From NCBI GenBank assembly GCA_051294905.1, contig CM119372.1:21950001-22014000 (forward strand): 64,000 nucleotides of DNA. Reading direction: 5' to 3'. The position numbers were made by a program, and so were the translations under genes. This document shows, one piece after another, positions 1-64,000 of the stretch. Below the pieces are notes generated by a model that saw only the letters and a program-made list of their open reading frames with translations, was not told the origin of the DNA and searched no databases. This DNA is from Botryllus schlosseri. Taxonomy: Eukaryota. Numbering within the stretch: the first letter of the stretch is position 1; each line of letters begins with the position of its first letter.

Positions 1-696
1 ATGAACCGGTAAAACAAATAACCGACACGGGGAGTCCTAAACTTTCTTATACTAATTGTCAGTTCCCTGAATATTGTGGGCGTCTCCATACCTGCGACTT
101 GGTCCTAGCAAAAGCACAATCTATCGTCTATGATATAATACGGTACTAAAAATATTTGACTGTATATTATTTTCCAAATCTGCATATATAGTGAGATTAA
201 TCCGATGCAAGTCGTTTACTTGCCCATTAGAAGGTTCGATTCATTTTCACAATACGTTTCCGTGCATAATAGGGCAATGTAACTGTGTAACTAGTTTAAG
301 CGGCTGTCCCTTCCAACTGAATGTAGTGGAAATTATTGCTATCGCTGACAACAACTAGAACATGGAAGTCATGTTTCAAGAGTCGGCTTTGATAGGCTCA
401 TAGTCAATATAGACAATGTACAGCATCGATATACTTCAGAAAACCGCACAAGCTTGCAAAACATCCCCCTGGACGAGTCCGAACAAAGCATCAGAGTTTC
501 GAAGCGGGAAAATCCCATCGTGAACGGCAAATGGTTATTTTTTCTATTGTATCTATCAACTGCGCTCATTGCTTTATTAACGGTTCATTTTATATCAGTA
601 ACAGAACTTCTCTTGCTGACAACCTTAACATCACGTAATAACACAGTATTCCAATTTACTTTCACACTGTCATCAGAACTAGCGTTTCTTACTTAC

Positions 697-732
697 CAGG
701 AAAGCAAATCCGGAATCAATGTCCGTCCGCAT
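697..732 (-). other. Possible first exon of a neighbouring minus-strand gene running off the left edge (MRTDIDSGFAFL)
   Basis: ATG at 732 followed by a perfect donor CTG|gtaagtaag; a further donor CAG|gtatgg at about 92. No product recognised. Confidence 0.25.
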
Positions 733-1436
733 TCCTAATTACTCCTAATCCCGTGCGTTTTATTCTTACACAAGCATCAGTGATGGCGGTCATTAAATCT
801 CCGCCGTGTCACTATTATGGGGAATTAAGCGACTCTTTTTACGTTGATGAGCCCGCTTTTGTGACAGAAGCGTCTCGCTAATAAAATTTTCTCGACGCTA
901 CTAAACCGCAATAGATACCTTCTATACCGTAAATACGTTATCTCCGCGGGAATTGCAATCAGCTGCGAATATGTATAAGCTATAACTGCTATACATTTCG
1001 TCGGATGATATTTAATTAGATGGAAATCTTCCGTCAAAATCTATTAAATGACCGACTTAACGCTACAAAGACATTTTGGAGCGTAGTTATTTATATGGCG
1101 CCGTACGTTAGGATTCCTAGGCTATTCGTTCTGCAGTCTGTTGCGTTACATACATTCGAAATATAAATTTTATCTCCGTACAGATTTGTCCCTGAATGAT
1201 GTAAAAAGCTTTAAAATAAACAATAAACATACAGGCCAGTGGTTCTTAACATTTTTCTCCTCCAGCGCCCTTTTCCCAAGATTGCCTGGATCCGGCTCCC
1301 ACTCTATTCAAGCACTGTAGTAAAATCCAATGGGTAAGAGGACGAAGTCCGGTCAGTCTTGTCAGGTTGGGACTTAAATATTGGAAATGTTTCGCGCATG
1401 AATCGTGCGCGAGGACATCTCGACATATATAACAAT

Positions 1437-1952
1437 TAGGGCTGGGCACAATGATTCGAGTACTCGAATCTGAATCGAGTATTGATTTTAATGATTCGAG
1501 TCGAATAGTAAAATACGATTTTTCGAGTACTTAAATTATACTCTCCTCGCCACTGGAATCTAATTTATCAACGAGAATTATAGTTTCGATACTAATTTTC
1601 ACTGCTGAAGCCTTGGAGCCTTGATTGGCCGTATCGTAGCATACCAAACATATAGTACAAAGCTACGAACGTAACTAGAAATAACACATTTCCGAAGTCA
1701 TGATTATCCCACAACATTGTCACCAAGTGCAATGAAATCGGCATGGTCGAAAAAACATTAAAGTATCTTTAATGTGATGGATAACAGGAATTATAGTCTC
1801 TGTGGTCGCATAAAAGGTACATATTTGAAATTCGAAATATTATATTATGTTGTGACGTCATAATGGGTGATACTCGATTACTCGACTCGACTCGAAGCAT
1901 TTCACGTGATTCAGAATCGAATCACTCAGGTACTCGATTTTGCCCAGCCCTA
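1437..1952 (+). mobile_element. MITE family A (hAT-like)
   Basis: TIR TAGGGCTGGGCA; 8-bp TSD ataacaat; copies at 4472 and 48943. Confidence 0.9.
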
Positions 1953-1980
1953 ATAACAATAACGATATAACAATTGTATG

Positions 1981-4900
1981 CATAGGCGCCGACTTTTATT
2001 TTTTTACGAGGTGGCGGATTTTTGTGACGTCATAATTGTTCCATATCGATGACTTCATCGTGGCACGAGAACGCACTTTACTGCATGCCGCTGGTGTACG
2101 TGCAGAGTTTAACCATTCCCGTGACGTTTTAATATCGGCCCTGCACTCATTAATATCAATCCATGCAGTCGAATTATTAAATGAAATCCTAAAACGGTAC
2201 GATCATTTGAAGTGTAACGGCGACCTGCGCTACCATTCCGTCCGACGGAATCTTCAGTTGCATCAATGTTATTCACGCGCAATGCCCCGTGTGAGTAACG
2301 AAATAGACTACGCACTGGCCTTGCAAGTAACACGCGAGAACTCTCGAATACTTCCAGCAGACAATAATGATGATTACAAACGCGAAATCGCGCAGCCAAT
2401 CAGTAATTGTCTCCTACGGTTTCTTGCTTCGCGTTGAGCAACTCGCATCGCGGCAATTGCTTGATGATTAAAACATTGGAGCATTTCCCGATTTAAGTTC
2501 GCGAAGCATTTCGGGAGTACATCGGCCAATTCGTAAATTCAATCTGCATGTCGACGGCCGCCAACGCATACTAATTGAATTACGTGTTGAAGGCCGCACA
2601 AACTTCCTTCTACGGCCGCGGGTTGGCCACTTCCGGCCGCATTCCGCGATCTTACCAATAGAGATTAGAGATCCACTGTCTATTTAATGCCTAATAGTTT
2701 AATATTCGATAATGTTGTTCTGGATACGAGTACATCCAGCAATCAAGTTTATCGGAATGTAGAAGGTTCCCTGTTCAAACGAATTCGTATAAAATCAGAA
2801 TTTGTGCCACCCATAATCTTGTGATGCATCACGTTAATAATGAAAGGAACACTGAAAAAGGACATTGAGCGAATTTCGGAGTACGAATGTATCAAGTAGA
2901 TAACAAGAAATATGGATGATGGCAAATGAGAAAGCGTCCATTTTAATCCGTATCGCCACGAATCGGTTTTGAGTCTGACATCGTATTGAGTAGCTTTGGT
3001 GGCAACAATTGTTTTCTTATTATATCTGTGTTTTCTCATTATATCGGTATTTAAGCTGTATTGCTGCATTTCCCGATTAATGCCACTGGCAAAGCATTGT
3101 TATAGAAAGGAATCTGCGCAGAAATGAATTCCAATTTGCAGGCACACACCAACACACCCTCCAATTTCGCGCTCCGATTACCTATCACGAAGCTAGCTAG
3201 CTCATGAATGGTTTTGTAAACGAATATGAGCGCACATAATTTAGATGTCAGAAAAGCAGAAAGTATATTTGGGCGCCCCATCTGGTCGGGAGAGGAGATC
3301 TAGGATGGTGCTTCTCAGCACACGCTAGTCGCGTGGCCAGTCGAAAAATTACGGGAATTCGGATTTTTATTTCAAATTTACCAATATATCATCAATTCAA
3401 TTCGGGTCAAGTACATGTGTAAATAGTGATCATATAATCTCTCCGTATCGACGATTTTAGGCGTATGATAAGCTTGCCGAAGAGTCCGGGAATGCTGTCA
3501 ATTAGCGAGTCCCTGATCTCTGGTGAACAATTAAATACGCGCGCGTATTACGCAGTCTCGGCTACAGTTTTCGCAAATCAAAATGTGCGAACTTGATGGC
3601 ACCGATTTCAAACCTTTGTCGTATTTCAGAACTCGAGACATGATACGCTTCTTCTGATCGTTACGTTCAAGTATTAGCGGGAATCAATTTCGCACGTTAA
3701 AGTCTGTTTGCAGCGATTCGATGTTATGCAGTTTCGCGATGTCGCTTTTTAATCAATATGACATAAAACAATCACTAATTAGCGTTAACTCGACCGCATT
3801 GTCGCCAAACCAGCGAGAGATAGGAGCCAAAGCATGCTAGGCCCGAGACGCGATAGTCAGACCATAGGCCAGCACCAGCATTCAGCAATGATCTTTTCCA
3901 CTCCAGGCATATTGCAGATGCTATTGTGTGAGCCAGGGATGATATCGTGCACACCAGGCCGAAGCCATTAATGCAGATGCGATTGCGCGGTTAAGCGATG
4001 ATATAGTGTGAACTGGGCCTACTGCAGATGCGATTGTTGAAGCCTGCGGAACCAGGCTTGATGGAGACGCGATAAATCAGGCTAGCGTCGATTGCCAAGC
4101 GTACGGAAATGAATGACCTAATTTCGCGACGATCTCAGCGGGAGATAATGACAGATTATTCTCGCTAATTGACAACACGTTTCTCGCAAACCCGCCGCGC
4201 GGAACACTGATTACAAAATTATTGAATCGCAACTGAATATTAGAGTTAGAATGATCATTTCAAAATGACGGGGTTTCGCGTTTTAAATAGGTAAGTTCGA
4301 CCCCCGAAACCCTCGTGGCTACGCGCCTGGCACACGCGCGCGTATCAAAATCGAAGACGTCTCCAACGCGGTCGCATCGATTCGCCTGATTACTAATTAC
4401 TGGTCACAAATCACTTGGGCGTTTGAGCATTTTGTACGAGATGGCCGCCACCTCGTAAATATGGTCTGGGCTAGGGCTGGGCACAATGATTCGAGTACTC
4501 GAATCTGAATCGAGTATTAATGTTAATGATTCGAGTCGAGTAGTAAAAGACGATTTTTTCGAGTACTGAAATTATACGCTCCTCGCAACTGAAAGTTAAT
4601 TTAGTAACGAATACTATAGTTTTTATACTATGTTTCACTGAGGAAGCCTTGAAACCTTGATGTGCCGTGTTGCAGCATAAGAGACACTGTACAAAGTTAC
4701 GATTGTTACTGGAAATAACACATTTCCGAAGTCATGATCATCCCAAAACATTGTCAAATAAGTGCAATGAAATCGGTATGGTTGAAAAAATACCAAATTA
4801 TCTTTAGCGTGACAGATAGCAGGCATTATGTTCTTTGTGGTGGCATAAAACGTACATATTTGAACTTTGGCATGATACATTATGTTGTGACGTCATAATG

Positions 4901-5015
4901 AGTGATACTCGATTACTCGACTCGACTCGAAGCGTAAAACGTGATTCAGAATCGAATCACCCAGGTACTCGATTTTGCCCAGCCCTACTCGTAACCTCGT
5001 AAGTCGGCGCCTATG
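1981..5015 (+). mobile_element. Non-autonomous hAT-like element J
   Basis: TIR CATAGGCGCCGACTT; TSD attgtatg; second copy at about 24577-27195. Confidence 0.88.
4472..4987 (+). mobile_element. MITE family A nested in J
   Basis: Same TIRs and body as 1437-1952; TSD not evident. Confidence 0.88.
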
Positions 5016-6130
5016 ATTGTATGTACTATATACGGGATCGAATCAAAATTGTTGTAACAACCATCGGGTACTGGCTCACAACATCTGGGTCGGGCCCGAT
5101 GTACACAACCCTAATTCACCTCCGCGATTGGCAAAGCGGGAAGTTAATTGTATTGAGTTTAACATGAATCCAAATCTCATACAAGGCTGTGGGTCACAAC
5201 TGTAAGCAGTATCATCCTTATTGATACGTTGAAGAAATATTCTGCCGATTTAATTTTATAGCTGTCAAATACATGAATATTTATTTATTCATTTTGGCGA
5301 AAAAACATCAAAGAATCTTTATTGTACAAAGGGCTCTCACTCTCAAAAGTGGCACAGTTAGGGTTGTGTTTAAAACAAAATTCAATTTGAAACAAACATG
5401 CTTAAAACAAGGCCCTTGTTCAAACATGTTTTTTGTTTGTTTTTTAAACAATGACGTCACGAATATTCAATCGTGAGGTCATAGTAGATTGGTATTGACA
5501 GTTTGAAATATAGGGTCAATATAGCTCCTTTTACGAAATAGGCTTCCAACCTTTTACCAGGACTGGATCGTCATGCAGCATTTTACGGTCGGCGATCATC
5601 ATCAGAACATCAGAACATGCATTCCGTACCAATGATCTATACCTACATGCTATAGCTGTTGAACCGACTATTTCGCGGGTTCGAACCATCCCATATCATA
5701 AACGTGGGCTATACAGGGTGGCAATCGTCCGTAGACTCATAGAACATGTTGTCGGAACGTATTTACACGCTTATGGCATAATTATAAGACTTGGAAAAAA
5801 GCAATTTTTTTAAGGTCTTTGCTTAAAACTCTGTTTAAATGTATGTAAATGTTTGAATCCCGGCAGTTCATTTCTCGCCGAAGATCAGGAAGACAATGTG
5901 TATTTGGAAACTGCATTGCCATACAGGCGTCGCCATGTCGGCTATTCTCTCTTATCAATTAGCGCATCGTACAGTCAAAGATCTTGCGGCGGGTAGGTCG
6001 AATTCACGAGTGGTATTGGTTGCCGGCGCGACAACTTAAATTTTAGAATTATGAAAAGGGGGGTCTGAGCCCCTAACCTCGAATATGCAATTTTCTTGAC
6101 CTCTAAAAAAAATTTCAATTTGTATATACT

Positions 6131-6570
6131 TAGGCTTACCATACGTCCTCTTTTAAGAGGATTTGTCCTCTTTTTTGACTTTTTTGAAAGTGTCCTCGGA
6201 GAACGCCCTTTTGTCCTCTTTTTTGAGATTTTGTCCTCTTTTTTGAAAATTTAGGTCAGATTTAGAGCAAATTGCGAGTGATATGCGGCAAATTAGCACA
6301 GAAGTGAAGCTCCGGCGGGTATTTCGGAGTGAAAAACGGTGATTTTAGCTCTGAGCGAAAAGATGACTTTTTTTTTAGTCATCCACATGGCAATGTGGAG
6401 AGAAAAACGGTATTTTGAGCTCTGAGCGGAAGAGATGACCTTTTTTTTTAGTCAACCGATCACAAAGTGGGAAAAATTCACCGGTTTTTCAGAATTCTAC
6501 TCCGGTTTTGCAAGTTGCAAATTTCTGAAAAAGTGTCCTCTTTTTAGATTTCCAAAATATGGTAAGCCTA
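6131..6570 (+). mobile_element. MITE family E (hAT-like)
   Basis: TIR TAGGCTTACCATA; subterminal TGTCCTC repeats; flanking atatact duplication; copy at 30973. Confidence 0.85.
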
Positions 6571-7098
6571 ATATACTGCCACGAGAATAATTGTTCTCGC
6601 AGCGATGACAATTTACAACAAGTTGCTGCAACTTTTATCAATTTAGTACAAAAATAGAAATTTGGCAAAAAGCCATATCTTACACATAAACGAGCCGTAT
6701 ATAACTCTCCAGTCATAGGTTGTCGACCCCTGCAGATTGTATTTACATAAAACAACTTCGAAAACGAATAAATGCAGCAAGTTAATTTGAATTATAACGC
6801 ACAAACTACATTGACAATTGGTTCCCAAAATGTGATACACGATTAATCGCAGCTCACCTGTAACTTATGAATATTTTAAATTGCAATACATGTGACAATT
6901 TCCTACGCAATGAAAATTGAGATATTACAGCCTCATAAACAGAAGTACTGTAACGCTGCAATGAATGTAAAAGTGGATCCGTCACCAGAATTGTGAGACG
7001 ATAAAACGCAATATTAACGGCGAGTAACCCATGTACTAATTATCGCGGCACCATGGATTTCTCAACGCCTCCGTTTCTCTTGCTGGAAGTACCGATAG

Positions 7099-8084
7099 TG
7101 GGATGGTGTGAACGTGAGGTTCACGTTCGCGTTCGGCGTGTGAACCTCGGAAAGTTAGAGGTTCGCGTTCACAACAGAACCTTGGTAGGTTCTGCACTGT
7201 GAACCTTTTTCATATATTACAATTTTCACTTCATTATAACATCTTTGCATTTCAACTGCTGGCCACTCTACGCTTGGCGCAGCATTGAAAATCAACACTA
7301 AACGAGCATGCACCTTGACAATCTCAAAAGTTTTACTTGCTTTGTTACAAAAGTTTGCACAAAATATCCAGCTTTCTATTCGTGAATATTTAGTGACTCT
7401 CTGCTGTGAGCTTGACCTGCAATCACACAACATCACGAGCGAAATACGTAGTCAGCGAATGATGCTTGTTCAACAAATTAATGAGATTGATATCGTTTTC
7501 TCGTTTTCTGATGTAAAAAATCTAGCAGGCGTAAGGGGTTAATCTTGACTTCATATCTTTACTACATCATAAGTACCAAATCCGTGCGATTGAGGTGTTG
7601 GTTACTGCTGTACAACTTGTTAATGGGGTAATATCGGTAGCAGGTATAGGAACCCGTTTTACACTCTGCTCAATATCAATGTAGCAATACCCAGACGCCG
7701 AATACATTGTCCAGTCTGACCTGGACCGCTAAGGCGTAAGCTTATATTCCCTGGTAAGTCTTCGTCGAAATTGTTGGCAAAGCGACGGGAAATATTGATT
7801 TTATGGGAGTATTATATCCTTTGATTGCCTCAGTTGATGCATTTAGCGACGTTTAAAACGCCAATATGTACATCAGCATTGTGGCATTATGTGGCCCGAG
7901 TCGTCGCTGGGTATCGCGTACATTAATATATTATATTATATTATATTCATTGAAAGATAGGGTTGGAATTAGCGATATGACGTCACGTGACGTCATGAGG
8001 TTCACGTTCGCGTTCACACAGAACCTTTTAAAAATGTTGGCGTTCACACGAACCTGAACCTTTCAGAGTTTCACACCATCCCTA
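7099..8084 (+). mobile_element. MITE family B (hAT-like)
   Basis: TIR (T)AGGGATGGTGTGAA; GTTCAC/GAACC subterminal motifs; TSD accgata(g/c). Confidence 0.88.
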
Positions 8085-8653
8085 ACCGATACGCACTAGC
8101 GTAGCAACCGGCGAACCACTGGCGCCTTTGCCCCCTCCAAATTTCCTACTGGTTAATTGTGAACTCGTAGGCCAACTTACTGCGTCCCACTGGATATGAG
8201 ATGTCGATAAAAATGTTGCCCCTTGTAAACTTTCCCAGCGCGTTTCCAGCATTGTCCCAGTACATTTGGACTTGGGTTAACAACATTTGACTATTTCCAC
8301 TTGTTGTGGTCGTTGCTACCTTTTCAGAGAGATACTAGACGGGAAGGTACTAACAATGATATGACAGCGATGCGCCCAGATTCTGTTTCCGCACTATTTA
8401 CACTCAGTGCAAACGTCTCGGAAATAAACATGGATGCACCCGCCAAATAGGCCACTCTCAATATTACATGCAGAATATATACATTATACATCTTCATTTA
8501 TCGCAATCCAGATTCCCACACCAGAAAATATATACTAACGCAGTTTCATTCGCTATACTTGTCACGTTTTTCTGGATGTGTATATGCAGCTGAAATGGTT
8601 TCAAAGGGACAGCACCATTGTTCGGCACACGCATTGTTATGTGGTCTCTATAC

Positions 8654-9587
8654 TGGGAATGGTGCGAACGTGAGGTTCACGACGTTCACGTTCGCGTTCT
8701 GTGTGTGAACCTCAGAAATTTAGAGGTTGCCGTTCACAAACGAACCTTGGTAGGTTCTGCACAGTGAACCTTTTTCATATATTACAATTTTCACTTCATT
8801 ATAACATCTTTGGTTGAAATTTATTGCATTTCAACTGCGGGCCACTCTATGCATGGCGCTGGCAGCATAAAAATCAACACTAACGGGCAAGCACTCAAAA
8901 ATGTTACTTGCTTTGTTACAAAAGTTTGCTTGAAATATCCAGCTTTCCGTTAGTGAATATTCAGTGACTCTCTCCTATGAGCTTGACCCGCAATCACACA
9001 GTATCAAGAGCGAATACACTACAAGTAGATAGTCAGCGAATGATGCTTATTCAACAAATCAATGAAATTGATATCGTTGTCTGATGTAAAAAATCTAGCA
9101 GGCGTACAGGGTCAATCTTGATTTCATATGTTTATTGTACAATGATAAAAACCAAATCCGTGCGATTGGGGTGTTGGCTACTGCTGTATAACTTGTTAAA
9201 GGGGTAACATCGGTAGCAAGTATAGAAACCCGTTTTATACTCTGCTCAATATCAACGTAGCAAGACTCAGTAGGTGTGTTCAAATTGTACTGGCTACTTG
9301 ATAAAATTGTTAGGTTACCTAATTTAAGCCTGAACGCCAAATTTGGTTCAATTCCAACCAATAGCCGCATTGCTACAGGAGAAGAAAGTTTCTATTTATT
9401 ACATAAAATTTTTTTTAAAAAATTCAAAATTTTCTGTTCATCCCATCAAAGTGTTAGGTTGGAATTAGCGATATGACGTCACGTGACGTCATGAGGCTCA
9501 CTTTCGCGTTCACACAGAACCTTTCAAAAAGGTTCGCGTTCTTACGAGCTTGAACCTTTCAGAGGTTCACACTTCACACCATCCCTA
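8654..9587 (+). mobile_element. MITE family B, chimeric copy
   Basis: Matches 7099-8084, but about 9280-9453 is replaced by sequence matching the arm of the palindromic element at 36803. Confidence 0.85.
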
Positions 9588-9590
9588 TAC

Positions 9591-9955
9591 AAGTGGTTCC
9601 CAACCTTTTTCGACCCATCGCCCCCTTTTCAAGGTCAACACCGATCATCGCCCCCCAAATTTTGTGTACCGAAAATTGGGCATACAAACTGTAATCACCG
9701 GTGGGTTGACTAAAAAAAAAAGTCAAATTTTCAGCTCGATGTCTAATTTGACACACTTTTGTTACTAAATTTCTGTGGGTTGACTAAAAAAAAAGGTCTG
9801 CCGTTTTGACGCGTCATCGCCCCCTTCGCTATTTTCGCCCCCCGTCACCCCCTTTGTCCATTTTCGCCCCCCTGTCGCCCCCTTCGTCATTTTCGCCCCC
9901 CTAGACCGCCAAATCGCCCCCTAGGGGGCGATATCGCCCACGTTGGGAACCACTG
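9591..9955. mobile_element. Charlie-like MITE with internal TCGCCCCC repeats
   Basis: TIR AGTGGTTCCCAAC / GTTGGGAACCACTG. Confidence 0.8.
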
Positions 9956-12900
9956 CTATATACCATCAAAGTTCTCAAATCAGTATAGCGATTACATAAA
10001 TTTCTCTCCCAGAAAATGCGCAGGTCAGAATTAAGTAGTCGAAAGTTGTGGCAAGCATATTTTAACGATACCCGTGATTGTCATCATTTCGACAAATTAG
10101 TGCTAATAACCAGGATATGCCTTCGATTAATTCTAGTGTTGAGGAATACTCAGTGAGATGTCAAAGAAATGTGCAACTACGTCATTTCAGTAATCAAGTC
10201 ATTCTTAAAATTTCTTGTTGCACTGTAAAAATATTCACTTCGACGTAGTGGTAAAAAATTATAAAGTAGGCTACTCGGTGAATTAGCGTATGGCTAAGTT
10301 CTACACTGTAGGACGTAGGTGCGTAGCGTTTGACAATGGGTTCGAGGACGCAGTCATAAATAAATAATAAATGAAAGAATTTTATTATGATTTCTGGTGA
10401 GACTCGATTTGTACATATGAAATATTCAGTGCTCCAAATCTTGTTGAAATGTCTGCCTTCAGCCGCATCTTTCATTACTTTGATATAAGATCGTTTGTGA
10501 GTATGGGTGGGGATGACCGCCAATCACGTGCATTGATTGCATTATTTTACGAATTGGGATTTGGAAACGTAATAGTTCAAAACGTAGACCTGGCAATAAA
10601 CAAGATTTGAACTTGAATATGGAAACATTGAATTGTAACTTTAATTGCTAAGGCAGAATTTGCTATATTGTCTAATTTTAATCTGGATCAGGCTACTCGC
10701 ACCTCACACGACGTACTTAAATCACAGTGCATAAATAAACTAGATTCCAAAGTAACCGCATTTCCGGTTCACTTTATACGGTAGTTTTTGTCCACACATT
10801 GAAATTAATAAATAAATTTTATAGCCTAAATTCCGAGTAACTTTTCGCGGGCCGCTCATAATCGCGTCGGGGCAGCAAAATGCCCAGGTCTGATCTTGAC
10901 GGTTGTCTGTAATTTCAATTCGTTTCGTATAAACAATATCACGATCTCCTTAAAAATGATCATTCCATTTTAGCAAAAGATAAGGGAACTGCAAAGTATT
11001 CATGGGCTTCATTTGAAAAATATATTTGATTTTTGTTTGTGTCTGTAACTTATGCTTTGCATTATTTTTGTCACTTTTTGCAGCAACTATCAAGGTTATG
11101 CAAGACGTGATCAAACTCAAACGTAACAATTCTACTTTCGTTTTACTTGCTGACAAAATAATGGCCTCTTTTGGGCGCTGAAAATATGGTAAGCCTTATA
11201 AAGCGTAACATTAGGAACGAATTGTGCGGCCAGTTCCCCAGGGTTGTGGTTATTCATCGTATGGAGGCCGATTGCGATGAGAATCCGCGCTGTTTTATTA
11301 TGTGGAGGCAAAGTGAGTGACAAATGATATGTTTTTGACATATACCAAAAGAATAAGACTATAAGATAGAAATCGCGTTGGGAAACGTCAACAGTGGTGA
11401 AATGGTACCAGAAATTTCGCCAACAGTCAAGAAGCCGTCGGCAGAGGTGCAGGATTTCATCGATTATAAATGTAGCCGGACTGGGTCCGGATTTTGAAAT
11501 TGCTTTAAAATTCGGATTTTTTTCACTGAAATAAGACAAATTTTAGCAGGATAATTGTGTGCTCTGAATTGGAAAGTCCCCAGGCGGATTTTTGAATTTC
11601 CAGCCGGTGCTGGATGGATTCGGATTCCGAAAAGTCGGAGTCCGATCGTCTCTGGCCGTGACGTGCGATTACGACTAACCTCGACCCCGCAGAGATCTCG
11701 CGTATTCCGGTGCATATTTGAAAATATTTTAGCTTCAGTTCGAATACAGCGGCTCTTTGAAGAAAATTGCTACCGTCAAATATTTTACCTTATTTTGAGA
11801 ACACATCGTATTTAGAGCGTAGCGCCCAGATAATGAAAATGGCAACAATTCCTCTTAACACGTGATTCGTAACCGCAATAGGAAGGAAAATTCATCTTCG
11901 CATTAGTACGAAGTGAAAAGCATAAATTTATCTTAACTTGAAAATTGTGAAATCACACTGCATTTACTACAAAACAGTTAGGGTAACTGGTGATCCATGA
12001 TGGTAAAATTAGTTGATTTCAATTATAAATCCTGAGTATTACAATCCCGGACTACAGCCGGATCACTTCCCATGTCGTCACGCTGCAACTGATTAGAATC
12101 CTATCAAATAGCCTCCGTCTTAAATTGTCTTCAACATCAACTGTGGATGGTCATGCCATTACCATGATATTTACATATTACCTTTCACTAACTAGCGACT
12201 TCAGCAGGTTGTTCGGGCTGTGCCCCATGATCTTTCCTCCCCTACTTCTTTCCCAAACCGCTTGAGTTGATTGAATAACCAGGGTTATCTTGCTATAATA
12301 TAGTGACGAATTTCAGTGCTTGACAATTGAAAGCGTTTCTGCCGCGCATTCAAGCGAAATCAGCCAACGCTCTGTGTATATAGCAGACTACGATCGTGGA
12401 TTGTGCTACACCCGAGTCAGTCGCGATGCAGAGATTAGAACCATGTACATTGTTTTATTCACAAGTGTGTTTTATTCACAAGTGCAGATTATAAGTAAAA
12501 GAAACAGCATCAAGAATCACAATCTACCGCATACAAATCGCCCTAGTAATACCCACACTACTGTAACCCTAACTAGGAAGACGTTAATAAGGGACATTGG
12601 TTATATCTTTAGAAGCAATGCAAATAGAAACTTCACAACTGCTGCAACTCGATTGTTTTGCATATTGTGTAGACCAGCTCAGTGGTTACGGCTGGATTTC
12701 AGAAGCTGAGCAGAATGTTAGATGTGTTCAGAACTTTCAAATATACTCAAATTAAGATTGAAGGGTTGATTAAAAATAAGCACTTGGAACGGTATTGAGT
12801 ATTGACTGAAATGAATGAGAACATATTTTTGCATTTCCTTCCAGTACCAAATTTACACAAATTGAACATTAAAGTATTGCAATACCTTCATGAAAACGAG

Positions 12901-13600
12901 ATTTTTAGGAAGTGGTGAAAGATAAACAGCATTTATTTGACGAAATGTCATATTTCTGGATTGCCAGATTCACTAATCTTGCGATTATATTGTTTCTGCG
13001 GAGTTTTCTTAGTGAATATACAAAAGGAATGGAAATGGGCTTGCTTGGAATACCCGACTAGGAATTAAATCAGTCACGCAATCGATCACAACAACCCTTT
13101 ACATTTTAGATTGATTTGTTAAGGATTAGCAAACCTCTTTGTCCAGCAGGCAACATCGGCTATAAATTTTGAAACAGTGACCGCAAAAAGAATAAGTAAT
13201 TTTTACAATGTCGTCTCATCATGGGGCTACTGGATATAAAGAACAATATGACATCACATTGCCAAGACCGCAAATATACTTGAGTACTGGGTGGCTAGTT
13301 AATGTTGAAGCATCTTGGGTCAATATAAAAGTTTAGTTGACAAATACAAATCATCATATCATGAGCCTTAATGAAGCATAACAAGGGTACATGGTACACA
13401 CAGCTGAGAACCAGCGGTGGAGCCTTCAGTATCGAAAAAATTGTTAAAAACCATGATCACTCATCTACGCTAAGATACGAATTGTGACACCTATTACAGG
13501 AATGGAACATATACGATATCAGCTGCATAATTTACAGTGCAGTAATGAATGAGTACCGCCGAAAATAGCGATCACACAAGTTACACATCCAGTGTCTATT

Positions 13601-13720
13601 CTAGCGACAGAGGCCTGGGTAAAAATAGATCTTCTTGCGGAGGGTGTGGAGTACTTCACTTATTTGCACCGCTCTTGTTCCCTTTTCTTTGCCAGACTTA
13701 TTCGAGACGCCGTTATTCAC
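13601..13720 (-). CDS. Caspase last coding exon 17 (VNNGVS...VQISEVLHTLRKKIYFYPGLCR*)
   Basis: VN..VS, Q....TLRKKxYFxP C-terminal motif; ttttctag acceptor; TAG at 13603-13601. Confidence 0.93.
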   Translation of the reverse strand: MNNGVSNKSGKEKGTRAVQISEVLHTLRKKIYFYPGLCR

Positions 13721-16700
13721 CTAGAAAATTCAAACATGGTTGATCAATCACATGATCAGTCAGAATAGCCTTAACAAACTCAAACAAGCATTGAAATCCA
13801 TTCATGATTGACGATTACAGTCTATGATATTTCGGACTAGTGCTAGAGCAGGCATGCTTCAATTCCAGGCAGTTAAATGTAAGTCTCTACCCGTGGACCA
13901 TCAATTTTTTCTAAACAAGTCCAAGTTTCTTTATGACTGAGAAATGATTCGTCTATTGCCAACCATAATCTATATGACAAACAAATTCGGATTGGTATTG
14001 CGATGACCTACAATGTGACGATAACCGACGAGCCTTTGAAGCCATGCTAGCTGGGCATGCCATGTATCTAGATTCGCAGCTTGAAAGACATCAATGAAAA
14101 CTCAGTAAAATTAGCCTATGAAGAGCGCATAGCGATTTGAGTACACGCATCCGAATCAATGATCAATTTTGATCATTCGAGTTGAGTAGCGAGAGCCGAT
14201 CTTTCCAAGTACCAAAACTATCCACTCCTTATTGCTCAATGTTCATGAACAAAAATCGTAGTTTTAGATGCTTTATCGCCTCGATACGCCTGAAACCTCG
14301 ATACGAGGAAGCATATCAATCAATAACGGTCAAAAGGCTTCCAACGTTCATGATGACGACATTTCTGTACAGAAGTGACAGACCTTCGGTATTGGGAATA
14401 TGAAATAACAAATATAAATATGTGCAACTGGCATTATTCAGTTCGCTGTTGCTTAGAAAATACCTATTTGGTCGCTGTCAAGTCCCTCTTCCTGTTTTTA
14501 TACTTAATTAGAAGCTTCATAACTCGACTTGGAATCGAATCACTCGGGTAGCCTGATAAATTCTGCCCAGCCCTGGCGACAATGCTCTATACTCCTTTAA
14601 TTTTACCACACACGAGTCACAGTCCTGTGCTGTTGGTAGCACTACAGAAAGAGTCTAATCCAAACAATCGCAGCAAACAGTGACATGAAACTAGAACGAG
14701 TAATGATATTTAACTCAAGAAGATATAGTCACTCTTACCTCGGTCAGCATGCTCAAGAGATCGTTGTCTCTGGTGTTTTCTTTCAGGACACAGACAAGTG
14801 CGGATACAAACCACGAGCCCGTGGCAGTGTCACGATAAGCTTTATTGCCTGAATATAAGAAAATTACTGCGTCTGACCAACACCATACCGATTTCATAGC
14901 ATGGATGAAACGAGTAAGAATGTAACAAGTACCTTTGCACAGAGAGCACAGGGTCTGTGCAAAATGATGCACCCGGCAATTAAAAAAATAACCAACACTG
15001 GAAATGATATTTTGCTGGCCTTACACTATCAGGCTGCGCACTTGGAACATCAAGAATTAGGCATTGGAGCTTGCTAACCGCACACCACATTGGCTCGTAA
15101 ACTGAGCTGAAGTACACCCTCAGGATCCTAGATCATTCCAATCATGTGTAATTTATTCATTTTCAAGGAGTGAATATCAGCAGGTGGTAGACGCAGGGCT
15201 GTGGAATCGGTAAATTTTACCACCTACTCCGGCTCCGACTCCACACACTTTCAATATACCAACTCCGACTCCTGAGTCTTTAAACGTACCTACTCCGACT
15301 CCTGGGTCTTTAAACATACCGACTCCGACTCCAGCATTATTACAATTTACTTCGAAAATTATATGCCACATTGTCGGTTGAATGACTATCATACAACCAT
15401 TAAACATATGCCAACATATGATTAACGGTGGCATGCTAAATTGTTTCATTGTGGCACAGCTCGAATTATCCACCATGCAATTAACATGAAAGAAAGATTT
15501 GCTAAATATCCTTCCTTTTTCAAGTTTTTATAACATGGACTCTCCAATATCCTGAAATGTATGAATCATTCAAATATGGCAGATATCCAATCCTGTGTGA
15601 TAAAAATGTAGATAAAAAATCCAAGTGTAGCTCTTGTGTCTGAGTCAGCAACTAATCAAGAGATTGAACCTACTAATTTTGACATTGCACACTATACTGA
15701 TTCCAAGCACACACACTCTTACTACTAATAGACATTGGTCATAAATGGAATTTAGTTAAGTAGGCCTAGTCAAAGACCATAAGCCTGTGTCTAGTCTACA
15801 TGTACTTAATCAAGTAGGCTATTCAAGGATTGGGACTTGCAGTCTTTCTTAATCATTTGTTCGACCCAAACAGCTACACTACAAATATTTTTAATTTTGT
15901 CAAGTGGGAAGCATCGTTTGGTCAAATTTACATCATTTTTACAATTTTACAAAACCAGCCGATGCATTTGCTCTGTCACAGTTTCATGGTATAATTCCGA
16001 AAATTGCATCAATTTTTAATGCATCGCGAAAACGCATATTTCGATTTTCTTCCCCTGTGCAACTGAGTTGTAATTTGCAAGCAATGTCTAATTTTATCTA
16101 TATCAGGGGCGGGCAACATTTTTGGCCAAGGGACACACGAGATTTACAAACCATTGCGCGGGCAACTGGAATGTTGATAACCTTTTTTTAGTCGTCCGAT
16201 AGGAGCGAACCGAATTAGGTAACATTGCAAACAAGACTTCTAAAACTCTAAAATTGATAACAATATGTCATGCAACTATGCAGCGCGCAATCAGGCTGTG
16301 GTCGCACAAAGCGTGAAATTTTTTTGCAATATAATGATTGAATTATATCAATAAATATGTTGCTAACATACATTTGGGTCGCATCTGTATACCAATGGGC
16401 TCAGTTGGCAAGGATAGGATTATTCGACGTTTAGACATAGCAAAATCGACGGTATCAGTGAACATTTCTCATTTTGTGATCATTTTGTGCAAATGTTTTG
16501 TCGACGATATCGCTGCGAGTGCACAAGCGAAGCCGCATGTTGGACGACACATTATCTCGTAATTGCGAATATAGTTAGACTCAATTCTGTGAATAACATG
16601 TATTTATAATTTTCAGAAGGGGGCTCAAATACTGAATGCAAGAAATCTAGTGCAATGAATCATGCGAAGTACTGAGAAAAATTTCGAGTCAAATAAATCT

Positions 16701-19700
16701 GCTATGAAATATTCTACTTTATGGTCATATAGAAAGATCTGGGATAAATGTGGCTGGCCCCTGGATACGTCAATGCGTCAGAACTGTTGTTTTAGTCATC
16801 ATCAAATTTCGTGGTCATGCTAATCAAATTTTGGTTGGCCTTGCAATTGTAGGCCTACCTGATGTCATAAATAATTTCGAGAATTGCCTCGCAGGCCAAA
16901 CGTAACCTTCTCGTGTGCTAAATTTGGCCTGCGATCCATGGGCTGGCCGCACCTGATCTGTATGGTTATTAATAACAGTGATTGGTGGTACATAAAAATT
17001 CTATTGAAAATTCTTTGAAAGCAAATGTTTTCATGCTAGAGAAGTCGGAGTCGAAGTCAGGGTCATTCTCACAAACTCAGACTCCGACTCCAGTCAGTAT
17101 TTTCCCCACGACTCCGACTCCAGCTATTATAGTTTTCACGACTCCGACTCCATCAAGCGAAAATTACCCAGACTCCGACTCCACAGCCCTGGGTAGACGT
17201 ATACTGAGGCCTAACATCTATTGCCATCGCCTGGTCTGCACCCTAGTATCGTTTATCCTTTGCGTCACATAATTAATGAAGCTATGTTGAAGTCACTTGT
17301 GACGTACCTAACATAGCAAATCGTATGAAAGTACATTCCTTCGTTTTCTAGTGATTCGGTAAAGTCAAGTGATATCAAATATGGGCGTTTAAGTGATGAT
17401 GTGCCTTATGCCATATTCATACTTTTGGCTTGAATTTACTGGTTTTAATGCCATGGCAAAAATCCACTTGAACTACTAGCTGAGCTCTGCATAGAACAGG
17501 GGTCGGGAGATGGCTTGCTAACCACACATGGCTATTTTGATGGTGGCGTATGGCTGCCAGAGAATAGGAGTTGGTTAATTACCTAGTAGTCCGATTATCA
17601 CAATTCAAAATCCACTGTAATCTCCTGTATGATTTTTCAAGAGAAACATACATACGAAGCGGTGTTTATTTACACAGTACAGTATACTATGCATTTTCGT
17701 TTTGACGTGCTAATGACTTGACGGCCTGTGTGAGCCTTACAGTCAAAGCCCGAGATTCGGGACGCGCTAAAATGGTGTGATGACCAGCTTAGTGTTTAGT
17801 CAATGAACAATGGCTTTATTCAAAGTTTCTTATCGACAATAGCAGTAAGAGTTGATCACAAAGTATGCACTTCATAGGGGGAGATGGGCTCATACCTATC
17901 GACTGTTAATTCAGAAGGTTCCAGGGTGATTTTGTGAAATTTGATATATTTATTATATCATTAGGTCTGACATCTGCATCTGAGCTGACATATGTAATAG
18001 TGATTTACATTGCACCGTTAGGAGATAGTTGACAATTGTTAAGATTTAGCCGACACTGGCTTGTCCAACTTTATTTGATGATCATCAGTACTCTCGATAT
18101 TCCGGTTTAACTCGTTAGTCGTTTCACGAAAACAAGAATCTAATTTCAAACTGCAGGTGAATAAGCTGGGATAGTGATAGCCAGGTCGCGACATATACTG
18201 TTCGCACCGCAACACCACCAAGTCCAGCTAGATAGCTTGATTAGTGCAGGTAAGCATTACGCTTTGACTCAGAAAAATATGGTGCTCACAACAAACCTTT
18301 AATTATGACAGCAGTTAACTGGAATTGGTAAATGGCTACTGGAACATTACAATTGAAAATATAGGCCCACCATGGTTCGTTTAATGAGAAAGGTTCTAGA
18401 CCCCTGGCCTAGAATCATGTGGGTACGATAATAGTTCATGCGTGCATGAGAAATCACCTGCCAGTGTTGCGTAGACAGAAATACAGTCCATCAGGCGGGT
18501 TTCCCGCTCGGTGGTATCAGTCGGAAAAGTATTAGCATCAGCCTCTATGATACCATCACCTTCTGTAAAATCATATGTGCAATTAGATCGGTGGTAGATC
18601 ATATCACAGATAACCTAACCTTTCTGGAATACACAACAACAAAATTCTTATTAAGGACAGAGGACAGAGGACAGAGGACTGAATCGTTAACTTCAAAATT
18701 TTACGGAGTGTTGAAGGAGAGATAGAATAGAGAGAAAGGGATAAAAACTTAAAAGACTTACTAAGTGTTTATTCGGTATGCTGACCAATATCAGATATCA
18801 GATATCAGAATAATCAAGACCAATAACGACATAGATAAATAGCTATAAGGGTGAATAGATTTCATAATCTTATTATTTCCCATTTTTCAATTTGCTGGAA
18901 AATGTGTACCATAAATGTCAATACTTTTCATCTACTCCCATTAGGATTGTCCAAAATTTGGAAAACCTTGAAAATGCGCCGGTTTAGTGTCTTATTCTAC
19001 AGATTATTACTGATAAAAAACAACAATTGGCCAAAAAGAAGCTCACAGGAAAGTCATTAAGATTTCGGGCTAAGCATTTGAAAGTTGCTGACAAAGAATG
19101 GGCGTGCCACTGACCATAGAACAGTGAGAAGACTAGTAATCACGAAACCACGGCTCTTGATTGGTTAATCGGTTATGCTGTTTGGCCCATTGTTGTTTTT
19201 ATCAAAAATAATCGATAGAATAAGACACTAAAACGGAGCATTTTTGAGATTTTACAAATTTTGGACTACCGTAACTCCCACATATAGATGAATAAGTCAA
19301 ATGTCTATATATTTTTGACATCAACAGAAATAAAATGATTATAAGATTAGAATAGAACATAAATTTACATACCTATTGTAGTTTGTTCGGCGTCTAAGAA
19401 AAAGAATCAAACATAAGCAAATGAAGGCATCATAAAGGATTTGTAGTCAACAGAATTAAGTAAGGCATAGGGGCAAACGATTTTGTTTAAATTTCTTCCG
19501 CCAATATTGAAGAAAATGAAGTAGCGGATCGTAACAGATGTAATGGCAAAATATGTAATAAAAGCACGAATAATTTTTGTCATTACCATATTATAACCTA
19601 ATTAGTAATTACTTCACTAGCAATTCAGATTTTTTTCTGTGCTTCATGGACACTTGTTCCTGATGTATAAACTACATCAGTAAACATTTACAATATGAAA

Positions 19701-22700
19701 ACATTTTGCTGCCATGTTCATGTTTCACACCATTGAAAGTTGAATGCATGAAAAATTCTTTTGTCAGCAGCCATTTTCCTCAAAAAGCAAACATATTCGA
19801 CCTGGAGCTAAAAGATTGTCACTCAAGATAGTTGTACCTGCAGAGTACCATTCCAGTAGTCAATCTCTGTGACATTGAAGTCACGTATCATCACTGAGAA
19901 ATTACATGCACCCATTTCTTCAATGTTGCACTTTCTTGATGGGGTCATGGCCGAGAATGAATTTTTAGACAGTTGTCAGTCGATATTATGAAGGAACCGT
20001 GTCTTAGGATTACGAACCACGGCTGTTTAATTACACTTAGTAGGCATATGCCGAACAGCGGTGAGTCACCTTGTTGGGTCACCTTGATTTTCCCTGGTGT
20101 CACCAAAACTCACCTTACTCAATTTATAGGAGTTTTTTTATTACTGAAAAAAGACTGATACTTTTTGTTTCAGTTCGCAACCGCTCCCTGTGTTTCAGAG
20201 TACAGCTTGCAGCCATAGGTCACATTTAATCCATTGTGTTGCAATGCCCTTGTCAAGTAGCCTTTGGACGTAGGACGGAGTAAAAGCATTATCGATGCTT
20301 TTTTAAACTAACTTATAATTATACAAGGCAGTGAATTTGGTAAGGTTCATGATTAAAGAGGCAGATGGCATGTATATACTTACAGTCTTACATATATATA
20401 CATAAAGTAAACAATGGGCTGATTCATTTGAAGACTTGTTTCTTATCAAATTAACACTTTTCACACAGAGGCTACGTTAGAAGTTACTACGTAACAGCTA
20501 AATCAGGAAATGGGTAATTGCTGTGCACTACACATTGATCGTCAAAAATTCACAATTCATGCTTCACTGTCGGTTTGCAAATTCGATAGCCTTTTGTTTT
20601 ACTCCTCTGCGATTGTTAGGCCAGCAATCGATGATGCAGATTAATTTGTGTCACACTTGTGTATTGTTTAACTGCACTGGCATTGAGCATGACAACGCCA
20701 TTCCAAATTCCCAGGCGAATTTGAAGAGGTTACAGAGTCCTGTCATTATTATTATTCATATTTTCACAATCCCTCTGTTATTTAAAATTACGAGCTCGGT
20801 TCGTCACCCAGTAACAACAAAACAACATAACTAGTTGAAGTTGATTCACTGTTTCATCATCAAAACTAATTGTATCATTACACCTGCACGGCTGAAAACA
20901 TTTACGGGGTTGAAAAAAGCCGGGCCATATTTATGATGACAGAGGAGGCTTGGCTAAACAGGGTCACATGAAAATGTTTTCCTTTAAATTGACTCGCGCC
21001 TCTAAAAGGTTGTCAACCACTGCCATACAGTACTGGTGCTCAACATACAATATTCAGCCGGGTATATTTGTGTGTGAAGCTTGTTACGGTACCAGTTCCA
21101 AACAACCGTCGCTGTACCATACCAGTGGTTCTTAACCTTTTTTTCCAGCGCGCCTTTTTAAAGATTTCCTAGGTCTGGCGAATACCTCCCTATATTTTGG
21201 AAGGTAGTAAAAAAACAATGGGTAAGAGGCAGGGTTGTAATGACTCAAGTCAGACTCGAGTCGCGATTTTCTGGTGACTCGACTTGACTCGAATCATTTT
21301 CTTGAAAATGAAAAATGACTCGGAACAAGTCATAGGACTCGAGACTAGGTCTACCAAGACAGGCATTTCATTGTAATTTCTAAGAATAGTTATCACAATA
21401 TTATTGTGTCGTCTATCAGTACTGGTAGGCCTACTTGAAAATGCTGCCAGAAACTGTTGAAAGTAAGGAAAACAAGTATATTATAAATGCGAAGCATTCA
21501 ATATTACCAAGCAGAGTTGTAAAAAGTGGGAAAGTGGGTTTCACACGACATTAACTCGGAACTGAACAGTCTACACAATGACTTGGACTCGGACTTGACT
21601 CGGTGGTGAATTGAAAATGACTTGACTTGACTCGAGTCAAAACTATAAAAGTGAGATTGACTTGTGACTTGATTACAACCCTGGTAAGAGGTCCAAGTCC
21701 TGTTAGTTTTTTTCGGGTTGGGACTTTACCATTGGGAGCATAGGCGCTGAACTCAGGTATGCTAGGTATGCCGCGCATACCTAGGAATTTTTTTGGGTAT
21801 GCGGCATACCCAGAATTCGGTTTGGTCTGTTACTGACTGGGTGGTGAATTGATCGATTTAGAAATAAGCGTTTCGTAGTGCTGCTGAACACGTGCGTAAA
21901 CCGACAGCAATACGTTCAGGCGCTTAACGAAACTCCGTCCTTCAGTTACAATTCAGTTGTCCGTATTTTATCAGTGTTTCCAATTTGCGAGAATCGTTTG
22001 TGCACAATGTAACGCAACCAGAGATGCCACTCCTGGGTTTTTCCACCCAGATCTGGGTTTTTGAGCATCACCTGGGTTTCTGGGTTTTTATCCTTGAAAT
22101 CTGGGTTTTTTTCAACATCCAGTTCGCCAGGACAATTTTACGCTTGAAAATTAATTATTACATTAGTATGGTCGCAATATCGTAAAATTCACGCACTTCA
22201 GTTCGCCATGGTCGATGGATTTTGCTGTTATTGTAACGACGGAGTGTTGAGAATCTATTTCACTACTAAAATGAGAGGCTTCGGCTTGATGCGATGGAGC
22301 TTCATTGAATAGTAACTTCCAGGTCGCAGAAAGTCATGTTCATATAGTGACGATTGCCAGTAGCGAACTCGGCACTTGGTGAACAATTCGGCATGTATCG
22401 ATAAATATCATGTAATTGTATGGTATGCACAAGCACATGAACAGACCAGGTGATGATCCGACTAATATAATCCTATTGTTATCTGAGTATATTTATAGTT
22501 CCAACAGGGACACTCAGAGAGAGAGAGAAGGAGAGAGTTAGTTAATTGGACACCCCTAGCAAGTTAATCAAAGGCATTGGTTATCCGCACATTCGAACCC
22601 TAACCCTAACCCTGAATTTCATTTGGCATTTATTCATTTGCACTATACATTGGTCTGTGATTATTCCAAATAAAAGTGATTGTCGTCGGATCAATCAATC

Positions 22701-25700
22701 GAAAACTGCTTTCAATCTGTTCAGGTCACTAAAAATACATGAAATCATCCTTAGAAATACGGAATGGATGGCATTGCATTGAACTTTCGCAAAGCGATGA
22801 TATAATTAGAACCGGTACACTATTAAGTATTCACGCTGCGCCCCAATTGTTTCATTGCGATGTGTCGAGAGGAAAACAACATGTTTTTAGTGCGATTCGC
22901 AGTGCTAACCAAGCAAAATGTGTATTATGAACTGTTGTAAATTCAATATCAAAGGCTTCAATGATTGTATGAGTGTATTCGACGACTATCAGGCTCCACT
23001 TTCACAGCTATCTCGCGTGTTTTGAGTGAAATATAGGATCTGGGTTTTTCTGGGTTTATTTCGCCTCCACATCTGGGTTTTTCCGAAATATCCCAGTGGC
23101 ATCTCTGAACGCAACGCGATCTCGACGCTGAGATGATTGCGAAATTAGGTCATTGATTACCGCGCGCAATCGTCGCAGGCCTGATTTATCCCGTCTCCGT
23201 CAGGTCTAGTTGCGCTGGCTTGATGAATCGCATCGGCAATAGGCTCGGTGCGCACTATACCATCACTGGCCTGCGCACAATAACATCGTTGGCCTACACA
23301 ATTGCGTCGGCGTGGTTCGAAATATATCATTGCCGGCCTAACTATCGCGTCTCCGGCCTAGCATGCTTTGGCTCCTATCTATCGGTTGTGATTAAAGATT
23401 GATATCACGAAACTTACTGACATCGAATGTCCGCAAAAATGTGTGACTTGTGCGTACATGCGTACTTGATTTCCGCTAATACTTGAACATAACCAATAAC
23501 CATCAGAAGATGCGAGTCAAGGCTTGAGTTATAAAAGTTGAGAAAGGTTTGAACCACCTGAAATCGATGCGGATTCCATTATAGAACACACTCCATAACA
23601 ACTCGGCTATGCGCCTGAATATTTGATCAAACGCGAGTGGTCAGAAGACGCAACGCGAGGCAACAAGACCGAGAACTTGATACTAAAGATGTTAATTTCT
23701 ATATGCGCGAAATGTTGCGATTGTCATCTTCTGCTGTGAAGGAACATGATATCTTATGCGCCGGCCGGAACTATCGCTTCTTCTGTGATTGTGATGTCAG
23801 ACTGGCTCAGACATTGAACAATGAACATGGACGGAATTGATTGAAATACATACTGACCGTGAACAGACAGCGGCGTAATTGATTTTGACCAACGCGAATA
23901 CTAAAACAGAACGATCAGAAAATGTCTTGCAGGCTCTTGATATTGAAACTTCTAACTCCTATGAAATCAAAGTCACTAATGAATAGAGTCCAGAACAGAC
24001 TTTCTATTTGGGAAAATAATTCCTACAACCTTATTAGCCGTCGCCGAAGATGCGTATTCATTTGTTCTCGAGGGGGAGTGATTGAAATCTCCCGATTGTC
24101 GGCGCGCGTGTTGGCGAATATGTTGCGGAGATTGCGAGCTCGCTAATTGACTACACAGTCTCACGCGTTGGTAATCTTATGGTAGCGTGATGTGTCGAGT
24201 ATATTACACAAGGATGCTGATCCGATCGATGTATTATCGGCATTGGTGCATGTTCTTAATCATAATAAACTGATGCCACCTTGGTAAATTTGAAATGGAT
24301 TCAATCAATTCAGCAAGCGGCCGGCTGGCTACGCGGCCTGCCTAATCATATCGTAATTTTGTCACCATATACAAGTGCCAGGTGATATTGAACGCTTGCG
24401 AGTCGGCTAATTTGCCAATTCTGACGCACTATGGCGTCATCCCTTTGTGACGTCATCGATCTCGCATACCTAGGGAAAATCAGAGTTCAGCGCCTATGAT
24501 TGGGAGTATTTCTCTCTTGAATCGTGCATAAGGGCCACTCGACTAATTATCGATATAATAAGTGTAGGCTCATATGCATAGGCGCCGACTTTTATTTTTT
24601 CACGAAGTGGCGAAGTCTTGTGACGTCATAATTGTTCCCTATCGATGACGTCATCGCTGCACTAAAACGCACTTTACTACATGCCGCTGGTGGACGTGCA
24701 GCGTTAAACCATTTGTGTGATAATACGACCCTGCACTCATTAATATCAAACCATGCAGTGGAATCTTAAAACGGTACGATCATTCGTCCGACAAAAATCA
24801 AAATTTACGTCAGTGAGAACGTGGAGTTGCATCAATGTTATTCACGCGCAATGCGCAGTGTGAGTAACGAAATATACTACGCATTGGCCTGACAAGTTCG
24901 CAAGTACTACACGACAACTCTCGAATATTAGGTTTCAAGCAGACAATAATGATGATTACAAACGCGAAATCGCGCAGCCAATCAGCAATTGCGGTTTCTG
25001 GCTTCGCGTTGATTAGCTCGCATCGCGGCAATTGTTTGCCGATTAAACCAGCGATTTTGGCGGCATTGGTGCATTCCCGATTTACATTCCCGAAGCGTTT
25101 TTGGAGTACATCGGGTGTATATGCCGCAAATAAATCTAGGAACAATATATAACGCCCTATTCCTATTAATGTAACGACTATGGGCTAGAACATGGGTGGC
25201 CAACCTTTTTGCTATTCACGGCCGCATTTCGATAATTTGAGCAGCCTACGGCCGCATTCCTGGGCATAGTGTACGCCAATATCCATATTAAACTGTCCTT
25301 GCCCATTACCGGTGAATTCCGGACTAATATATGTCTTCATATCGGCTTTTAATACGCACCAAAATCGACGACCGCCAACACGTACTAATTGAATTACGTG
25401 TTGACGGCCGCAGAACTTTCCTTCTACGGCCGCAGGTTGCCGACCCCTGGGCTAGAATTAATTCCAGTTTCGGGCGCATGCCGCGATCTTATCAATAAAA
25501 ATCGACTGTCTACCAAATGCCCAATAATTTAAAATTCGATATTGTTGTTCTCGAAATCGTTCTCGTCCATCAATCAAGTTTTTCGAAATATAGAAGGCTC
25601 CCTGTTCAAACGAATCGAATAAATTCAGAGTTTGTGCGACCCAGAATCTCGTGATGCATCAATATTTTACAATGGCATGGCATACTCCACGTTACTAGCG

Positions 25701-28700
25701 AAAAGAACACTCAAAAATGACATTGTGCGACAATTTCAGAGTACGAATGTATCAAGCAGACAACAAGTAATATAGATGATGGCAAACGAGAAAGCGTGTA
25801 TTCTCTAATCAGTATTGCCACGAATGGGTTTTGAGTCTGACACCGTCTTGAGTAGCTTTCGTCGCGACAGTTGTTTATCGGTGTTTAAGCTGTATTGCTG
25901 CATTTCCCGATTAACGTCACTGGCAAAGCCTTGTTACAGAAACGAATATGCGCAGAAATTAATTCCAATTTGCAGGCACACACCAACACACCCTCCAATT
26001 TCGCGCTACGATTACTATCACGAAGCTAGCTAGCTCAAGAATGGTTTTGTAAAGAAATATGTACACATAATTTAGATTTTAGAAAAGCAGAACGTCTATT
26101 TGGGCACGTGGTCGGGAGAGTAGATCTACGATGGTGCTTCTGAGCACACGCTAGCCGCGCAGTCAGTCGGAAACTTAGGGGGATATGGATTTTTTTCAAA
26201 TTTACTAATATCGCATCAATTCAATTCGGGTTAAGTACATGTGTAAATGACGATCATATAATCTCTTCTTGTTGACGATTTTGGGCGTATGATAAGCTTG
26301 CCAAAGAGTCCGGAAGTGCTGTCAATTAGCGATTCCCTGATCTCTGGTGAACAATTGAATACGCGCGCGCCGCGTGTATTACGCAGCCTCGGCGACAGTT
26401 TTCGCAAATAAAAATGTCCGAACCTGATTGCACCGATTGCAGGTGGTTCAGACCTTTGTCATCTTTTAGAACTCAAGCCATGATACACATCTTCCGATCG
26501 TTACGTTCAAGTATTAGCGGAAATGAATTGAAGTCCGTTGGCAGCGATTCGCTGTTATTCAGTTTCGTGATGTCGCTCTTTCATCAATATAACATAAAAC
26601 AATCACTAATCAGCAAACTCGACCGCATTGTCCCCAAACCAGCGAGAGGTTGGAGCCAAAGTATGCTAGGCCCAAGACGCGATAGTTAGGCAAGCAATGA
26701 TCTTTTTCGCACCAGGCCTATTAGAGATGCTATCGTGTAGGCCAGCGATGATATCGTGCACACCAAGCAGAAGCCGCCAATGCAGATGCGATTGCGCAGA
26801 CAAGCGATGATATAGTGAACTGTGCCTATAGCAGATGCGATTGTTTAAGCCAGCGGAATCAGGCTTCTTCGAGATGCGATAAATCAGGCTGGCGACGATT
26901 GCCACGCGCACGGGAATGCCTGACCTAACTTCGCGACCATCTCAGCGGGATATCATTACAGACTCTTCGCGATAATTGACAACTAGCTTCTCGCAAATCG
27001 GCCGCGCGAACACTGATAAGTGATAACACAATTAATGAATTGCAACTGAATATTTGAGTTAAAATGGTCATTGGTCATTTCAAAATGACGGGGTTTCGCG
27101 CTTCAAACAGGGGGATTCGAACCCCGAAACCCCGTAGCTACGCTCCCGGCACACGCGCGTATCGAAAACGAAGACGTCTGTAACGAATTCGCATATAACA
27201 TCTGGTTCGAGCCCGATGTACACATCCCTAACTCACCTCTGCGATTGGCAATACGGGCCAGGTAATTGTACTGAGAAAATGGTAGAGATCTTGCTCACAT
27301 TGAATTTAGTATTACGCCCGGTCAATAACTTTAACATGAATGTTTTCCAAACAAAGCAAACCGTATTATAAAACGTTCATGTGAAGTTGTGGGTCACAAC
27401 CACAACACTTATAAGTATCATCCTTCGATACAATGAATAAATATTCTGAAGATTTAATTTTGTAGATCTCATATACAAATATATTTAGCCAATCATGTTA
27501 ACCAAAAAGCTCTAAAAGCATCTTTAATGTACAAAGGAGTCACACTTTCAAAAGTGGTACAGAGCCTCTTACTTCGATTTCGACACGCTCTGCGCTGCAG
27601 GATGCAATACCTAGTTCTAAACATTTGTGGAAAATAAATAGAGCTAGCGAGACGGGAGTGTTTTAACAGGGCATTGGCGGTCTTAGTACATGCAATTCAT
27701 TTTACTTGAATTAATATAAACCATTGCATTCATGGAAACATGTTACAAGCATTGACGGTAATTATTTTGCGCGGAGTGCGGGAAAAAATTTTGAGATTTG
27801 ACCAATTTGTTGAATGTTGATTTGCAAAGAGAACCCAGGGAAATACAGAACCATTGTTCTACTACATAATCATGTCCCTACCACACCATCCACTACGACG
27901 CCATTCTACTTCACCGCCCCCATACCGCCCCTCAGAGCCCAGCACCCCCCACATTGCTCCCTTCAAAATCCAAATCGCCCCTCGTAGGGCACTGGAGGCA
28001 AGGTCAAGAAACACTGTACTATGCCGATGCTTACATTCTGTATCTAAACTGCTGCGGTATCATAAGACACATTTCCTTCAAAAACACAGGTGAAAATAAG
28101 AAATGTGTGGAAAAAATTTCGGTGAAGAAGGCTACAATACAGGACTTCAACATCACAAAGATCGATTACTGGAATGGTACTTTTAGTGAAAATCATAAAG
28201 CTTCAGTTCGAATACAGTGGCTTTCTGGGGAAAATTGACTGCTTCCAAAATGTTTTTCAAGCCTGCTATAATTTCAGATCATATGATATTTAGAGCGAAA
28301 TGTCCAATTAAATAATTTCATTAATCAATTCATCTGACTAATTTAAGAACTTACTTTGTCTGCAGAACTGGAGAAAGAATATTTTCGGCTTGTCTTCAAG
28401 AAACGGACATACATCTGGGGTAAACCACTTCTTTACCTCATTGAAGTTCACTCTGTTGCCATGAACACCAACAAATGTATCGTTGGCTCTACCATCTGCA
28501 AAGTAGAGAAGGAAATGTGTTAATAAGCGCCACCAGCTAATCACGGTACACAATGGCAGTATTCTCTACAACTGCACGAAAAGCATGTGGACAAAGTTTC
28601 ACTGTGCACATGCACACATCCGGAAAATCATTTCAGTCTTTTGGCTACACACAAAGGGGAAACACGGGACCGGATACAGAAACAATGAACCATGAAAAAT

Positions 28701-31700
28701 AGCTACCACACATATTCTACCTCTTTCTCCATGTGATCCTATGTATATGACAATCATGTCCGCACTCATGTTGTCGTCACTTTCAGCAAAGTCTTTTAGG
28801 ATAGTCTTCATTTCCTATAAAGTTATCATAAAATGTTGATGAACTCCGCCCCACTAGATGCACTAGGCACAAACTGTTTCTCACTATCAATTCTCCCTCT
28901 GTGAGAGCTAGCATGACTTTTCCTCCAACAAGTTAAATTAATTCAAAATATTGGAGGTCGCTGATACAAGACCTACCACCGCTGTGTGTTCTAGAGGTTG
29001 AGGAAACACACCATGCTAACGGGCTGTGGTACTTATAATAATGAATGTCACAGATTACTGCAGGGGTGGGCAATTATTTTTCTCCGCGGGCCAAATGAGA
29101 AGCAGAAATATGTTGGCGGGCCAAGTCAGAAATGTTATAGAATATCCAGCCTAGTGGTTTTATTTCTAAATTGGGAGCAGTGAATTACACGAATTGGTGC
29201 TCAGTCGATGTGTTGATATTGGGGTATGACAAAGTGCCGGTTAATTACCCAAAAAAATATTTGTTTGCCGTCATATTTTTAAACAATGGTAAACATGATA
29301 CATTTTAAAGTCTCTTTAAACCCCTATCCGCTTTTTCTACCAATACATTAAAATGTATTTGGAATGGCAGTAACAACCCCTCGTCATCCCCCCAAACGTT
29401 GGTCTTGGCCCCCCTATAGAGTTCTAAACCAAGCTCCTGGGGGCTTTGCCCTCCAGATCAGCCCCCATCGAGATGCACGATGCACGAGATGTCTTGTATA
29501 CACTGATTAACAACGCTTACAGCCCAATCGTGCGAAGCGCCGAATTTTTTCATAATTCAATCGATCAATAATATTGGTAATTGTATACATATTGCAATAT
29601 TATTTAACCTCTCTGCCCAAGTAGTGGCCTAGTCAATTTTACCGCTAGAGCTGAGCGAGGTATTGTCTTGGAAATATTCGGGAGGGCCCGTTGGTATAAT
29701 TACTTCGTTACATGTTGTTATTTCGTGACCTCCCGTCTGCTATGAGAAAAGCTATTGAAATCACAAAAGCGTACCAAACTAAAAAGACGCACCCGATTCC
29801 CGATTGGTATTTCTTCACCGCCAAATATTGCCTATGGAGAATTGGACTTCATGGTTTTCGGCCAACATAAGGGCAGTCCTTTTCGGCCAAGGTTTTCTCG
29901 CTGTTGAGCTTTTTCCCTTTACTTAGTTAATTTGATCAGCAGTTGCAATTGCAGTGCCTTCTCGGAATCCCGTATTGGCCTAAATTTCATTTATCTTGGT
30001 GCATCGTGGCGCGGTAATGGCTAACGCCGAAATGCCCAATTCTAAAAACCATATCTCTAAATCGCACGGAGCGCGAGAAAAATTTGAATGAAGTTGCATA
30101 AATTTTCAAAAAATACCCTATAATTTATGTTCATTCACGAAATAATTTCTGGCACCTGTCGAGCTCGCCACCCAATTGGGGGGTTTGGGGTGCGGGAGTT
30201 ACGGTCCTGAGGATAATATATAGCTTATTGTTTTGGTAGCTGGTTTCCAAGACGTGTGCGCTGTGCAGCTTGCCGAAATGGCCTCGTTGTTTAGCCAAGG
30301 TTGCAGCTTGCAGTTATTAACAATCTTTGAATTTCAACTTTCGGCTTTCTTTTTTTGACATCCTTTATGGGTGGTGATATATTCATAGAAATGTTGAGCA
30401 CTGATTCACTTGTTTTACGAATTATGGATTTGGAAACACATCATGTAACAATTCGAAACACAGATCTTGTAATGCGTAATGTGACAATGGCAACAAAAAA
30501 GGCTTGGTGACTTCTTGTGACTTTAATTCTAACGACATAATCTGCTACATTGACTTTACTTTGAATCTGGACTAGGCTTGTGAGGTACGTGTAGGCTGCG
30601 TAATCGCGGTATGATAATGAACAGGCTTGATAGTAAACTTTATACTTCCTATGGTTTTAGTCCACGCAGCAACATTAAAAAGTATGTTTTATATTTCAAA
30701 TTTCAAGCAACCTTTGGCGGGCCGCACAGAATCGCTTCGCGGGCAGCATTTGGCCCGCGGGCCGCACTTTGCCCAGGCCTGGATTACTGCAATCAGAATG
30801 CTCGGGTTTTAGGAGTAGTTTTTAACAAAGTAACACCAATCAAGTAATTGTGAGAAACAAATAGAGGGCATAGCAGGGTTGCAATCGAGTCACTACCTTC
30901 GAGTTGCACGGCAATATAGAGTCGAGTCGGGTCAAGTCATATGAAATTTTCCGACTTCCATTCTACATAAAGTAGGGTTACCATACGTCCTCTCTAAGAG
31001 GATTTGTCCTCTATTTTGACTTTATTGAAAGTGTCCTCGGAGGACGCCCAAATGTCTTCTTTAATGAGATTTTGTCCTCTTTTTTTGAGAATTTTGGTTA
31101 AATATAGGGTAAAATTCGACTGAGATACAGTAAATCAGCACTGAGGTAATGGCCCGGCGGCTATTTCGGGAGCTGAGCCGGATTTTTCTCCAGTATTGTA
31201 AGTAAGAAGATTTTGAAAAATTGCCTCTTTTCAGATTTCCAAAATATGGTAACCCTAATATAAAGTCATTAAATTACAACATTTTAACTCGTTGATGTGC
31301 AAATGAAGATGCATATTAGGGTTGTCCAAAATTTGGAATGTCCCAAAAATGCTCCGTTGTAGTGTCACATTCTATAGATTATTATTGATAAAAAACAGCT
31401 ATGAGCCTAAAAAGGTCACAGCAGCATATCTTGCTGAATAGGCGTTCAAGGAATCTGCTACGGCGGTGATTCTGAAAGCGCATTGTCGGTAGGCTGGCAG
31501 CAAATGATTCAAGATTTCTTCAGGGCATGTTGAGTTACGAAATTCACGATGAAAAAACAACAGCTGCCTCACAAAAACTTCAACAGAATGACTGCTTCAT
31601 TTTAAAACCGCTGTAGCCTACATGTACTGTTTTCATCGAGGGACAGCTAAGGCGCTTATGTAAGGGGCAGAAGGGATCCATCATCATTGGATAAAATTAT

Positions 31701-34700
31701 GAAGTTCAACTATGACTCTATACTTTGTGCGATCTTATTGGGCTCAAATTGTGATGCTTAATTGAAGTTTTGAATGCTCTAGTGATCGGCTGAAAATTTT
31801 GGACAACCTTAATACTAATGTTTGGCATGTGCTAGACCAGCAGTTCTCAACCTTTTTTGTTTTCGCGAACCCCCTTTGAACCGTAACGTTTTCCCCGAAC
31901 CCCGAATGCTGTGTGATGATCATGACTTCGGAAATGTGTTATTTCAAGAAACGTTCCTGGCTTTGTACCATGTCTCGTATGCTGCGACATGGCCAATCAA
32001 AGTTTCAAGGCTTCCTCAGTGGAAAATTGTATCAAAACTATAATTCTTGTTAGTAAATTAACTTCAGTTGCGAGGGGCGTATAATTTCAGTACAGTACAA
32101 TTTGTAGGTTTTGCGGACACCCTGAAATTGTCTCGCAAACCCACAAGGCTCCACCCCCCGGTTGACAACCACTGTGCTAGACTGTGTCAGAAATTTATAA
32201 GTTTTTAGACAAAAACTCACAGCGGCCGTCTTGTTTTCATGAGACTCTACTTGAAATTGCAGTTTTGCTAACAGCTTTTTCATGTTCTTGGAATCCATAA
32301 CAGCTCCAGCCCGATCGTTCATTCTGGAGGACAAACAATAGGATTCATCGCTTACACTGTTTTTACATTTTAAATATTTTTCAATTTTAATTACATTTGA
32401 ATATAATCACTATACAGTATACACAGTATACATATACATGATACAAATTGAACTGAATCCCTATCGCTCAATAGAAGTCAGCGGGAGTAAAACAAACTTC
32501 AATATCGTAGTGACTGAAGCTAATTTGTACTACAAGAACTAATATGTGAGTCACAATGAGTTTTTCCAGCTTTCAAGCTGACCTTAGAACCAGATCCCTG
32601 TACCAGTGTATTTATCATACCCGCAAATTTGACATCAGCACAACACCGATGGCCAATTGTTCGGTTCGAAAAATAAGTATCACTATGCATTTCTTAAAAC
32701 GAGACTGATGCTCATGTGACGTGAGCTAAGCAAATTCACTAATTAGTAGGGCTATTTTTTTAGACATGTCAAAATAAGTCAAAATTTTGTCAAAATTGCT
32801 TACCAAGTCAAAATTTTTTTGCAACATGTATTTTGTTTGTAACGAGGATGTTTGCACTGTGGGTGAACTTATCATTTGACATTTTACAGCTTGTAGCCTA
32901 TTTTATAGGTCTATCGCAGAAGACAGCCTATTATCAGCTCATTATGAACCATGAACAGTAAATGAAACATATAGGCTGACATGGTGGTATGCTTAACATA
33001 CTGCAATATCCTAACTGAATCAAGACTGCATGGGCATTGCATGGGCTTATATCAAGCGCATGATGAAAAATTGTGATGTAGACATTGTCAGAATGAAGCA
33101 ACACGGTGTGTCACCAGCACTCCAGCAGTGTACGAGCAACTTCAGTGTTACCAGCCAACAACTGCTGCTGTTGAACGTTCTTTCTCCAGTAAGGACAGTG
33201 CAACTGTAGACAGGCTCAGTAGGCCAACTACTGGAATTCTTCATAGGTCCAGATTTCGTCAAAATTAAATTTTTTCTTGTAAAAATTTGTCAGTTTCTAA
33301 GCCAAAATAAGTTTTTCCAGGGCAAATTATTTCGTAAGGATTGCCAGTTCCAACCAGAAATGAAGCTAAGTAGTACAATTCTAACATTATGTGGGAAAAC
33401 ACCTAATTTACATACATGAGGTCAAAATTTGGCAGAAATGAAGCTTTTTAAGGTCAAAAAATGTCAGCATTTCGATTGTTGGGGTAAAAAAATCGCCCTA
33501 CTAATTAGTAATCAGACAAAGCGACGTCAGAGGATAAAACGTGACATAGCTTCACAGGTCAACTTCGAGGCACACAAGCCAAGAAACACCGTCTTTTCTC
33601 TGAATTAGATGAACAAATGTATGTTCTTAGGTGATCGTTTTTAATCGGAGCGCTAATTGGACAGTGTGTTTGTGTAAGCAGCCCAAAACACCGTCATAGT
33701 CCACGAATAATTTTCAAAATGCGAGCTAGTCAATGCGATGTCTGAACTTTATGCTGTTGTAAATAAGAGAGCAATTAGTGATTTGATGCACGCTTTCCAG
33801 TTTGTAATCATCTGGTTTATGAATTCATTCTAGTCTACTTGATACACTCATATTCTTGAATTGTTGCGCAATGTAGCTTCTGAGCATGTTGTTCAATCCG
33901 TTACTGGCACGGTGCATTGTGCACTGTGTTGAATTAAGTTGTCAAATATTGATTACCAGATTCTCGAAATGTTACATCAGTGTTTTAATGCTGTACTGTA
34001 CATAGCAATGGCAGAGACTAGAGTGTGTTCTCGTGCGGCTGTGAGGGCCATTCATGTTCACTAGGGCTGTTCAAAAATAACTTTTTTTCCTGAATCTTGC
34101 TGGTTACTTGATTAAATCGTTAGGTTGCCTTAAAAAACGACGCACACCGAATTTGAATTCATTCCGACAAATATTCGCGGTTTATGTAGATTTTGAAAAT
34201 TTTGGATTTGCCCAAAAACGCCAAAAATTTTTTTTTTCAAATTTTTCTGCCAACCCCATGAAATTGTTGGGCTGTCTTCAAAAACTATGCAAAACAAATT
34301 TGACTCAATTCCAAGCCGTAGAAGCGGAGTTATTTCAGTTTTTATTCGATAATTCTGGGATTATCCTTGATTGGTGGATAATCCAAGAATTATCACCGAA
34401 AAACTGGAATAACTCCGCTTCTACGGCTTGCAATTTGATCAAATTTGTTTTGCATAGTTTTTGAAGACAGCCCAACAATTTCATGGGGTTGGCAGAAAAA
34501 TTAAGAGAAAAATTTTTTTTTGCGTTCTTGGGCAAATCCAAAATTTTCAAACTCTACGTAAACCGCGAATATTTGTCGGAATGAATTCAAATTTGGTGTG
34601 CGTCGTTTTTTAAGGCAACCTAACGATTTAATCAAGTAACCAGCAAGATTCAAGAAAAAAAGTTATTTTTGAACAGCCCTAATGTTCACTGTTCAGCTGC

Positions 34701-37700
34701 AACTGTTGTTACCGAGGTTCAGAGCCGGAGCAGTGGTATCAATGAGCTCCGGAGCTGGAGTCTAGTTATCATAGAAAAGAGCTACAGAGCTGGAGCAGTT
34801 TATGATTCGGGCTTGCTCCAAAGCCCTGGCTTCCTCAATATAGTGTAAGTAATTTGATTCACGTCACTTTACAACGGCAGACTCGCCTCAACCCATTAAT
34901 CATAGAACATCAATTTCAAGTGTCAACTAGACAATTTCATGTCCTGGGATAGGCTTACTTCTTATCAAAAAGCCACAATCACTCGCTTGAGGTAGGCCTA
35001 TGTAATGTCCTAATTATACTATTCTCAAGGAAAAAAAAACAGTACAAATATAGCAGAACGCTTTGCAACCAATCCATGGTTATAATTTATTATATAAGCA
35101 GTAAACCTAACGATTACAGGAAATTGTAGGCTATCAATCCCAGTACTTATGTTTCTGAGATTGAGGCAACGGGATTCCACAAAAACTATGAACAGTGTGC
35201 TTGCTCGCGAGTAGACAATGTGGCTCCAAATACGATCGGGCCGAAGCTCATCACCAATTTTTACAATGTTTGATGACAAACATTGATATGTTAGGCTGTT
35301 ACGGGAATTTGAAATTAAAATACACACTAGAATATTAACAAAATTACGAGAGCCTGAATACGATTAATGGTCTTCTGTTGATCGTCGTCAGATGGGTGAT
35401 GATTCACCAAATAACAACAGAAGGCCATCACAGTTGAAGAGTCACATTGATTGATAGCGCATAATATGTAGTAAACTGCTAACGAATGTGAATTTCTTTG
35501 AACAACCGCGTAACAATTTGGCATCCACTGCGACTTCACAATGAGATGGTAGAGCACCCAGCTTCTTGCTCGGTAGGGTGTGGGATTGATCCATGGCTGG
35601 TCCAGACCAGAAGATTCATCATAAAATTAATATCCGCTAACCACTATTTATGAGTACGTAATAGTTAATAATTGATGAAGGTAAAAATTAATCTTCAACA
35701 CCACTGTGATTGTAGTAATCAATGGTTACAGGACCACATTCCACCATCTATCAAATCCTATAACTGAAGTCACAACTTAATATTATATTGGTTTTTAACA
35801 CTAACAGGGCATGGCATTAAATTGTTTTATTGGTAAGCGGTTGCTTGACAACCAACACCACACATGTTGCAAACTAACTATCTTAAAAAAGGATCACAAT
35901 TTATTCAACGTTTAGACTGTCCTCAAGACAATTATTACACTTTGTGAACCCGGGGGGCTATGCCAACTTAAACAATTTATCATTCGAAAATCGTCAACTT
36001 GTACTGTTTGTATCTGCATCATTTCTCACTGAAGTTTCTGAATGTAAAATTTTATGTTATGTGAGATCATAATTAGTTATAACAACCTTGCAAGGTTAGA
36101 AAAATTGTACTATAGGCGACGATGATCCCTGACGAGTGTCAGCTCGATAAGCTCCGGGTAATATGTATGAATAAATTTTCCAAAAATATAATTGGATTAT
36201 CACATACCTTGATGATGGAGAGAAGACGTGGTTGTTGATGATTAACGCTCTATTGGCTCCATTATTTTGCACTCGATACGCCTGAAACAACATAGTATTA
36301 TAACAGAAGTAATGCAATCCCAAAACATCACGGCCAGTTGCAAAGAACGTATACAAGATATAAATAAAACTATTGATATTCCCAGTATGTCAAGTCGATA
36401 TCAGTGGTTCTCAACCTTTTGGACTTCGCGGACTGGTAAAACTTCAATATAAATGTGGCAGACCAGGTTCACCGCTAAATTTAATTGCGCAATGCATGCA
36501 ACTAGAATGTAATATTGGAAGCTTATGTAATGCTGAGTTTTTGATATTGAAATTTCTGTCGGGCAAAGCTCGCGCGGACCTGGTAAAGTCCACAAGCTTG
36601 ATTGTGATTTCTCTTTATTTTTTTAAAGAAATACATCATTGCTGTTTGCTATCGCCTCTATTTTACTGCCAAGTGTGGCTTGATTGCACTGTCGGAATTT
36701 CACCACGTTCATTCAAAATTCTTCGCAGCTTTCACATCTAACTTGTCTGAAACGAGTTGTAGGCTACTTTTAAACAGTTTCGTACAACACTTGCAAAGTT
36801 AGTAGGGGTCTTCAAAAATGACTTTTTTTCTCAAATCGTACTGGCTACTTGATAAAATTGTTAGGTTACCTAATTTAAGCCTTCACACCAAATTTGGTTC
36901 AATTCCAACCAGTAGCCGCATTGCTACAGGAGAAGAAAGTTCCTATTCATTATATAAAAATAAATAACAAAAAATCTGAAAATTTTCTGTCTCACCCCAT
37001 GAAAGTGTTCTGTTGTCTATAGAAACGATGATCACCAAATTTGGTTCAATTCCAACCAGTGGAAACGGAGCTATTGCCGTTGAAAAATTTGGATTATGAA
37101 TAAAATAGTATTTACGGTGACCAATTCTTCAATTATTTATTATAGTGGTAAATACTACTGTAAATACTATTTTATTCAAATCCAAATTTTTCGACAGCAA
37201 CACTCCGCTTCCACTGGTTGGAATTGAACCAAATTTGGTGAACATCGTTTCTATAGACAACAGAACACTTTCATGGGGTGAACAGAAAATTTTCAGATTT
37301 TTTGTTATTTATTTTTATATAATGAATAGGAACTTTCTTCTCCTGTAGCAATGTGGCTACTGGTTGGAATTGAACCAAATTTAATTTGGTGTATGGGCTT
37401 AAATTAGGTAACCTAGCAATTACATCAAGTAGCAAGTAATTTTTGATGAAAAAAGTCATTTTTGAAGACCCCCATTGTACAGTTCGCCCAAAGTAGACCA
37501 TCTACTCTCTATTCCTTCACCATGTGGAAAATAACGTTCCAAAATTCTAAATCAATTTGAAATTTGATGTTTCATTTCTCTAATTAATGGATATATAAAA
37601 CTCTGAAACTTGTCACCAATGGGCGGTTGAGAACCACTAGTCCAGAGGTCTCAAACTCACATGTACTCGCGGGCCAATTTCCTAATTTTTGATGACGCCG

Positions 37701-40700
37701 CGGGCCGCAGCATCAATAATAGGGGTATTCAATGTATAATACCAAAGTAGGCCATATTTGACGGCACCTTGCTGACAGGCATTCTACAAACATCGTGAAA
37801 ATGTAATTTACTACTATACAAGTCACGCTTGGCACGAAAAAATCACATTTTCAAATATTTGAATAAAATAGTTTTTGAGCCGGGCATAATTTGTTAAAAT
37901 AATGAGTTATAGACATCTTGCTAGAGGACGCATGATGACACCGTAAAAGCTGTGGGGTTATAATATTGGAGCTAGTGGACCTTGACGTTCCACAATTTTT
38001 TACGTGGAATATTTTAGAATTCACTAAAGATTGATCCTATATCAGAGCATGAGAGCGATGTAGCCAAATCGGGGTTACTAATATTGTCGTGACAAGTTAG
38101 GCTGTTGTTACTGTCATTGCCAAAGTCAAATTAAACCAGCGTTACATTTTCTCCGATTAGTATTGGAACAGATCAATAACAACTTAAATATAATCAGTAG
38201 TGTGCCATAGTAATAGCATTAATTCTTAACCCTTTTTGCGATCGTACCCCTTGTGATTTGAATAAGATTTCACGTTCCCCCTGTCCATTTTCAACACAAT
38301 TTGTGATGGTACATATATTAAAATCAGAAAGCCAATTCACATGAAATATCGCGTAGCGCGAAGACTATTTTCCAGTTGAATAAAATGGCCCAGAAAATAT
38401 TCCTCAGCATATAGGCCTCTTTCCACAATGCATCTCGTACCCTCTGATGTGGTGCTTCGTACCACGAATGGGGCTACGGAACCTCATTAAGAATCCCTGT
38501 AATAGAAATGCGCAAACGTCGAAGAACTCATTGGTGTTACAGCTGAGGACCGTACCATTACTTTACTTGCCACCGATAATAACATGGATAAAGAGAACAA
38601 ACAACACCTATGACGTAACCAAATATACGTCACGGGGACCACAGAGTGCCAATGGTTTCCATACAGACCTGATTCGATATCTATATTCCCTTCGCAACGC
38701 AAGGTACGGGCTTTTGATATTCCCCATGACAGTTTTATAGATTGCTGCGTCTGTAGGATTACCAAGTCATCTATTCCGAGACGCAAGTCGGTATTTCTCT
38801 GATTTTAATGCTTGACCCGACTCAGCTCAAGTCATTTTTAGTTTATCACCCAGCCAATCAATCCAAAATCGAGTAATTTTACGAAAGGTCGCACCAAACA
38901 AAACCACAATTTTCAGTCACGAATCATCAACGGGTCATGTTTTATTATCATGAACCGGAAATGAGACGTAATAGCGATCTTCCACCGGATCGTAGATTTT
39001 AGAAGTGATGTGATAGTGAAATTTGTTTAGATTTCAGATTTTTTTAGTAGTGTTAGAGTGAACTTAAAGTTCTTAAATCTAAAAAAGATATATGACACTG
39101 GAATATATTGTCGAATACTTGAAATTCCAAAATGCCTTCGCGGGCCGCACAAAATGTTCTCGAGGGCCGCCTGTTTGAGACCTCTGCACTAGTCTATATT
39201 GCATTACGTCGTTTCATCTACAAGTCTTCTTCCACTTCAACGGTTTCCAGACCATTACCTCCACTTGTCATCGTCAGCTACGATTAGGCCTTAAGTACTC
39301 AAATCCGAGTCAAGAATCAAATGTAACGATTCGAGATAGGTAGTGAGAGTCAAAGTTTTCGAGTACCGTAATTTTCCGAATATAGTTCGCCCCCATGTAT
39401 AATATGCACCCTTAAAATGGCGTGTAAATTCTGGGAAAAAGCCTGTACCCATGTATAGTACGCACCCTGCATTCGCAGTACATGAATAGTTGTGTTTGAG
39501 TACACGATGTTGTTCTGTTTTGCGATGTCACTGTCGAACAATCATGACATAACCATCGCCATCGCTAATCATAATACAATTAACGGCATTGTCTCTAAAC
39601 GAGAGTAGATAGTAGCCAAAGCCTGCGAGGCCGGCGACACTATAGTTCAGGTTAGCGACACACGACGTCTTTCGCACGAGGCCAATTACAACTACAGATG
39701 CGATTGCTCAGGCTTAACGGTTATGTCGGCGCACCAGTTCTGTTGGAGATGCAACTGATTACGCAAGCAATTATATCTTGCGCACATGGCCTCTTGTGTA
39801 TGCGATTGTTAAGGCCTGTCGTTGACGCGATGAATCAGCAAGGATTGCCCTTGTAGCGACCTAATTTCGCTCGCGTACAAACGGCAACCTAACTCAGTAA
39901 GAGATCGCGTGCTGTGCCGTCGACTCTCGTTAATTGGCAACACACTTTTCGTTAATTGGCAACACGCTTCTCTATTTGGCAGCGCCTTAAACTCTCTATA
40001 ATACGAATTACGGGCACGATGGCTAGAGGTGATGCGCGATTGGAAACAAACATGAAGAAAGGTGTGATTTCAAGTTTTTGATCGAGGGAGATTTTTTTTC
40101 AAGGCTTGCTGTACCCATCTATAATACGCACCCCCTATTTTAGGGCAAAAAATCGGTAAAATTTTGCGCATTATACATGGAAAATTACGGTAAGATATTC
40201 AGACAATGAAAATTATAGTTTAGACTCGGCTTATCCTAATTCAGCAAAACATGTTGCACAAAGCTACACATAATCATTAAAACGACCAGAGGCATTGTCA
40301 CAAAGCGACATGTAGTAATTATGGTCAAGAAGTACTACATTTTTTCCGATTACATGTCACTCGTTGCTCGACATTATTTACTATAGACTTCGTCACAGTT
40401 TGGCAAAGAGTGGTTTCAATTCCTACTGTAATCTCCGAGATGACATGGCACTTCCTAGCAGAGATGGTCAAAGTAGTCAAGGCTACTCAAGTAGAAGTAG
40501 AAGTAGCGACAAAAAATCTACTCGAATACGAGTAGAAGTACTTCTTCTACAAGCCACCTAAAACTACTTGAAGTAGAAGTAGAATTGACTGACTTTAAAT
40601 CTACTCAAGCAAGTAAGTAGTTTTGAAAACTGTCTGAATTCGTTCGCATGGACTGTCAAAAGCTGCAAAAAATTGAGCTATGCAGAAGGTGCAAAGAGCT

Positions 40701-43700
40701 TGATTTGTATATTGATGCATCCCAGGAGGTATAAATTTTCGACAGAATAAGTATTTTTTCGCATCATGGGATGTAAATTATAGTATTGATCAATGTTCCA
40801 GCTAATTTCTGACCAGTCAGCGCACACTCACCAACTTACTGCGCAGACCCTTGGATAACAGTGTGTAACGACAAAAAAAGGTCATCACTTCGGATTTTTT
40901 GTGCGCAACTAAGATTTTCTGTGCGCAGAGACCATGTCAGCACTGCGCATTTGCGCACGTGCGCAGCTTAGAGGGAACATTGGTATTGATAGGAAAATGC
41001 GATACTAACCCCGGTTTAGAGAACATCATGGCATGGCGCCCTACCCCATATTATAAGGCTCCAAGTTTAGGCGAAGAGCAATACGGAGTAGTTGTATCGG
41101 ATACGGTTTCAACACTTTGCGCGATTAGTATACGTTAACATCAAATATTGTGGATCGTAAAAGTTATATTTAGTGTAGCTTTATTTTCGGAAAATATAGG
41201 CCTTACCACACTTGCTTTTATTCTTCAAAATGTATGTCTGCAGACAAAAGAACTGAAAGTAATTATTGAACTCAAGTATGATACTCGGGAATTGAAAGTG
41301 AAATACAAATACCACCTCTAAAAAGCGGGAAATATATTTCATGTCTTTTGACCATGAAGCTTCAAAGGTGATCTGCTAAAACAGGGGTAACGTTCAATAA
41401 AGCCGGATTTTCCAGATTAGCAGGACATATTATGGGCTGCTAGATTACGATATGATAACACTGGGCGACATCATTTTTCTTTTCTTGCAAAAATGATGAC
41501 AATTACCGTAATTTTCCATGTATAATTCGCCAAATTTTCCCGAATTTTTGGCCTAAAATCGGGGTGCGTATTATGCATGGGTACAAGCCTCGAAAAATAT
41601 CTCCCTCGAAACATAACTTGAAATCACCCTCTCTTCATGTTTGTTTTAATCGTGCATCACATTCAGCCATCATGCCCCGTAATTCGTATCATCAGTGTTA
41701 CGCGCTGCCAATTAGCGAGAAGCGTGTTGCCAATTAGCGTCTGCGCTGTACAAGAGCAAGCGGTCTCCTGCTGAGTTGGTTTGCCGTTTGTACACGAGCG
41801 AAATTAGGTCATTGGATTGCTGCACGCGCACGCGGCAATGCTCGCTAATTTATCACGTCAACGACAGGCCTGAACAATCGCATTAACAACACGCCATGTG
41901 CGCAAGATGTAATCGCTGGCCCAAACACTGTAGTCGCATCTCCAACAGGCCCTGTGCGCACGACATAATCGTTTGCCTGAGCATTGACCAATCGCATCTA
42001 TAATAGGACTCGTGTGCAAGATTTTTTATAATCTGTGATTTAAAATTTTGCATTTTAGTGCTAAAGAAGCCTGTTCTGTGACGTATTCTTTGCTGTTTGG
42101 TCATAGCTATCACCATTGTGACGTCATGAGCGGTGGTCAAAGTACATACCATAGGTACTCAAGTAGAAGCAGAGGTAATGGCGTCAATTTCTACTCAAGT
42201 AGAAGAAGTAACTGCGTCAATTTTTAGTCAAGTAGATGTAAAAGTAAATTTTACAAGTATGTAAAAAAGTCATTATATAGGCCTAGTTTTTGATATCACC
42301 ATCAATTTAATGATATTTTCTTCCTTTCAAAACATCACAAGACTGCAATGCAATGAAAAGATGGGAAAGCGTCGAAGAGACTTGGAGTAGTCTTTGAAAT
42401 TAGACATCAGAAAACTTATCAGACCTTGGCCCAGGCGATGTAAATAAGAGGTATGCACAGCACAATGAATGAATAATAAAGCGACATTGAGGCTGTGAAG
42501 CATTTGAAAACAAAAATATTTACCATTTGGTGTGCCAATATGGTTGAAAGAGAGCCACATGGGCATGGAAAAGATTGTTACTTTTGCTAATGTTTTTAAT
42601 TTTATTTATTGTCAAAAATCAGCATAAAATTCCATATCCAATTTGACTTGCGCAATACGACCGATTTCTCATGGCCAGATGTTACAATTTCATTGCCTTC
42701 AAAAGTTTTAGCAGCAGTTGACGAAAATTCTCTCGGTGAAGAGTCTTTGTTTGAAGATTGTTCTCAGCATGTGTGTGATGGTGATTAGCAGCTATATAAA
42801 GGCTGAACCAAATAACTGAATTTGCCAAATTAATCTGCTCTTGCTGTAGGTTCCAGATTAAAAGCCAAACATATACTTGGCACTGATACCACTGTTGCTT
42901 CGTATATGCACCGTGATAGCGAATACACATACGCTTCTTTGCCTCCGGACCCTCTTTAGTGTATTGTGTCGATGTTCAAGGTCTCATAGAGACATTGGGA
43001 ACTGTGAATTGCGCCTATTTATTTATGCACCAACACCAAGCCTAAAGGCTGTTTTGTTGCACAATACAAATCAATGTGCTTCTATCCCTGTAGCTGGTAC
43101 AACCGGCATTAAGGGGTCTTATGAGAATATGAAACTTTTGATTTCAAATTTGGAATATAGTACTCGCACTACTCAAACGTGTAATGTTTCGTTTGATTTT
43201 GAATACATAAATATGCTACTGGTTCAACTGTCTAAAACCGCAAGGCGTCATTCTTTTATGTGTGAATGGGACAGTAGAAATCATTGACTTAAAGGTAAGT
43301 GACCGATGAGGGATTATCTTACAATTCAGGCTATAAAATGTTTCAGAGCCTGCTCTTATCGACAGATCTAATGTTGTATTTCCACTATTATATACCATTT
43401 TAAAGGCTCTGATCAAAGAGAATGCATGTTCTAAATACATTCACGAAAGGTTTCCTAACTTGAGTTAATGCAGGAAATGGTGTATTGGTAGGACCTGAAA
43501 TCAGAACACTCACCAAAACCCCCTATTTCTTATTAGGAAGGCGGATTTGGGAAAAATACATGACTCTCTTTCATCTTAATTTCTTGGAAATACCAAGGAT
43601 CCCGATTATTTGAAGGGTTTAATTTAAGATAATAACACCTTAAATCCAATAAAGTACGTTGAGAGCTTTGTAGGATGTATTTCGTATTAGATACGGACCT

Positions 43701-46700
43701 AAACGGGCATAAGCGTCATTAATACAGCCCTTTTTGAGTAACATTTTTATTAAATTTTTACGAAAAATTGTGATGTGATGAGGGAATTCTGATGGCCAAT
43801 TCGGAATCAGCACCGTCAAATTAGGTAAACTCAATTATTCGTTCTAAAAAAAGAAAAAGTTAAAAAATGTCGACTAGTGTAACAGGTAATGGCTAGATTG
43901 CGAAACGGTAGTTTCAAACGTTATGGTTGGGCATATTTACTGTGATGAAATATTTGATATGGGCGACAATACGGTGTGAGCGGAACCAAGCAATCCGGTA
44001 CCTAACTTATATTCACTGATACTTTTGTGAAAACATCTTTGTCACTCCATAACTAATGTGCGCGAAGCGCAACAAAATTTCTGGGCCTCACTTGAATTTT
44101 ATGAATATGAAATGTTGGTACTCTGTGAAAACAGCCCCGAAATTCTTCAGGCTATCTTTTGTTTTGGGGTATTAAACTACTTCTACTTGACAAACTGAAA
44201 ATAGCAAAAAGTAAGTGAGTAGATCACAAAATATTACAAAGTAAGTAGAAGTAGAGAAAATCAGATCTACTTGAGTGCTTCTAAAAAGTAGAAGTACTTC
44301 GTTACTGACCACCTCTGCTTCCTAGCAAGAAATTAAAACACTTGGCTTACTTTGCCGCTTTTAATACGTCTCATCAAAAGATCTCTGCTGAATTCCTTGA
44401 CCTCAAAGTCTTCATCCGGCCAGAATTCCCTTCTGTTCGTATCCTGCCAGTCCATGTCAACCACAGCAACCGAGTTTCCTGAATATTTACTGTACGTCAA
44501 ATGGAACACAATAAAGATCGCCCACACCTACCATCGAGAACGAAAGACTCGTTAAACTTTTTCATCCGCAAGTTTTTCAAATCAAGACCATTGTGTCCGT
44601 TTTTTCCAGGGCCCACTAAAATCCATGACAAGCAGTTACAAGAGATTGATTGATTTTTCCTACACACTAAAAGAACTATCACGAAATTAAGTGACTGGAT
44701 CATTCAACGATTTGTATTACAAATGCAGATCCTAACAGCAAATAGCAATAACTGTGTGCTGTTATCATGACGGTTGTTGAACAATAACCAAAACTCATCA
44801 AGGCGCAACAAAGAGTAAATCCTGTTTACGTATGGTGGAGATTGTTGTGTTTTCGTTATTATACGTGACAGGTCCGTTTCCCATTACGTTGGCTTGGACA
44901 AAGTTGCCTCCAGAGATGACCACATGTTTTCCATCAGTATATGGAGTTTTCCCGACGTTGGTCTGAACCACATCTGAAAAAAGAAAACAGTATAGTAACA
45001 TCACCCCTTCTGTTTGAGATTCTTGCCAATCAAGGAATAGTTGACACACAAATCCTTAGTCCATTATCTCGTTACTCAAATCCCTTTAGGGGATCTGTTT
45101 ACTACAACTCAAAATCCTGACCAACTTTATGGACTCAAAAAATATACTATCTTTTGAGCATCGATGAAATGTCAAGTCTATACTATGTCACTGACGTAAA
45201 GTTTATGTTGCATACACTTATATCGAAATATTTCGAAAGGGCAATTTTTAACAGGCACATAACCAGTTGGAGGCGAAGGTAATGCACAACTTTCAAAGGA
45301 AGCTAATGGAACGCACTTCATTTAACATTCAGAATCATGTTTGGATCTATGGTTTGGTTGAAACATCATGAGCCAGCTTCAATGCCGTCCATTGGAAATG
45401 CATCCGAGGTCACCATATTACATAGTAAATCATTGCCAATAACCGACAATTTTTCATAAGACAAAGTCGAGTAATACAGCTCCGATAAAGTGAGGAGATA
45501 GAGGAATTTCAATTAAGTCATATGTAGTGGTCCAGAGGTAATTTTCCCAGACTTTCCCTAATTCATAGTATATGCAACAGAGAACTGCCAAACGTCAAGT
45601 CACCAAACAGAAAAGAATGACATTTCTTACTGCCTCCACTGGCTCTCACGTTTGCCCCACTATTCGATATTCTGTAAGGTAAGGCAAAGCAAATTATGAC
45701 CTTGTTATAATGCAAACCACAATGTCAGCGACTTACGTAGTTGAGTCGCATTGCTCAGGAGTCCAGCTGTAAAATGATCGATGTGAAAGGACTACAGTAG
45801 TAAATTAATGAATAATATCATAAACCGTATGCCAATTGGAATCTGATTAGCAAAATAATGAAGAACTGCAAATAGTTCAAAATTTTTTGAGTAATCTCAA
45901 CAACTCAGGTAGGGTACTGTAACTTTCATAATTTGGTAACTTGGGAACGATATGATCATTGAATGACATAATTTATGTTTTCAAGTCTCTAGCTAGACCA
46001 GCAATACTCATTACTCAAATTAAACAAGGTTTCAAGACTTTCAACCATATGTCAAGTGGACAGAAGCAGAAGCTTGGTGCCAAAACATCAGCTGTTCCAT
46101 ACTGAGCAACTGCCCTCGACACTCAATTTTGACCTCAGATCAGAATAATTCTAGTCTCTGATACTGAGCTGGATAAAGATATTAACACACTGGCGAACTG
46201 ATATCAAAATTTTCATATATGGACTGTGTGAGCACTTTGACTGCATGCGTCAGTGTAATACAGTAGCAGGGATATGTGAGTAACACCTACTGACTACGCT
46301 GGCTATGCATATTTTATGGTAATTCAAAGCATACCCTTTATTCTATAAATATTCTAATAGGCACAAATAAAGTTGTTGTCACAAATAACAAGTATAATGT
46401 GCATTCCGATACTTGGCACAGTAGATCTGCTAAGAGAATGTGTGACTACGTTAAAAATAAAACAAAAGTTGATTGATCTAATTTGGGAATTGAAAAACGG
46501 GGGAGAATTGACAAATTACCATGTTAACGATTTTATCAATGCAATGAAAATAACTTACTTAGTCGATCCGCGATTTGAACTGGGTCCCTCAGGAACTGCA
46601 CTGCAATACGAACAGGATGAAAGGACACAGACATGACCAGAGAAAATCCTGAGAAGGCGTTTCGAAAATGGAGATGTACAGACAGCAGCATTCAATACCA

Positions 46701-49700
46701 CCGGTCAACACATATTTTTAGGCAGACAAAGTAAGAGTGGTTTTGGGGGCTCCGAAGGGCACTGATTCCGAATATGACCTTAGTTTTTCCAAATTGGCTC
46801 TTATTCTGGAGAAAACCCATGGCGCTATTTTGACCAAAATCTCCTATTTTCGCTGTAATGGCTCTGAGATAGTAAATCGGCTCAGTCGTACTATCAAGTT
46901 TAGAAATTCGATCTACCTGTTATTTTACACACAGAAGACTATTTTGAATCAAATACAGCGAAAGCAGTATATTCAGGGGTATTACATTTATCATATTCAT
47001 AGACTTTCACGGATATTATGTACATAAATAAACTCCAGTCACGTATATAATTATTTACCTAGATACGGTACTCAAATAACGTGGCATTAATTCAAGCAGT
47101 TTTACGTCAACCCCCTATTGTAAATTTGAAATAATCAGTCGGAATATCACATTAATCATTTCTTTTAAAGCACAATTGTTTTTTGTATGATTTTCGCCTG
47201 TAAGCAATTAAGTGCAGTTTCACGTAAGGTTCCAGCAATGGTCTGCCATGATATGTTCATCTCATCTGCCATAATATCTTTTTTGTTGTTGTTTTGATGT
47301 GAACCTTTCCCCTTGCTAATCAACAAGAAGATCATCAGTAAATATATCAAGATGACTGAACAGGAAGTGAACTTTTATGGTCATGTTTGTTCCAAGTTTT
47401 CTATAGGCAGATACGAATTTTCGGACCAACTGTTGGTAGTTGGGTGCTTTGTGATCATCTAAAAAGTTTTATTTACCTACATCTTAGGATAAATTCCATG
47501 AAGTGAGCTCCTTCCTAATATGAAATTGGAATCTTTTATCCGTATCCCAAATTTGAAATCTATCAAAGGTACCAGATTTAAGCTTCTCGTTTGATAGGGA
47601 TACCATAGGTATACGCACTTTGTTGACTCAGCGGAAAATTATCTATTTACAAGTCAAAAGAAATGAGTATTGAGCATATGAGTACTGTAGTTAAGCTTTT
47701 CAAGGACAAATTTTATAGCTTTATACTCCTCTTAAATCTCGGTAGAATTACCAATTGATACACGAGAATATGTCTTTCCATTGTGCAAAAGTACAAATTT
47801 TAGGCTTGACAAACTGCTTTTTCGACAGGTCATGTTAGTATTGATAGAATGACTGATAATGACATGAGGGTTCTTCATAGTCAATTTAGTCAGTTTATTT
47901 ATGCACAGTATACAATTAGAAAAAAAAACACAATTTTAATCCTATTAAGTGAAATATTCAACGGTAGATACAGTAATTTTAGGGGTAGAAATATCTCATG
48001 AACAAGGGTCAATCTGGCAAAACTAATGTGATATTCTTAATCAGCAACCTCAAAAACTCCTGAAACAGCTCTCAGATGTTCTGCCCAAAAAAAATTTTTC
48101 ATTTTGTTGACCAGTGTAATTGTTCGACTTGAATCTGCCCATGCTTTATTATATAATTTTCTAGATCATGATGGCGTTTGATGAGATGAGCAAGTTATAA
48201 TTTTGAAAATGATTATACTTCTGTCATACGGTAATCAAAATTAGATGGTAAGTCCTAGTAATTAGGATGGCTCTCAGATGAAATTGTAACTTTGATTTAT
48301 CCTGAGTAGCATCAGTGTTCTTCTCCTGCATGCTATTGGGAGTGACTGGTGTCGGACTTATTTTAACCTTTGCGTAGTGTTATAAAAAACTTCAAAGAAT
48401 GATAGAATTATAGAGCAAACCCAGTTGTCGGCGGAGCGTGATTTCCAACAAAGCCTCCCGCATCACTGGCAATGCTACCAGTATCCGTTTCCATTTCCTG
48501 CAAAAACATGCAGATAAAGCAGGTTACCAAATTGTATTGAATCTATGGAGTCACATCAGTCAGTCGAACTGTTTTCATAAAAATATATTTTTTAGATGAC
48601 AGAAATATATCCCTGACCAAGATAAAGATAAAGACAAGTATCGTACTATGAAGTACTGCAACGTTATGAAAATAGCAACATTGAATTAGTCATTGTTTTA
48701 GATGACTCAATTACATGCAGTGACGAAGTTTCACAAACACACACAACATTATCACACTTAACAATACAAGGCTTGTGTGAGAAATATGTACTTTGAATAG
48801 AAATAATAAATTGAACAAGCATGAAATCGAGCATCGGTCGTTTGCAGTTGCTATATACTCATCCAAACCAGTGCTTCCTCAATATTTTTGCAGTGCACCC
48901 TGATACACAGTGGCGCAACGGGAAGGCTTTGCAGGTCATAACTAGGGCTGGGCAAAATCGAGTACCTGAGTGATTCGATTCTGAATCACGTAATATGCTT
49001 CGAGTCGAGTCGAGTAATCGAGCATCACTCCTTATGACGTCATAACAGAATGTAATACGTCAAAGATCAAATATGTACCGTTTATGCTACAACAAAGAAT
49101 ATAATACCCGTTATCCATCTCATGAAAAATACTTTGCTGTTTTTTCGACCATATCGATTTCATTCCACTTGGTGGCAATATTGTGGGATAATCATGACTT
49201 CGGAAATGTGCTACGTCCAGGAACCTTCGTAGCTTTGTAATAATGTTTCGTATGCTACGATACCGCCAATCAAGGTTTCAAGGCTTCAACAGTGAAAATT
49301 CGTATCGAAACTATAATTCTCGTTGATAAATTAACTGTCAGTAGCGAACAGCGTATAATTTCAGTACTCGAAAAAATCGTATTTTACTACTCGACTCGAA
49401 TCAATAAATTAATACTCGATTCAGATTCGAGTACTTGAATCATTGTGCCCAGCCCTAGTCATAACCCCTCGCATTCCATGATTAAAACCCCATCCTTTTG
49501 AAATGACTATTTTATCTCACATCTTTCTCAGCTCATTTGCAACTCCTAGCACGCTGTCATGTTTCGACAAAACTACAGTGGCTTTTTTCTCGTGCTTGCT
49601 CTTGTGTTTGCTAAGAGCACCAAAACTGTGTCCTACAATGTTTCTCTGCGATGTGATTGCACTTCAAACCGAACTTATCACGCTTGACATGCAATATGTC

Positions 49701-52700
49701 AATGTGTCGCGATATGTCAGTCTCCTCGCTGCTCCTGAGCCGAGGAACCATTTCTCCTCGAATAAATTATTCTATTATAATGGTGAATCCGTCACATTGC
49801 AAATTCCAAGGTTGATTTTAGGTGGTTCCGAGGGTCATGAGCAGACCAAAATTGATGTTCTTGTAATTAGTAATGCAATGTTCCAAATTGATTCCCAGTT
49901 AATGAAATTTGAGCTCAGACAGCCAGCCAACTAATGCAATGAATCGCATTTATCAGTCAAATGGCGAAAATGTCAATTGCCCTGAGCGCAGCCCGATGTA
50001 TGATTTGCTTGTGTCTACACCTGTGTGGGACACTATGATCTCATCGTTCTTCCGAGAGCACTCAATTAGTCGCACGAAATTTGTATTTTGCTTCTTCTTA
50101 CTTCATACTTGTGACGCGTATCAGTGCAGCCACTTAGTGAGACTCGACATTGCACAGCGACTTCTGATTTTGTTAGATTTCCTAACATAGTATGCAAAAT
50201 GGTAGCTTCCACCGGCTTTACATATCATAAGTTAAAGTTTGACAACACGATGAAGCTGATCTAATCCTTGTAATATCTTGAAAAACTTGCAACCCCCTTT
50301 TTTTCTTTAAAATCCCATACTTTTTCTCGGCTGGGATAACCATGCTATCTCTCTCTACAGATCCTAGTCATCCTTTTCCTCACCCTTACTTGAGACTGTG
50401 AAATACTAGAGGTGGAAGGATAGCAATTTACCGTTTCATTGCAATACGTTTCGTTGCAATACGTTTTCTTTCTGTGCTGTGATGTTCATTTCCAACCTGT
50501 AAGGCTGTTGGAAAAGTATTTCATCCTTTGATATGCTATAATAAACACAGGTGCTATGCTATAATAACTATAGGTGGACATTAGGTAGTCAGCGAATGGT
50601 GCTTTCTCAACCAATCAATGAAATTGATATCATTGACTGATGTAAAAAAATCTAGGAAGCGTACAGGGTCCATCTTGATTTCATATATTTATTGTATCAT
50701 AACTTGATGCTGCTACTGCTGCATAATTGTTAATGGGGTAAAACCCGTTTCACACTCTGCTCAATCAACATAGCAACACTCAGTTACGCCGAATACATTG
50801 TCCGGTCAGGCCTAGACCGTTAAGGCGTAAGTTTATATTCCCTTTCAAGTCCTCGTCAAAATTGTTGGCAAAGCGACGGAAGATATTGATTTTATGGGAT
50901 TATAATATATCATTTCATTCCTCCAGTTGATACATTTGGTGACGCTTAAAAAGTCAGTATGTACTTCAGCATTGCGGCCAGATGTGGCCCGAGTCGTTGC
51001 TAGGTATCGTGTACATTAATATATATCACTTCACTGAAATGTAGGGTTGCATTATGACATCATGTGACATCATGAGGTTCATGTTCGCGTTCACACAGAA
51101 CCTTTTTAAAAAGGTTCGCGTTCACACGAACCCGAACCTTTCAGAGGTTCACACCATCCCTAGAGGACATACACGTTTGTTTAGGTACATGCCTGTCCAT
51201 GGACAACAAGACAAATAGCATTTGCCCATTGAACAAAACCTATTGTGTAGACAATGTACTGGATAGCACCCACTTCCCCGATCGGCCAGTCCATATTTAC
51301 CGCTCTTTCCTGGTAGCTAACACTCCTAGGGTCACCCATTTTGAGAATCTGTGATTCAAACAAAACACTTGGAAATTTTTATGAGGTGTAATGTGATCTA
51401 CCGCAACGTTTGCGGGAACAAACAAATATTAAGATGAAAGCTGCTACCTAGTGCACCATGCACCAAGCACGTTAAATTGCAGTTCTACATGTAGGATCTC
51501 ACCATGTTTCTTTTGATGATGGATACAGCCTTCTCGTAAGGGTCAGATGCCATCGCGATGCTGAAGGCATACTGTAAATGCATCATTATAAAATAAATAG
51601 AAATTTTGTTTTGTCTTTAAATTAGGCCTTTATATGTCAGGCAATAAGACATCTTGTGAACAAGATAATTCCGCATTGCAATCACTCCAACTATCTCAGG
51701 CTAGATTTAGGGTACAAGGTAAGGTAATTAAAAGGTTTGTCCCATGTTAGCAATGCAGTCACCTCCTGCCCGTCTGCAAGATCATAGAAACAAGTACCAG
51801 CAAAACTACGATGGCATCATTGAAATGTGGGACAGAACAGTGCTCATTTCAGTTTGAAAGACAAGAGGTGTTGTCAATATAAATCTGAATGTTGATAAAG
51901 TTTTACTCTATAGTGTATAAAAGGCCTTCAACTGATCAACAATGTACCAATTCAGACTAGATTCAACATCAAGAATGCACCACACATGTGTCTTGAATAC
52001 AATGAATGCAATAGCTTTTTTCTGCAAAAACAGTCATCTTTAGTAAGGTTTATAGCTTCAGCTGCAACACACACAAAATCCTAATCTCACTGTAGACTAG
52101 GGTTACCATATTTCTGCAACCTGAATTCCGGACACTCTTTAGCGCCCACTAGTGAATTTTAAAATGAGTTATGACATCACACTATCCAAGCTTTGCTCAT
52201 AGACCAGAGGTGGCCACGATCCGGTTCAGGAGTATGTGGCCGCGTGTTGTGTAACCGGGACCGAAAGCACATGTTTTCCACCTCTTTCCACGCAAATAAA
52301 CAATGATTTTGAGCCCACACTATAGGGTAATCAATGCAACTTCTGGGCGGGGGGTGCTTGCTATATGAATCTGGTTTCTATATGCATCTGGTCGTTAAAT
52401 TATTTGAATGAAGCCTGTCAATAATGTTGGTTGTTCCATATATTACTTTTTAAATACTACTCTCCGCCCACATGATCAGAGTTATGATGGTGGAGAATGA
52501 TGAGTTCGAAAATACTTGGATCGTAATTGCACATCTTTACGTCCTGTTCATGTCCTACCGATAAGACTGTTTATCAACCTTATGCTGGTGCGCGCCACGG
52601 ATATTTATAAACACCCCACATCCAGTGGTTTCCAACCTTTTATGGTCGCGACTCCATCTCCAATTTGAAAATGTTCCGAGGCCCAGATCAAAATTTGACG

Positions 52701-55700
52701 AGCCGAGCCGATTACTAAAAGAAGTCAGCACCTTTGCCGAAACTTACTCACGGGCTATTTTGGAAGCTGATTACGTTCAACATATTCGCAAACCCCAGAA
52801 TAAAGGTTAACGACCCCTGTTTGGAACCACTATCTTTGAATAAAGCATTTAAACGGCCTTAACGATCTCTAGGAATACACCGTTCTATAATTGCGATTAC
52901 AATTAGGCTTATTCCAGTAAATGAAGGTTGTTTTTATTTATATTTTATTGCAGTTTTTGCGAGGGTGGTGGTCTCCATATTAGAATTAATAAATGTTATA
53001 GCAAATCAAGCGCAGCGCGAAGAAAAATATCATGCATCAGGATAAATATTCCCAAAAAATATTGTTTTTATGGTGATTTACGAAAAAATTATGAGCCTAC
53101 GTCAAGTCTTCAAAATTCCGGACATTTGGCATATTTTAGAAATTCCTCCCGGACGCTTGTTTGAACAGTGAAATTCCGGACATGTCCGGGAAATTCCTGA
53201 CATATGGCAACCCTGCTGTAGACTCAATCTCAAAACTCAAATCAAATTTGATTACTTTTACACCCGAACACTTTAGTATAGCCAAGAGAAAGATGTTACT
53301 GAATCAATCTCTGTACTTCTGAACAACTATCGGTACTCACCTTGTTGAGCAACGGATGAATTTGGTTCAACAAATACGGATTGTTGCAAATTCCACTCAA
53401 AGAAGCCTTATCGGTCGATGCGAGTTCTTGAGGCTTTCGAATATCGGCTGCAATGTAGCAACAGGCTAGCTTATTCTGACAGCCTATGAAATTGATGATC
53501 TATAAATATAAGCCTACATTGGAGGTCAGCAACCTTCAAGTAGGCTTTGCCTCTTCAGACTACTAAGCTGGAACATTTACTTCAGCAGTTTCCGAAGTCA
53601 AACTACTTATGTTGTTACATATTAGATTTTGTCATGTAGGAAGTATTGCTTGTATAATTTTGCTTGACCCTTTTATGAATGAGTTTGTTACCAAACGGGT
53701 ACCAATGAGCTCTGAAATGCGATTGAGTGTCTCCAAAGTGGGTTCATTCAAAGCCGCTTTCATACTGATTTGTAAAATGTAATTATTTTTATAGCGCTGG
53801 AACCACCCAAAAATCTACTACTGTTTCGCGTTGTGGGGCCATAACCGTTTTTGAGTCCCACATTCCCTGCTTATGAGAGGCCTTGATTTCTGACATTGAT
53901 GGTTGAAATGATGCATGTCAACCGAAGACGAGGCGAATAGAAGTGTGCACACTGCACATAAATGAACTATGTTACAATGTATCAACATTATGACAGTATT
54001 TTTTCCTTTACAATTCTAATGTACCGGTATGTCCCATTTTCACTGCATAATAATAAGAGTTAGTTAATGTCTAGTGCCGATTTTAATAAATGCTGAATGC
54101 ACCAATTAGGAATCGGGGTCAATATTCCGAGCCAAGTATTGCCACTAGTCATTCTGCATTAGTGATGAACGTACGCATTTTGAAACGTGCAAATCATCTC
54201 TCACCGACGATTGTCCAGAAAGTTCTTCCATGCAGTGCTCATCCCTATATCTACATGTCTTGAAAATCGCTACATCCAGATTATAATCAAGTGGAAATGT
54301 ACTGCATTAGTTATACTTGTACTGGAGTGTTGCGAATGGCTACTTTGTCCAACTCTGTCAATAAGGTAGTTCGGATCGACTATCACGATCCACAATATAG
54401 GTATATATATTGTGCATATAGTAATGGAGCTTCCATAGCAATGATAGCATCATTATGAAATGCAGGATGCTGATAAAATAGTACTGTATATTTGAAATGC
54501 AGGTCATTCTCAATGAACACATAATAGTCAATAGTCATGAGAGGGAATCGTTAAAGGCTGGCTGAACGAGATAGCCTAACGGTAGATTGTAGTATATTAA
54601 TGGTAACCAGTGAACTCGGCCCATGACGAACTCGGCCTATTGAACTCGGCCCATGACGAACTCGGCCCATGACGAACTCGGCCTATGACCAACTCGACGA
54701 ACTCGGCCTATGACGAACTCGGCCTATGACCAACTCGGCCCATGGTGAATTTGTTAAAAAAAATTATTATAAATGTCGTGAATTGTATTAATTCTGTGGA
54801 GACAATGGTAAATTGGTGGTGATGGACATGTCGTATCAATGTTATTACCACTGGGGGCAGTATCGTTAAGGAATAGGGCCTAGACAGAAAAAAAACTCGC
54901 ACCAACTCAACTATTAATGTGAATTATATTACGATAATTATAATATTATCAAGTGATTAGGAGGTTAGGATTAGGGTTATGATTAGAGTTAGGTTAGGGT
55001 TAGGATTAGGGTTAGCTTAGGGTTAGGATTAGGGTAAGCTTAGGGTTATGATTAGGGTTAGGTTAGGGTTAGGGTTATGATTAGAGTTAGGTTAGGGTTA
55101 GGATTAGGGTTAGGTTAGGGTTAGGATTAGGGTTAGCTTATGGTTAGGATTAGGGTTAGCTTAGGGTTATGATTAGGGTTAGGGTTATGATTAGAGTTAG
55201 GTTAGGGTTAGGATTCGGGTTAGCTTAGGATTAGGTTAGGGTTATGATTAGGGTTAGGTTAGGGTTAGGGTTAGGATTAGAGTTAGGTTAGGGTTAGGAT
55301 TAGGGTTAGGTTAGGGTTATGATTAGGGTTATGATTAGGGTTAGGTTAGGATTAGGGTTAGGATTAGGGTTAGGGTTAGGATTAGGGTTAGGTTAGGGTT
55401 AGGTTAGGATTAGGGTTAGGTTAGGATTAGGGTTAGGTTTAGGTTAGGGTTAGGTTAGGATTAGGGTTAGGTTAGGGTTAGGGACAGACAGACCTGACTT
55501 TAGATTCATACGACTTGCCCACGTGTTATGACGGCGGCAAGTAAAACTTCCAATTCCGAGAACTGCAATACTGCCCTCCCCCCAGCATTCGTACGACATG
55601 TCCATCACTCCCAAATTAACCATTTTCTCCGACAAATAATACAATTTACGACGTTTATAATCATTAATACTAAGAAATTCCCCACGGGCCGAGTTGGTCA

Positions 55701-55907
55701 TAGGCCGAGTTCGTCATGGGCCGAGTTCAATAGGCCGAGTTCGTCATGGGCCGAGTTCACTGGCAACCATATTAATTACAGCATAAAAATTGATTTTCAT
55801 GTTAACGGCAAGTTACCATTCCATAACGCCTGCATATGCTGTGGACGTAAGCCAAGTTGGTCACCAAACTTGAGGAATTTTTCATCAGTGTTATCGTCAG
55901 TCGGCAT
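13601..55907 (-). CDS. Caspase (peptidase C14A) with long non-CARD/DED prodomain; 17 coding exons, 504 aa
   Basis: Manually spliced join(55907-55817,53447-53341,51571-51503,51348-51301,48497-48421,46600-46559,45671-45631,44973-44830,44478-44351,36281-36208,32323-32221,28814-28721,28495-28355,19393-19373,18562-18458,14848-14739,13720-13601) = 1515 nt, open frame, all introns GT-AG and phase-compatible. Caspase motifs RALIINN, DRAGAVMD, IGSHG, KPKIFFLQFCRQ, YAT-G-KAYRD-GSWFV, TLRKKIYFYP. The catalytic exons are secure; the N-terminal exons rest on splice sites and phase only. Confidence 0.85.
14230..14297 (-). pseudogene. Degenerate paralogous copy of caspase exon 10
   Basis: 17-bp identity ctcgatacgcctgaaac with the exon 10 acceptor; with one frameshift it reads AYRGDKASKT/RFLFMNIEQ* against AYRVQNNGANRALIINNHV. 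Confidence 0.45.
14739..14848 (-). CDS. Caspase coding exon 16 (NKAYRDTATGSWFVSALVCVLKENTRDNDLLSMLTE)
   Basis: AYRD...GSWFV p10 motif (Arg341-equivalent); attcag and GAG|gtaaga. Confidence 0.95.
15194..17191. mobile_element. hAT-like non-autonomous element with ACTCCG subterminal repeats
   Basis: TIR CAGGGCTGTGGA; TSD ggtagacg. Confidence 0.9.
16104..16955. mobile_element. Charlie-like element nested in 15194-17191
   Basis: Degenerate TIR CAGGGGCGGGCAAC; TSD atct(a/g)tat. Confidence 0.75.
18458..18562 (-). CDS. Caspase coding exon 15 (GDGIIEADANTFPTDTTERETRLMDCISVYATLAG), linker and p10 start
   Basis: IEAD/A putative processing site; D-x-x-x-x-YAT-x-x-G p10 motif; ttttacag and G|gtgatt. 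Confidence 0.9.
18942..19273. mobile_element. MITE family Q
   Basis: TIR TAGGATTGTCCAAAATTT; TSD actccca(t/c); relative at 31317-31811. Confidence 0.75.
19373..19393 (-). CDS. Caspase 21-nt micro-exon 14 (NAEQTTIE), inter-subunit linker
   Basis: Strong acceptor ttctttttcttag and donor AG|gtatgt; phase 1-1, in frame. Confidence 0.6.
   Translation of the reverse strand, partial: TPNKLQ
21230..21683. mobile_element. Nested MITE G with GACTCGA/GACTTGA subterminal repeats
   Basis: TIR CAGGGTTGTAAT; TSD gtaagagg. Confidence 0.9.
21739..24498. mobile_element. Nested element H, related to J
   Basis: TIR CATAGGCGCTGAACTC; TSD attgggag. Confidence 0.9.
22019..23107. mobile_element. Element I nested in H, with CTGGGTTTT subterminal repeats
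   Basis: TIR CAGAGATGCCACT; TSD aacgcaac. Confidence 0.9.
24577..27195 (+). mobile_element. Element J copy 2 (right end deleted)
   Basis: Starts CATAGGCGCCGACTT; collinear with 1981-4375. Confidence 0.85.
25191..25449. mobile_element. MITE K nested in J
   Basis: Degenerate TIR CATGGGTGGCCAACC / GGTTGCCGACCCCTG; TSD ggctagaa; remnant at about 2550-2630. Confidence 0.8.
28355..28495 (-). CDS. Caspase coding exon 13 (DGRANDTFVGVHG...CPFLEDKPKIFFLQFCRQ), catalytic Cys
   Basis: CPxLxxKPKIFFxQxCR signature; ctttgcag and A|gtaagt. Confidence 0.95.
28721..28814 (-). CDS. Caspase coding exon 12 (EMKTILKDF...IVIYIGSHGER), catalytic His
   Basis: SHG catalytic motif; ttatag and G|gtagaa. Confidence 0.93.
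29061..30781. mobile_element. Charlie-like non-autonomous element
   Basis: TIR CAGGGGTGGGCAA / TTGCCCAGGCCTG; GCGGGCCG subterminal motifs; TSD gattactg. Confidence 0.88.
30973..31257 (+). mobile_element. MITE family E copy
   Basis: TIR TAGGGTTACCATA; TSD a(c/t)ataaag. Confidence 0.85.
31317..31811. mobile_element. MITE family Q copy
   Basis: TIR TAGGGTTGTCCAAAATTTT; similar to 18942-19273. Confidence 0.7.
31838..32174. mobile_element. Charlie-like MITE carrying family A internal sequence
   Basis: TIR CAGCAGTTCTCAACC / GGTTGACAACCACTG; TSD tgctagac; about 31915-32095 is the reverse complement of the family A core. Confidence 0.85.
32221..32323 (-). CDS. Caspase coding exon 11 (RMNDRAGAVMDSKNMKKLLAKLQFQVESHENKTAA)
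   Basis: RxGxxxD motif (Arg179-equivalent) and L-F-V...N-T pattern; ctccag and |gtgagt. Confidence 0.93.
32747..33500 (+). mobile_element. Internally deleted hAT element with transposase dimerisation-domain remnant
   Basis: TIR TAGGGC(T/G)ATTTTTT; TSD ctaattag; about 33140-33190 reads SVLPA/TTAAVERSFSS with a frameshift, matching the hAT C-terminal LPxTTAxxERSFS motif. Confidence 0.78.
34062..34681. mobile_element. Near-perfect 620-bp palindromic (fold-back) MITE
   Basis: Arms are complementary almost to the centre (about 34372); TIR TAGGGCTGTTCAAAAATAAC; TSD atgttcac. Confidence 0.93.
36208..36281 (-). CDS. Caspase coding exon 10 (AYRVQNNGANRALIINNHVFSPSS), p20 first strand
   Basis: Y-x-x ... 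RALIINNxxF caspase motif; ttgtttcag and AG|gtatgt. Confidence 0.92.
36402..37638. mobile_element. Charlie-like element hosting a palindromic MITE
   Basis: TIR CAGTGGTTCTCAACC; TSD gtc(g/t)atat, with the right copy displaced by the 37643-39186 insertion. Confidence 0.75.
36803..37474. mobile_element. Palindromic (fold-back) MITE with arms of about 310 bp
   Basis: GGGGTCTTCAAAAATGAC ends; inverted arms with internal AAATTTGGTTCAATTCCAACCA repeats. Confidence 0.9.
37643..39186. mobile_element. Charlie-like non-autonomous element
   Basis: TIR CAGAGGTCTCAAAC; TSD cactagtc. Confidence 0.88.
39366..40190 (+). mobile_element. Tc1/mariner-pogo-like MITE L
   Basis: TIR CCGTAATTTTCC flanked by TA; partial inverted copy at 41506-42020. 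Confidence 0.82.
41506..42020 (-). mobile_element. MITE L partial inverted copy
   Basis: Reverse complement of about 39680-40190. Confidence 0.8.
42330..42870 (-). mobile_element. Degenerate LINE 3' end related to 57243-57630
   Basis: Shares GACTTGGAGTAGTCT...CCTTGGCC.AGGCGATGTAAA with the LINE 3'UTR. Confidence 0.55.
44351..44478 (-). CDS. Caspase coding exon 9 (RNSVAVVDMDWQD...RRIKSGK), end of prodomain
   Basis: Acceptor atattcag, donor |gtaagc; phase 1 to 0; joins AYRV at the start of p20. Confidence 0.85.
44830..44973 (-). CDS. Caspase coding exon 8 (VVQTNVGKTPYTDGKHVVISGGNFVQANVMGNGPVTYNNENTTISTI)
   Basis: Strong acceptor tttcttttttcag, donor C|gtaaac; 144 nt, phase 1-1; lies within ORF 44798..45049. 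Confidence 0.8.
45631..45671 (-). CDS. Caspase coding exon 7 (ISNSGANVRASGGN)
   Basis: Acceptor ccttacag, donor |gtaaga; 41 nt, phase 2 to 1, bridging exons 6 and 8 exactly. Confidence 0.72.
46559..46600 (-). CDS. Caspase coding exon 6 (AVPEGPSSNRGSTK)
   Basis: Acceptor tattgcag, donor |gtaagt; 42 nt, phase 2-2. Confidence 0.7.
46698..48116. mobile_element. Probable TA-flanked (Tc1-like) non-autonomous element
   Basis: Ends CAC(C/T)GGTCAACA / TGTTGACCAGTG-TA; a similar terminus lies at about 43790-43880. Confidence 0.5.
48421..48497 (-). CDS. Caspase coding exon 5 (EMETDTGSIASDAGGFVGNHAPPTTG)
   Basis: Strong acceptor tttttgcag; weaker donor GG|gtttgc whose phase 2 matches exon 6. Confidence 0.65.
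48943..49457 (-). mobile_element. MITE family A, inverted copy
   Basis: TIR TAGGGCTGGGCA; TSD gtcataac. Confidence 0.92.
50582..51162 (+). mobile_element. MITE family B, 5'-truncated
   Basis: Matches the right part of 7099-8084 and ends in TTCACACCATCCCTA. Confidence 0.85.
51301..51348 (-). CDS. Caspase coding exon 4 (ILKMGDPRSVSYQERA)
   Basis: Acceptor aatcacag, donor GCG|gtaaat; 48 nt, phase 0-0. Confidence 0.55.
51503..51571 (-). CDS. Caspase coding exon 3 (YAFSIAMASDPYEKAVSIIKRNM)
   Basis: Acceptor tttacag, donor ATG|gtgaga; 69 nt, phase 0-0. Confidence 0.7.
52098..53215 (+). mobile_element. hAT-like element F with TCCGGACA subterminal motifs
   Basis: TIR TAGGGTTACCATAT / ATATGGCAACCCTG; TSD ctgtagac; hosts a small CAGTGGTTTCCAAC MITE at about 52623-52831. 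Confidence 0.88.
53341..53447 (-). CDS. Caspase coding exon 2 (ADIRKPQELASTDKASLSGICNNPYLLNQIHPLLNK)
   Basis: Acceptor acattgcag, strong donor AAG|gtgagt; only one frame is open; phase 1 to 0. Confidence 0.7.
54602..55768. mobile_element. Long-TIR non-autonomous DNA element with central telomere-like array
   Basis: Ends GGT(A/T)(A/G)CCAGTGAACTCGGCCCATGACG; tandem GAACTCGGCCYATGAC subterminal repeats; inverted arms of about 250 bp; TSD atattaat. Confidence 0.9.
54955..55483 (+). repeat. Degenerate telomere-like array (TTAGGG/TTAGG/TTAGGA/TTATGA mix)
   Basis: About 530 bp of mixed 5- and 6-mers, G-rich on the + strand. Confidence 0.95.
55817..55907 (-). CDS. Caspase coding exon 1 (MPTDDNTDEKFLKFGDQLGLRPQHMQALWN)
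   Basis: ATG at 55907 with an in-frame upstream TAG; acceptor tgcag near 55928; donor G|gtaact; phase 1 matches exon 2. Confidence 0.65.
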
Positions 55908-56165
55908 TGCTGTTGTCTACTGAGAATCTGCATATTGAATATGAAAAGAAGATTAATTGACCAATAGAGACTTTACTTTCATAACTCATTACACAAAAGC
56001 TCAACCTGAATGTCATAAAACACTTTCAATGCCCAGAAACAGCTCATACAGTGCAGTATTTGTCTTAGTAACTGCAGGATTTACTGGTCATTCCTGATTT
56101 TACGAACATTTTCCAAAAAATTTGGGGGGCCATTGCCCCTTTCGCCCCTCCCTGGCTACGCCAAT

Positions 56166-56330
56166 GGACCTGACCGATCTCGCCTTCCATGACATGCCAC
56201 CTCATTTTCGTCACTTGCTTCTTCAACTTTCCATTCAGTGTGCATACTGTGCATGCCTCCTCTTTACATCGCCTAGGCCAAGTTGTGTCTGATTTCAAAG
56301 ACTACTCCATGTCGTTTCGACACTCCTATC
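56166..56330 (+). mobile_element. LINE 3'UTR fragment
   Basis: Matches 57395-57560. Confidence 0.7.
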
Positions 56331-56576
56331 AATAATCAATACTCGTCAGATTATATTTTCATCTTCATCTGAACAAGACACACACAATGTACACACGCAA
56401 GATGATACAATGCGGTGTAATGAAAAAATAGAGGATGCCGAACGACCAGTTGCGGATAGTTGCGGCCTCTAAAACTGGAATCCACCAAGCCTGCGCGAGC
56501 CTTCGCTCCGTGCACCATAGCTATTTTTTCAGCTATACCATGCCAACAAAATAATGAAGTGCACTATGGAACTTAC

Positions 56577-56680
56577 TACGATAGCATTCCGCAAATAAAC
56601 CGATTGCCTGTTCAACTTCCTCTTTCTGAGCAACTTGCCATCACTGCAAAGCTACGCTATACCCGGGGATTCACCGCGGT
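56577..56680 (-). promoter_or_regulatory. Candidate 5'UTR exon and promoter of the caspase gene
   Basis: Donor gtaagt at 56576-56571 upstream of the acceptor of coding exon 1; ETS-type GAGGAAGT at 56622-56615; imperfect kB-like GGGGATTCACC at 56665-56675. Short motifs, so weak evidence. Confidence 0.3.
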
Positions 56681-56947
56681 ACTCTGAGAAATAAATGAAC
56701 CATAGAAAACTGCAGAGATAGACCGGTACAGGCTTGTTTACATAGCTCATTGGCCCTGCCCATCAATGATTCACGCAGCACGGCTCAATGCGAATAAAAC
56801 TAATCGTCTCGTTTGCTCCAGCCACTTTAAAGTATCCATAAATGATGTTTGCTGCAGGCAGTTGCTAATTTATGATGCATATACGAAATATGGCTCGAAA
56901 CCACATTTATCGAAGTTTTTTTTCATCATCACAGCAATTTTATCAGT

Positions 56948-57630
56948 TCAATGCACCACAAAATGCGATACAATGAAAAGATAAGAAGGTGTCGAAGCGA
57001 CTTGGAGTAGTCTATGGAATCAGACACCCACCTTGGCCTAGGCGATGTAAAGAGGAGGCATGCACAGTTGCACACTGAATGAAAAGTAAAGAAGATAGTA
57101 TGAGAAAAAAGCGAGCAACAAGAAATGGGGTGGCATGTCATGGAAGGCGAGATCGATAGGTCAGTCGTGGTCCGGTTATCTTGAGGATGGACTAGTATTC
57201 ATTTAGTAGTAATTGCTTGTATTTCGACTTGAATGTGGACATGATCATCGCTCTATCAAATATGCCGGACCTGATGTGTGGAACAGTATCCCGCCGGCCA
57301 TCCGACAGTCGACGAGCATGTCCACATTCAAGTCGAAATACAAGCAATTACTACTAAATAAATACAGTCCATCCTCAAGATTACCGGACCACGACTGACC
57401 TATCGATCTCGCTTCCCATGACATGCCGCCCTATTTATTGTCGCTTTCTTTTTCTATACTATCTTCTTTACTTTCATTCAGTGTGCATGCCTCCTCTTTA
57501 CATCGCCTAGGCCAAGGTGGGTGTCAGATTCCATAGACTGCTCCTTGTCGCTTCGACACCTTCCTGTCTTTTCATTGTATCGCATTTTTTTGTGGTGTAT
57601 TATTGACCAGTTTTTTACTGTGAATAAAGA
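56948..57630 (+). mobile_element. LINE (L2/CR1-group-like) 3' end with inverted duplication
   Basis: 57243-57365 encodes RSIKYAGPDVWNSIPPAIRQSTSMSTFKSKYKQLLL, a typical ORF2 C-terminus; AATAAA at about 57623; 56948-57243 is the reverse complement of 57317-57606. Confidence 0.8.
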
Positions 57631-58444
57631 ATATAGTAATATATTATGTCTGTGGGAGGATTATATGTGTAAAGATCGCCCCATATATTATATGCTGTGT
57701 TATTCATCCAATAAGGGCCCAACATTATCGTTTCGTCACTACATTTTTCATATCTTTAAGGTGAGGGGTGGGCTATTTTACGTCATCAAATTTTGCCAGC
57801 CACCAAAAATATAACAAAATTCTGGCTACGCATTTGTGATCAGTGAAACCTCACGTGCTCCAATCACAAGTGGCTAGAAATTGATACGCTTATGTTGACA
57901 TAATATTATCGTTTTATACAAATTACTATACCTTGGGACTCGAAAAGTTACGAATAAAAATTATGTTCTTTGAACTGACCAACTAAGGCACTATCATGAA
58001 GATTGCAGAATACAGCTTAATGATGAAAACAAAATAAAAGTAGCCCTAATATGCCCAATATAAGTGGTGAGAATGAATAGGGCCAACCAAGGGTCCCTGA
58101 AGTGTTTTCAGGAGGGCCCGCGAAACCTCCAAATTTCCAAAATGGTTGATAACCTAATTTGTATTTTTTTTTTAATATGATATATATATATATATCGTCT
58201 GCTATCGGCGCAACCAAGTATTTTTAATATGAGAAACATGAAGCACTGTCATTTCATAACTGCTAAAACTTTTGGACTCAAATAAACCGAATGGCCAGCC
58301 GAGATGAATATGATGCTATGCACACTCCTTTTAATTGCCAAATTGCTAATAGCCTACTGATACAAACATATATTGCTGATTAGAGATGTTTTGTTGGGGT
58401 TTTAGAAAAAAAATGTTTGCAAAGATCCATTTTCTCGACTAAAA

Positions 58445-58990
58445 CTACTATCAAAAGTTCTTACTGAGTTTGGATTACAAATTAATGATTCGAAAACAAA
58501 AACTATGATATTTAGCCACAATGAAAAACTAGGTTACCCGACTTCAATCTGCTCTCTGCATAATCATCATATTGAAAACATGAAAACTTTCAAATACCTT
58601 CGGTGGATCACTCACTATAACGAAACGAATGTGGGGATATCCGAAATCAACAATAGGGTCAGCTCCGCTCATGTAGCTCATGCAGCTTTCCAAACCTGTA
58701 AATACCTGCTGCGAAACTTTATAATTTGGATTGGTACAAGAGTAAAATTTTTGAATGCGTTTGTGAGAAGTCGATTCACATAAGGCTGCAGAGTATGGTC
58801 TCTCCCGGAAAATCAAAGAAACGTCCTGGCTGTCTGCTTATCTGCTACAGACAATTTTTTGCGAAAACTGGTATTGGAGGATACACTCGAAAGGGAACCG
58901 GCCTCGCCTTCAAAATTAGTAATGCGAATCTTCATAAAATCCGCTGGCATTTCGCAGCTCACTGAGCGATCTATTAATCAAGTATACATA
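58445..58990 (+). pseudogene. Degenerate RTE-clade non-LTR reverse transcriptase fragment
   Basis: FGLQINDSKTKTM...IENMKTFKYL...EINNRV..A..AF...TRVKFLNAFVRSRFT*GC..W, the RT thumb region, with stop and frameshifts. Confidence 0.8.
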
Positions 58991-59139
58991 CGTAAAACGT
59001 GAGAGCATATTACAAAAGACCGCGATGTCTTCGATATTTTCTAATGATCACTCCCAAACAGTGTTGCGTTGATTATAAGGTCACGGTTTTGATCTTTTCA
59101 ATGACTTGACTTCAGTCGAGTCACTATACTGCCCTAAAA

Positions 59140-59722
59140 TAGGGTTGCCATACGTCCGGAATTTCACTGTTCAAACCAGCGTCCGGGAGGAATTTCTAAA
59201 AGACCAAATGTCCGGAATTTTGAGAACTTGATGTATAGGCTCATAATTCTTTCGTAGATCAGCATATAAATATAAACTATATTTTTGGGAATATTTCTGC
59301 TGATGCCCGATATTTTTCTTCGCGCTGCGCGCGATTTACTATCACGTTTATTGATTTTATTACGGACACTGCTACCCTCGCAAAAACTACACTAAAATAG
59401 ATATAAAAACAACCTTCATTTACTCTAATAAGCCTAATTTTAATCGCAATTATAGGAGAACGGTAAATTTCAAGAGATCGTTAAGGCAGTTTAAATGCTT
59501 TATTCAAAGATATTGGTTCCAGACGGAAGAGGGGTCGTTTGCCTTTATTCTGAGGTTTGCGAATATGTTGAACGTAATCAGCTTCCAAAATAGCCCGTGA
59601 GTATAAGGACAAAGGTGGTGACTTCTTTTGGTAATCAGCTCGTCAAATTTTGATCAGGGCCACGGAACATTTTCTGATTGGAGACGAAGTCGCGACCATA
59701 AAAGGTTAGAAACCACTGGATG
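59140..59722 (-). mobile_element. Element F partial inverted copy
   Basis: Reverse complement of about 52620-53215. Confidence 0.85.
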
Positions 59723-60117
59723 CAGTGGCGTAGCAGCCACTTGGCGGTTCTGGCTCTGCGCCAGGGGCGGCAGGCTCCAAGGGGGCGGCAAAATGAGGCT
59801 AACACAGTGTACACAGCCGGCTAAAGCAGCGTAATTGGTAGTCCTATAGCTGGCGTCCCGTGAGCTAAAATTTAATCAAACTGGTCTCAGTCGAAAGCTA
59901 GTGTCACGCTAATTCCGAAAACACGAATTAATATGTTAAAATGACAATGGAACCATTCCGAAATAGCCGTCAAGGCCACTTGTTCCTAATAATGGTTGGA
60001 TGGTTAGTTGATGCAAAGCTACTTCATTCGACACCATACTTATGCTCTCTGACCATTAGTGTTTCAATTGAGAGCTGTACGAGGAGCTTTTTAAAGCTCT
60101 GATTAGGTCTTATTTAC

Positions 60118-61025
60118 TAGGGATGGTGTGAACGTGAGGATCACGTTCGCGTTCTGTGTGTGAACCTCGGAAATTAAGAGGTTCACGTTCACAAATGAAC
60201 CTTATTAGGTTCTGCACTGTGAACCTTTTTCATATATTACAATTTTCACTTCATTATATAAAATCTTCGGTTGAAATTCAGTGCATTTCAACTCTGTGGC
60301 ACTCTATGCATGGCGCTGGCAGCATAAAAAATCAACACGAAACGAGCATGCACCTTGAGAATTTCAAAAATTTTACTTGCTTTGTTACAAAAGTTTGCTC
60401 GAAATATCCAGTTTAACTTTTGTGAATATTTAGTGCCTCTGCTGTGACCTCGACCCGCAATCACACAACATCAAGAGCGAAATACACAACATGTAGGTAG
60501 TCAGCGAATGATGCTTATTCAACCAATCAATGAAATTGATGTCGTTGTCTGATGTCAATAATCTAGCAGGCGTACGGGGTCAATCTTGGTTTCATATTTT
60601 TATTGTATTATAAAAACAAAATCCGTGAGATTGGGGTGTTAGCTACTGCTGTGGGCAATATCAGTAGCAAGTAGAGACCCGTTTTACACTCTGCTCAATA
60701 TCAACGTAGCAACACTCAGATGCCGAATACATTTTGCCTGTCTGGCCGTAGGCGTATATTTCCTTGCAAGTCCTCGTCGAAGTTGTTGGCAGAGGGTCGG
60801 AAGATATTGATTTAATGGGATTATTATATCATTTGATTGCCTCAGGTGATACATTTGGCGAAATTTTAAACGTGAATATGTACTTCAGCATCGTGGCATT
60901 ATGTGGCCCGAGTCGTCGCCAGGTATCGTGCACATTAATAAAGAGGCTATCATTTCACTTATATATATATGGTTGGAACGAGCGATATGACGTCACGTGA
61001 CGTCATGAGGTTCACACCATCCCTA
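60118..61025 (+). mobile_element. MITE family B
   Basis: TIR TAGGGATGGTGTGAAC; TSD ttatttac. Confidence 0.92.
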
Positions 61026-61486
61026 TTATTTACGTTCTACCATGAATGATGATCGGCTATATCAGCTCTATCGATAGCAGTGGTTCTCAACATTTGTGTC
61101 TTCGCGGACCCCTTTGGACCACCACAGACCCCCTCAAGTTTTCGTTCAAAATTAGCTCAATTATCGTGCAACCGTCAACTGTCTCGTGCAAACATTGATT
61201 TTAGGTTAGTAATAAACAGCCAGAAAATGAATTTTATTCAAAATAACATCACACTATATGTCGAAATTGGGTATACTTTTAATATTTCGAAACGAAATTT
61301 CCACCTGTATTCATTGTCTTGAAAATTCTCGTCTTTGATTGGATATGGACGAGTGCCCAGAGTCCATTTCCACAAAAATATATTGTTGGCAAATGTAATA
61401 CGCGTAACGCTTCCGACGATAGCTTTTGGTGTGTGTTTGTAATGCACATATCATGTCCACGCAGCCTATAGTCATTTCAATCTAGC

Positions 61487-61775
61487 ACAGCGGTTCTCAA
61501 CCGGGGGTCCGCGAAGCAATTTCAGGGGGTCCGCGAGACCTCTAAATTTTTAAAATGGTTGGTAAAGTAATTTTCATTTTAGTTTTTAATTTGAGAAAGC
61601 ATGAGGCAGTTTCGCACCATGCTAAAACCTCAAGACTCACATCATCATAGTAATCGTCTGACATGAACTGCCGTAGTGTGGAAATTCATTTTCATTGTCA
61701 ATTTTCCAATAACCTGCTGATACAAACATATTTCTGTTTAGAGACGTTTTGTTGATGTTTGTGGAAAAAATAAAA
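61487..61775 (+). mobile_element. Charlie-like MITE fragment
   Basis: Starts CAGCGGTTCTCAACCGGGG; similar to about 58085-58415. Confidence 0.6.
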
Positions 61776-64000
61776 ATATGGAGACAGTGACGTCAATCAG
61801 GGTGACTTCGTAATGTCTGCGAAACCTTCTCGCTTTGAAGTTGTCAGTCTCATCAAATTATTGAACAGTCGTTTGAAATAAATATTTCCGAAGTATATTT
61901 CCCTAATTTGTCCCAATGCAGGGATTGAAACCTCGCCACGAAATCCATTTTATCCTGTGCTATACATAACAACCACTATTTGAGCAGCTTCTTGGAGGTA
62001 CAGAACTTCGATATACAATTGAATAGTAGGCTATATTCATTTTTAAATGAACCCGAATATTTTCGGCTGACACTCGTCATATAGCGGACAATTATATACC
62101 TGCTCTCAAAGCCTGGATATCAGATTTGGCGCATTTTCACTGCGGATGCCCTATCGACAAGGCTGATTTTTTGATGAACAAGGAGTGTTTCGTTGCTATC
62201 AAAGCATTACGCCCCGACCCTGAAATTCATTTTACCAGTTATATTGGTATGCAGCCTTGTCTTGTTAATGTTCAATTGTTCATGGTCGAAACTGCAGTAG
62301 GGGTCTCAGCTTTCCCGTGGCCACTTACTGGCCACAGATATTTTTGTGGCCGGCCACAGTGAATTTCATGGCCGGCCATAAGAATTCATCGTGGCCGGCC
62401 ACGAGTTCATGGCCAGTTCGTGATTTTGTCACATCTAGTTGGATCAAAATCCGCCCTTTGCATCCAATTTGAGAATAGTCAAGTAGATCTTCTTCATTTG
62501 CAATACGAACTTGCTGGTGGCAAGGTTTGTATAGACGACTTCCACTATATTATCGCACGTACCTAAGTTAAATTACCACTTTATTGAGTAGTTTAGGGAT
62601 GGGTTCAAAATTTGCACGGCTTTACACGTGTTACCTTTTCTGTTCGCTGTAGAAATGAATTTAATTCCCACTGACTATTGAAAAAGTACTCTGGGACGGT
62701 GCGTTGTAAACTAACACCGAAACATACGTTCCTTGAACGTTCTAGAATCTAGATAAATATTTGATAGAGTAATGTATGAGCGTACTGCGTAGCCTACATC
62801 TTACTGCTTGGTCAGACGAACGTCTTTACATTAAAACTGGTGTTCACACAGATTTCATGCCAGGCGATCAACACAATGGGATTGCGTGGAAAGATAAAAC
62901 CGTGGTGCAGACTCGATAGCCTCGCAGTTTCTTCGCATCTCCATCGCCCAAGCCCATTAGTGATGCAAACGTAGATAATCTGACTCCCTGCCCCTCTTTC
63001 GATTTCTACATAAAGAAACCGTCATATTTTGCTACAAAAAGTTTGTTTATTCCGTTACCAATTTCACAAGATCTGAAGCAATTGAAGCTATGATTACAAT
63101 CATTCACAATTCATATACAAGTAGTTGCGTGAATGCAATGTGTCCAGTACACGCTTTTCACAGAAAACACCCAGCAGGGGCACGAGAGATCTGATACACT
63201 TTACACGGCGATAAGTATTTGCACTGCATTCAAATGTCGAATTATAATGAACGATTGGGACTTGTCTGTGTCATCAAGATTGTTCGCTGAATTGCACATT
63301 GTTCCCTGCATCAACCACAAATATATCATGCCTATTGCTCAATTCGCAGGCTTGGCGTGGGCAATTTTTCATAGATCGATGGCGCTGCATTTGATGTCGC
63401 ATCGATCGATGATGCTGCTTTAGATGACGCAAAGTATCAGAAGTTATCTATTATTATAACAGTAATTTAATTATATAGCAGGCACATTTACGTCTTATGC
63501 CCACCACATCGGTTAGCAGCTTGATCTAACAACGACATGTGATACAAAACGATCCTTGCACCCAAGTAATCAAGTATCCTCTGGTATACACGGCATCTTT
63601 AGTGACTGCGACATGCATCTCATTCGTACATTATTTGCTTCGACGGCACCTAGTTGGATATACAATATACATTATACATACAAATTATATAGGATCGGAA
63701 ACGTGACCAAAATCAAATTTCTGGGAACAAAGCCCCACATTTTACCAGTATGACCGGAAGGTTGGGCTACATCGTTGCCTTTATTCTACATCTACAGCAC
63801 ATCTGCAGTGTGTCAAGTTCATGTGCTGCTACAGCATAGAAATATTCTTAGATTCATCGACAAAACTCTCATCGTGCAAATGAGTGCAAGCTCTATTGAT
63901 GCTGAGGATCTCGAACGTCGTATGTATTGTAGAGCAGTACGATAATCAAATATGTATATAACCGTATATCGCGGACTCATCATAGACCTGATACAGAAAG

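Follow-up and report, generated by a model that had tools for sequence, protein, structure and literature searches.

To our knowledge, all characterised initiator caspases, which are defined by recruitment via their prodomain, carry death-fold recruitment domains, and a locus of Botryllus schlosseri raises the question of how a caspase would be activated if its long prodomain held no such domain. The locus lies in a window of 64,000 nucleotides (contig CM119372.1, positions 21,950,001 to 22,014,000), and all coordinates below are positions in this window. A first-pass annotation, made from the letters of the DNA, had proposed here a caspase with a SAM-like N-terminus and a tandem amyloid-like motif. 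We favor a different reading, to which we give a probability of roughly 0.6 as a whole: the gene is single-copy and encodes an initiator-type, caspase-2-like cysteine protease, its prodomain appears to be a lineage-restricted orphan whose sequence fits no known domain, the repeats in it form a short, beta-prone, conserved tandem element in an otherwise disordered T/G/S/N-rich linker, and the enzyme would be activated by proximity.

The gene is real, is transcribed and is an animal caspase. It lies on the minus strand, from an ATG at 55907 to a TAG that ends at 13601, exactly where it had been placed (13601..55907), and the 17 phase-compatible exons of the first-pass annotation could be rebuilt as 17 GT..AG exons in a single open frame. 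The rebuilt protein is 519 aa long instead of the 504 aa given before, and the gap of 15 aa fits an exon 10 with another 3′ end. The exons are as follows.

Exon 1, 55817..55907, minus strand: predicted from sequence only; ATG at 55907, aa 1-30 (+1 nt), open frame from the ATG, donor AATG/GTAACT, phase compatible with exon 2.
Exon 2, 53341..53447, minus strand: aa 31-66; 3′ end by RNA joint 51571>53341, acceptor ttgcag by sequence.
Exon 3, 51503..51571, minus strand: aa 67-89, end of the N-terminal part of mixed composition; joints 51571>53341 and 48496>51502 (cut +1).
Exon 4, 48421..48497, minus strand: start of the T/G/S-rich stretch; joints 48496>51502 and 46600>48421.
Exon 5, 46559..46600, minus strand: 42 nt; joints 46600>48421 and 45766>46559.
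Exon 6, 45737..45766, minus strand: 30 nt; joints 45766>46559 and 45671>45737.
Exon 7, 45631..45671, minus strand: its last letters encode SGG of repeat 1 and supply base 1 of the Asn codon; joints 45671>45737 and 44973>45631.
Exon 8, 44830..44973, minus strand: remainder of repeat 1 (44954-44973), repeat 2 SGGNFVQANV (44885-44914) and the conserved block GPVTYNN..NT.IST; joint 44973>45631.
Exon 9, 44532..44615, minus strand: joints 44615>44855 and 44477>44531 (cut +1).
Exon 10, 44351..44478, minus strand: aligned RNA on 44397-44478 only, 44351-44396 predicted; joint 36281>44397.
Exon 11, 36208..36281, minus strand: first caspase exon (..RALIINN..), aligned to the caspase-domain start of paralogue L002; joint at 36281.
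Exon 12, 32221..32323, minus strand: predicted; holds the Arg aligned to R.G..D of L002; PF00656 at 32224-32340, L002 alignment, GT-AG.
Exon 13, 28721..28814, minus strand: predicted; catalytic His (SHG); sequence, tblastn, blastp.
Exon 14, 28355..28495, minus strand: predicted; catalytic Cys in QFCRQ; PF00656 at 28059-28493; donor AAA/GTAAGT.
Exon 15, 18458..18562, minus strand: predicted; intersubunit linker IEAD/A and start of p10; homology only (L002, L004), GT-AG, phase 1 in and out.
Exon 16, 14739..14848, minus strand: predicted; ..AYRD..GSWF..; PF00656 at 14718-14852, tblastn, blastp.
Exon 17, 13601..13720, minus strand: predicted; C-terminus and TAG; tblastn, blastp.

RNA was examined over 36100-56099, with 15 joints listed and 167 more beyond the listing. 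A single X1 contig (depth 186), which stops within exon 11 at about 36216, carries nine joints, which run from exon 2 to the start of exon 11 (36281). Of these, eight recur in the raw reads of a second run, X5, with 2-13 reads apiece, among them 51571>53341 (4 reads), 48496>51502 (6 reads), 45766>46559 (13), 45671>45737 (10), 44973>45631 (10) and 36281>44397 (2), while 44477>44531 was seen in the X1 contig only. The gene is expressed in X1 and X5; the two X7 reads both fall on 48496>51502, the one joint of nine found there, and X9 raw reads contain none of the nine. Seven of the joints end CT..AC on the plus strand and thus GT..AG when read on the minus strand. The joint 44615>44855 instead reads CT..TC, only because exon 8 ends in 25 divergent letters that stayed unaligned, and since these X1 letters match 44854-44830 at 19 of 25 positions, the 3′ end of exon 8 was set at the real donor, the GT at 44829. 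None of the 15 joints listed connects exons 1 and 2. Since the nine joints connect exon 2 with the exon where the caspase domain begins, the repeat exon is part of the caspase transcript; for exons 2-10, the RNA does not present the lack of splicing to the caspase exons that the first-pass annotation had named as fatal to its model.

For exons 12-17, the model is based on homology only (blastp to L002, a CARD-caspase paralogue of this genome). PF00656 (cut-off 21.4 bits) matches three exons of the window, namely exon 16 (29.6 bits), exon 14 (25.2 bits) and exon 12, the last below the cut-off at 20.6 bits, and the spliced model aligns with L002 at 133 bits and 33% identity over model aa 230-517, with the catalytic domains matching end to end. 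By alignment, paralogues L002 and L004 have their His and Cys at the positions of the His of SHG (exon 13) and of the Cys of exon 14. In the pocket for the P1 Asp (two Arg plus Gln) and in p10, L002 has R.G..D, ..MRN.. and GSWY where the present protein has the Arg of ..NDRAG.., that of ..AYRD.. and GSWF, respectively. When the pentapeptide QFCRQ is compared with QACxG, Gln and Cys are kept, whereas Ala is replaced by Phe and the final Gly by Gln, and this last change could lower activity. A sequence search of the PDB with exon 14 returned caspase-2 as the best match (E 6.4e-5) among 150 chains at E<=1, of which the 60 listed are without exception caspases or c-FLIP, and the nearest paralogues of this exon are 39-44% identical in a genome with 86 PF00656 matches. 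Judged by SHG, QFCRQ and the IEAD linker, the catalytic domain looks competent and caspase-2-like. Like caspase-2 and the CARD initiator caspases (Peptidase_C14, clan CD), the protein has a long prodomain, the His, Cys and Arg residues, GSWF and, at its C-terminus, ..YFYPG, but a CARD is not detectable, and QFCRQ stands in place of QACRG. Further, the paralogues have a longer intersubunit linker, and the 17 exons of this gene contrast with the many intronless caspases of the same genome. A study of amphioxus caspases describes new prodomain architectures in which other death-fold domains are swapped in (DED+DD; Xu et al., 2011, PMC3196919). The present gene resembles the amphioxus caspases in combining a caspase-2-like catalytic domain with a non-CARD prodomain within a large gene family, but differs in that no known domain was detected in its prodomain.

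This prodomain comprises about 271 aa ahead of p20, somewhat more than the 250 aa first estimated. The division into an N-terminal part, a linker and two pseudo-repeats stood: aa 1-89 are of mixed composition, the linker at aa 90-147 proved to be T/G/S-rich, and the pseudo-repeats occupy aa 150-159 and 173-182; farther on, aa 201-271 are mixed and globular-like in composition. Pfam searches with the eight prodomain exon peptides, all short, found no family at E<=10, including no DED or PYD and, for exons 1-3, no SAM. Exons 2, 8 and 10, searched against the 495-Mb genome itself, each matched only themselves. Small profiles built from sequences of this genome gave a similar picture. The N-terminus was not among the reported matches of a CARD profile (5 sequences; pairwise mean z 0.01), ranked 81 of 185 at −0.9 bits with a Death profile (10 sequences; mean z 0.83), and was not among the reported matches of a profile of 24 SAM_1 matches, on which shuffled sequences reached 6.6 bits; its mean pairwise z against the 24 SAM domains, a weak test, was −0.23. 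On all three of these small, own-genome profiles it scores at or below the shuffled controls. At the sequence level, therefore, the expectation that the prodomain holds no ordinary CARD, DED, DD or PYD was borne out.

The two repeats, SGGNVVQTNV and SGGNFVQANV, are 23 residues apart and are indeed present, as the first-pass annotation had reported. Their alignment score of 50 exceeds that of shuffles (31 ± 5.5), being reached by 2 of 200 shuffles of the whole prodomain and, for aa 90-200, by none of 200. A fragment of a relative, P0002, shares 55% identity (26/47 columns) with exon 8, and when the 85-aa open frame around the exon is compared with P0002, the identities fall mostly within the exon and few lie in the translated flanks. 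The relative keeps the blocks GGNFVQ, QT.VGK and GPVTYNN, while the spacer differs at the same length. One alternative, unlikely though the most probable of those considered, is that the repeats lie within a small, folded, beta-rich domain (at about aa 140-270), or that they merely arose by recent tandem duplication within a flexible linker and have no role in assembly. The globular-like composition of aa 201-271 speaks for such a domain, as do the four short strands predicted by AF2 for exon 8, but at pLDDT 50 a model of such low confidence says little. The modest significance of the repeats (2 of 200 shuffles) also speaks for this alternative, whereas motif blocks conserved next to a variable spacer in P0002 argue against a neutral duplication.

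Another possibility, in our view improbable, is that two SGGN.VQ.NV rungs stack as a two-coil beta-solenoid or a RHIM/HET-s-like amyloid, with or without a SAM polymer at the N-terminus, so that templated fibril growth replaces the death-fold filament as the platform. About 23 residues is a plausible length for a beta-solenoid coil, and the Gly/Asn/Val/Gln-rich repeats at this distance, with their T/G/S-rich flank, would suit it, as would the constant spacer length and conserved blocks in P0002 and the lack of a detectable death-fold domain in Pfam and own-genome profiles, which are weak tests. Kajava et al. (2014; PMC4262963) also describe invertebrate proteins with tandem RHIMs and with the motif where CARD-like domains usually sit. 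Compared with RHIM proteins (RIPK1/3, ZBP1, TRIF, insect cRHIM and the Branchiostoma RHIM proteins of PMC4262963), the present protein shares a short, Gln-centred, beta-prone tandem motif in a disordered region of a cell-death protein, in the place of the death fold. However, exon 8 has no Pfam match at E<=10 to RHIM (PF12721), HET-s_218-289 (PF11558) or Ses_B, and the RHIM model run over the genome gave three sub-threshold matches, the best at 17.7 bits (cut-off 20) and all outside the window. The RHIM core consensus is I/V-Q-I/V/L/C-G, and this tetrad is absent from both repeats, whose cores read V-Q-T-N and V-Q-A-N, with T-N and A-N after the Gln instead of a hydrophobic residue and Gly; those of P0002 read T-Q-T-H and V-Q-S-S. 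In this relative, the NV that ends each repeat is also not kept (SSI, THV). Further, a PDB sequence search gave nothing beyond one match at E 9.8.

The first-pass annotation had looked to receptors or adaptors with the same motif, and none emerged beyond chance. The pattern GN.VQ.NV has 2 matches in the genome against 7 in the reversed control, the sole other match being MAT1, GGN[FV]VQ has 14 against 14, and a genome search with the exon 8 protein, which would miss divergent partners, recovered only itself. The likeness to the prion-forming domain of HET-s lies in two imperfect repeats of roughly 21-23 residues in one chain, adjoining a cell-death effector domain, but there is no sequence similarity (0 Pfam matches), no NLR partner bearing such a motif turned up, and the repeats abut here, whereas a 15-residue loop separates the pseudo-repeats of HET-s. 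As for SAM polymers, the N-terminus resembles a SAM domain in size and helical look only; by eye, its 'LGL..' stretch recalls the turn between SAM helices 1 and 2, but with some six putative helices in about 85 aa, a death fold suits it better than the five-helix SAM domain. We regard the SAM and amyloid readings of the prodomain, neither supported here nor refuted by these weak tests on short exons and small profiles, as speculation.

Whether the gene chiefly makes a protease or a protein consisting of the prodomain only hinges on the junction between exons 10 and 11. Here the RNA places the joint at 44397 and not at 44350, where a donor would keep the frame, and the ends of the joint read CT..CC. 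Joined directly, 44397-36281 shifts the frame and meets a stop 13 codons into exon 11, and the main message might thus yield a protease-free protein of 268 aa, which could act as a decoy or regulator in the manner of CARD-only proteins, or might simply be a target of NMD. The sole RNA for this junction (one X1 contig, two X5 reads) does sit at 44397>36281, and none of the 15 joints listed lies at 44351. Still, we consider such a message improbable. The implied intron would begin with GG, which is very rare, and the joint gives aligned ends only, the contig letters between 44397 and 36281 not being given; 46 divergent letters left unaligned at the end of exon 10 are plausible, because the same contig left 25 such letters at the end of exon 8. 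Extending exon 10 by 46 nt to a consensus GTAAGC donor at 44350 introduces no stop and, with exactly the length needed (1 mod 3), restores the caspase frame. In addition, SNP 36246 in exon 11 is synonymous in the caspase frame and in no other, and the caspase frame downstream is unbroken over seven exons.

We thus return to an initiator-type caspase with an orphan prodomain. In keeping with the general mode of long-prodomain caspases, the prodomain would gather zymogens on some oligomeric partner, after which the catalytic domains would dimerise and cleave themselves in the short linker, where IEAD/A is the obvious site. The clustering module might, at a guess, be the N-terminal 90 aa, in which about six short, Pro-capped helices were discerned by eye; these helices and its death-fold size suggest that it could be a cryptic CARD-like bundle and not a SAM domain. 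Least likely of all is a caspase carrying its own two-rung HET-s-like beta-solenoid, of an undescribed sequence class, and activated through templated amyloid growth, which would take the place of the death-fold filament; if true, a caspase would for the first time be known to be nucleated by a functional amyloid directly, and its motif would be a new one in metazoan amyloid signalling, with no sequence relationship to RHIM.

A transcribed, caspase-2-like and apparently competent enzyme, as predicted here, has no recognisable recruitment domain in its 271-aa prodomain, and it is therefore a test case for an alternative activation platform, a test that the conserved tandem beta-motif sharpens. 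If the N-terminus is a cryptic CARD, the protein would be an ordinary member of an expanded invertebrate caspase family. If the repeats self-assemble, amyloid signalling would be tied directly to caspase activation in animals.

The gene lies on the minus strand, and the end points given for it by the first-pass annotation proved exact, with the ATG at 55907 and the TAG stop codon ending at 13601. The proposed count of 17 exons also stood, whereas the proposed length of 504 amino acids did not: our rebuilt model comprises 17 exons with GT..AG introns throughout and a single open frame of 519 amino acids, for which RNA joints provided the basis in the 5′ half and homology in the 3′ half. A crude gene finder using codon usage and splice sites returned a wrong exon chain, missing exons 8 and 13, and was dropped for the RNA joints. 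RNA from one contig run (X1) and three raw-read runs (X5, X7, and X9) was aligned to positions 36100–56099, which contain the first caspase exon together with the whole region upstream of it, and one X1 contig with a depth of 186 is spliced nine times within this stretch.

Splice joints of the X1 contig (window coordinates)
51571>53341, joint
48496>51502, joint
46600>48421, joint
45766>46559, joint
45671>45737, joint
44973>45631, joint
44615>44855, joint
44477>44531, joint
36281>44397, joint

The plus-strand ends are CT..AC at seven of the nine joints, which read as GT..AG on the minus strand. X5 raw reads repeat eight of the nine (2–13 reads each), X7 repeats one (2 reads), and X9 repeats none. 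Intron pieces are covered by short X1 contigs of low depth (3–5), and X1 therefore behaves as RNA with a slight unspliced background. Based on these joints, the repeat exon at 44973–44830 and the caspase exon starting at 36281 share one message; the splicing of upstream exons to the caspase exons, on which the earlier proposal had staked itself, is thus borne out for exons 2–11. Exon 1 is predicted from its ATG, donor and phase, and the exon 1–2 joint is absent among the 15 joints listed, beside which there are 167 further, unlisted ones. No ATG lies in exon 2 or in the open frame extending upstream of it, so that an upstream coding exon is required. Exons 12–17 lie downstream of the RNA-aligned stretch and are placed by GT..AG sites and paralogue alignments; the words of 28300–32400 are present at 0.08 in X1 and 0.06 in X2, approximately the summed length of exons 12–14, a correspondence that was not counted as evidence.

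Several introns carry repeats. Intron 1 contains a repeat of short period, about 530 nt in length (54961–55488; translation PNPN.../LTLILT...), which was skipped as repeat in the read alignment. Very high contig and read depth was found in all four runs within introns at 36767–37433, 40102–41435, 48773–49439, 50774–51440, and 52108–53441, together with numerous loose ends, 48943, 49457, and 44317 among them, and these stretches are expressed or multi-copy repeats within the caspase introns.

The contig places the exon 10–11 joint at 44397, where the skipped part would start with GG. A direct 44397–36281 join is computed to shift the frame and to reach a stop 13 codons into exon 11, giving a 268-aa product with no protease. 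Extending exon 10 by 46 nt leads to a consensus donor (AAA|GTAAGC) at 44350, and because this extension is stop-free and 1 mod 3 in length, the caspase frame is restored. Where exon 8 ends, 25 letters of the X1 contig were left unaligned, 19 of which match the reference, suggesting a divergent allele that the aligner left unplaced, which is a fair explanation for exon 10–11 too. Further, the sole well-supported SNP in exon 11 (36246; X1 186/186, X5 6/6) leaves the encoded residue unchanged in the caspase frame but not in the shifted frame. We consider it probable, at roughly 0.6, that exons 10 and 11 are joined in the caspase frame. As a separate observation, X1 transcripts differ from the reference at six positions within the final 25 nt of exon 8 (44830–44854), altering its last eight residues, and the same joint at the end of exon 8 is present in two X5 reads; these differences indicate a strongly divergent haplotype in coding sequence.

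The window has the GC content of AT-rich animal DNA (0.37–0.44), and its flanking open frames (n = 10) matched no Pfam family. The caspase profile PF00656 has 86 matches in the 495-Mb assembly, many within intronless frames, and three of them fall inside the window.

Matches to PF00656 in the window
14718–14852, minus strand, 29.6 bits
28059–28493, minus strand, 25.2 bits
32224–32340, minus strand, 20.6 bits, slightly below the cut-off of 21.4

Residues 230–517 of the model align with an intronless CARD-caspase of the same genome (L002) over 303 columns with 133 bits and 33% identity (blastp), and the alignment with a DD-caspase (L004) is similar. Aligned with these paralogues are the His (SHG, exon 13), the Cys (exon 14), two P1-Asp-binding Arg, and GSWF. 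Exon 15 is included in both alignments and provides the true DFLxxYS block; the string VIFLYS directly upstream of exon 16, a candidate for this block, comes from translating the acceptor's pyrimidine tract. The pentapeptide is QFCRQ, in contrast to QACRG, and since the donor following it is unambiguous, the reference genuinely carries Gln in place of Gly. IEAD|A lies in the intersubunit linker, which is short. Searching the PDB by sequence with exon 14 gave caspase-2 as the best match (E 6.4e-5), ahead of insect caspase-1 and caspase-8, while its closest matches in its own genome are merely 39–44% identical and the protein database returned no match. Taken together, the exon 14 and paralogue comparisons point to a divergent, single-copy, initiator-like caspase.

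Elsewhere in the genome, at least nine places have a Death-domain frame of 100–130 aa that is followed 15.6–16 kb downstream (21 kb once) by a Peptidase_C14 frame of 257 aa with the same orientation, for example at G000:C11:4507177–4523450, C13:24710226–24726479, C16:14429888–14446220, C2:30487392–30503638, and C3:8197890–8214157. The Death-domain gene and the caspase-like gene make up a unit that spans 16 kb or more, is present in multiple copies, and is possibly a large mobile element. Among the 111 Death-domain matches in the genome, many are near-identical frames of 94–104 aa arranged as inverted pairs, with a spacing of about 10 kb (at most 23 kb), such as G000:C4:20656892(+)/20667428(−), C5:25440527(−)/25450416(+), and C12:17220158(−)/17243607(+).

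The prodomain ahead of the caspase region is about 271 amino acids long and varies in composition along its length.

Composition of the prodomain
aa 1–89, mixed, Leu/Ala/Asp/Lys-rich
aa 90–147, Thr/Gly/Ser-rich
aa 148–200, Gly/Asn/Val/Thr-rich
aa 201–271, mixed, charged

Its eight exon peptides matched no Pfam family at E ≤ 10, and exons 2, 8, and 10 returned self-matches only from their own genome; the protein itself is absent from the protein collections searched with exons 8 and 14. There was no match to exons 2 and 3 in a PDB sequence search, and no usable match to exons 2 and 8 in the ESM Atlas. A match of exon 1 to designed ankyrin-repeat proteins (E 0.004) was rejected, being a sum over nine repeats in which each stretch scored at most 2.7 bits. 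The N-terminal 92–100 aa were compared with own-genome profiles of SAM_1 (24 sequences), Death (10), and CARD (5), together with 200 shuffled controls. In these weak tests, the N-terminus fell outside the reported matches of the SAM_1 profile (shuffles up to 6.6 bits) and the CARD profile (shuffles up to 4.3 bits), and ranked 81 of 185 at −0.9 bits with the Death profile. Pairwise z values, likewise a weak test, averaged −0.23 for SAM, 0.01 for CARD, and 0.83 for Death, and the best single value, 2.6, was among the 24 SAM domains. At the sequence level (Pfam, own-genome CARD and Death profiles), the prodomain has no recognisable death-fold, in line with the first-pass annotation, which proposed another scaffold in place of a death-fold platform. 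Read by eye, and as a lead only, the N-terminus suggests some six short helices with Pro caps within 85 residues, closer in size and helix count to a death-fold than to a SAM domain; the profile and pairwise comparisons, weak as these are, lend support neither to a death-fold nor to the SAM-like domain proposed earlier.

Downstream of this N-terminal part, the prodomain carries two tandem repeats.

Tandem repeats of the prodomain
aa 150–159, SGGNVVQTNV, repeat 1, spanning the RNA-backed exon 7/8 junction
aa 173–182, SGGNFVQANV, repeat 2, within exon 8

Their alignment score of 50 compares with 31 ± 5.5 for shuffles and was reached by 2 of 200 whole-prodomain shuffles and by none of 200 composition-matched shuffles of aa 90–200, indicating a short but genuine repeat. 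Exon 8 was searched without a word index against 1.84 billion representatives, and three matches resulted. P0001 (2032 aa) and P0003 (1037 aa) are bacterial-looking tandem-repeat proteins matched via many low-complexity stretches and were rejected as relatives. P0002, a 112-aa fragment, is 55% identical to exon 8 over 47 residues with 26 invariant columns, and its identities with the 85-aa open frame around exon 8 lie mostly within the exon, with few in the translated flanks. It keeps GGNFVQ, QT.VGK, and GPVTYNN..NT.IST, and the spacer between the repeats is altered in sequence and unchanged in length. The NV of the originally proposed motif, SGGNxVQxNV, is absent from P0002. The exon 8 frame had no match in the protein database, where a profile of exon 8 and P0002 recovered P0002 alone, making one relative in all.

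The repeats had been read as amyloid-like. A two-coil beta-solenoid could accommodate their geometry, and conservation of the blocks was observed, yet no positive evidence emerged. Exon 8 matched none of the RHIM, HET-s, and Ses_B profiles (Pfam, E ≤ 10), and a genome scan with the RHIM profile yielded three places, all below the cut-off of 20 (best, 17.7 bits) and all outside the window. In the repeats, the Gln is followed by T-N or A-N and not by a hydrophobic residue and Gly. Amyloid signalling as a pair requires a partner with the same motif, and genome pattern searches for the receptor or adaptor gene suggested earlier found none beyond control counts: GN.VQ.NV occurs 2 times vs. 7 for the reversed control, and GGN[FV]VQ 14 times vs. 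14. The only other genomic GN.VQ.NV, SGNAVQINV at the MAT1 locus (L012, G000:C2:10485763–10485785), sits in the linker of this CDK-activating-kinase assembly factor (PF25811, E 2e-18) and was judged a chance match. The AF2 model of exon 8 alone has a pLDDT of 50, too low for a meaningful fold search, and the PDB sequence search with exon 8 gave a single match at E 9.8. We regard amyloid-like repeats as an unsupported and rather unlikely possibility.

The general idea is already published: many RHIM proteins of Branchiostoma are reported to have the motif where CARD-like domains usually sit, and tandem RHIMs are reported as well (Kajava et al., 2014, PMC4262963). Xu et al. (2011, PMC3196919) report enzymes of the caspase-2 type in which the death-fold prodomain is swapped, and the sections consulted of a 2026 review of signalling amyloids name caspase-8 solely as a negative regulator (PMC13506858). 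In the passages of the literature surveyed, no caspase with a RHIM/amyloid-type or SAM prodomain is described. The original observation was largely right and is now backed by RNA, activation on a SAM and/or amyloid scaffold would be a tentative reading, and we class the gene as an initiator-type caspase whose prodomain is orphan and bears repeats.

Follow-up and report, generated by a model that had tools for sequence, protein, structure and literature searches.

Kinases, adaptors, receptors and fungal pore-formers are known to carry amyloid tags, and so are bacterial caspase-like CHAT domains. The accepted view is that initiator caspases of animals are recruited via CARD or DED, and ascidians were reported to have lost Apaf-1 and caspase-9 (PMC10959488, available sections). 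Tunicates appear to be without RHIMs in the available part of PMC4262963, and no motif-bearing caspase is named in the available part of PMC13506858. The published HRAM repeat is about 21 aa with a loop of 6-15 aa, hence a period of 27-36 (bioRxiv 10.1101/2020.01.06.895854, partial text). The window analysed here, a stretch of 64,000 nucleotides of Botryllus schlosseri DNA (G000:C2:21950001-22014000) within a 495-Mb genome, contained a caspase gene with a two-repeat motif in its prodomain. The observation of this motif was confirmed; the motif is real, conserved and common to a small protein family. The reading preferred here, held with about even confidence, is that a conserved motif common to a CARD-less caspase and small two-repeat proteins likely serves as a homotypic recruitment tag, predicted to be an amyloid-type beta-arch, that would activate the caspase by proximity.

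The motif caspase gene contained 17 exons running from 55907 to 13601 on the minus strand and a 519-aa open frame, intact and expressed according to the reads and a tblastn search with an orthologue (Table 1). Exons 1-14 had GT-AG ends. Joints 1-2 and 6-7 and all joints after exon 14 were inferred and not taken from read rows, and exons 15-17 rest on tblastn and the open frame to the stop codon. In run X5 the joint between exons 7 and 8 (44973/45631) was covered by 10 RNA reads with 9 start points; one X1 contig also spanned it, runs X7 and X9 gave 0 reads, and run X2 was left out of the evidence. The junction proposed in the first-pass annotation was thus confirmed, and the limits given there for the motif proved to be the outer ends of both exons. 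Its claim that repeat 1 appears only on splicing was also borne out, as the Asn of repeat 1 was created by the exon 7-8 splice and the spliced frame encoded the claimed peptide. The reads mostly differed from the window by several letters per 100 and were therefore from other individuals or a sister lineage. The X1 contig, read by hand against the window at 44830-44854, differed in 4 of the 8 codons that make up the last part of the repeat 2 tail and the stretch following it.

The domain order of the protein was a helical domain (aa 9-89), a linker, the motif (aa 140-197), a weakly conserved stretch and the caspase domain. The caspase was assigned to C14A by its PF00656 domain and intact His-Cys dyad, and the closest solved relative of one tested exon was caspase-2 (E 6e-5). 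No Pfam match to CARD or DED was found in three full-length orthologues; PF00656 was the only family above cut-off in them, and the protein was therefore taken to have no death fold. The N-terminal helical domain (about 80 aa; exons 1-3, 55907-51503) showed 41-48% identity to ascidian orthologues and gave no Pfam or PDB match. Three of the eight listed Atlas clusters for aa 9-89 were SAM at 0.82-0.86, which is a lead only, and hhalign against the SAM profile aligned 39 columns with a score of 11.4, no better than column shuffles. This domain could be a second polymerising module. The other caspases of the genome were single long ORFs, two of them resembling DED and CARD caspases by eye, and an intronless caspase-3/7-like tandem pair lay about 6 kb apart at C11:23255042 and C11:23260796. 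Many genes of this genome appeared as single long ORFs, among them a p53-family member and a TSR3-like gene besides four caspases (L004-L007, L114, L120; named by eye), in contrast to the 17 exons of the motif caspase.

Table 1. Features of the motif caspase gene (positions in the window) and of the partner genes (positions in the genome, with the corresponding locus positions in brackets)
Feature	Position	Strand	Basis
Exons 1-2: start codon and first part of helical N-terminal domain	55907-55817, 53447-53341	-	Styela orthologue tblastn, GT-AG frame; exon 2-3 joint in reads
Exons 3-6: end of helical domain and poorly conserved linker	51571-51503, 48497-48421, 46600-46559, 45766-45737	-	Three joints read; 6-7 from GT-AG and frame
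Exon 7, 41 nt; 45649-45631 is first half of repeat 1	45671-45631	-	Reads, GT-AG
Exon 8, 144 nt: end of repeat 1, repeat 2 and tail	44973-44830	-	Reads, GT-AG
Repeat 1, second half, at exon 8 start	44954-44973	-	Reads, repeat comparison
Repeat 2 core, 13 aa, I-S-G-G-N-F-x-Q pattern	44885-44923	-	Orthologue conservation, repeat comparison
Repeat 2 conserved tail, aa 183-197, common to partner proteins	44840-44884	-	Orthologue identity, tail test
Exons 9-10: linker and weakly conserved pre-caspase region	44615-44532, 44478-44351	-	Joints in reads; 12-24% identity
Exons 11-14: caspase large subunit	36281-36208, 32323-32221, 28814-28721, 28495-28355	-	PF00656; joints in contig and reads
Catalytic His (SHG) codon; catalytic Cys (QFCR) codon	28733-28731; 28364-28362	-	Large-subunit exons
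Exons 15-17: small subunit and stop codon	18562-18458, 14848-14739, 13720-13601	-	tblastn, open frame; PF00656 on exon 16
Partner A: intronless 176-aa ORF, two units, about 50-aa helical tail	C13:12046081-12046608 (L126:6082-6609)	-	Orthologue-derived pattern
Partner paralogue, 191 aa, intronless neighbour	C13 about 12047581-12048153 (L126:7582-8154)	-	Search with partner A
Partner paralogue with introns, motif at its start	C4 from 8230590 (L129:9091-9196, L130:85-206, about L130:6840-6965)	+	Search with partner A

Two 13-mers in the prodomain were identical at 9 of 13 residues with a period of 23, in agreement with the repeats first claimed. This match was reached by none of 2000 shuffles of aa 90-271, none of 2000 shuffles of aa 140-200 and 2 of 300 whole-protein shuffles. 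Different codons were used at 5 of the 9 identical residues (one Ser being AGT in one repeat and TCT in the other), with 25 of 39 nucleotides identical, and the repeats are therefore not a fresh DNA duplication. The region was described from the outset as rich in N/Q/G/V/I and poor in charge, and this held for aa 140-197 (N+Q 21%, G 16%, V+I 21%, charged 9%), the caspase domain being 26% charged. The full unit was about 23 aa and included a G-P-V-T-Y-N tail, which the first-pass annotation had left out of the repeat. In the caspase, repeat 2 is thus a complete unit, and repeat 1 is a shortened one without the tail.

A search with one caspase exon against 1.84 billion representatives gave 43 matches, the most identical of which (62%) was a Styela clava protein annotated as caspase-2-like or caspase-7-like. 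The Styela protein led to three more relatives, one in a further assembly (60%), one in Clavelina (35%) and one in Phallusia, the last with 35% over half the length. The Phallusia relative P0048, possibly paralogous or truncated as a model, was without the whole motif region and was excluded from the conservation counts, which come from shallow alignments of 3-4 sequences. Identity to the Styela, further-assembly and Clavelina orthologues, respectively, was 18/29, 21/29 and 12/29 for repeat 2 with its tail, made up of 7/14, 10/14 and 7/14 in the repeat and 11/15, 11/15 and 5/15 in the tail. Repeat 1 with its lead-in was only moderately kept (8/21, 8/21 and 5/21), and the loop between the repeats was identical at 2/8, 2/8 and 1/8 positions. 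The flanking linkers showed 10-34% identity (5/50, 17/50 and 11/50 in one; 5/24, 4/24 and 3/24 in the other) and the large subunit 60%, 51% and 43%. Conservation above the flanking linkers had been set beforehand as one test of the motif, and it came out in favour: repeat 2 with its tail was conserved about as highly as the catalytic domain and above the linkers (12-21 of 29 positions against 10-34%). The period among the four caspases was 23, 25, 29 and 31, so that loop length varied by 8 residues; for Clavelina the register of repeat 1 was chosen by eye and differs from the MAFFT alignment. A region search with P0046 aa 1-235 matched only Styela and missed the Clavelina orthologue, and was thus insensitive.

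Partner proteins carrying the motif, which the first-pass annotation had expected, were found in the genome as three small paralogues, though not with the exact pattern SGGNxVQxN that it proposed, which identified no partner. The pattern G-G-N-x-V-Q-x-N gave 9 matches against 2 in the control, with 0 of 8 non-self matches in a motif-like context, and a search of the genome with exon 8 returned only exon 8 itself. With a pattern derived from the orthologues, 14 genome matches were obtained and 11 in the control. Of the 14, one was the caspase itself, one was partner A, a real ORF with two units, and 12 were unsupported. To avoid circularity, the matches were then scored by a tail test, which used a caspase-only profile and only the 18 columns after the pattern. 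Partner A scored 21.4 bits, the maximum of 30,000 random frames was 17.3 bits and the other 12 pattern matches scored at most -6.5 bits. The two paralogues, which were found without the pattern, scored 19.4 and 18.6 bits, and two homologues of the partner from outside the genome (78% and 54% identical) scored 16.1 and 5.3 bits. In hhalign, the caspase and partner families aligned over 32 columns, in the motif only, with a probability of 92.5 and E 4.7e-7, the partner alignment including the ORF originally picked by the caspase-derived pattern. The caspase-only HMM matched the partner at E about 0.001 in 1.3 million residues, and by extrapolation this match alone is estimated to be not significant at genome scale.

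The period was 36 in all five partner proteins. The first partner unit resembled the caspase tail and the second the caspase core, which together gave one 23-column unit, and a proline stood directly before the conserved Gln in three partner units. No recognised sensor domain was found in the partner proteins, and UBA, a by-eye guess for their C-terminus, did not beat column shuffles. Of 87 candidate partner homologues, none carried a Styela or Clavelina name. With a refined pattern 8 matches were obtained, namely the four known genes it was built on and 4 without support; with this pattern and a second protein query, no further carrier was found among the best candidates that these searches score. 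A fourth partner-like match was weak, contained a stop and was dropped. The two intronless neighbours on C13, set against the intron-bearing paralogue on C4, suggest retrocopies. The C13 pair adjoined a TSR3-like gene (named by eye), and all three paralogues have a helical C-terminal domain of about 50 aa.

The motif was compared with the known amyloid motif classes. The tetrad (V/I)-Q-(V/I/L/C)-G that forms the RHIM core according to the available text of PMC13506858 was absent from all 17 units, and PF12721 (RHIM) matched neither exon 8 nor the orthologues nor the partners; a genome-wide PF12721 search matched nowhere, controls included, and was uninformative. There was no match of the motif to HET-s PF11558, to solved HET-s chains, to Pfam PP or to PDB amyloid motifs, and an Atlas search with exon 8 gave no usable match. 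A weak sub-cut-off match to the glycine-rich phage adhesin Gp38 family was obtained with one of four members (E 0.004). A single-sequence AlphaFold model of the Styela protein had a pLDDT of 35 and was unusable. In comparison with cRHIM, which has a VxxG-type core in Imd-pathway proteins, a hydrophobic residue stood directly before Gly in most units, with no consistent VxxG register. The HRAM layout fitted the partners (36) and two orthologues (29 and 31), the periods of 23 and 25 being short and repeat 1 shortened. The general traits of amyloid signalling motifs were present (20-25 aa, enriched in N/V/G, few charges), and two kinds of signalling protein, the caspase and its small partners, carry the motif in common. 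The initial suggestion of a cryptic or new class proved right, and the interpretation given with it was supported in part. By sequence the motif is neither RHIM nor HRAM; it is probably a homotypic, amyloid-type recruitment motif that replaces the death fold.

In the preferred reading, the motif units of the caspase and the small proteins would bind each other homotypically and stack as an amyloid-type beta-arch in place of a death fold. Such stacking would bring caspase molecules together and trigger activation through proximity, with dimerisation driven by the clustering, by analogy with initiator caspases; the small two-repeat proteins may act as adaptors or decoys. A charge-poor, N/G/V-rich, doubled unit of about 23 aa with a variable loop, common to a caspase without a death fold and to small proteins, fits homotypic amyloid-type recruitment of the sort known for HRAM, RHIM and BASS motifs. 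The length, the N/V/G bias and the pseudo-repeats with a variable loop also fit published motifs (bioRxiv 10.1101/2020.01.06.895854, available part).

The same genome contained a separate NLR head motif. It was rebuilt from the 10 kb upstream of 61 NACHT matches, out of 94, and was present in 16 of the 61. In the remaining 45 regions (among L048-L107), no head motif was seen within 10 kb. With the pooled 17-unit HMM, no NLR head of the caspase motif class was found in the 61 regions, the best scoring 8.1 bits against 7.0 bits antisense. Like the caspase motif, the NLR head motif is short and beta-prone, with two halves and a G-x-N-hydrophobic pattern; unlike it, the NLR head motif belongs to a separate sequence class by HMMER and hhalign. 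The two were treated as separate classes that appear only weakly alike in pattern. An exon upstream of one NACHT gene (L091, oriented about 3400-3600) had a two-half beta-prone motif with a spacing of 16 that was missed by the main NLR head profile, and is possibly another head variant.

The main alternative is that the motif is a non-amyloid linear docking site for a third, globular protein, for which the caspase and the small proteins compete or which they share. Conservation and sharing of the motif would fit any short interaction motif, no amyloid family was matched, and the proline before Gln in three partner units disfavours a continuous strand. Against this, the tandem units, the Asn, Gln and Gly in matching columns, the low charge and the varying loop follow the HRAM/BASS pattern, and 23 residues is long for a linear docking motif; we consider this alternative rather unlikely. 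The units could also fold within one chain, as a beta-roll or hairpin module shuffled between genes with a structural or auto-inhibitory role and no polymerisation. The period fixed at 36 in all partners and the Gp38 match would suit such a module, but the caspase loop varies by 8 residues, repeat 1 is shortened, and one or two beta rungs are unlikely to be stable without stacking, which leaves it clearly unlikely.

In another explanation the caspase would be the direct effector of the large NLR family in this genome, with the NLR head motif as the seed. Run along 17 NLR head motifs, the caspase repeat profile peaked where the two halves of the head motif lie (offsets 0 and 16), and 17 of 18 NLR head-motif ORFs ranked in the top 416 of 7920. 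However, enrichment was similar when the repeat order was swapped (all 18 ORFs in the top 701), HMMER found no relation, the hhalign probability was 0.2 in both comparisons, the 17-unit HMM ranked the best NLR motif only 98th, and in the two-half test no caspase exceeded 7.1 bits, whereas the best control protein reached 9.7 bits. This explanation is very improbable. A neutral origin, with an old duplication in a disordered prodomain and a compositional chance likeness to the partners, would draw on the shallow alignments, on the first picking of the partner by a caspase-derived pattern and on the weak single-match E at genome scale. It is largely refuted and carries very little probability, as conservation of repeat 2 with its tail is about as high as that of the catalytic domain, the residues were kept despite diverged codons, and the tail test uses columns outside the pattern.

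With the homotypic amyloid-type reading, we tentatively suggest, at less than even confidence, that ascidians activate a caspase through an amyloid signalling motif that it carries itself and that a dedicated small two-repeat family seeds or blocks the fibre. If true, it would be the first case in animals of a caspase recruited through prion-like cross-beta templating in place of a death fold, and this one genome would have two motif classes, the NLR head motif being the other. An amyloid-tagged caspase in the sister group of vertebrates would widen animal amyloid signalling and would offer a route of caspase activation in a lineage reported to be without Apaf-1 and caspase-9. The caspase-partner pair is small, has known coordinates and is directly testable with peptides. 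No published description of the motif or the pair was found in the literature covered, which lay mostly outside subscription journals.

Among the described systems, two Ciona proteins, the CARD-less Ci-caspase X of the caspase-2 group and Ci-caspase Y, resemble the motif caspase as divergent ascidian caspases without a recognisable death-fold prodomain; no repeat motif is described for them in the available part of PMC10923776, and the likeness is by description. RHIM (PF12721) and the insect cRHIM (PMC4262963 and PMC13506858, available parts) are likewise short, non-globular animal motifs at the usual death-fold site, often in tandem. Unlike them, the caspase and partner units are without the core tetrad, and no RHIM caspase is described in the available parts of these two sources. 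The HRAM/HET-s prion-forming domain (PF11558; PMC7889193 and bioRxiv 10.1101/2020.01.06.895854, in part) is similar in its pair of pseudo-repeats of about 21-23 aa, variable loop, N/V/G bias, conserved glycine and attached cell-death effector. In contrast, the effector here is a caspase with the motif N-terminal and the periods of 23 and 25 fall below the HRAM range. An NLR with one N-terminal copy of the motif, as in the HRAM and BASS systems, was not found for the motif caspase in the upstream regions (10 kb) of the 61 NACHT matches covered, out of 94. The bacterial BASS motifs with CHAT effectors also couple an amyloid-type motif to a caspase-fold protease, and some BASS are doubled (bioRxiv 10.1101/2020.01.06.895854 and PMC7889193, available parts); the likeness is to their description, and the present system differs in having an animal C14A caspase and spliced genes.
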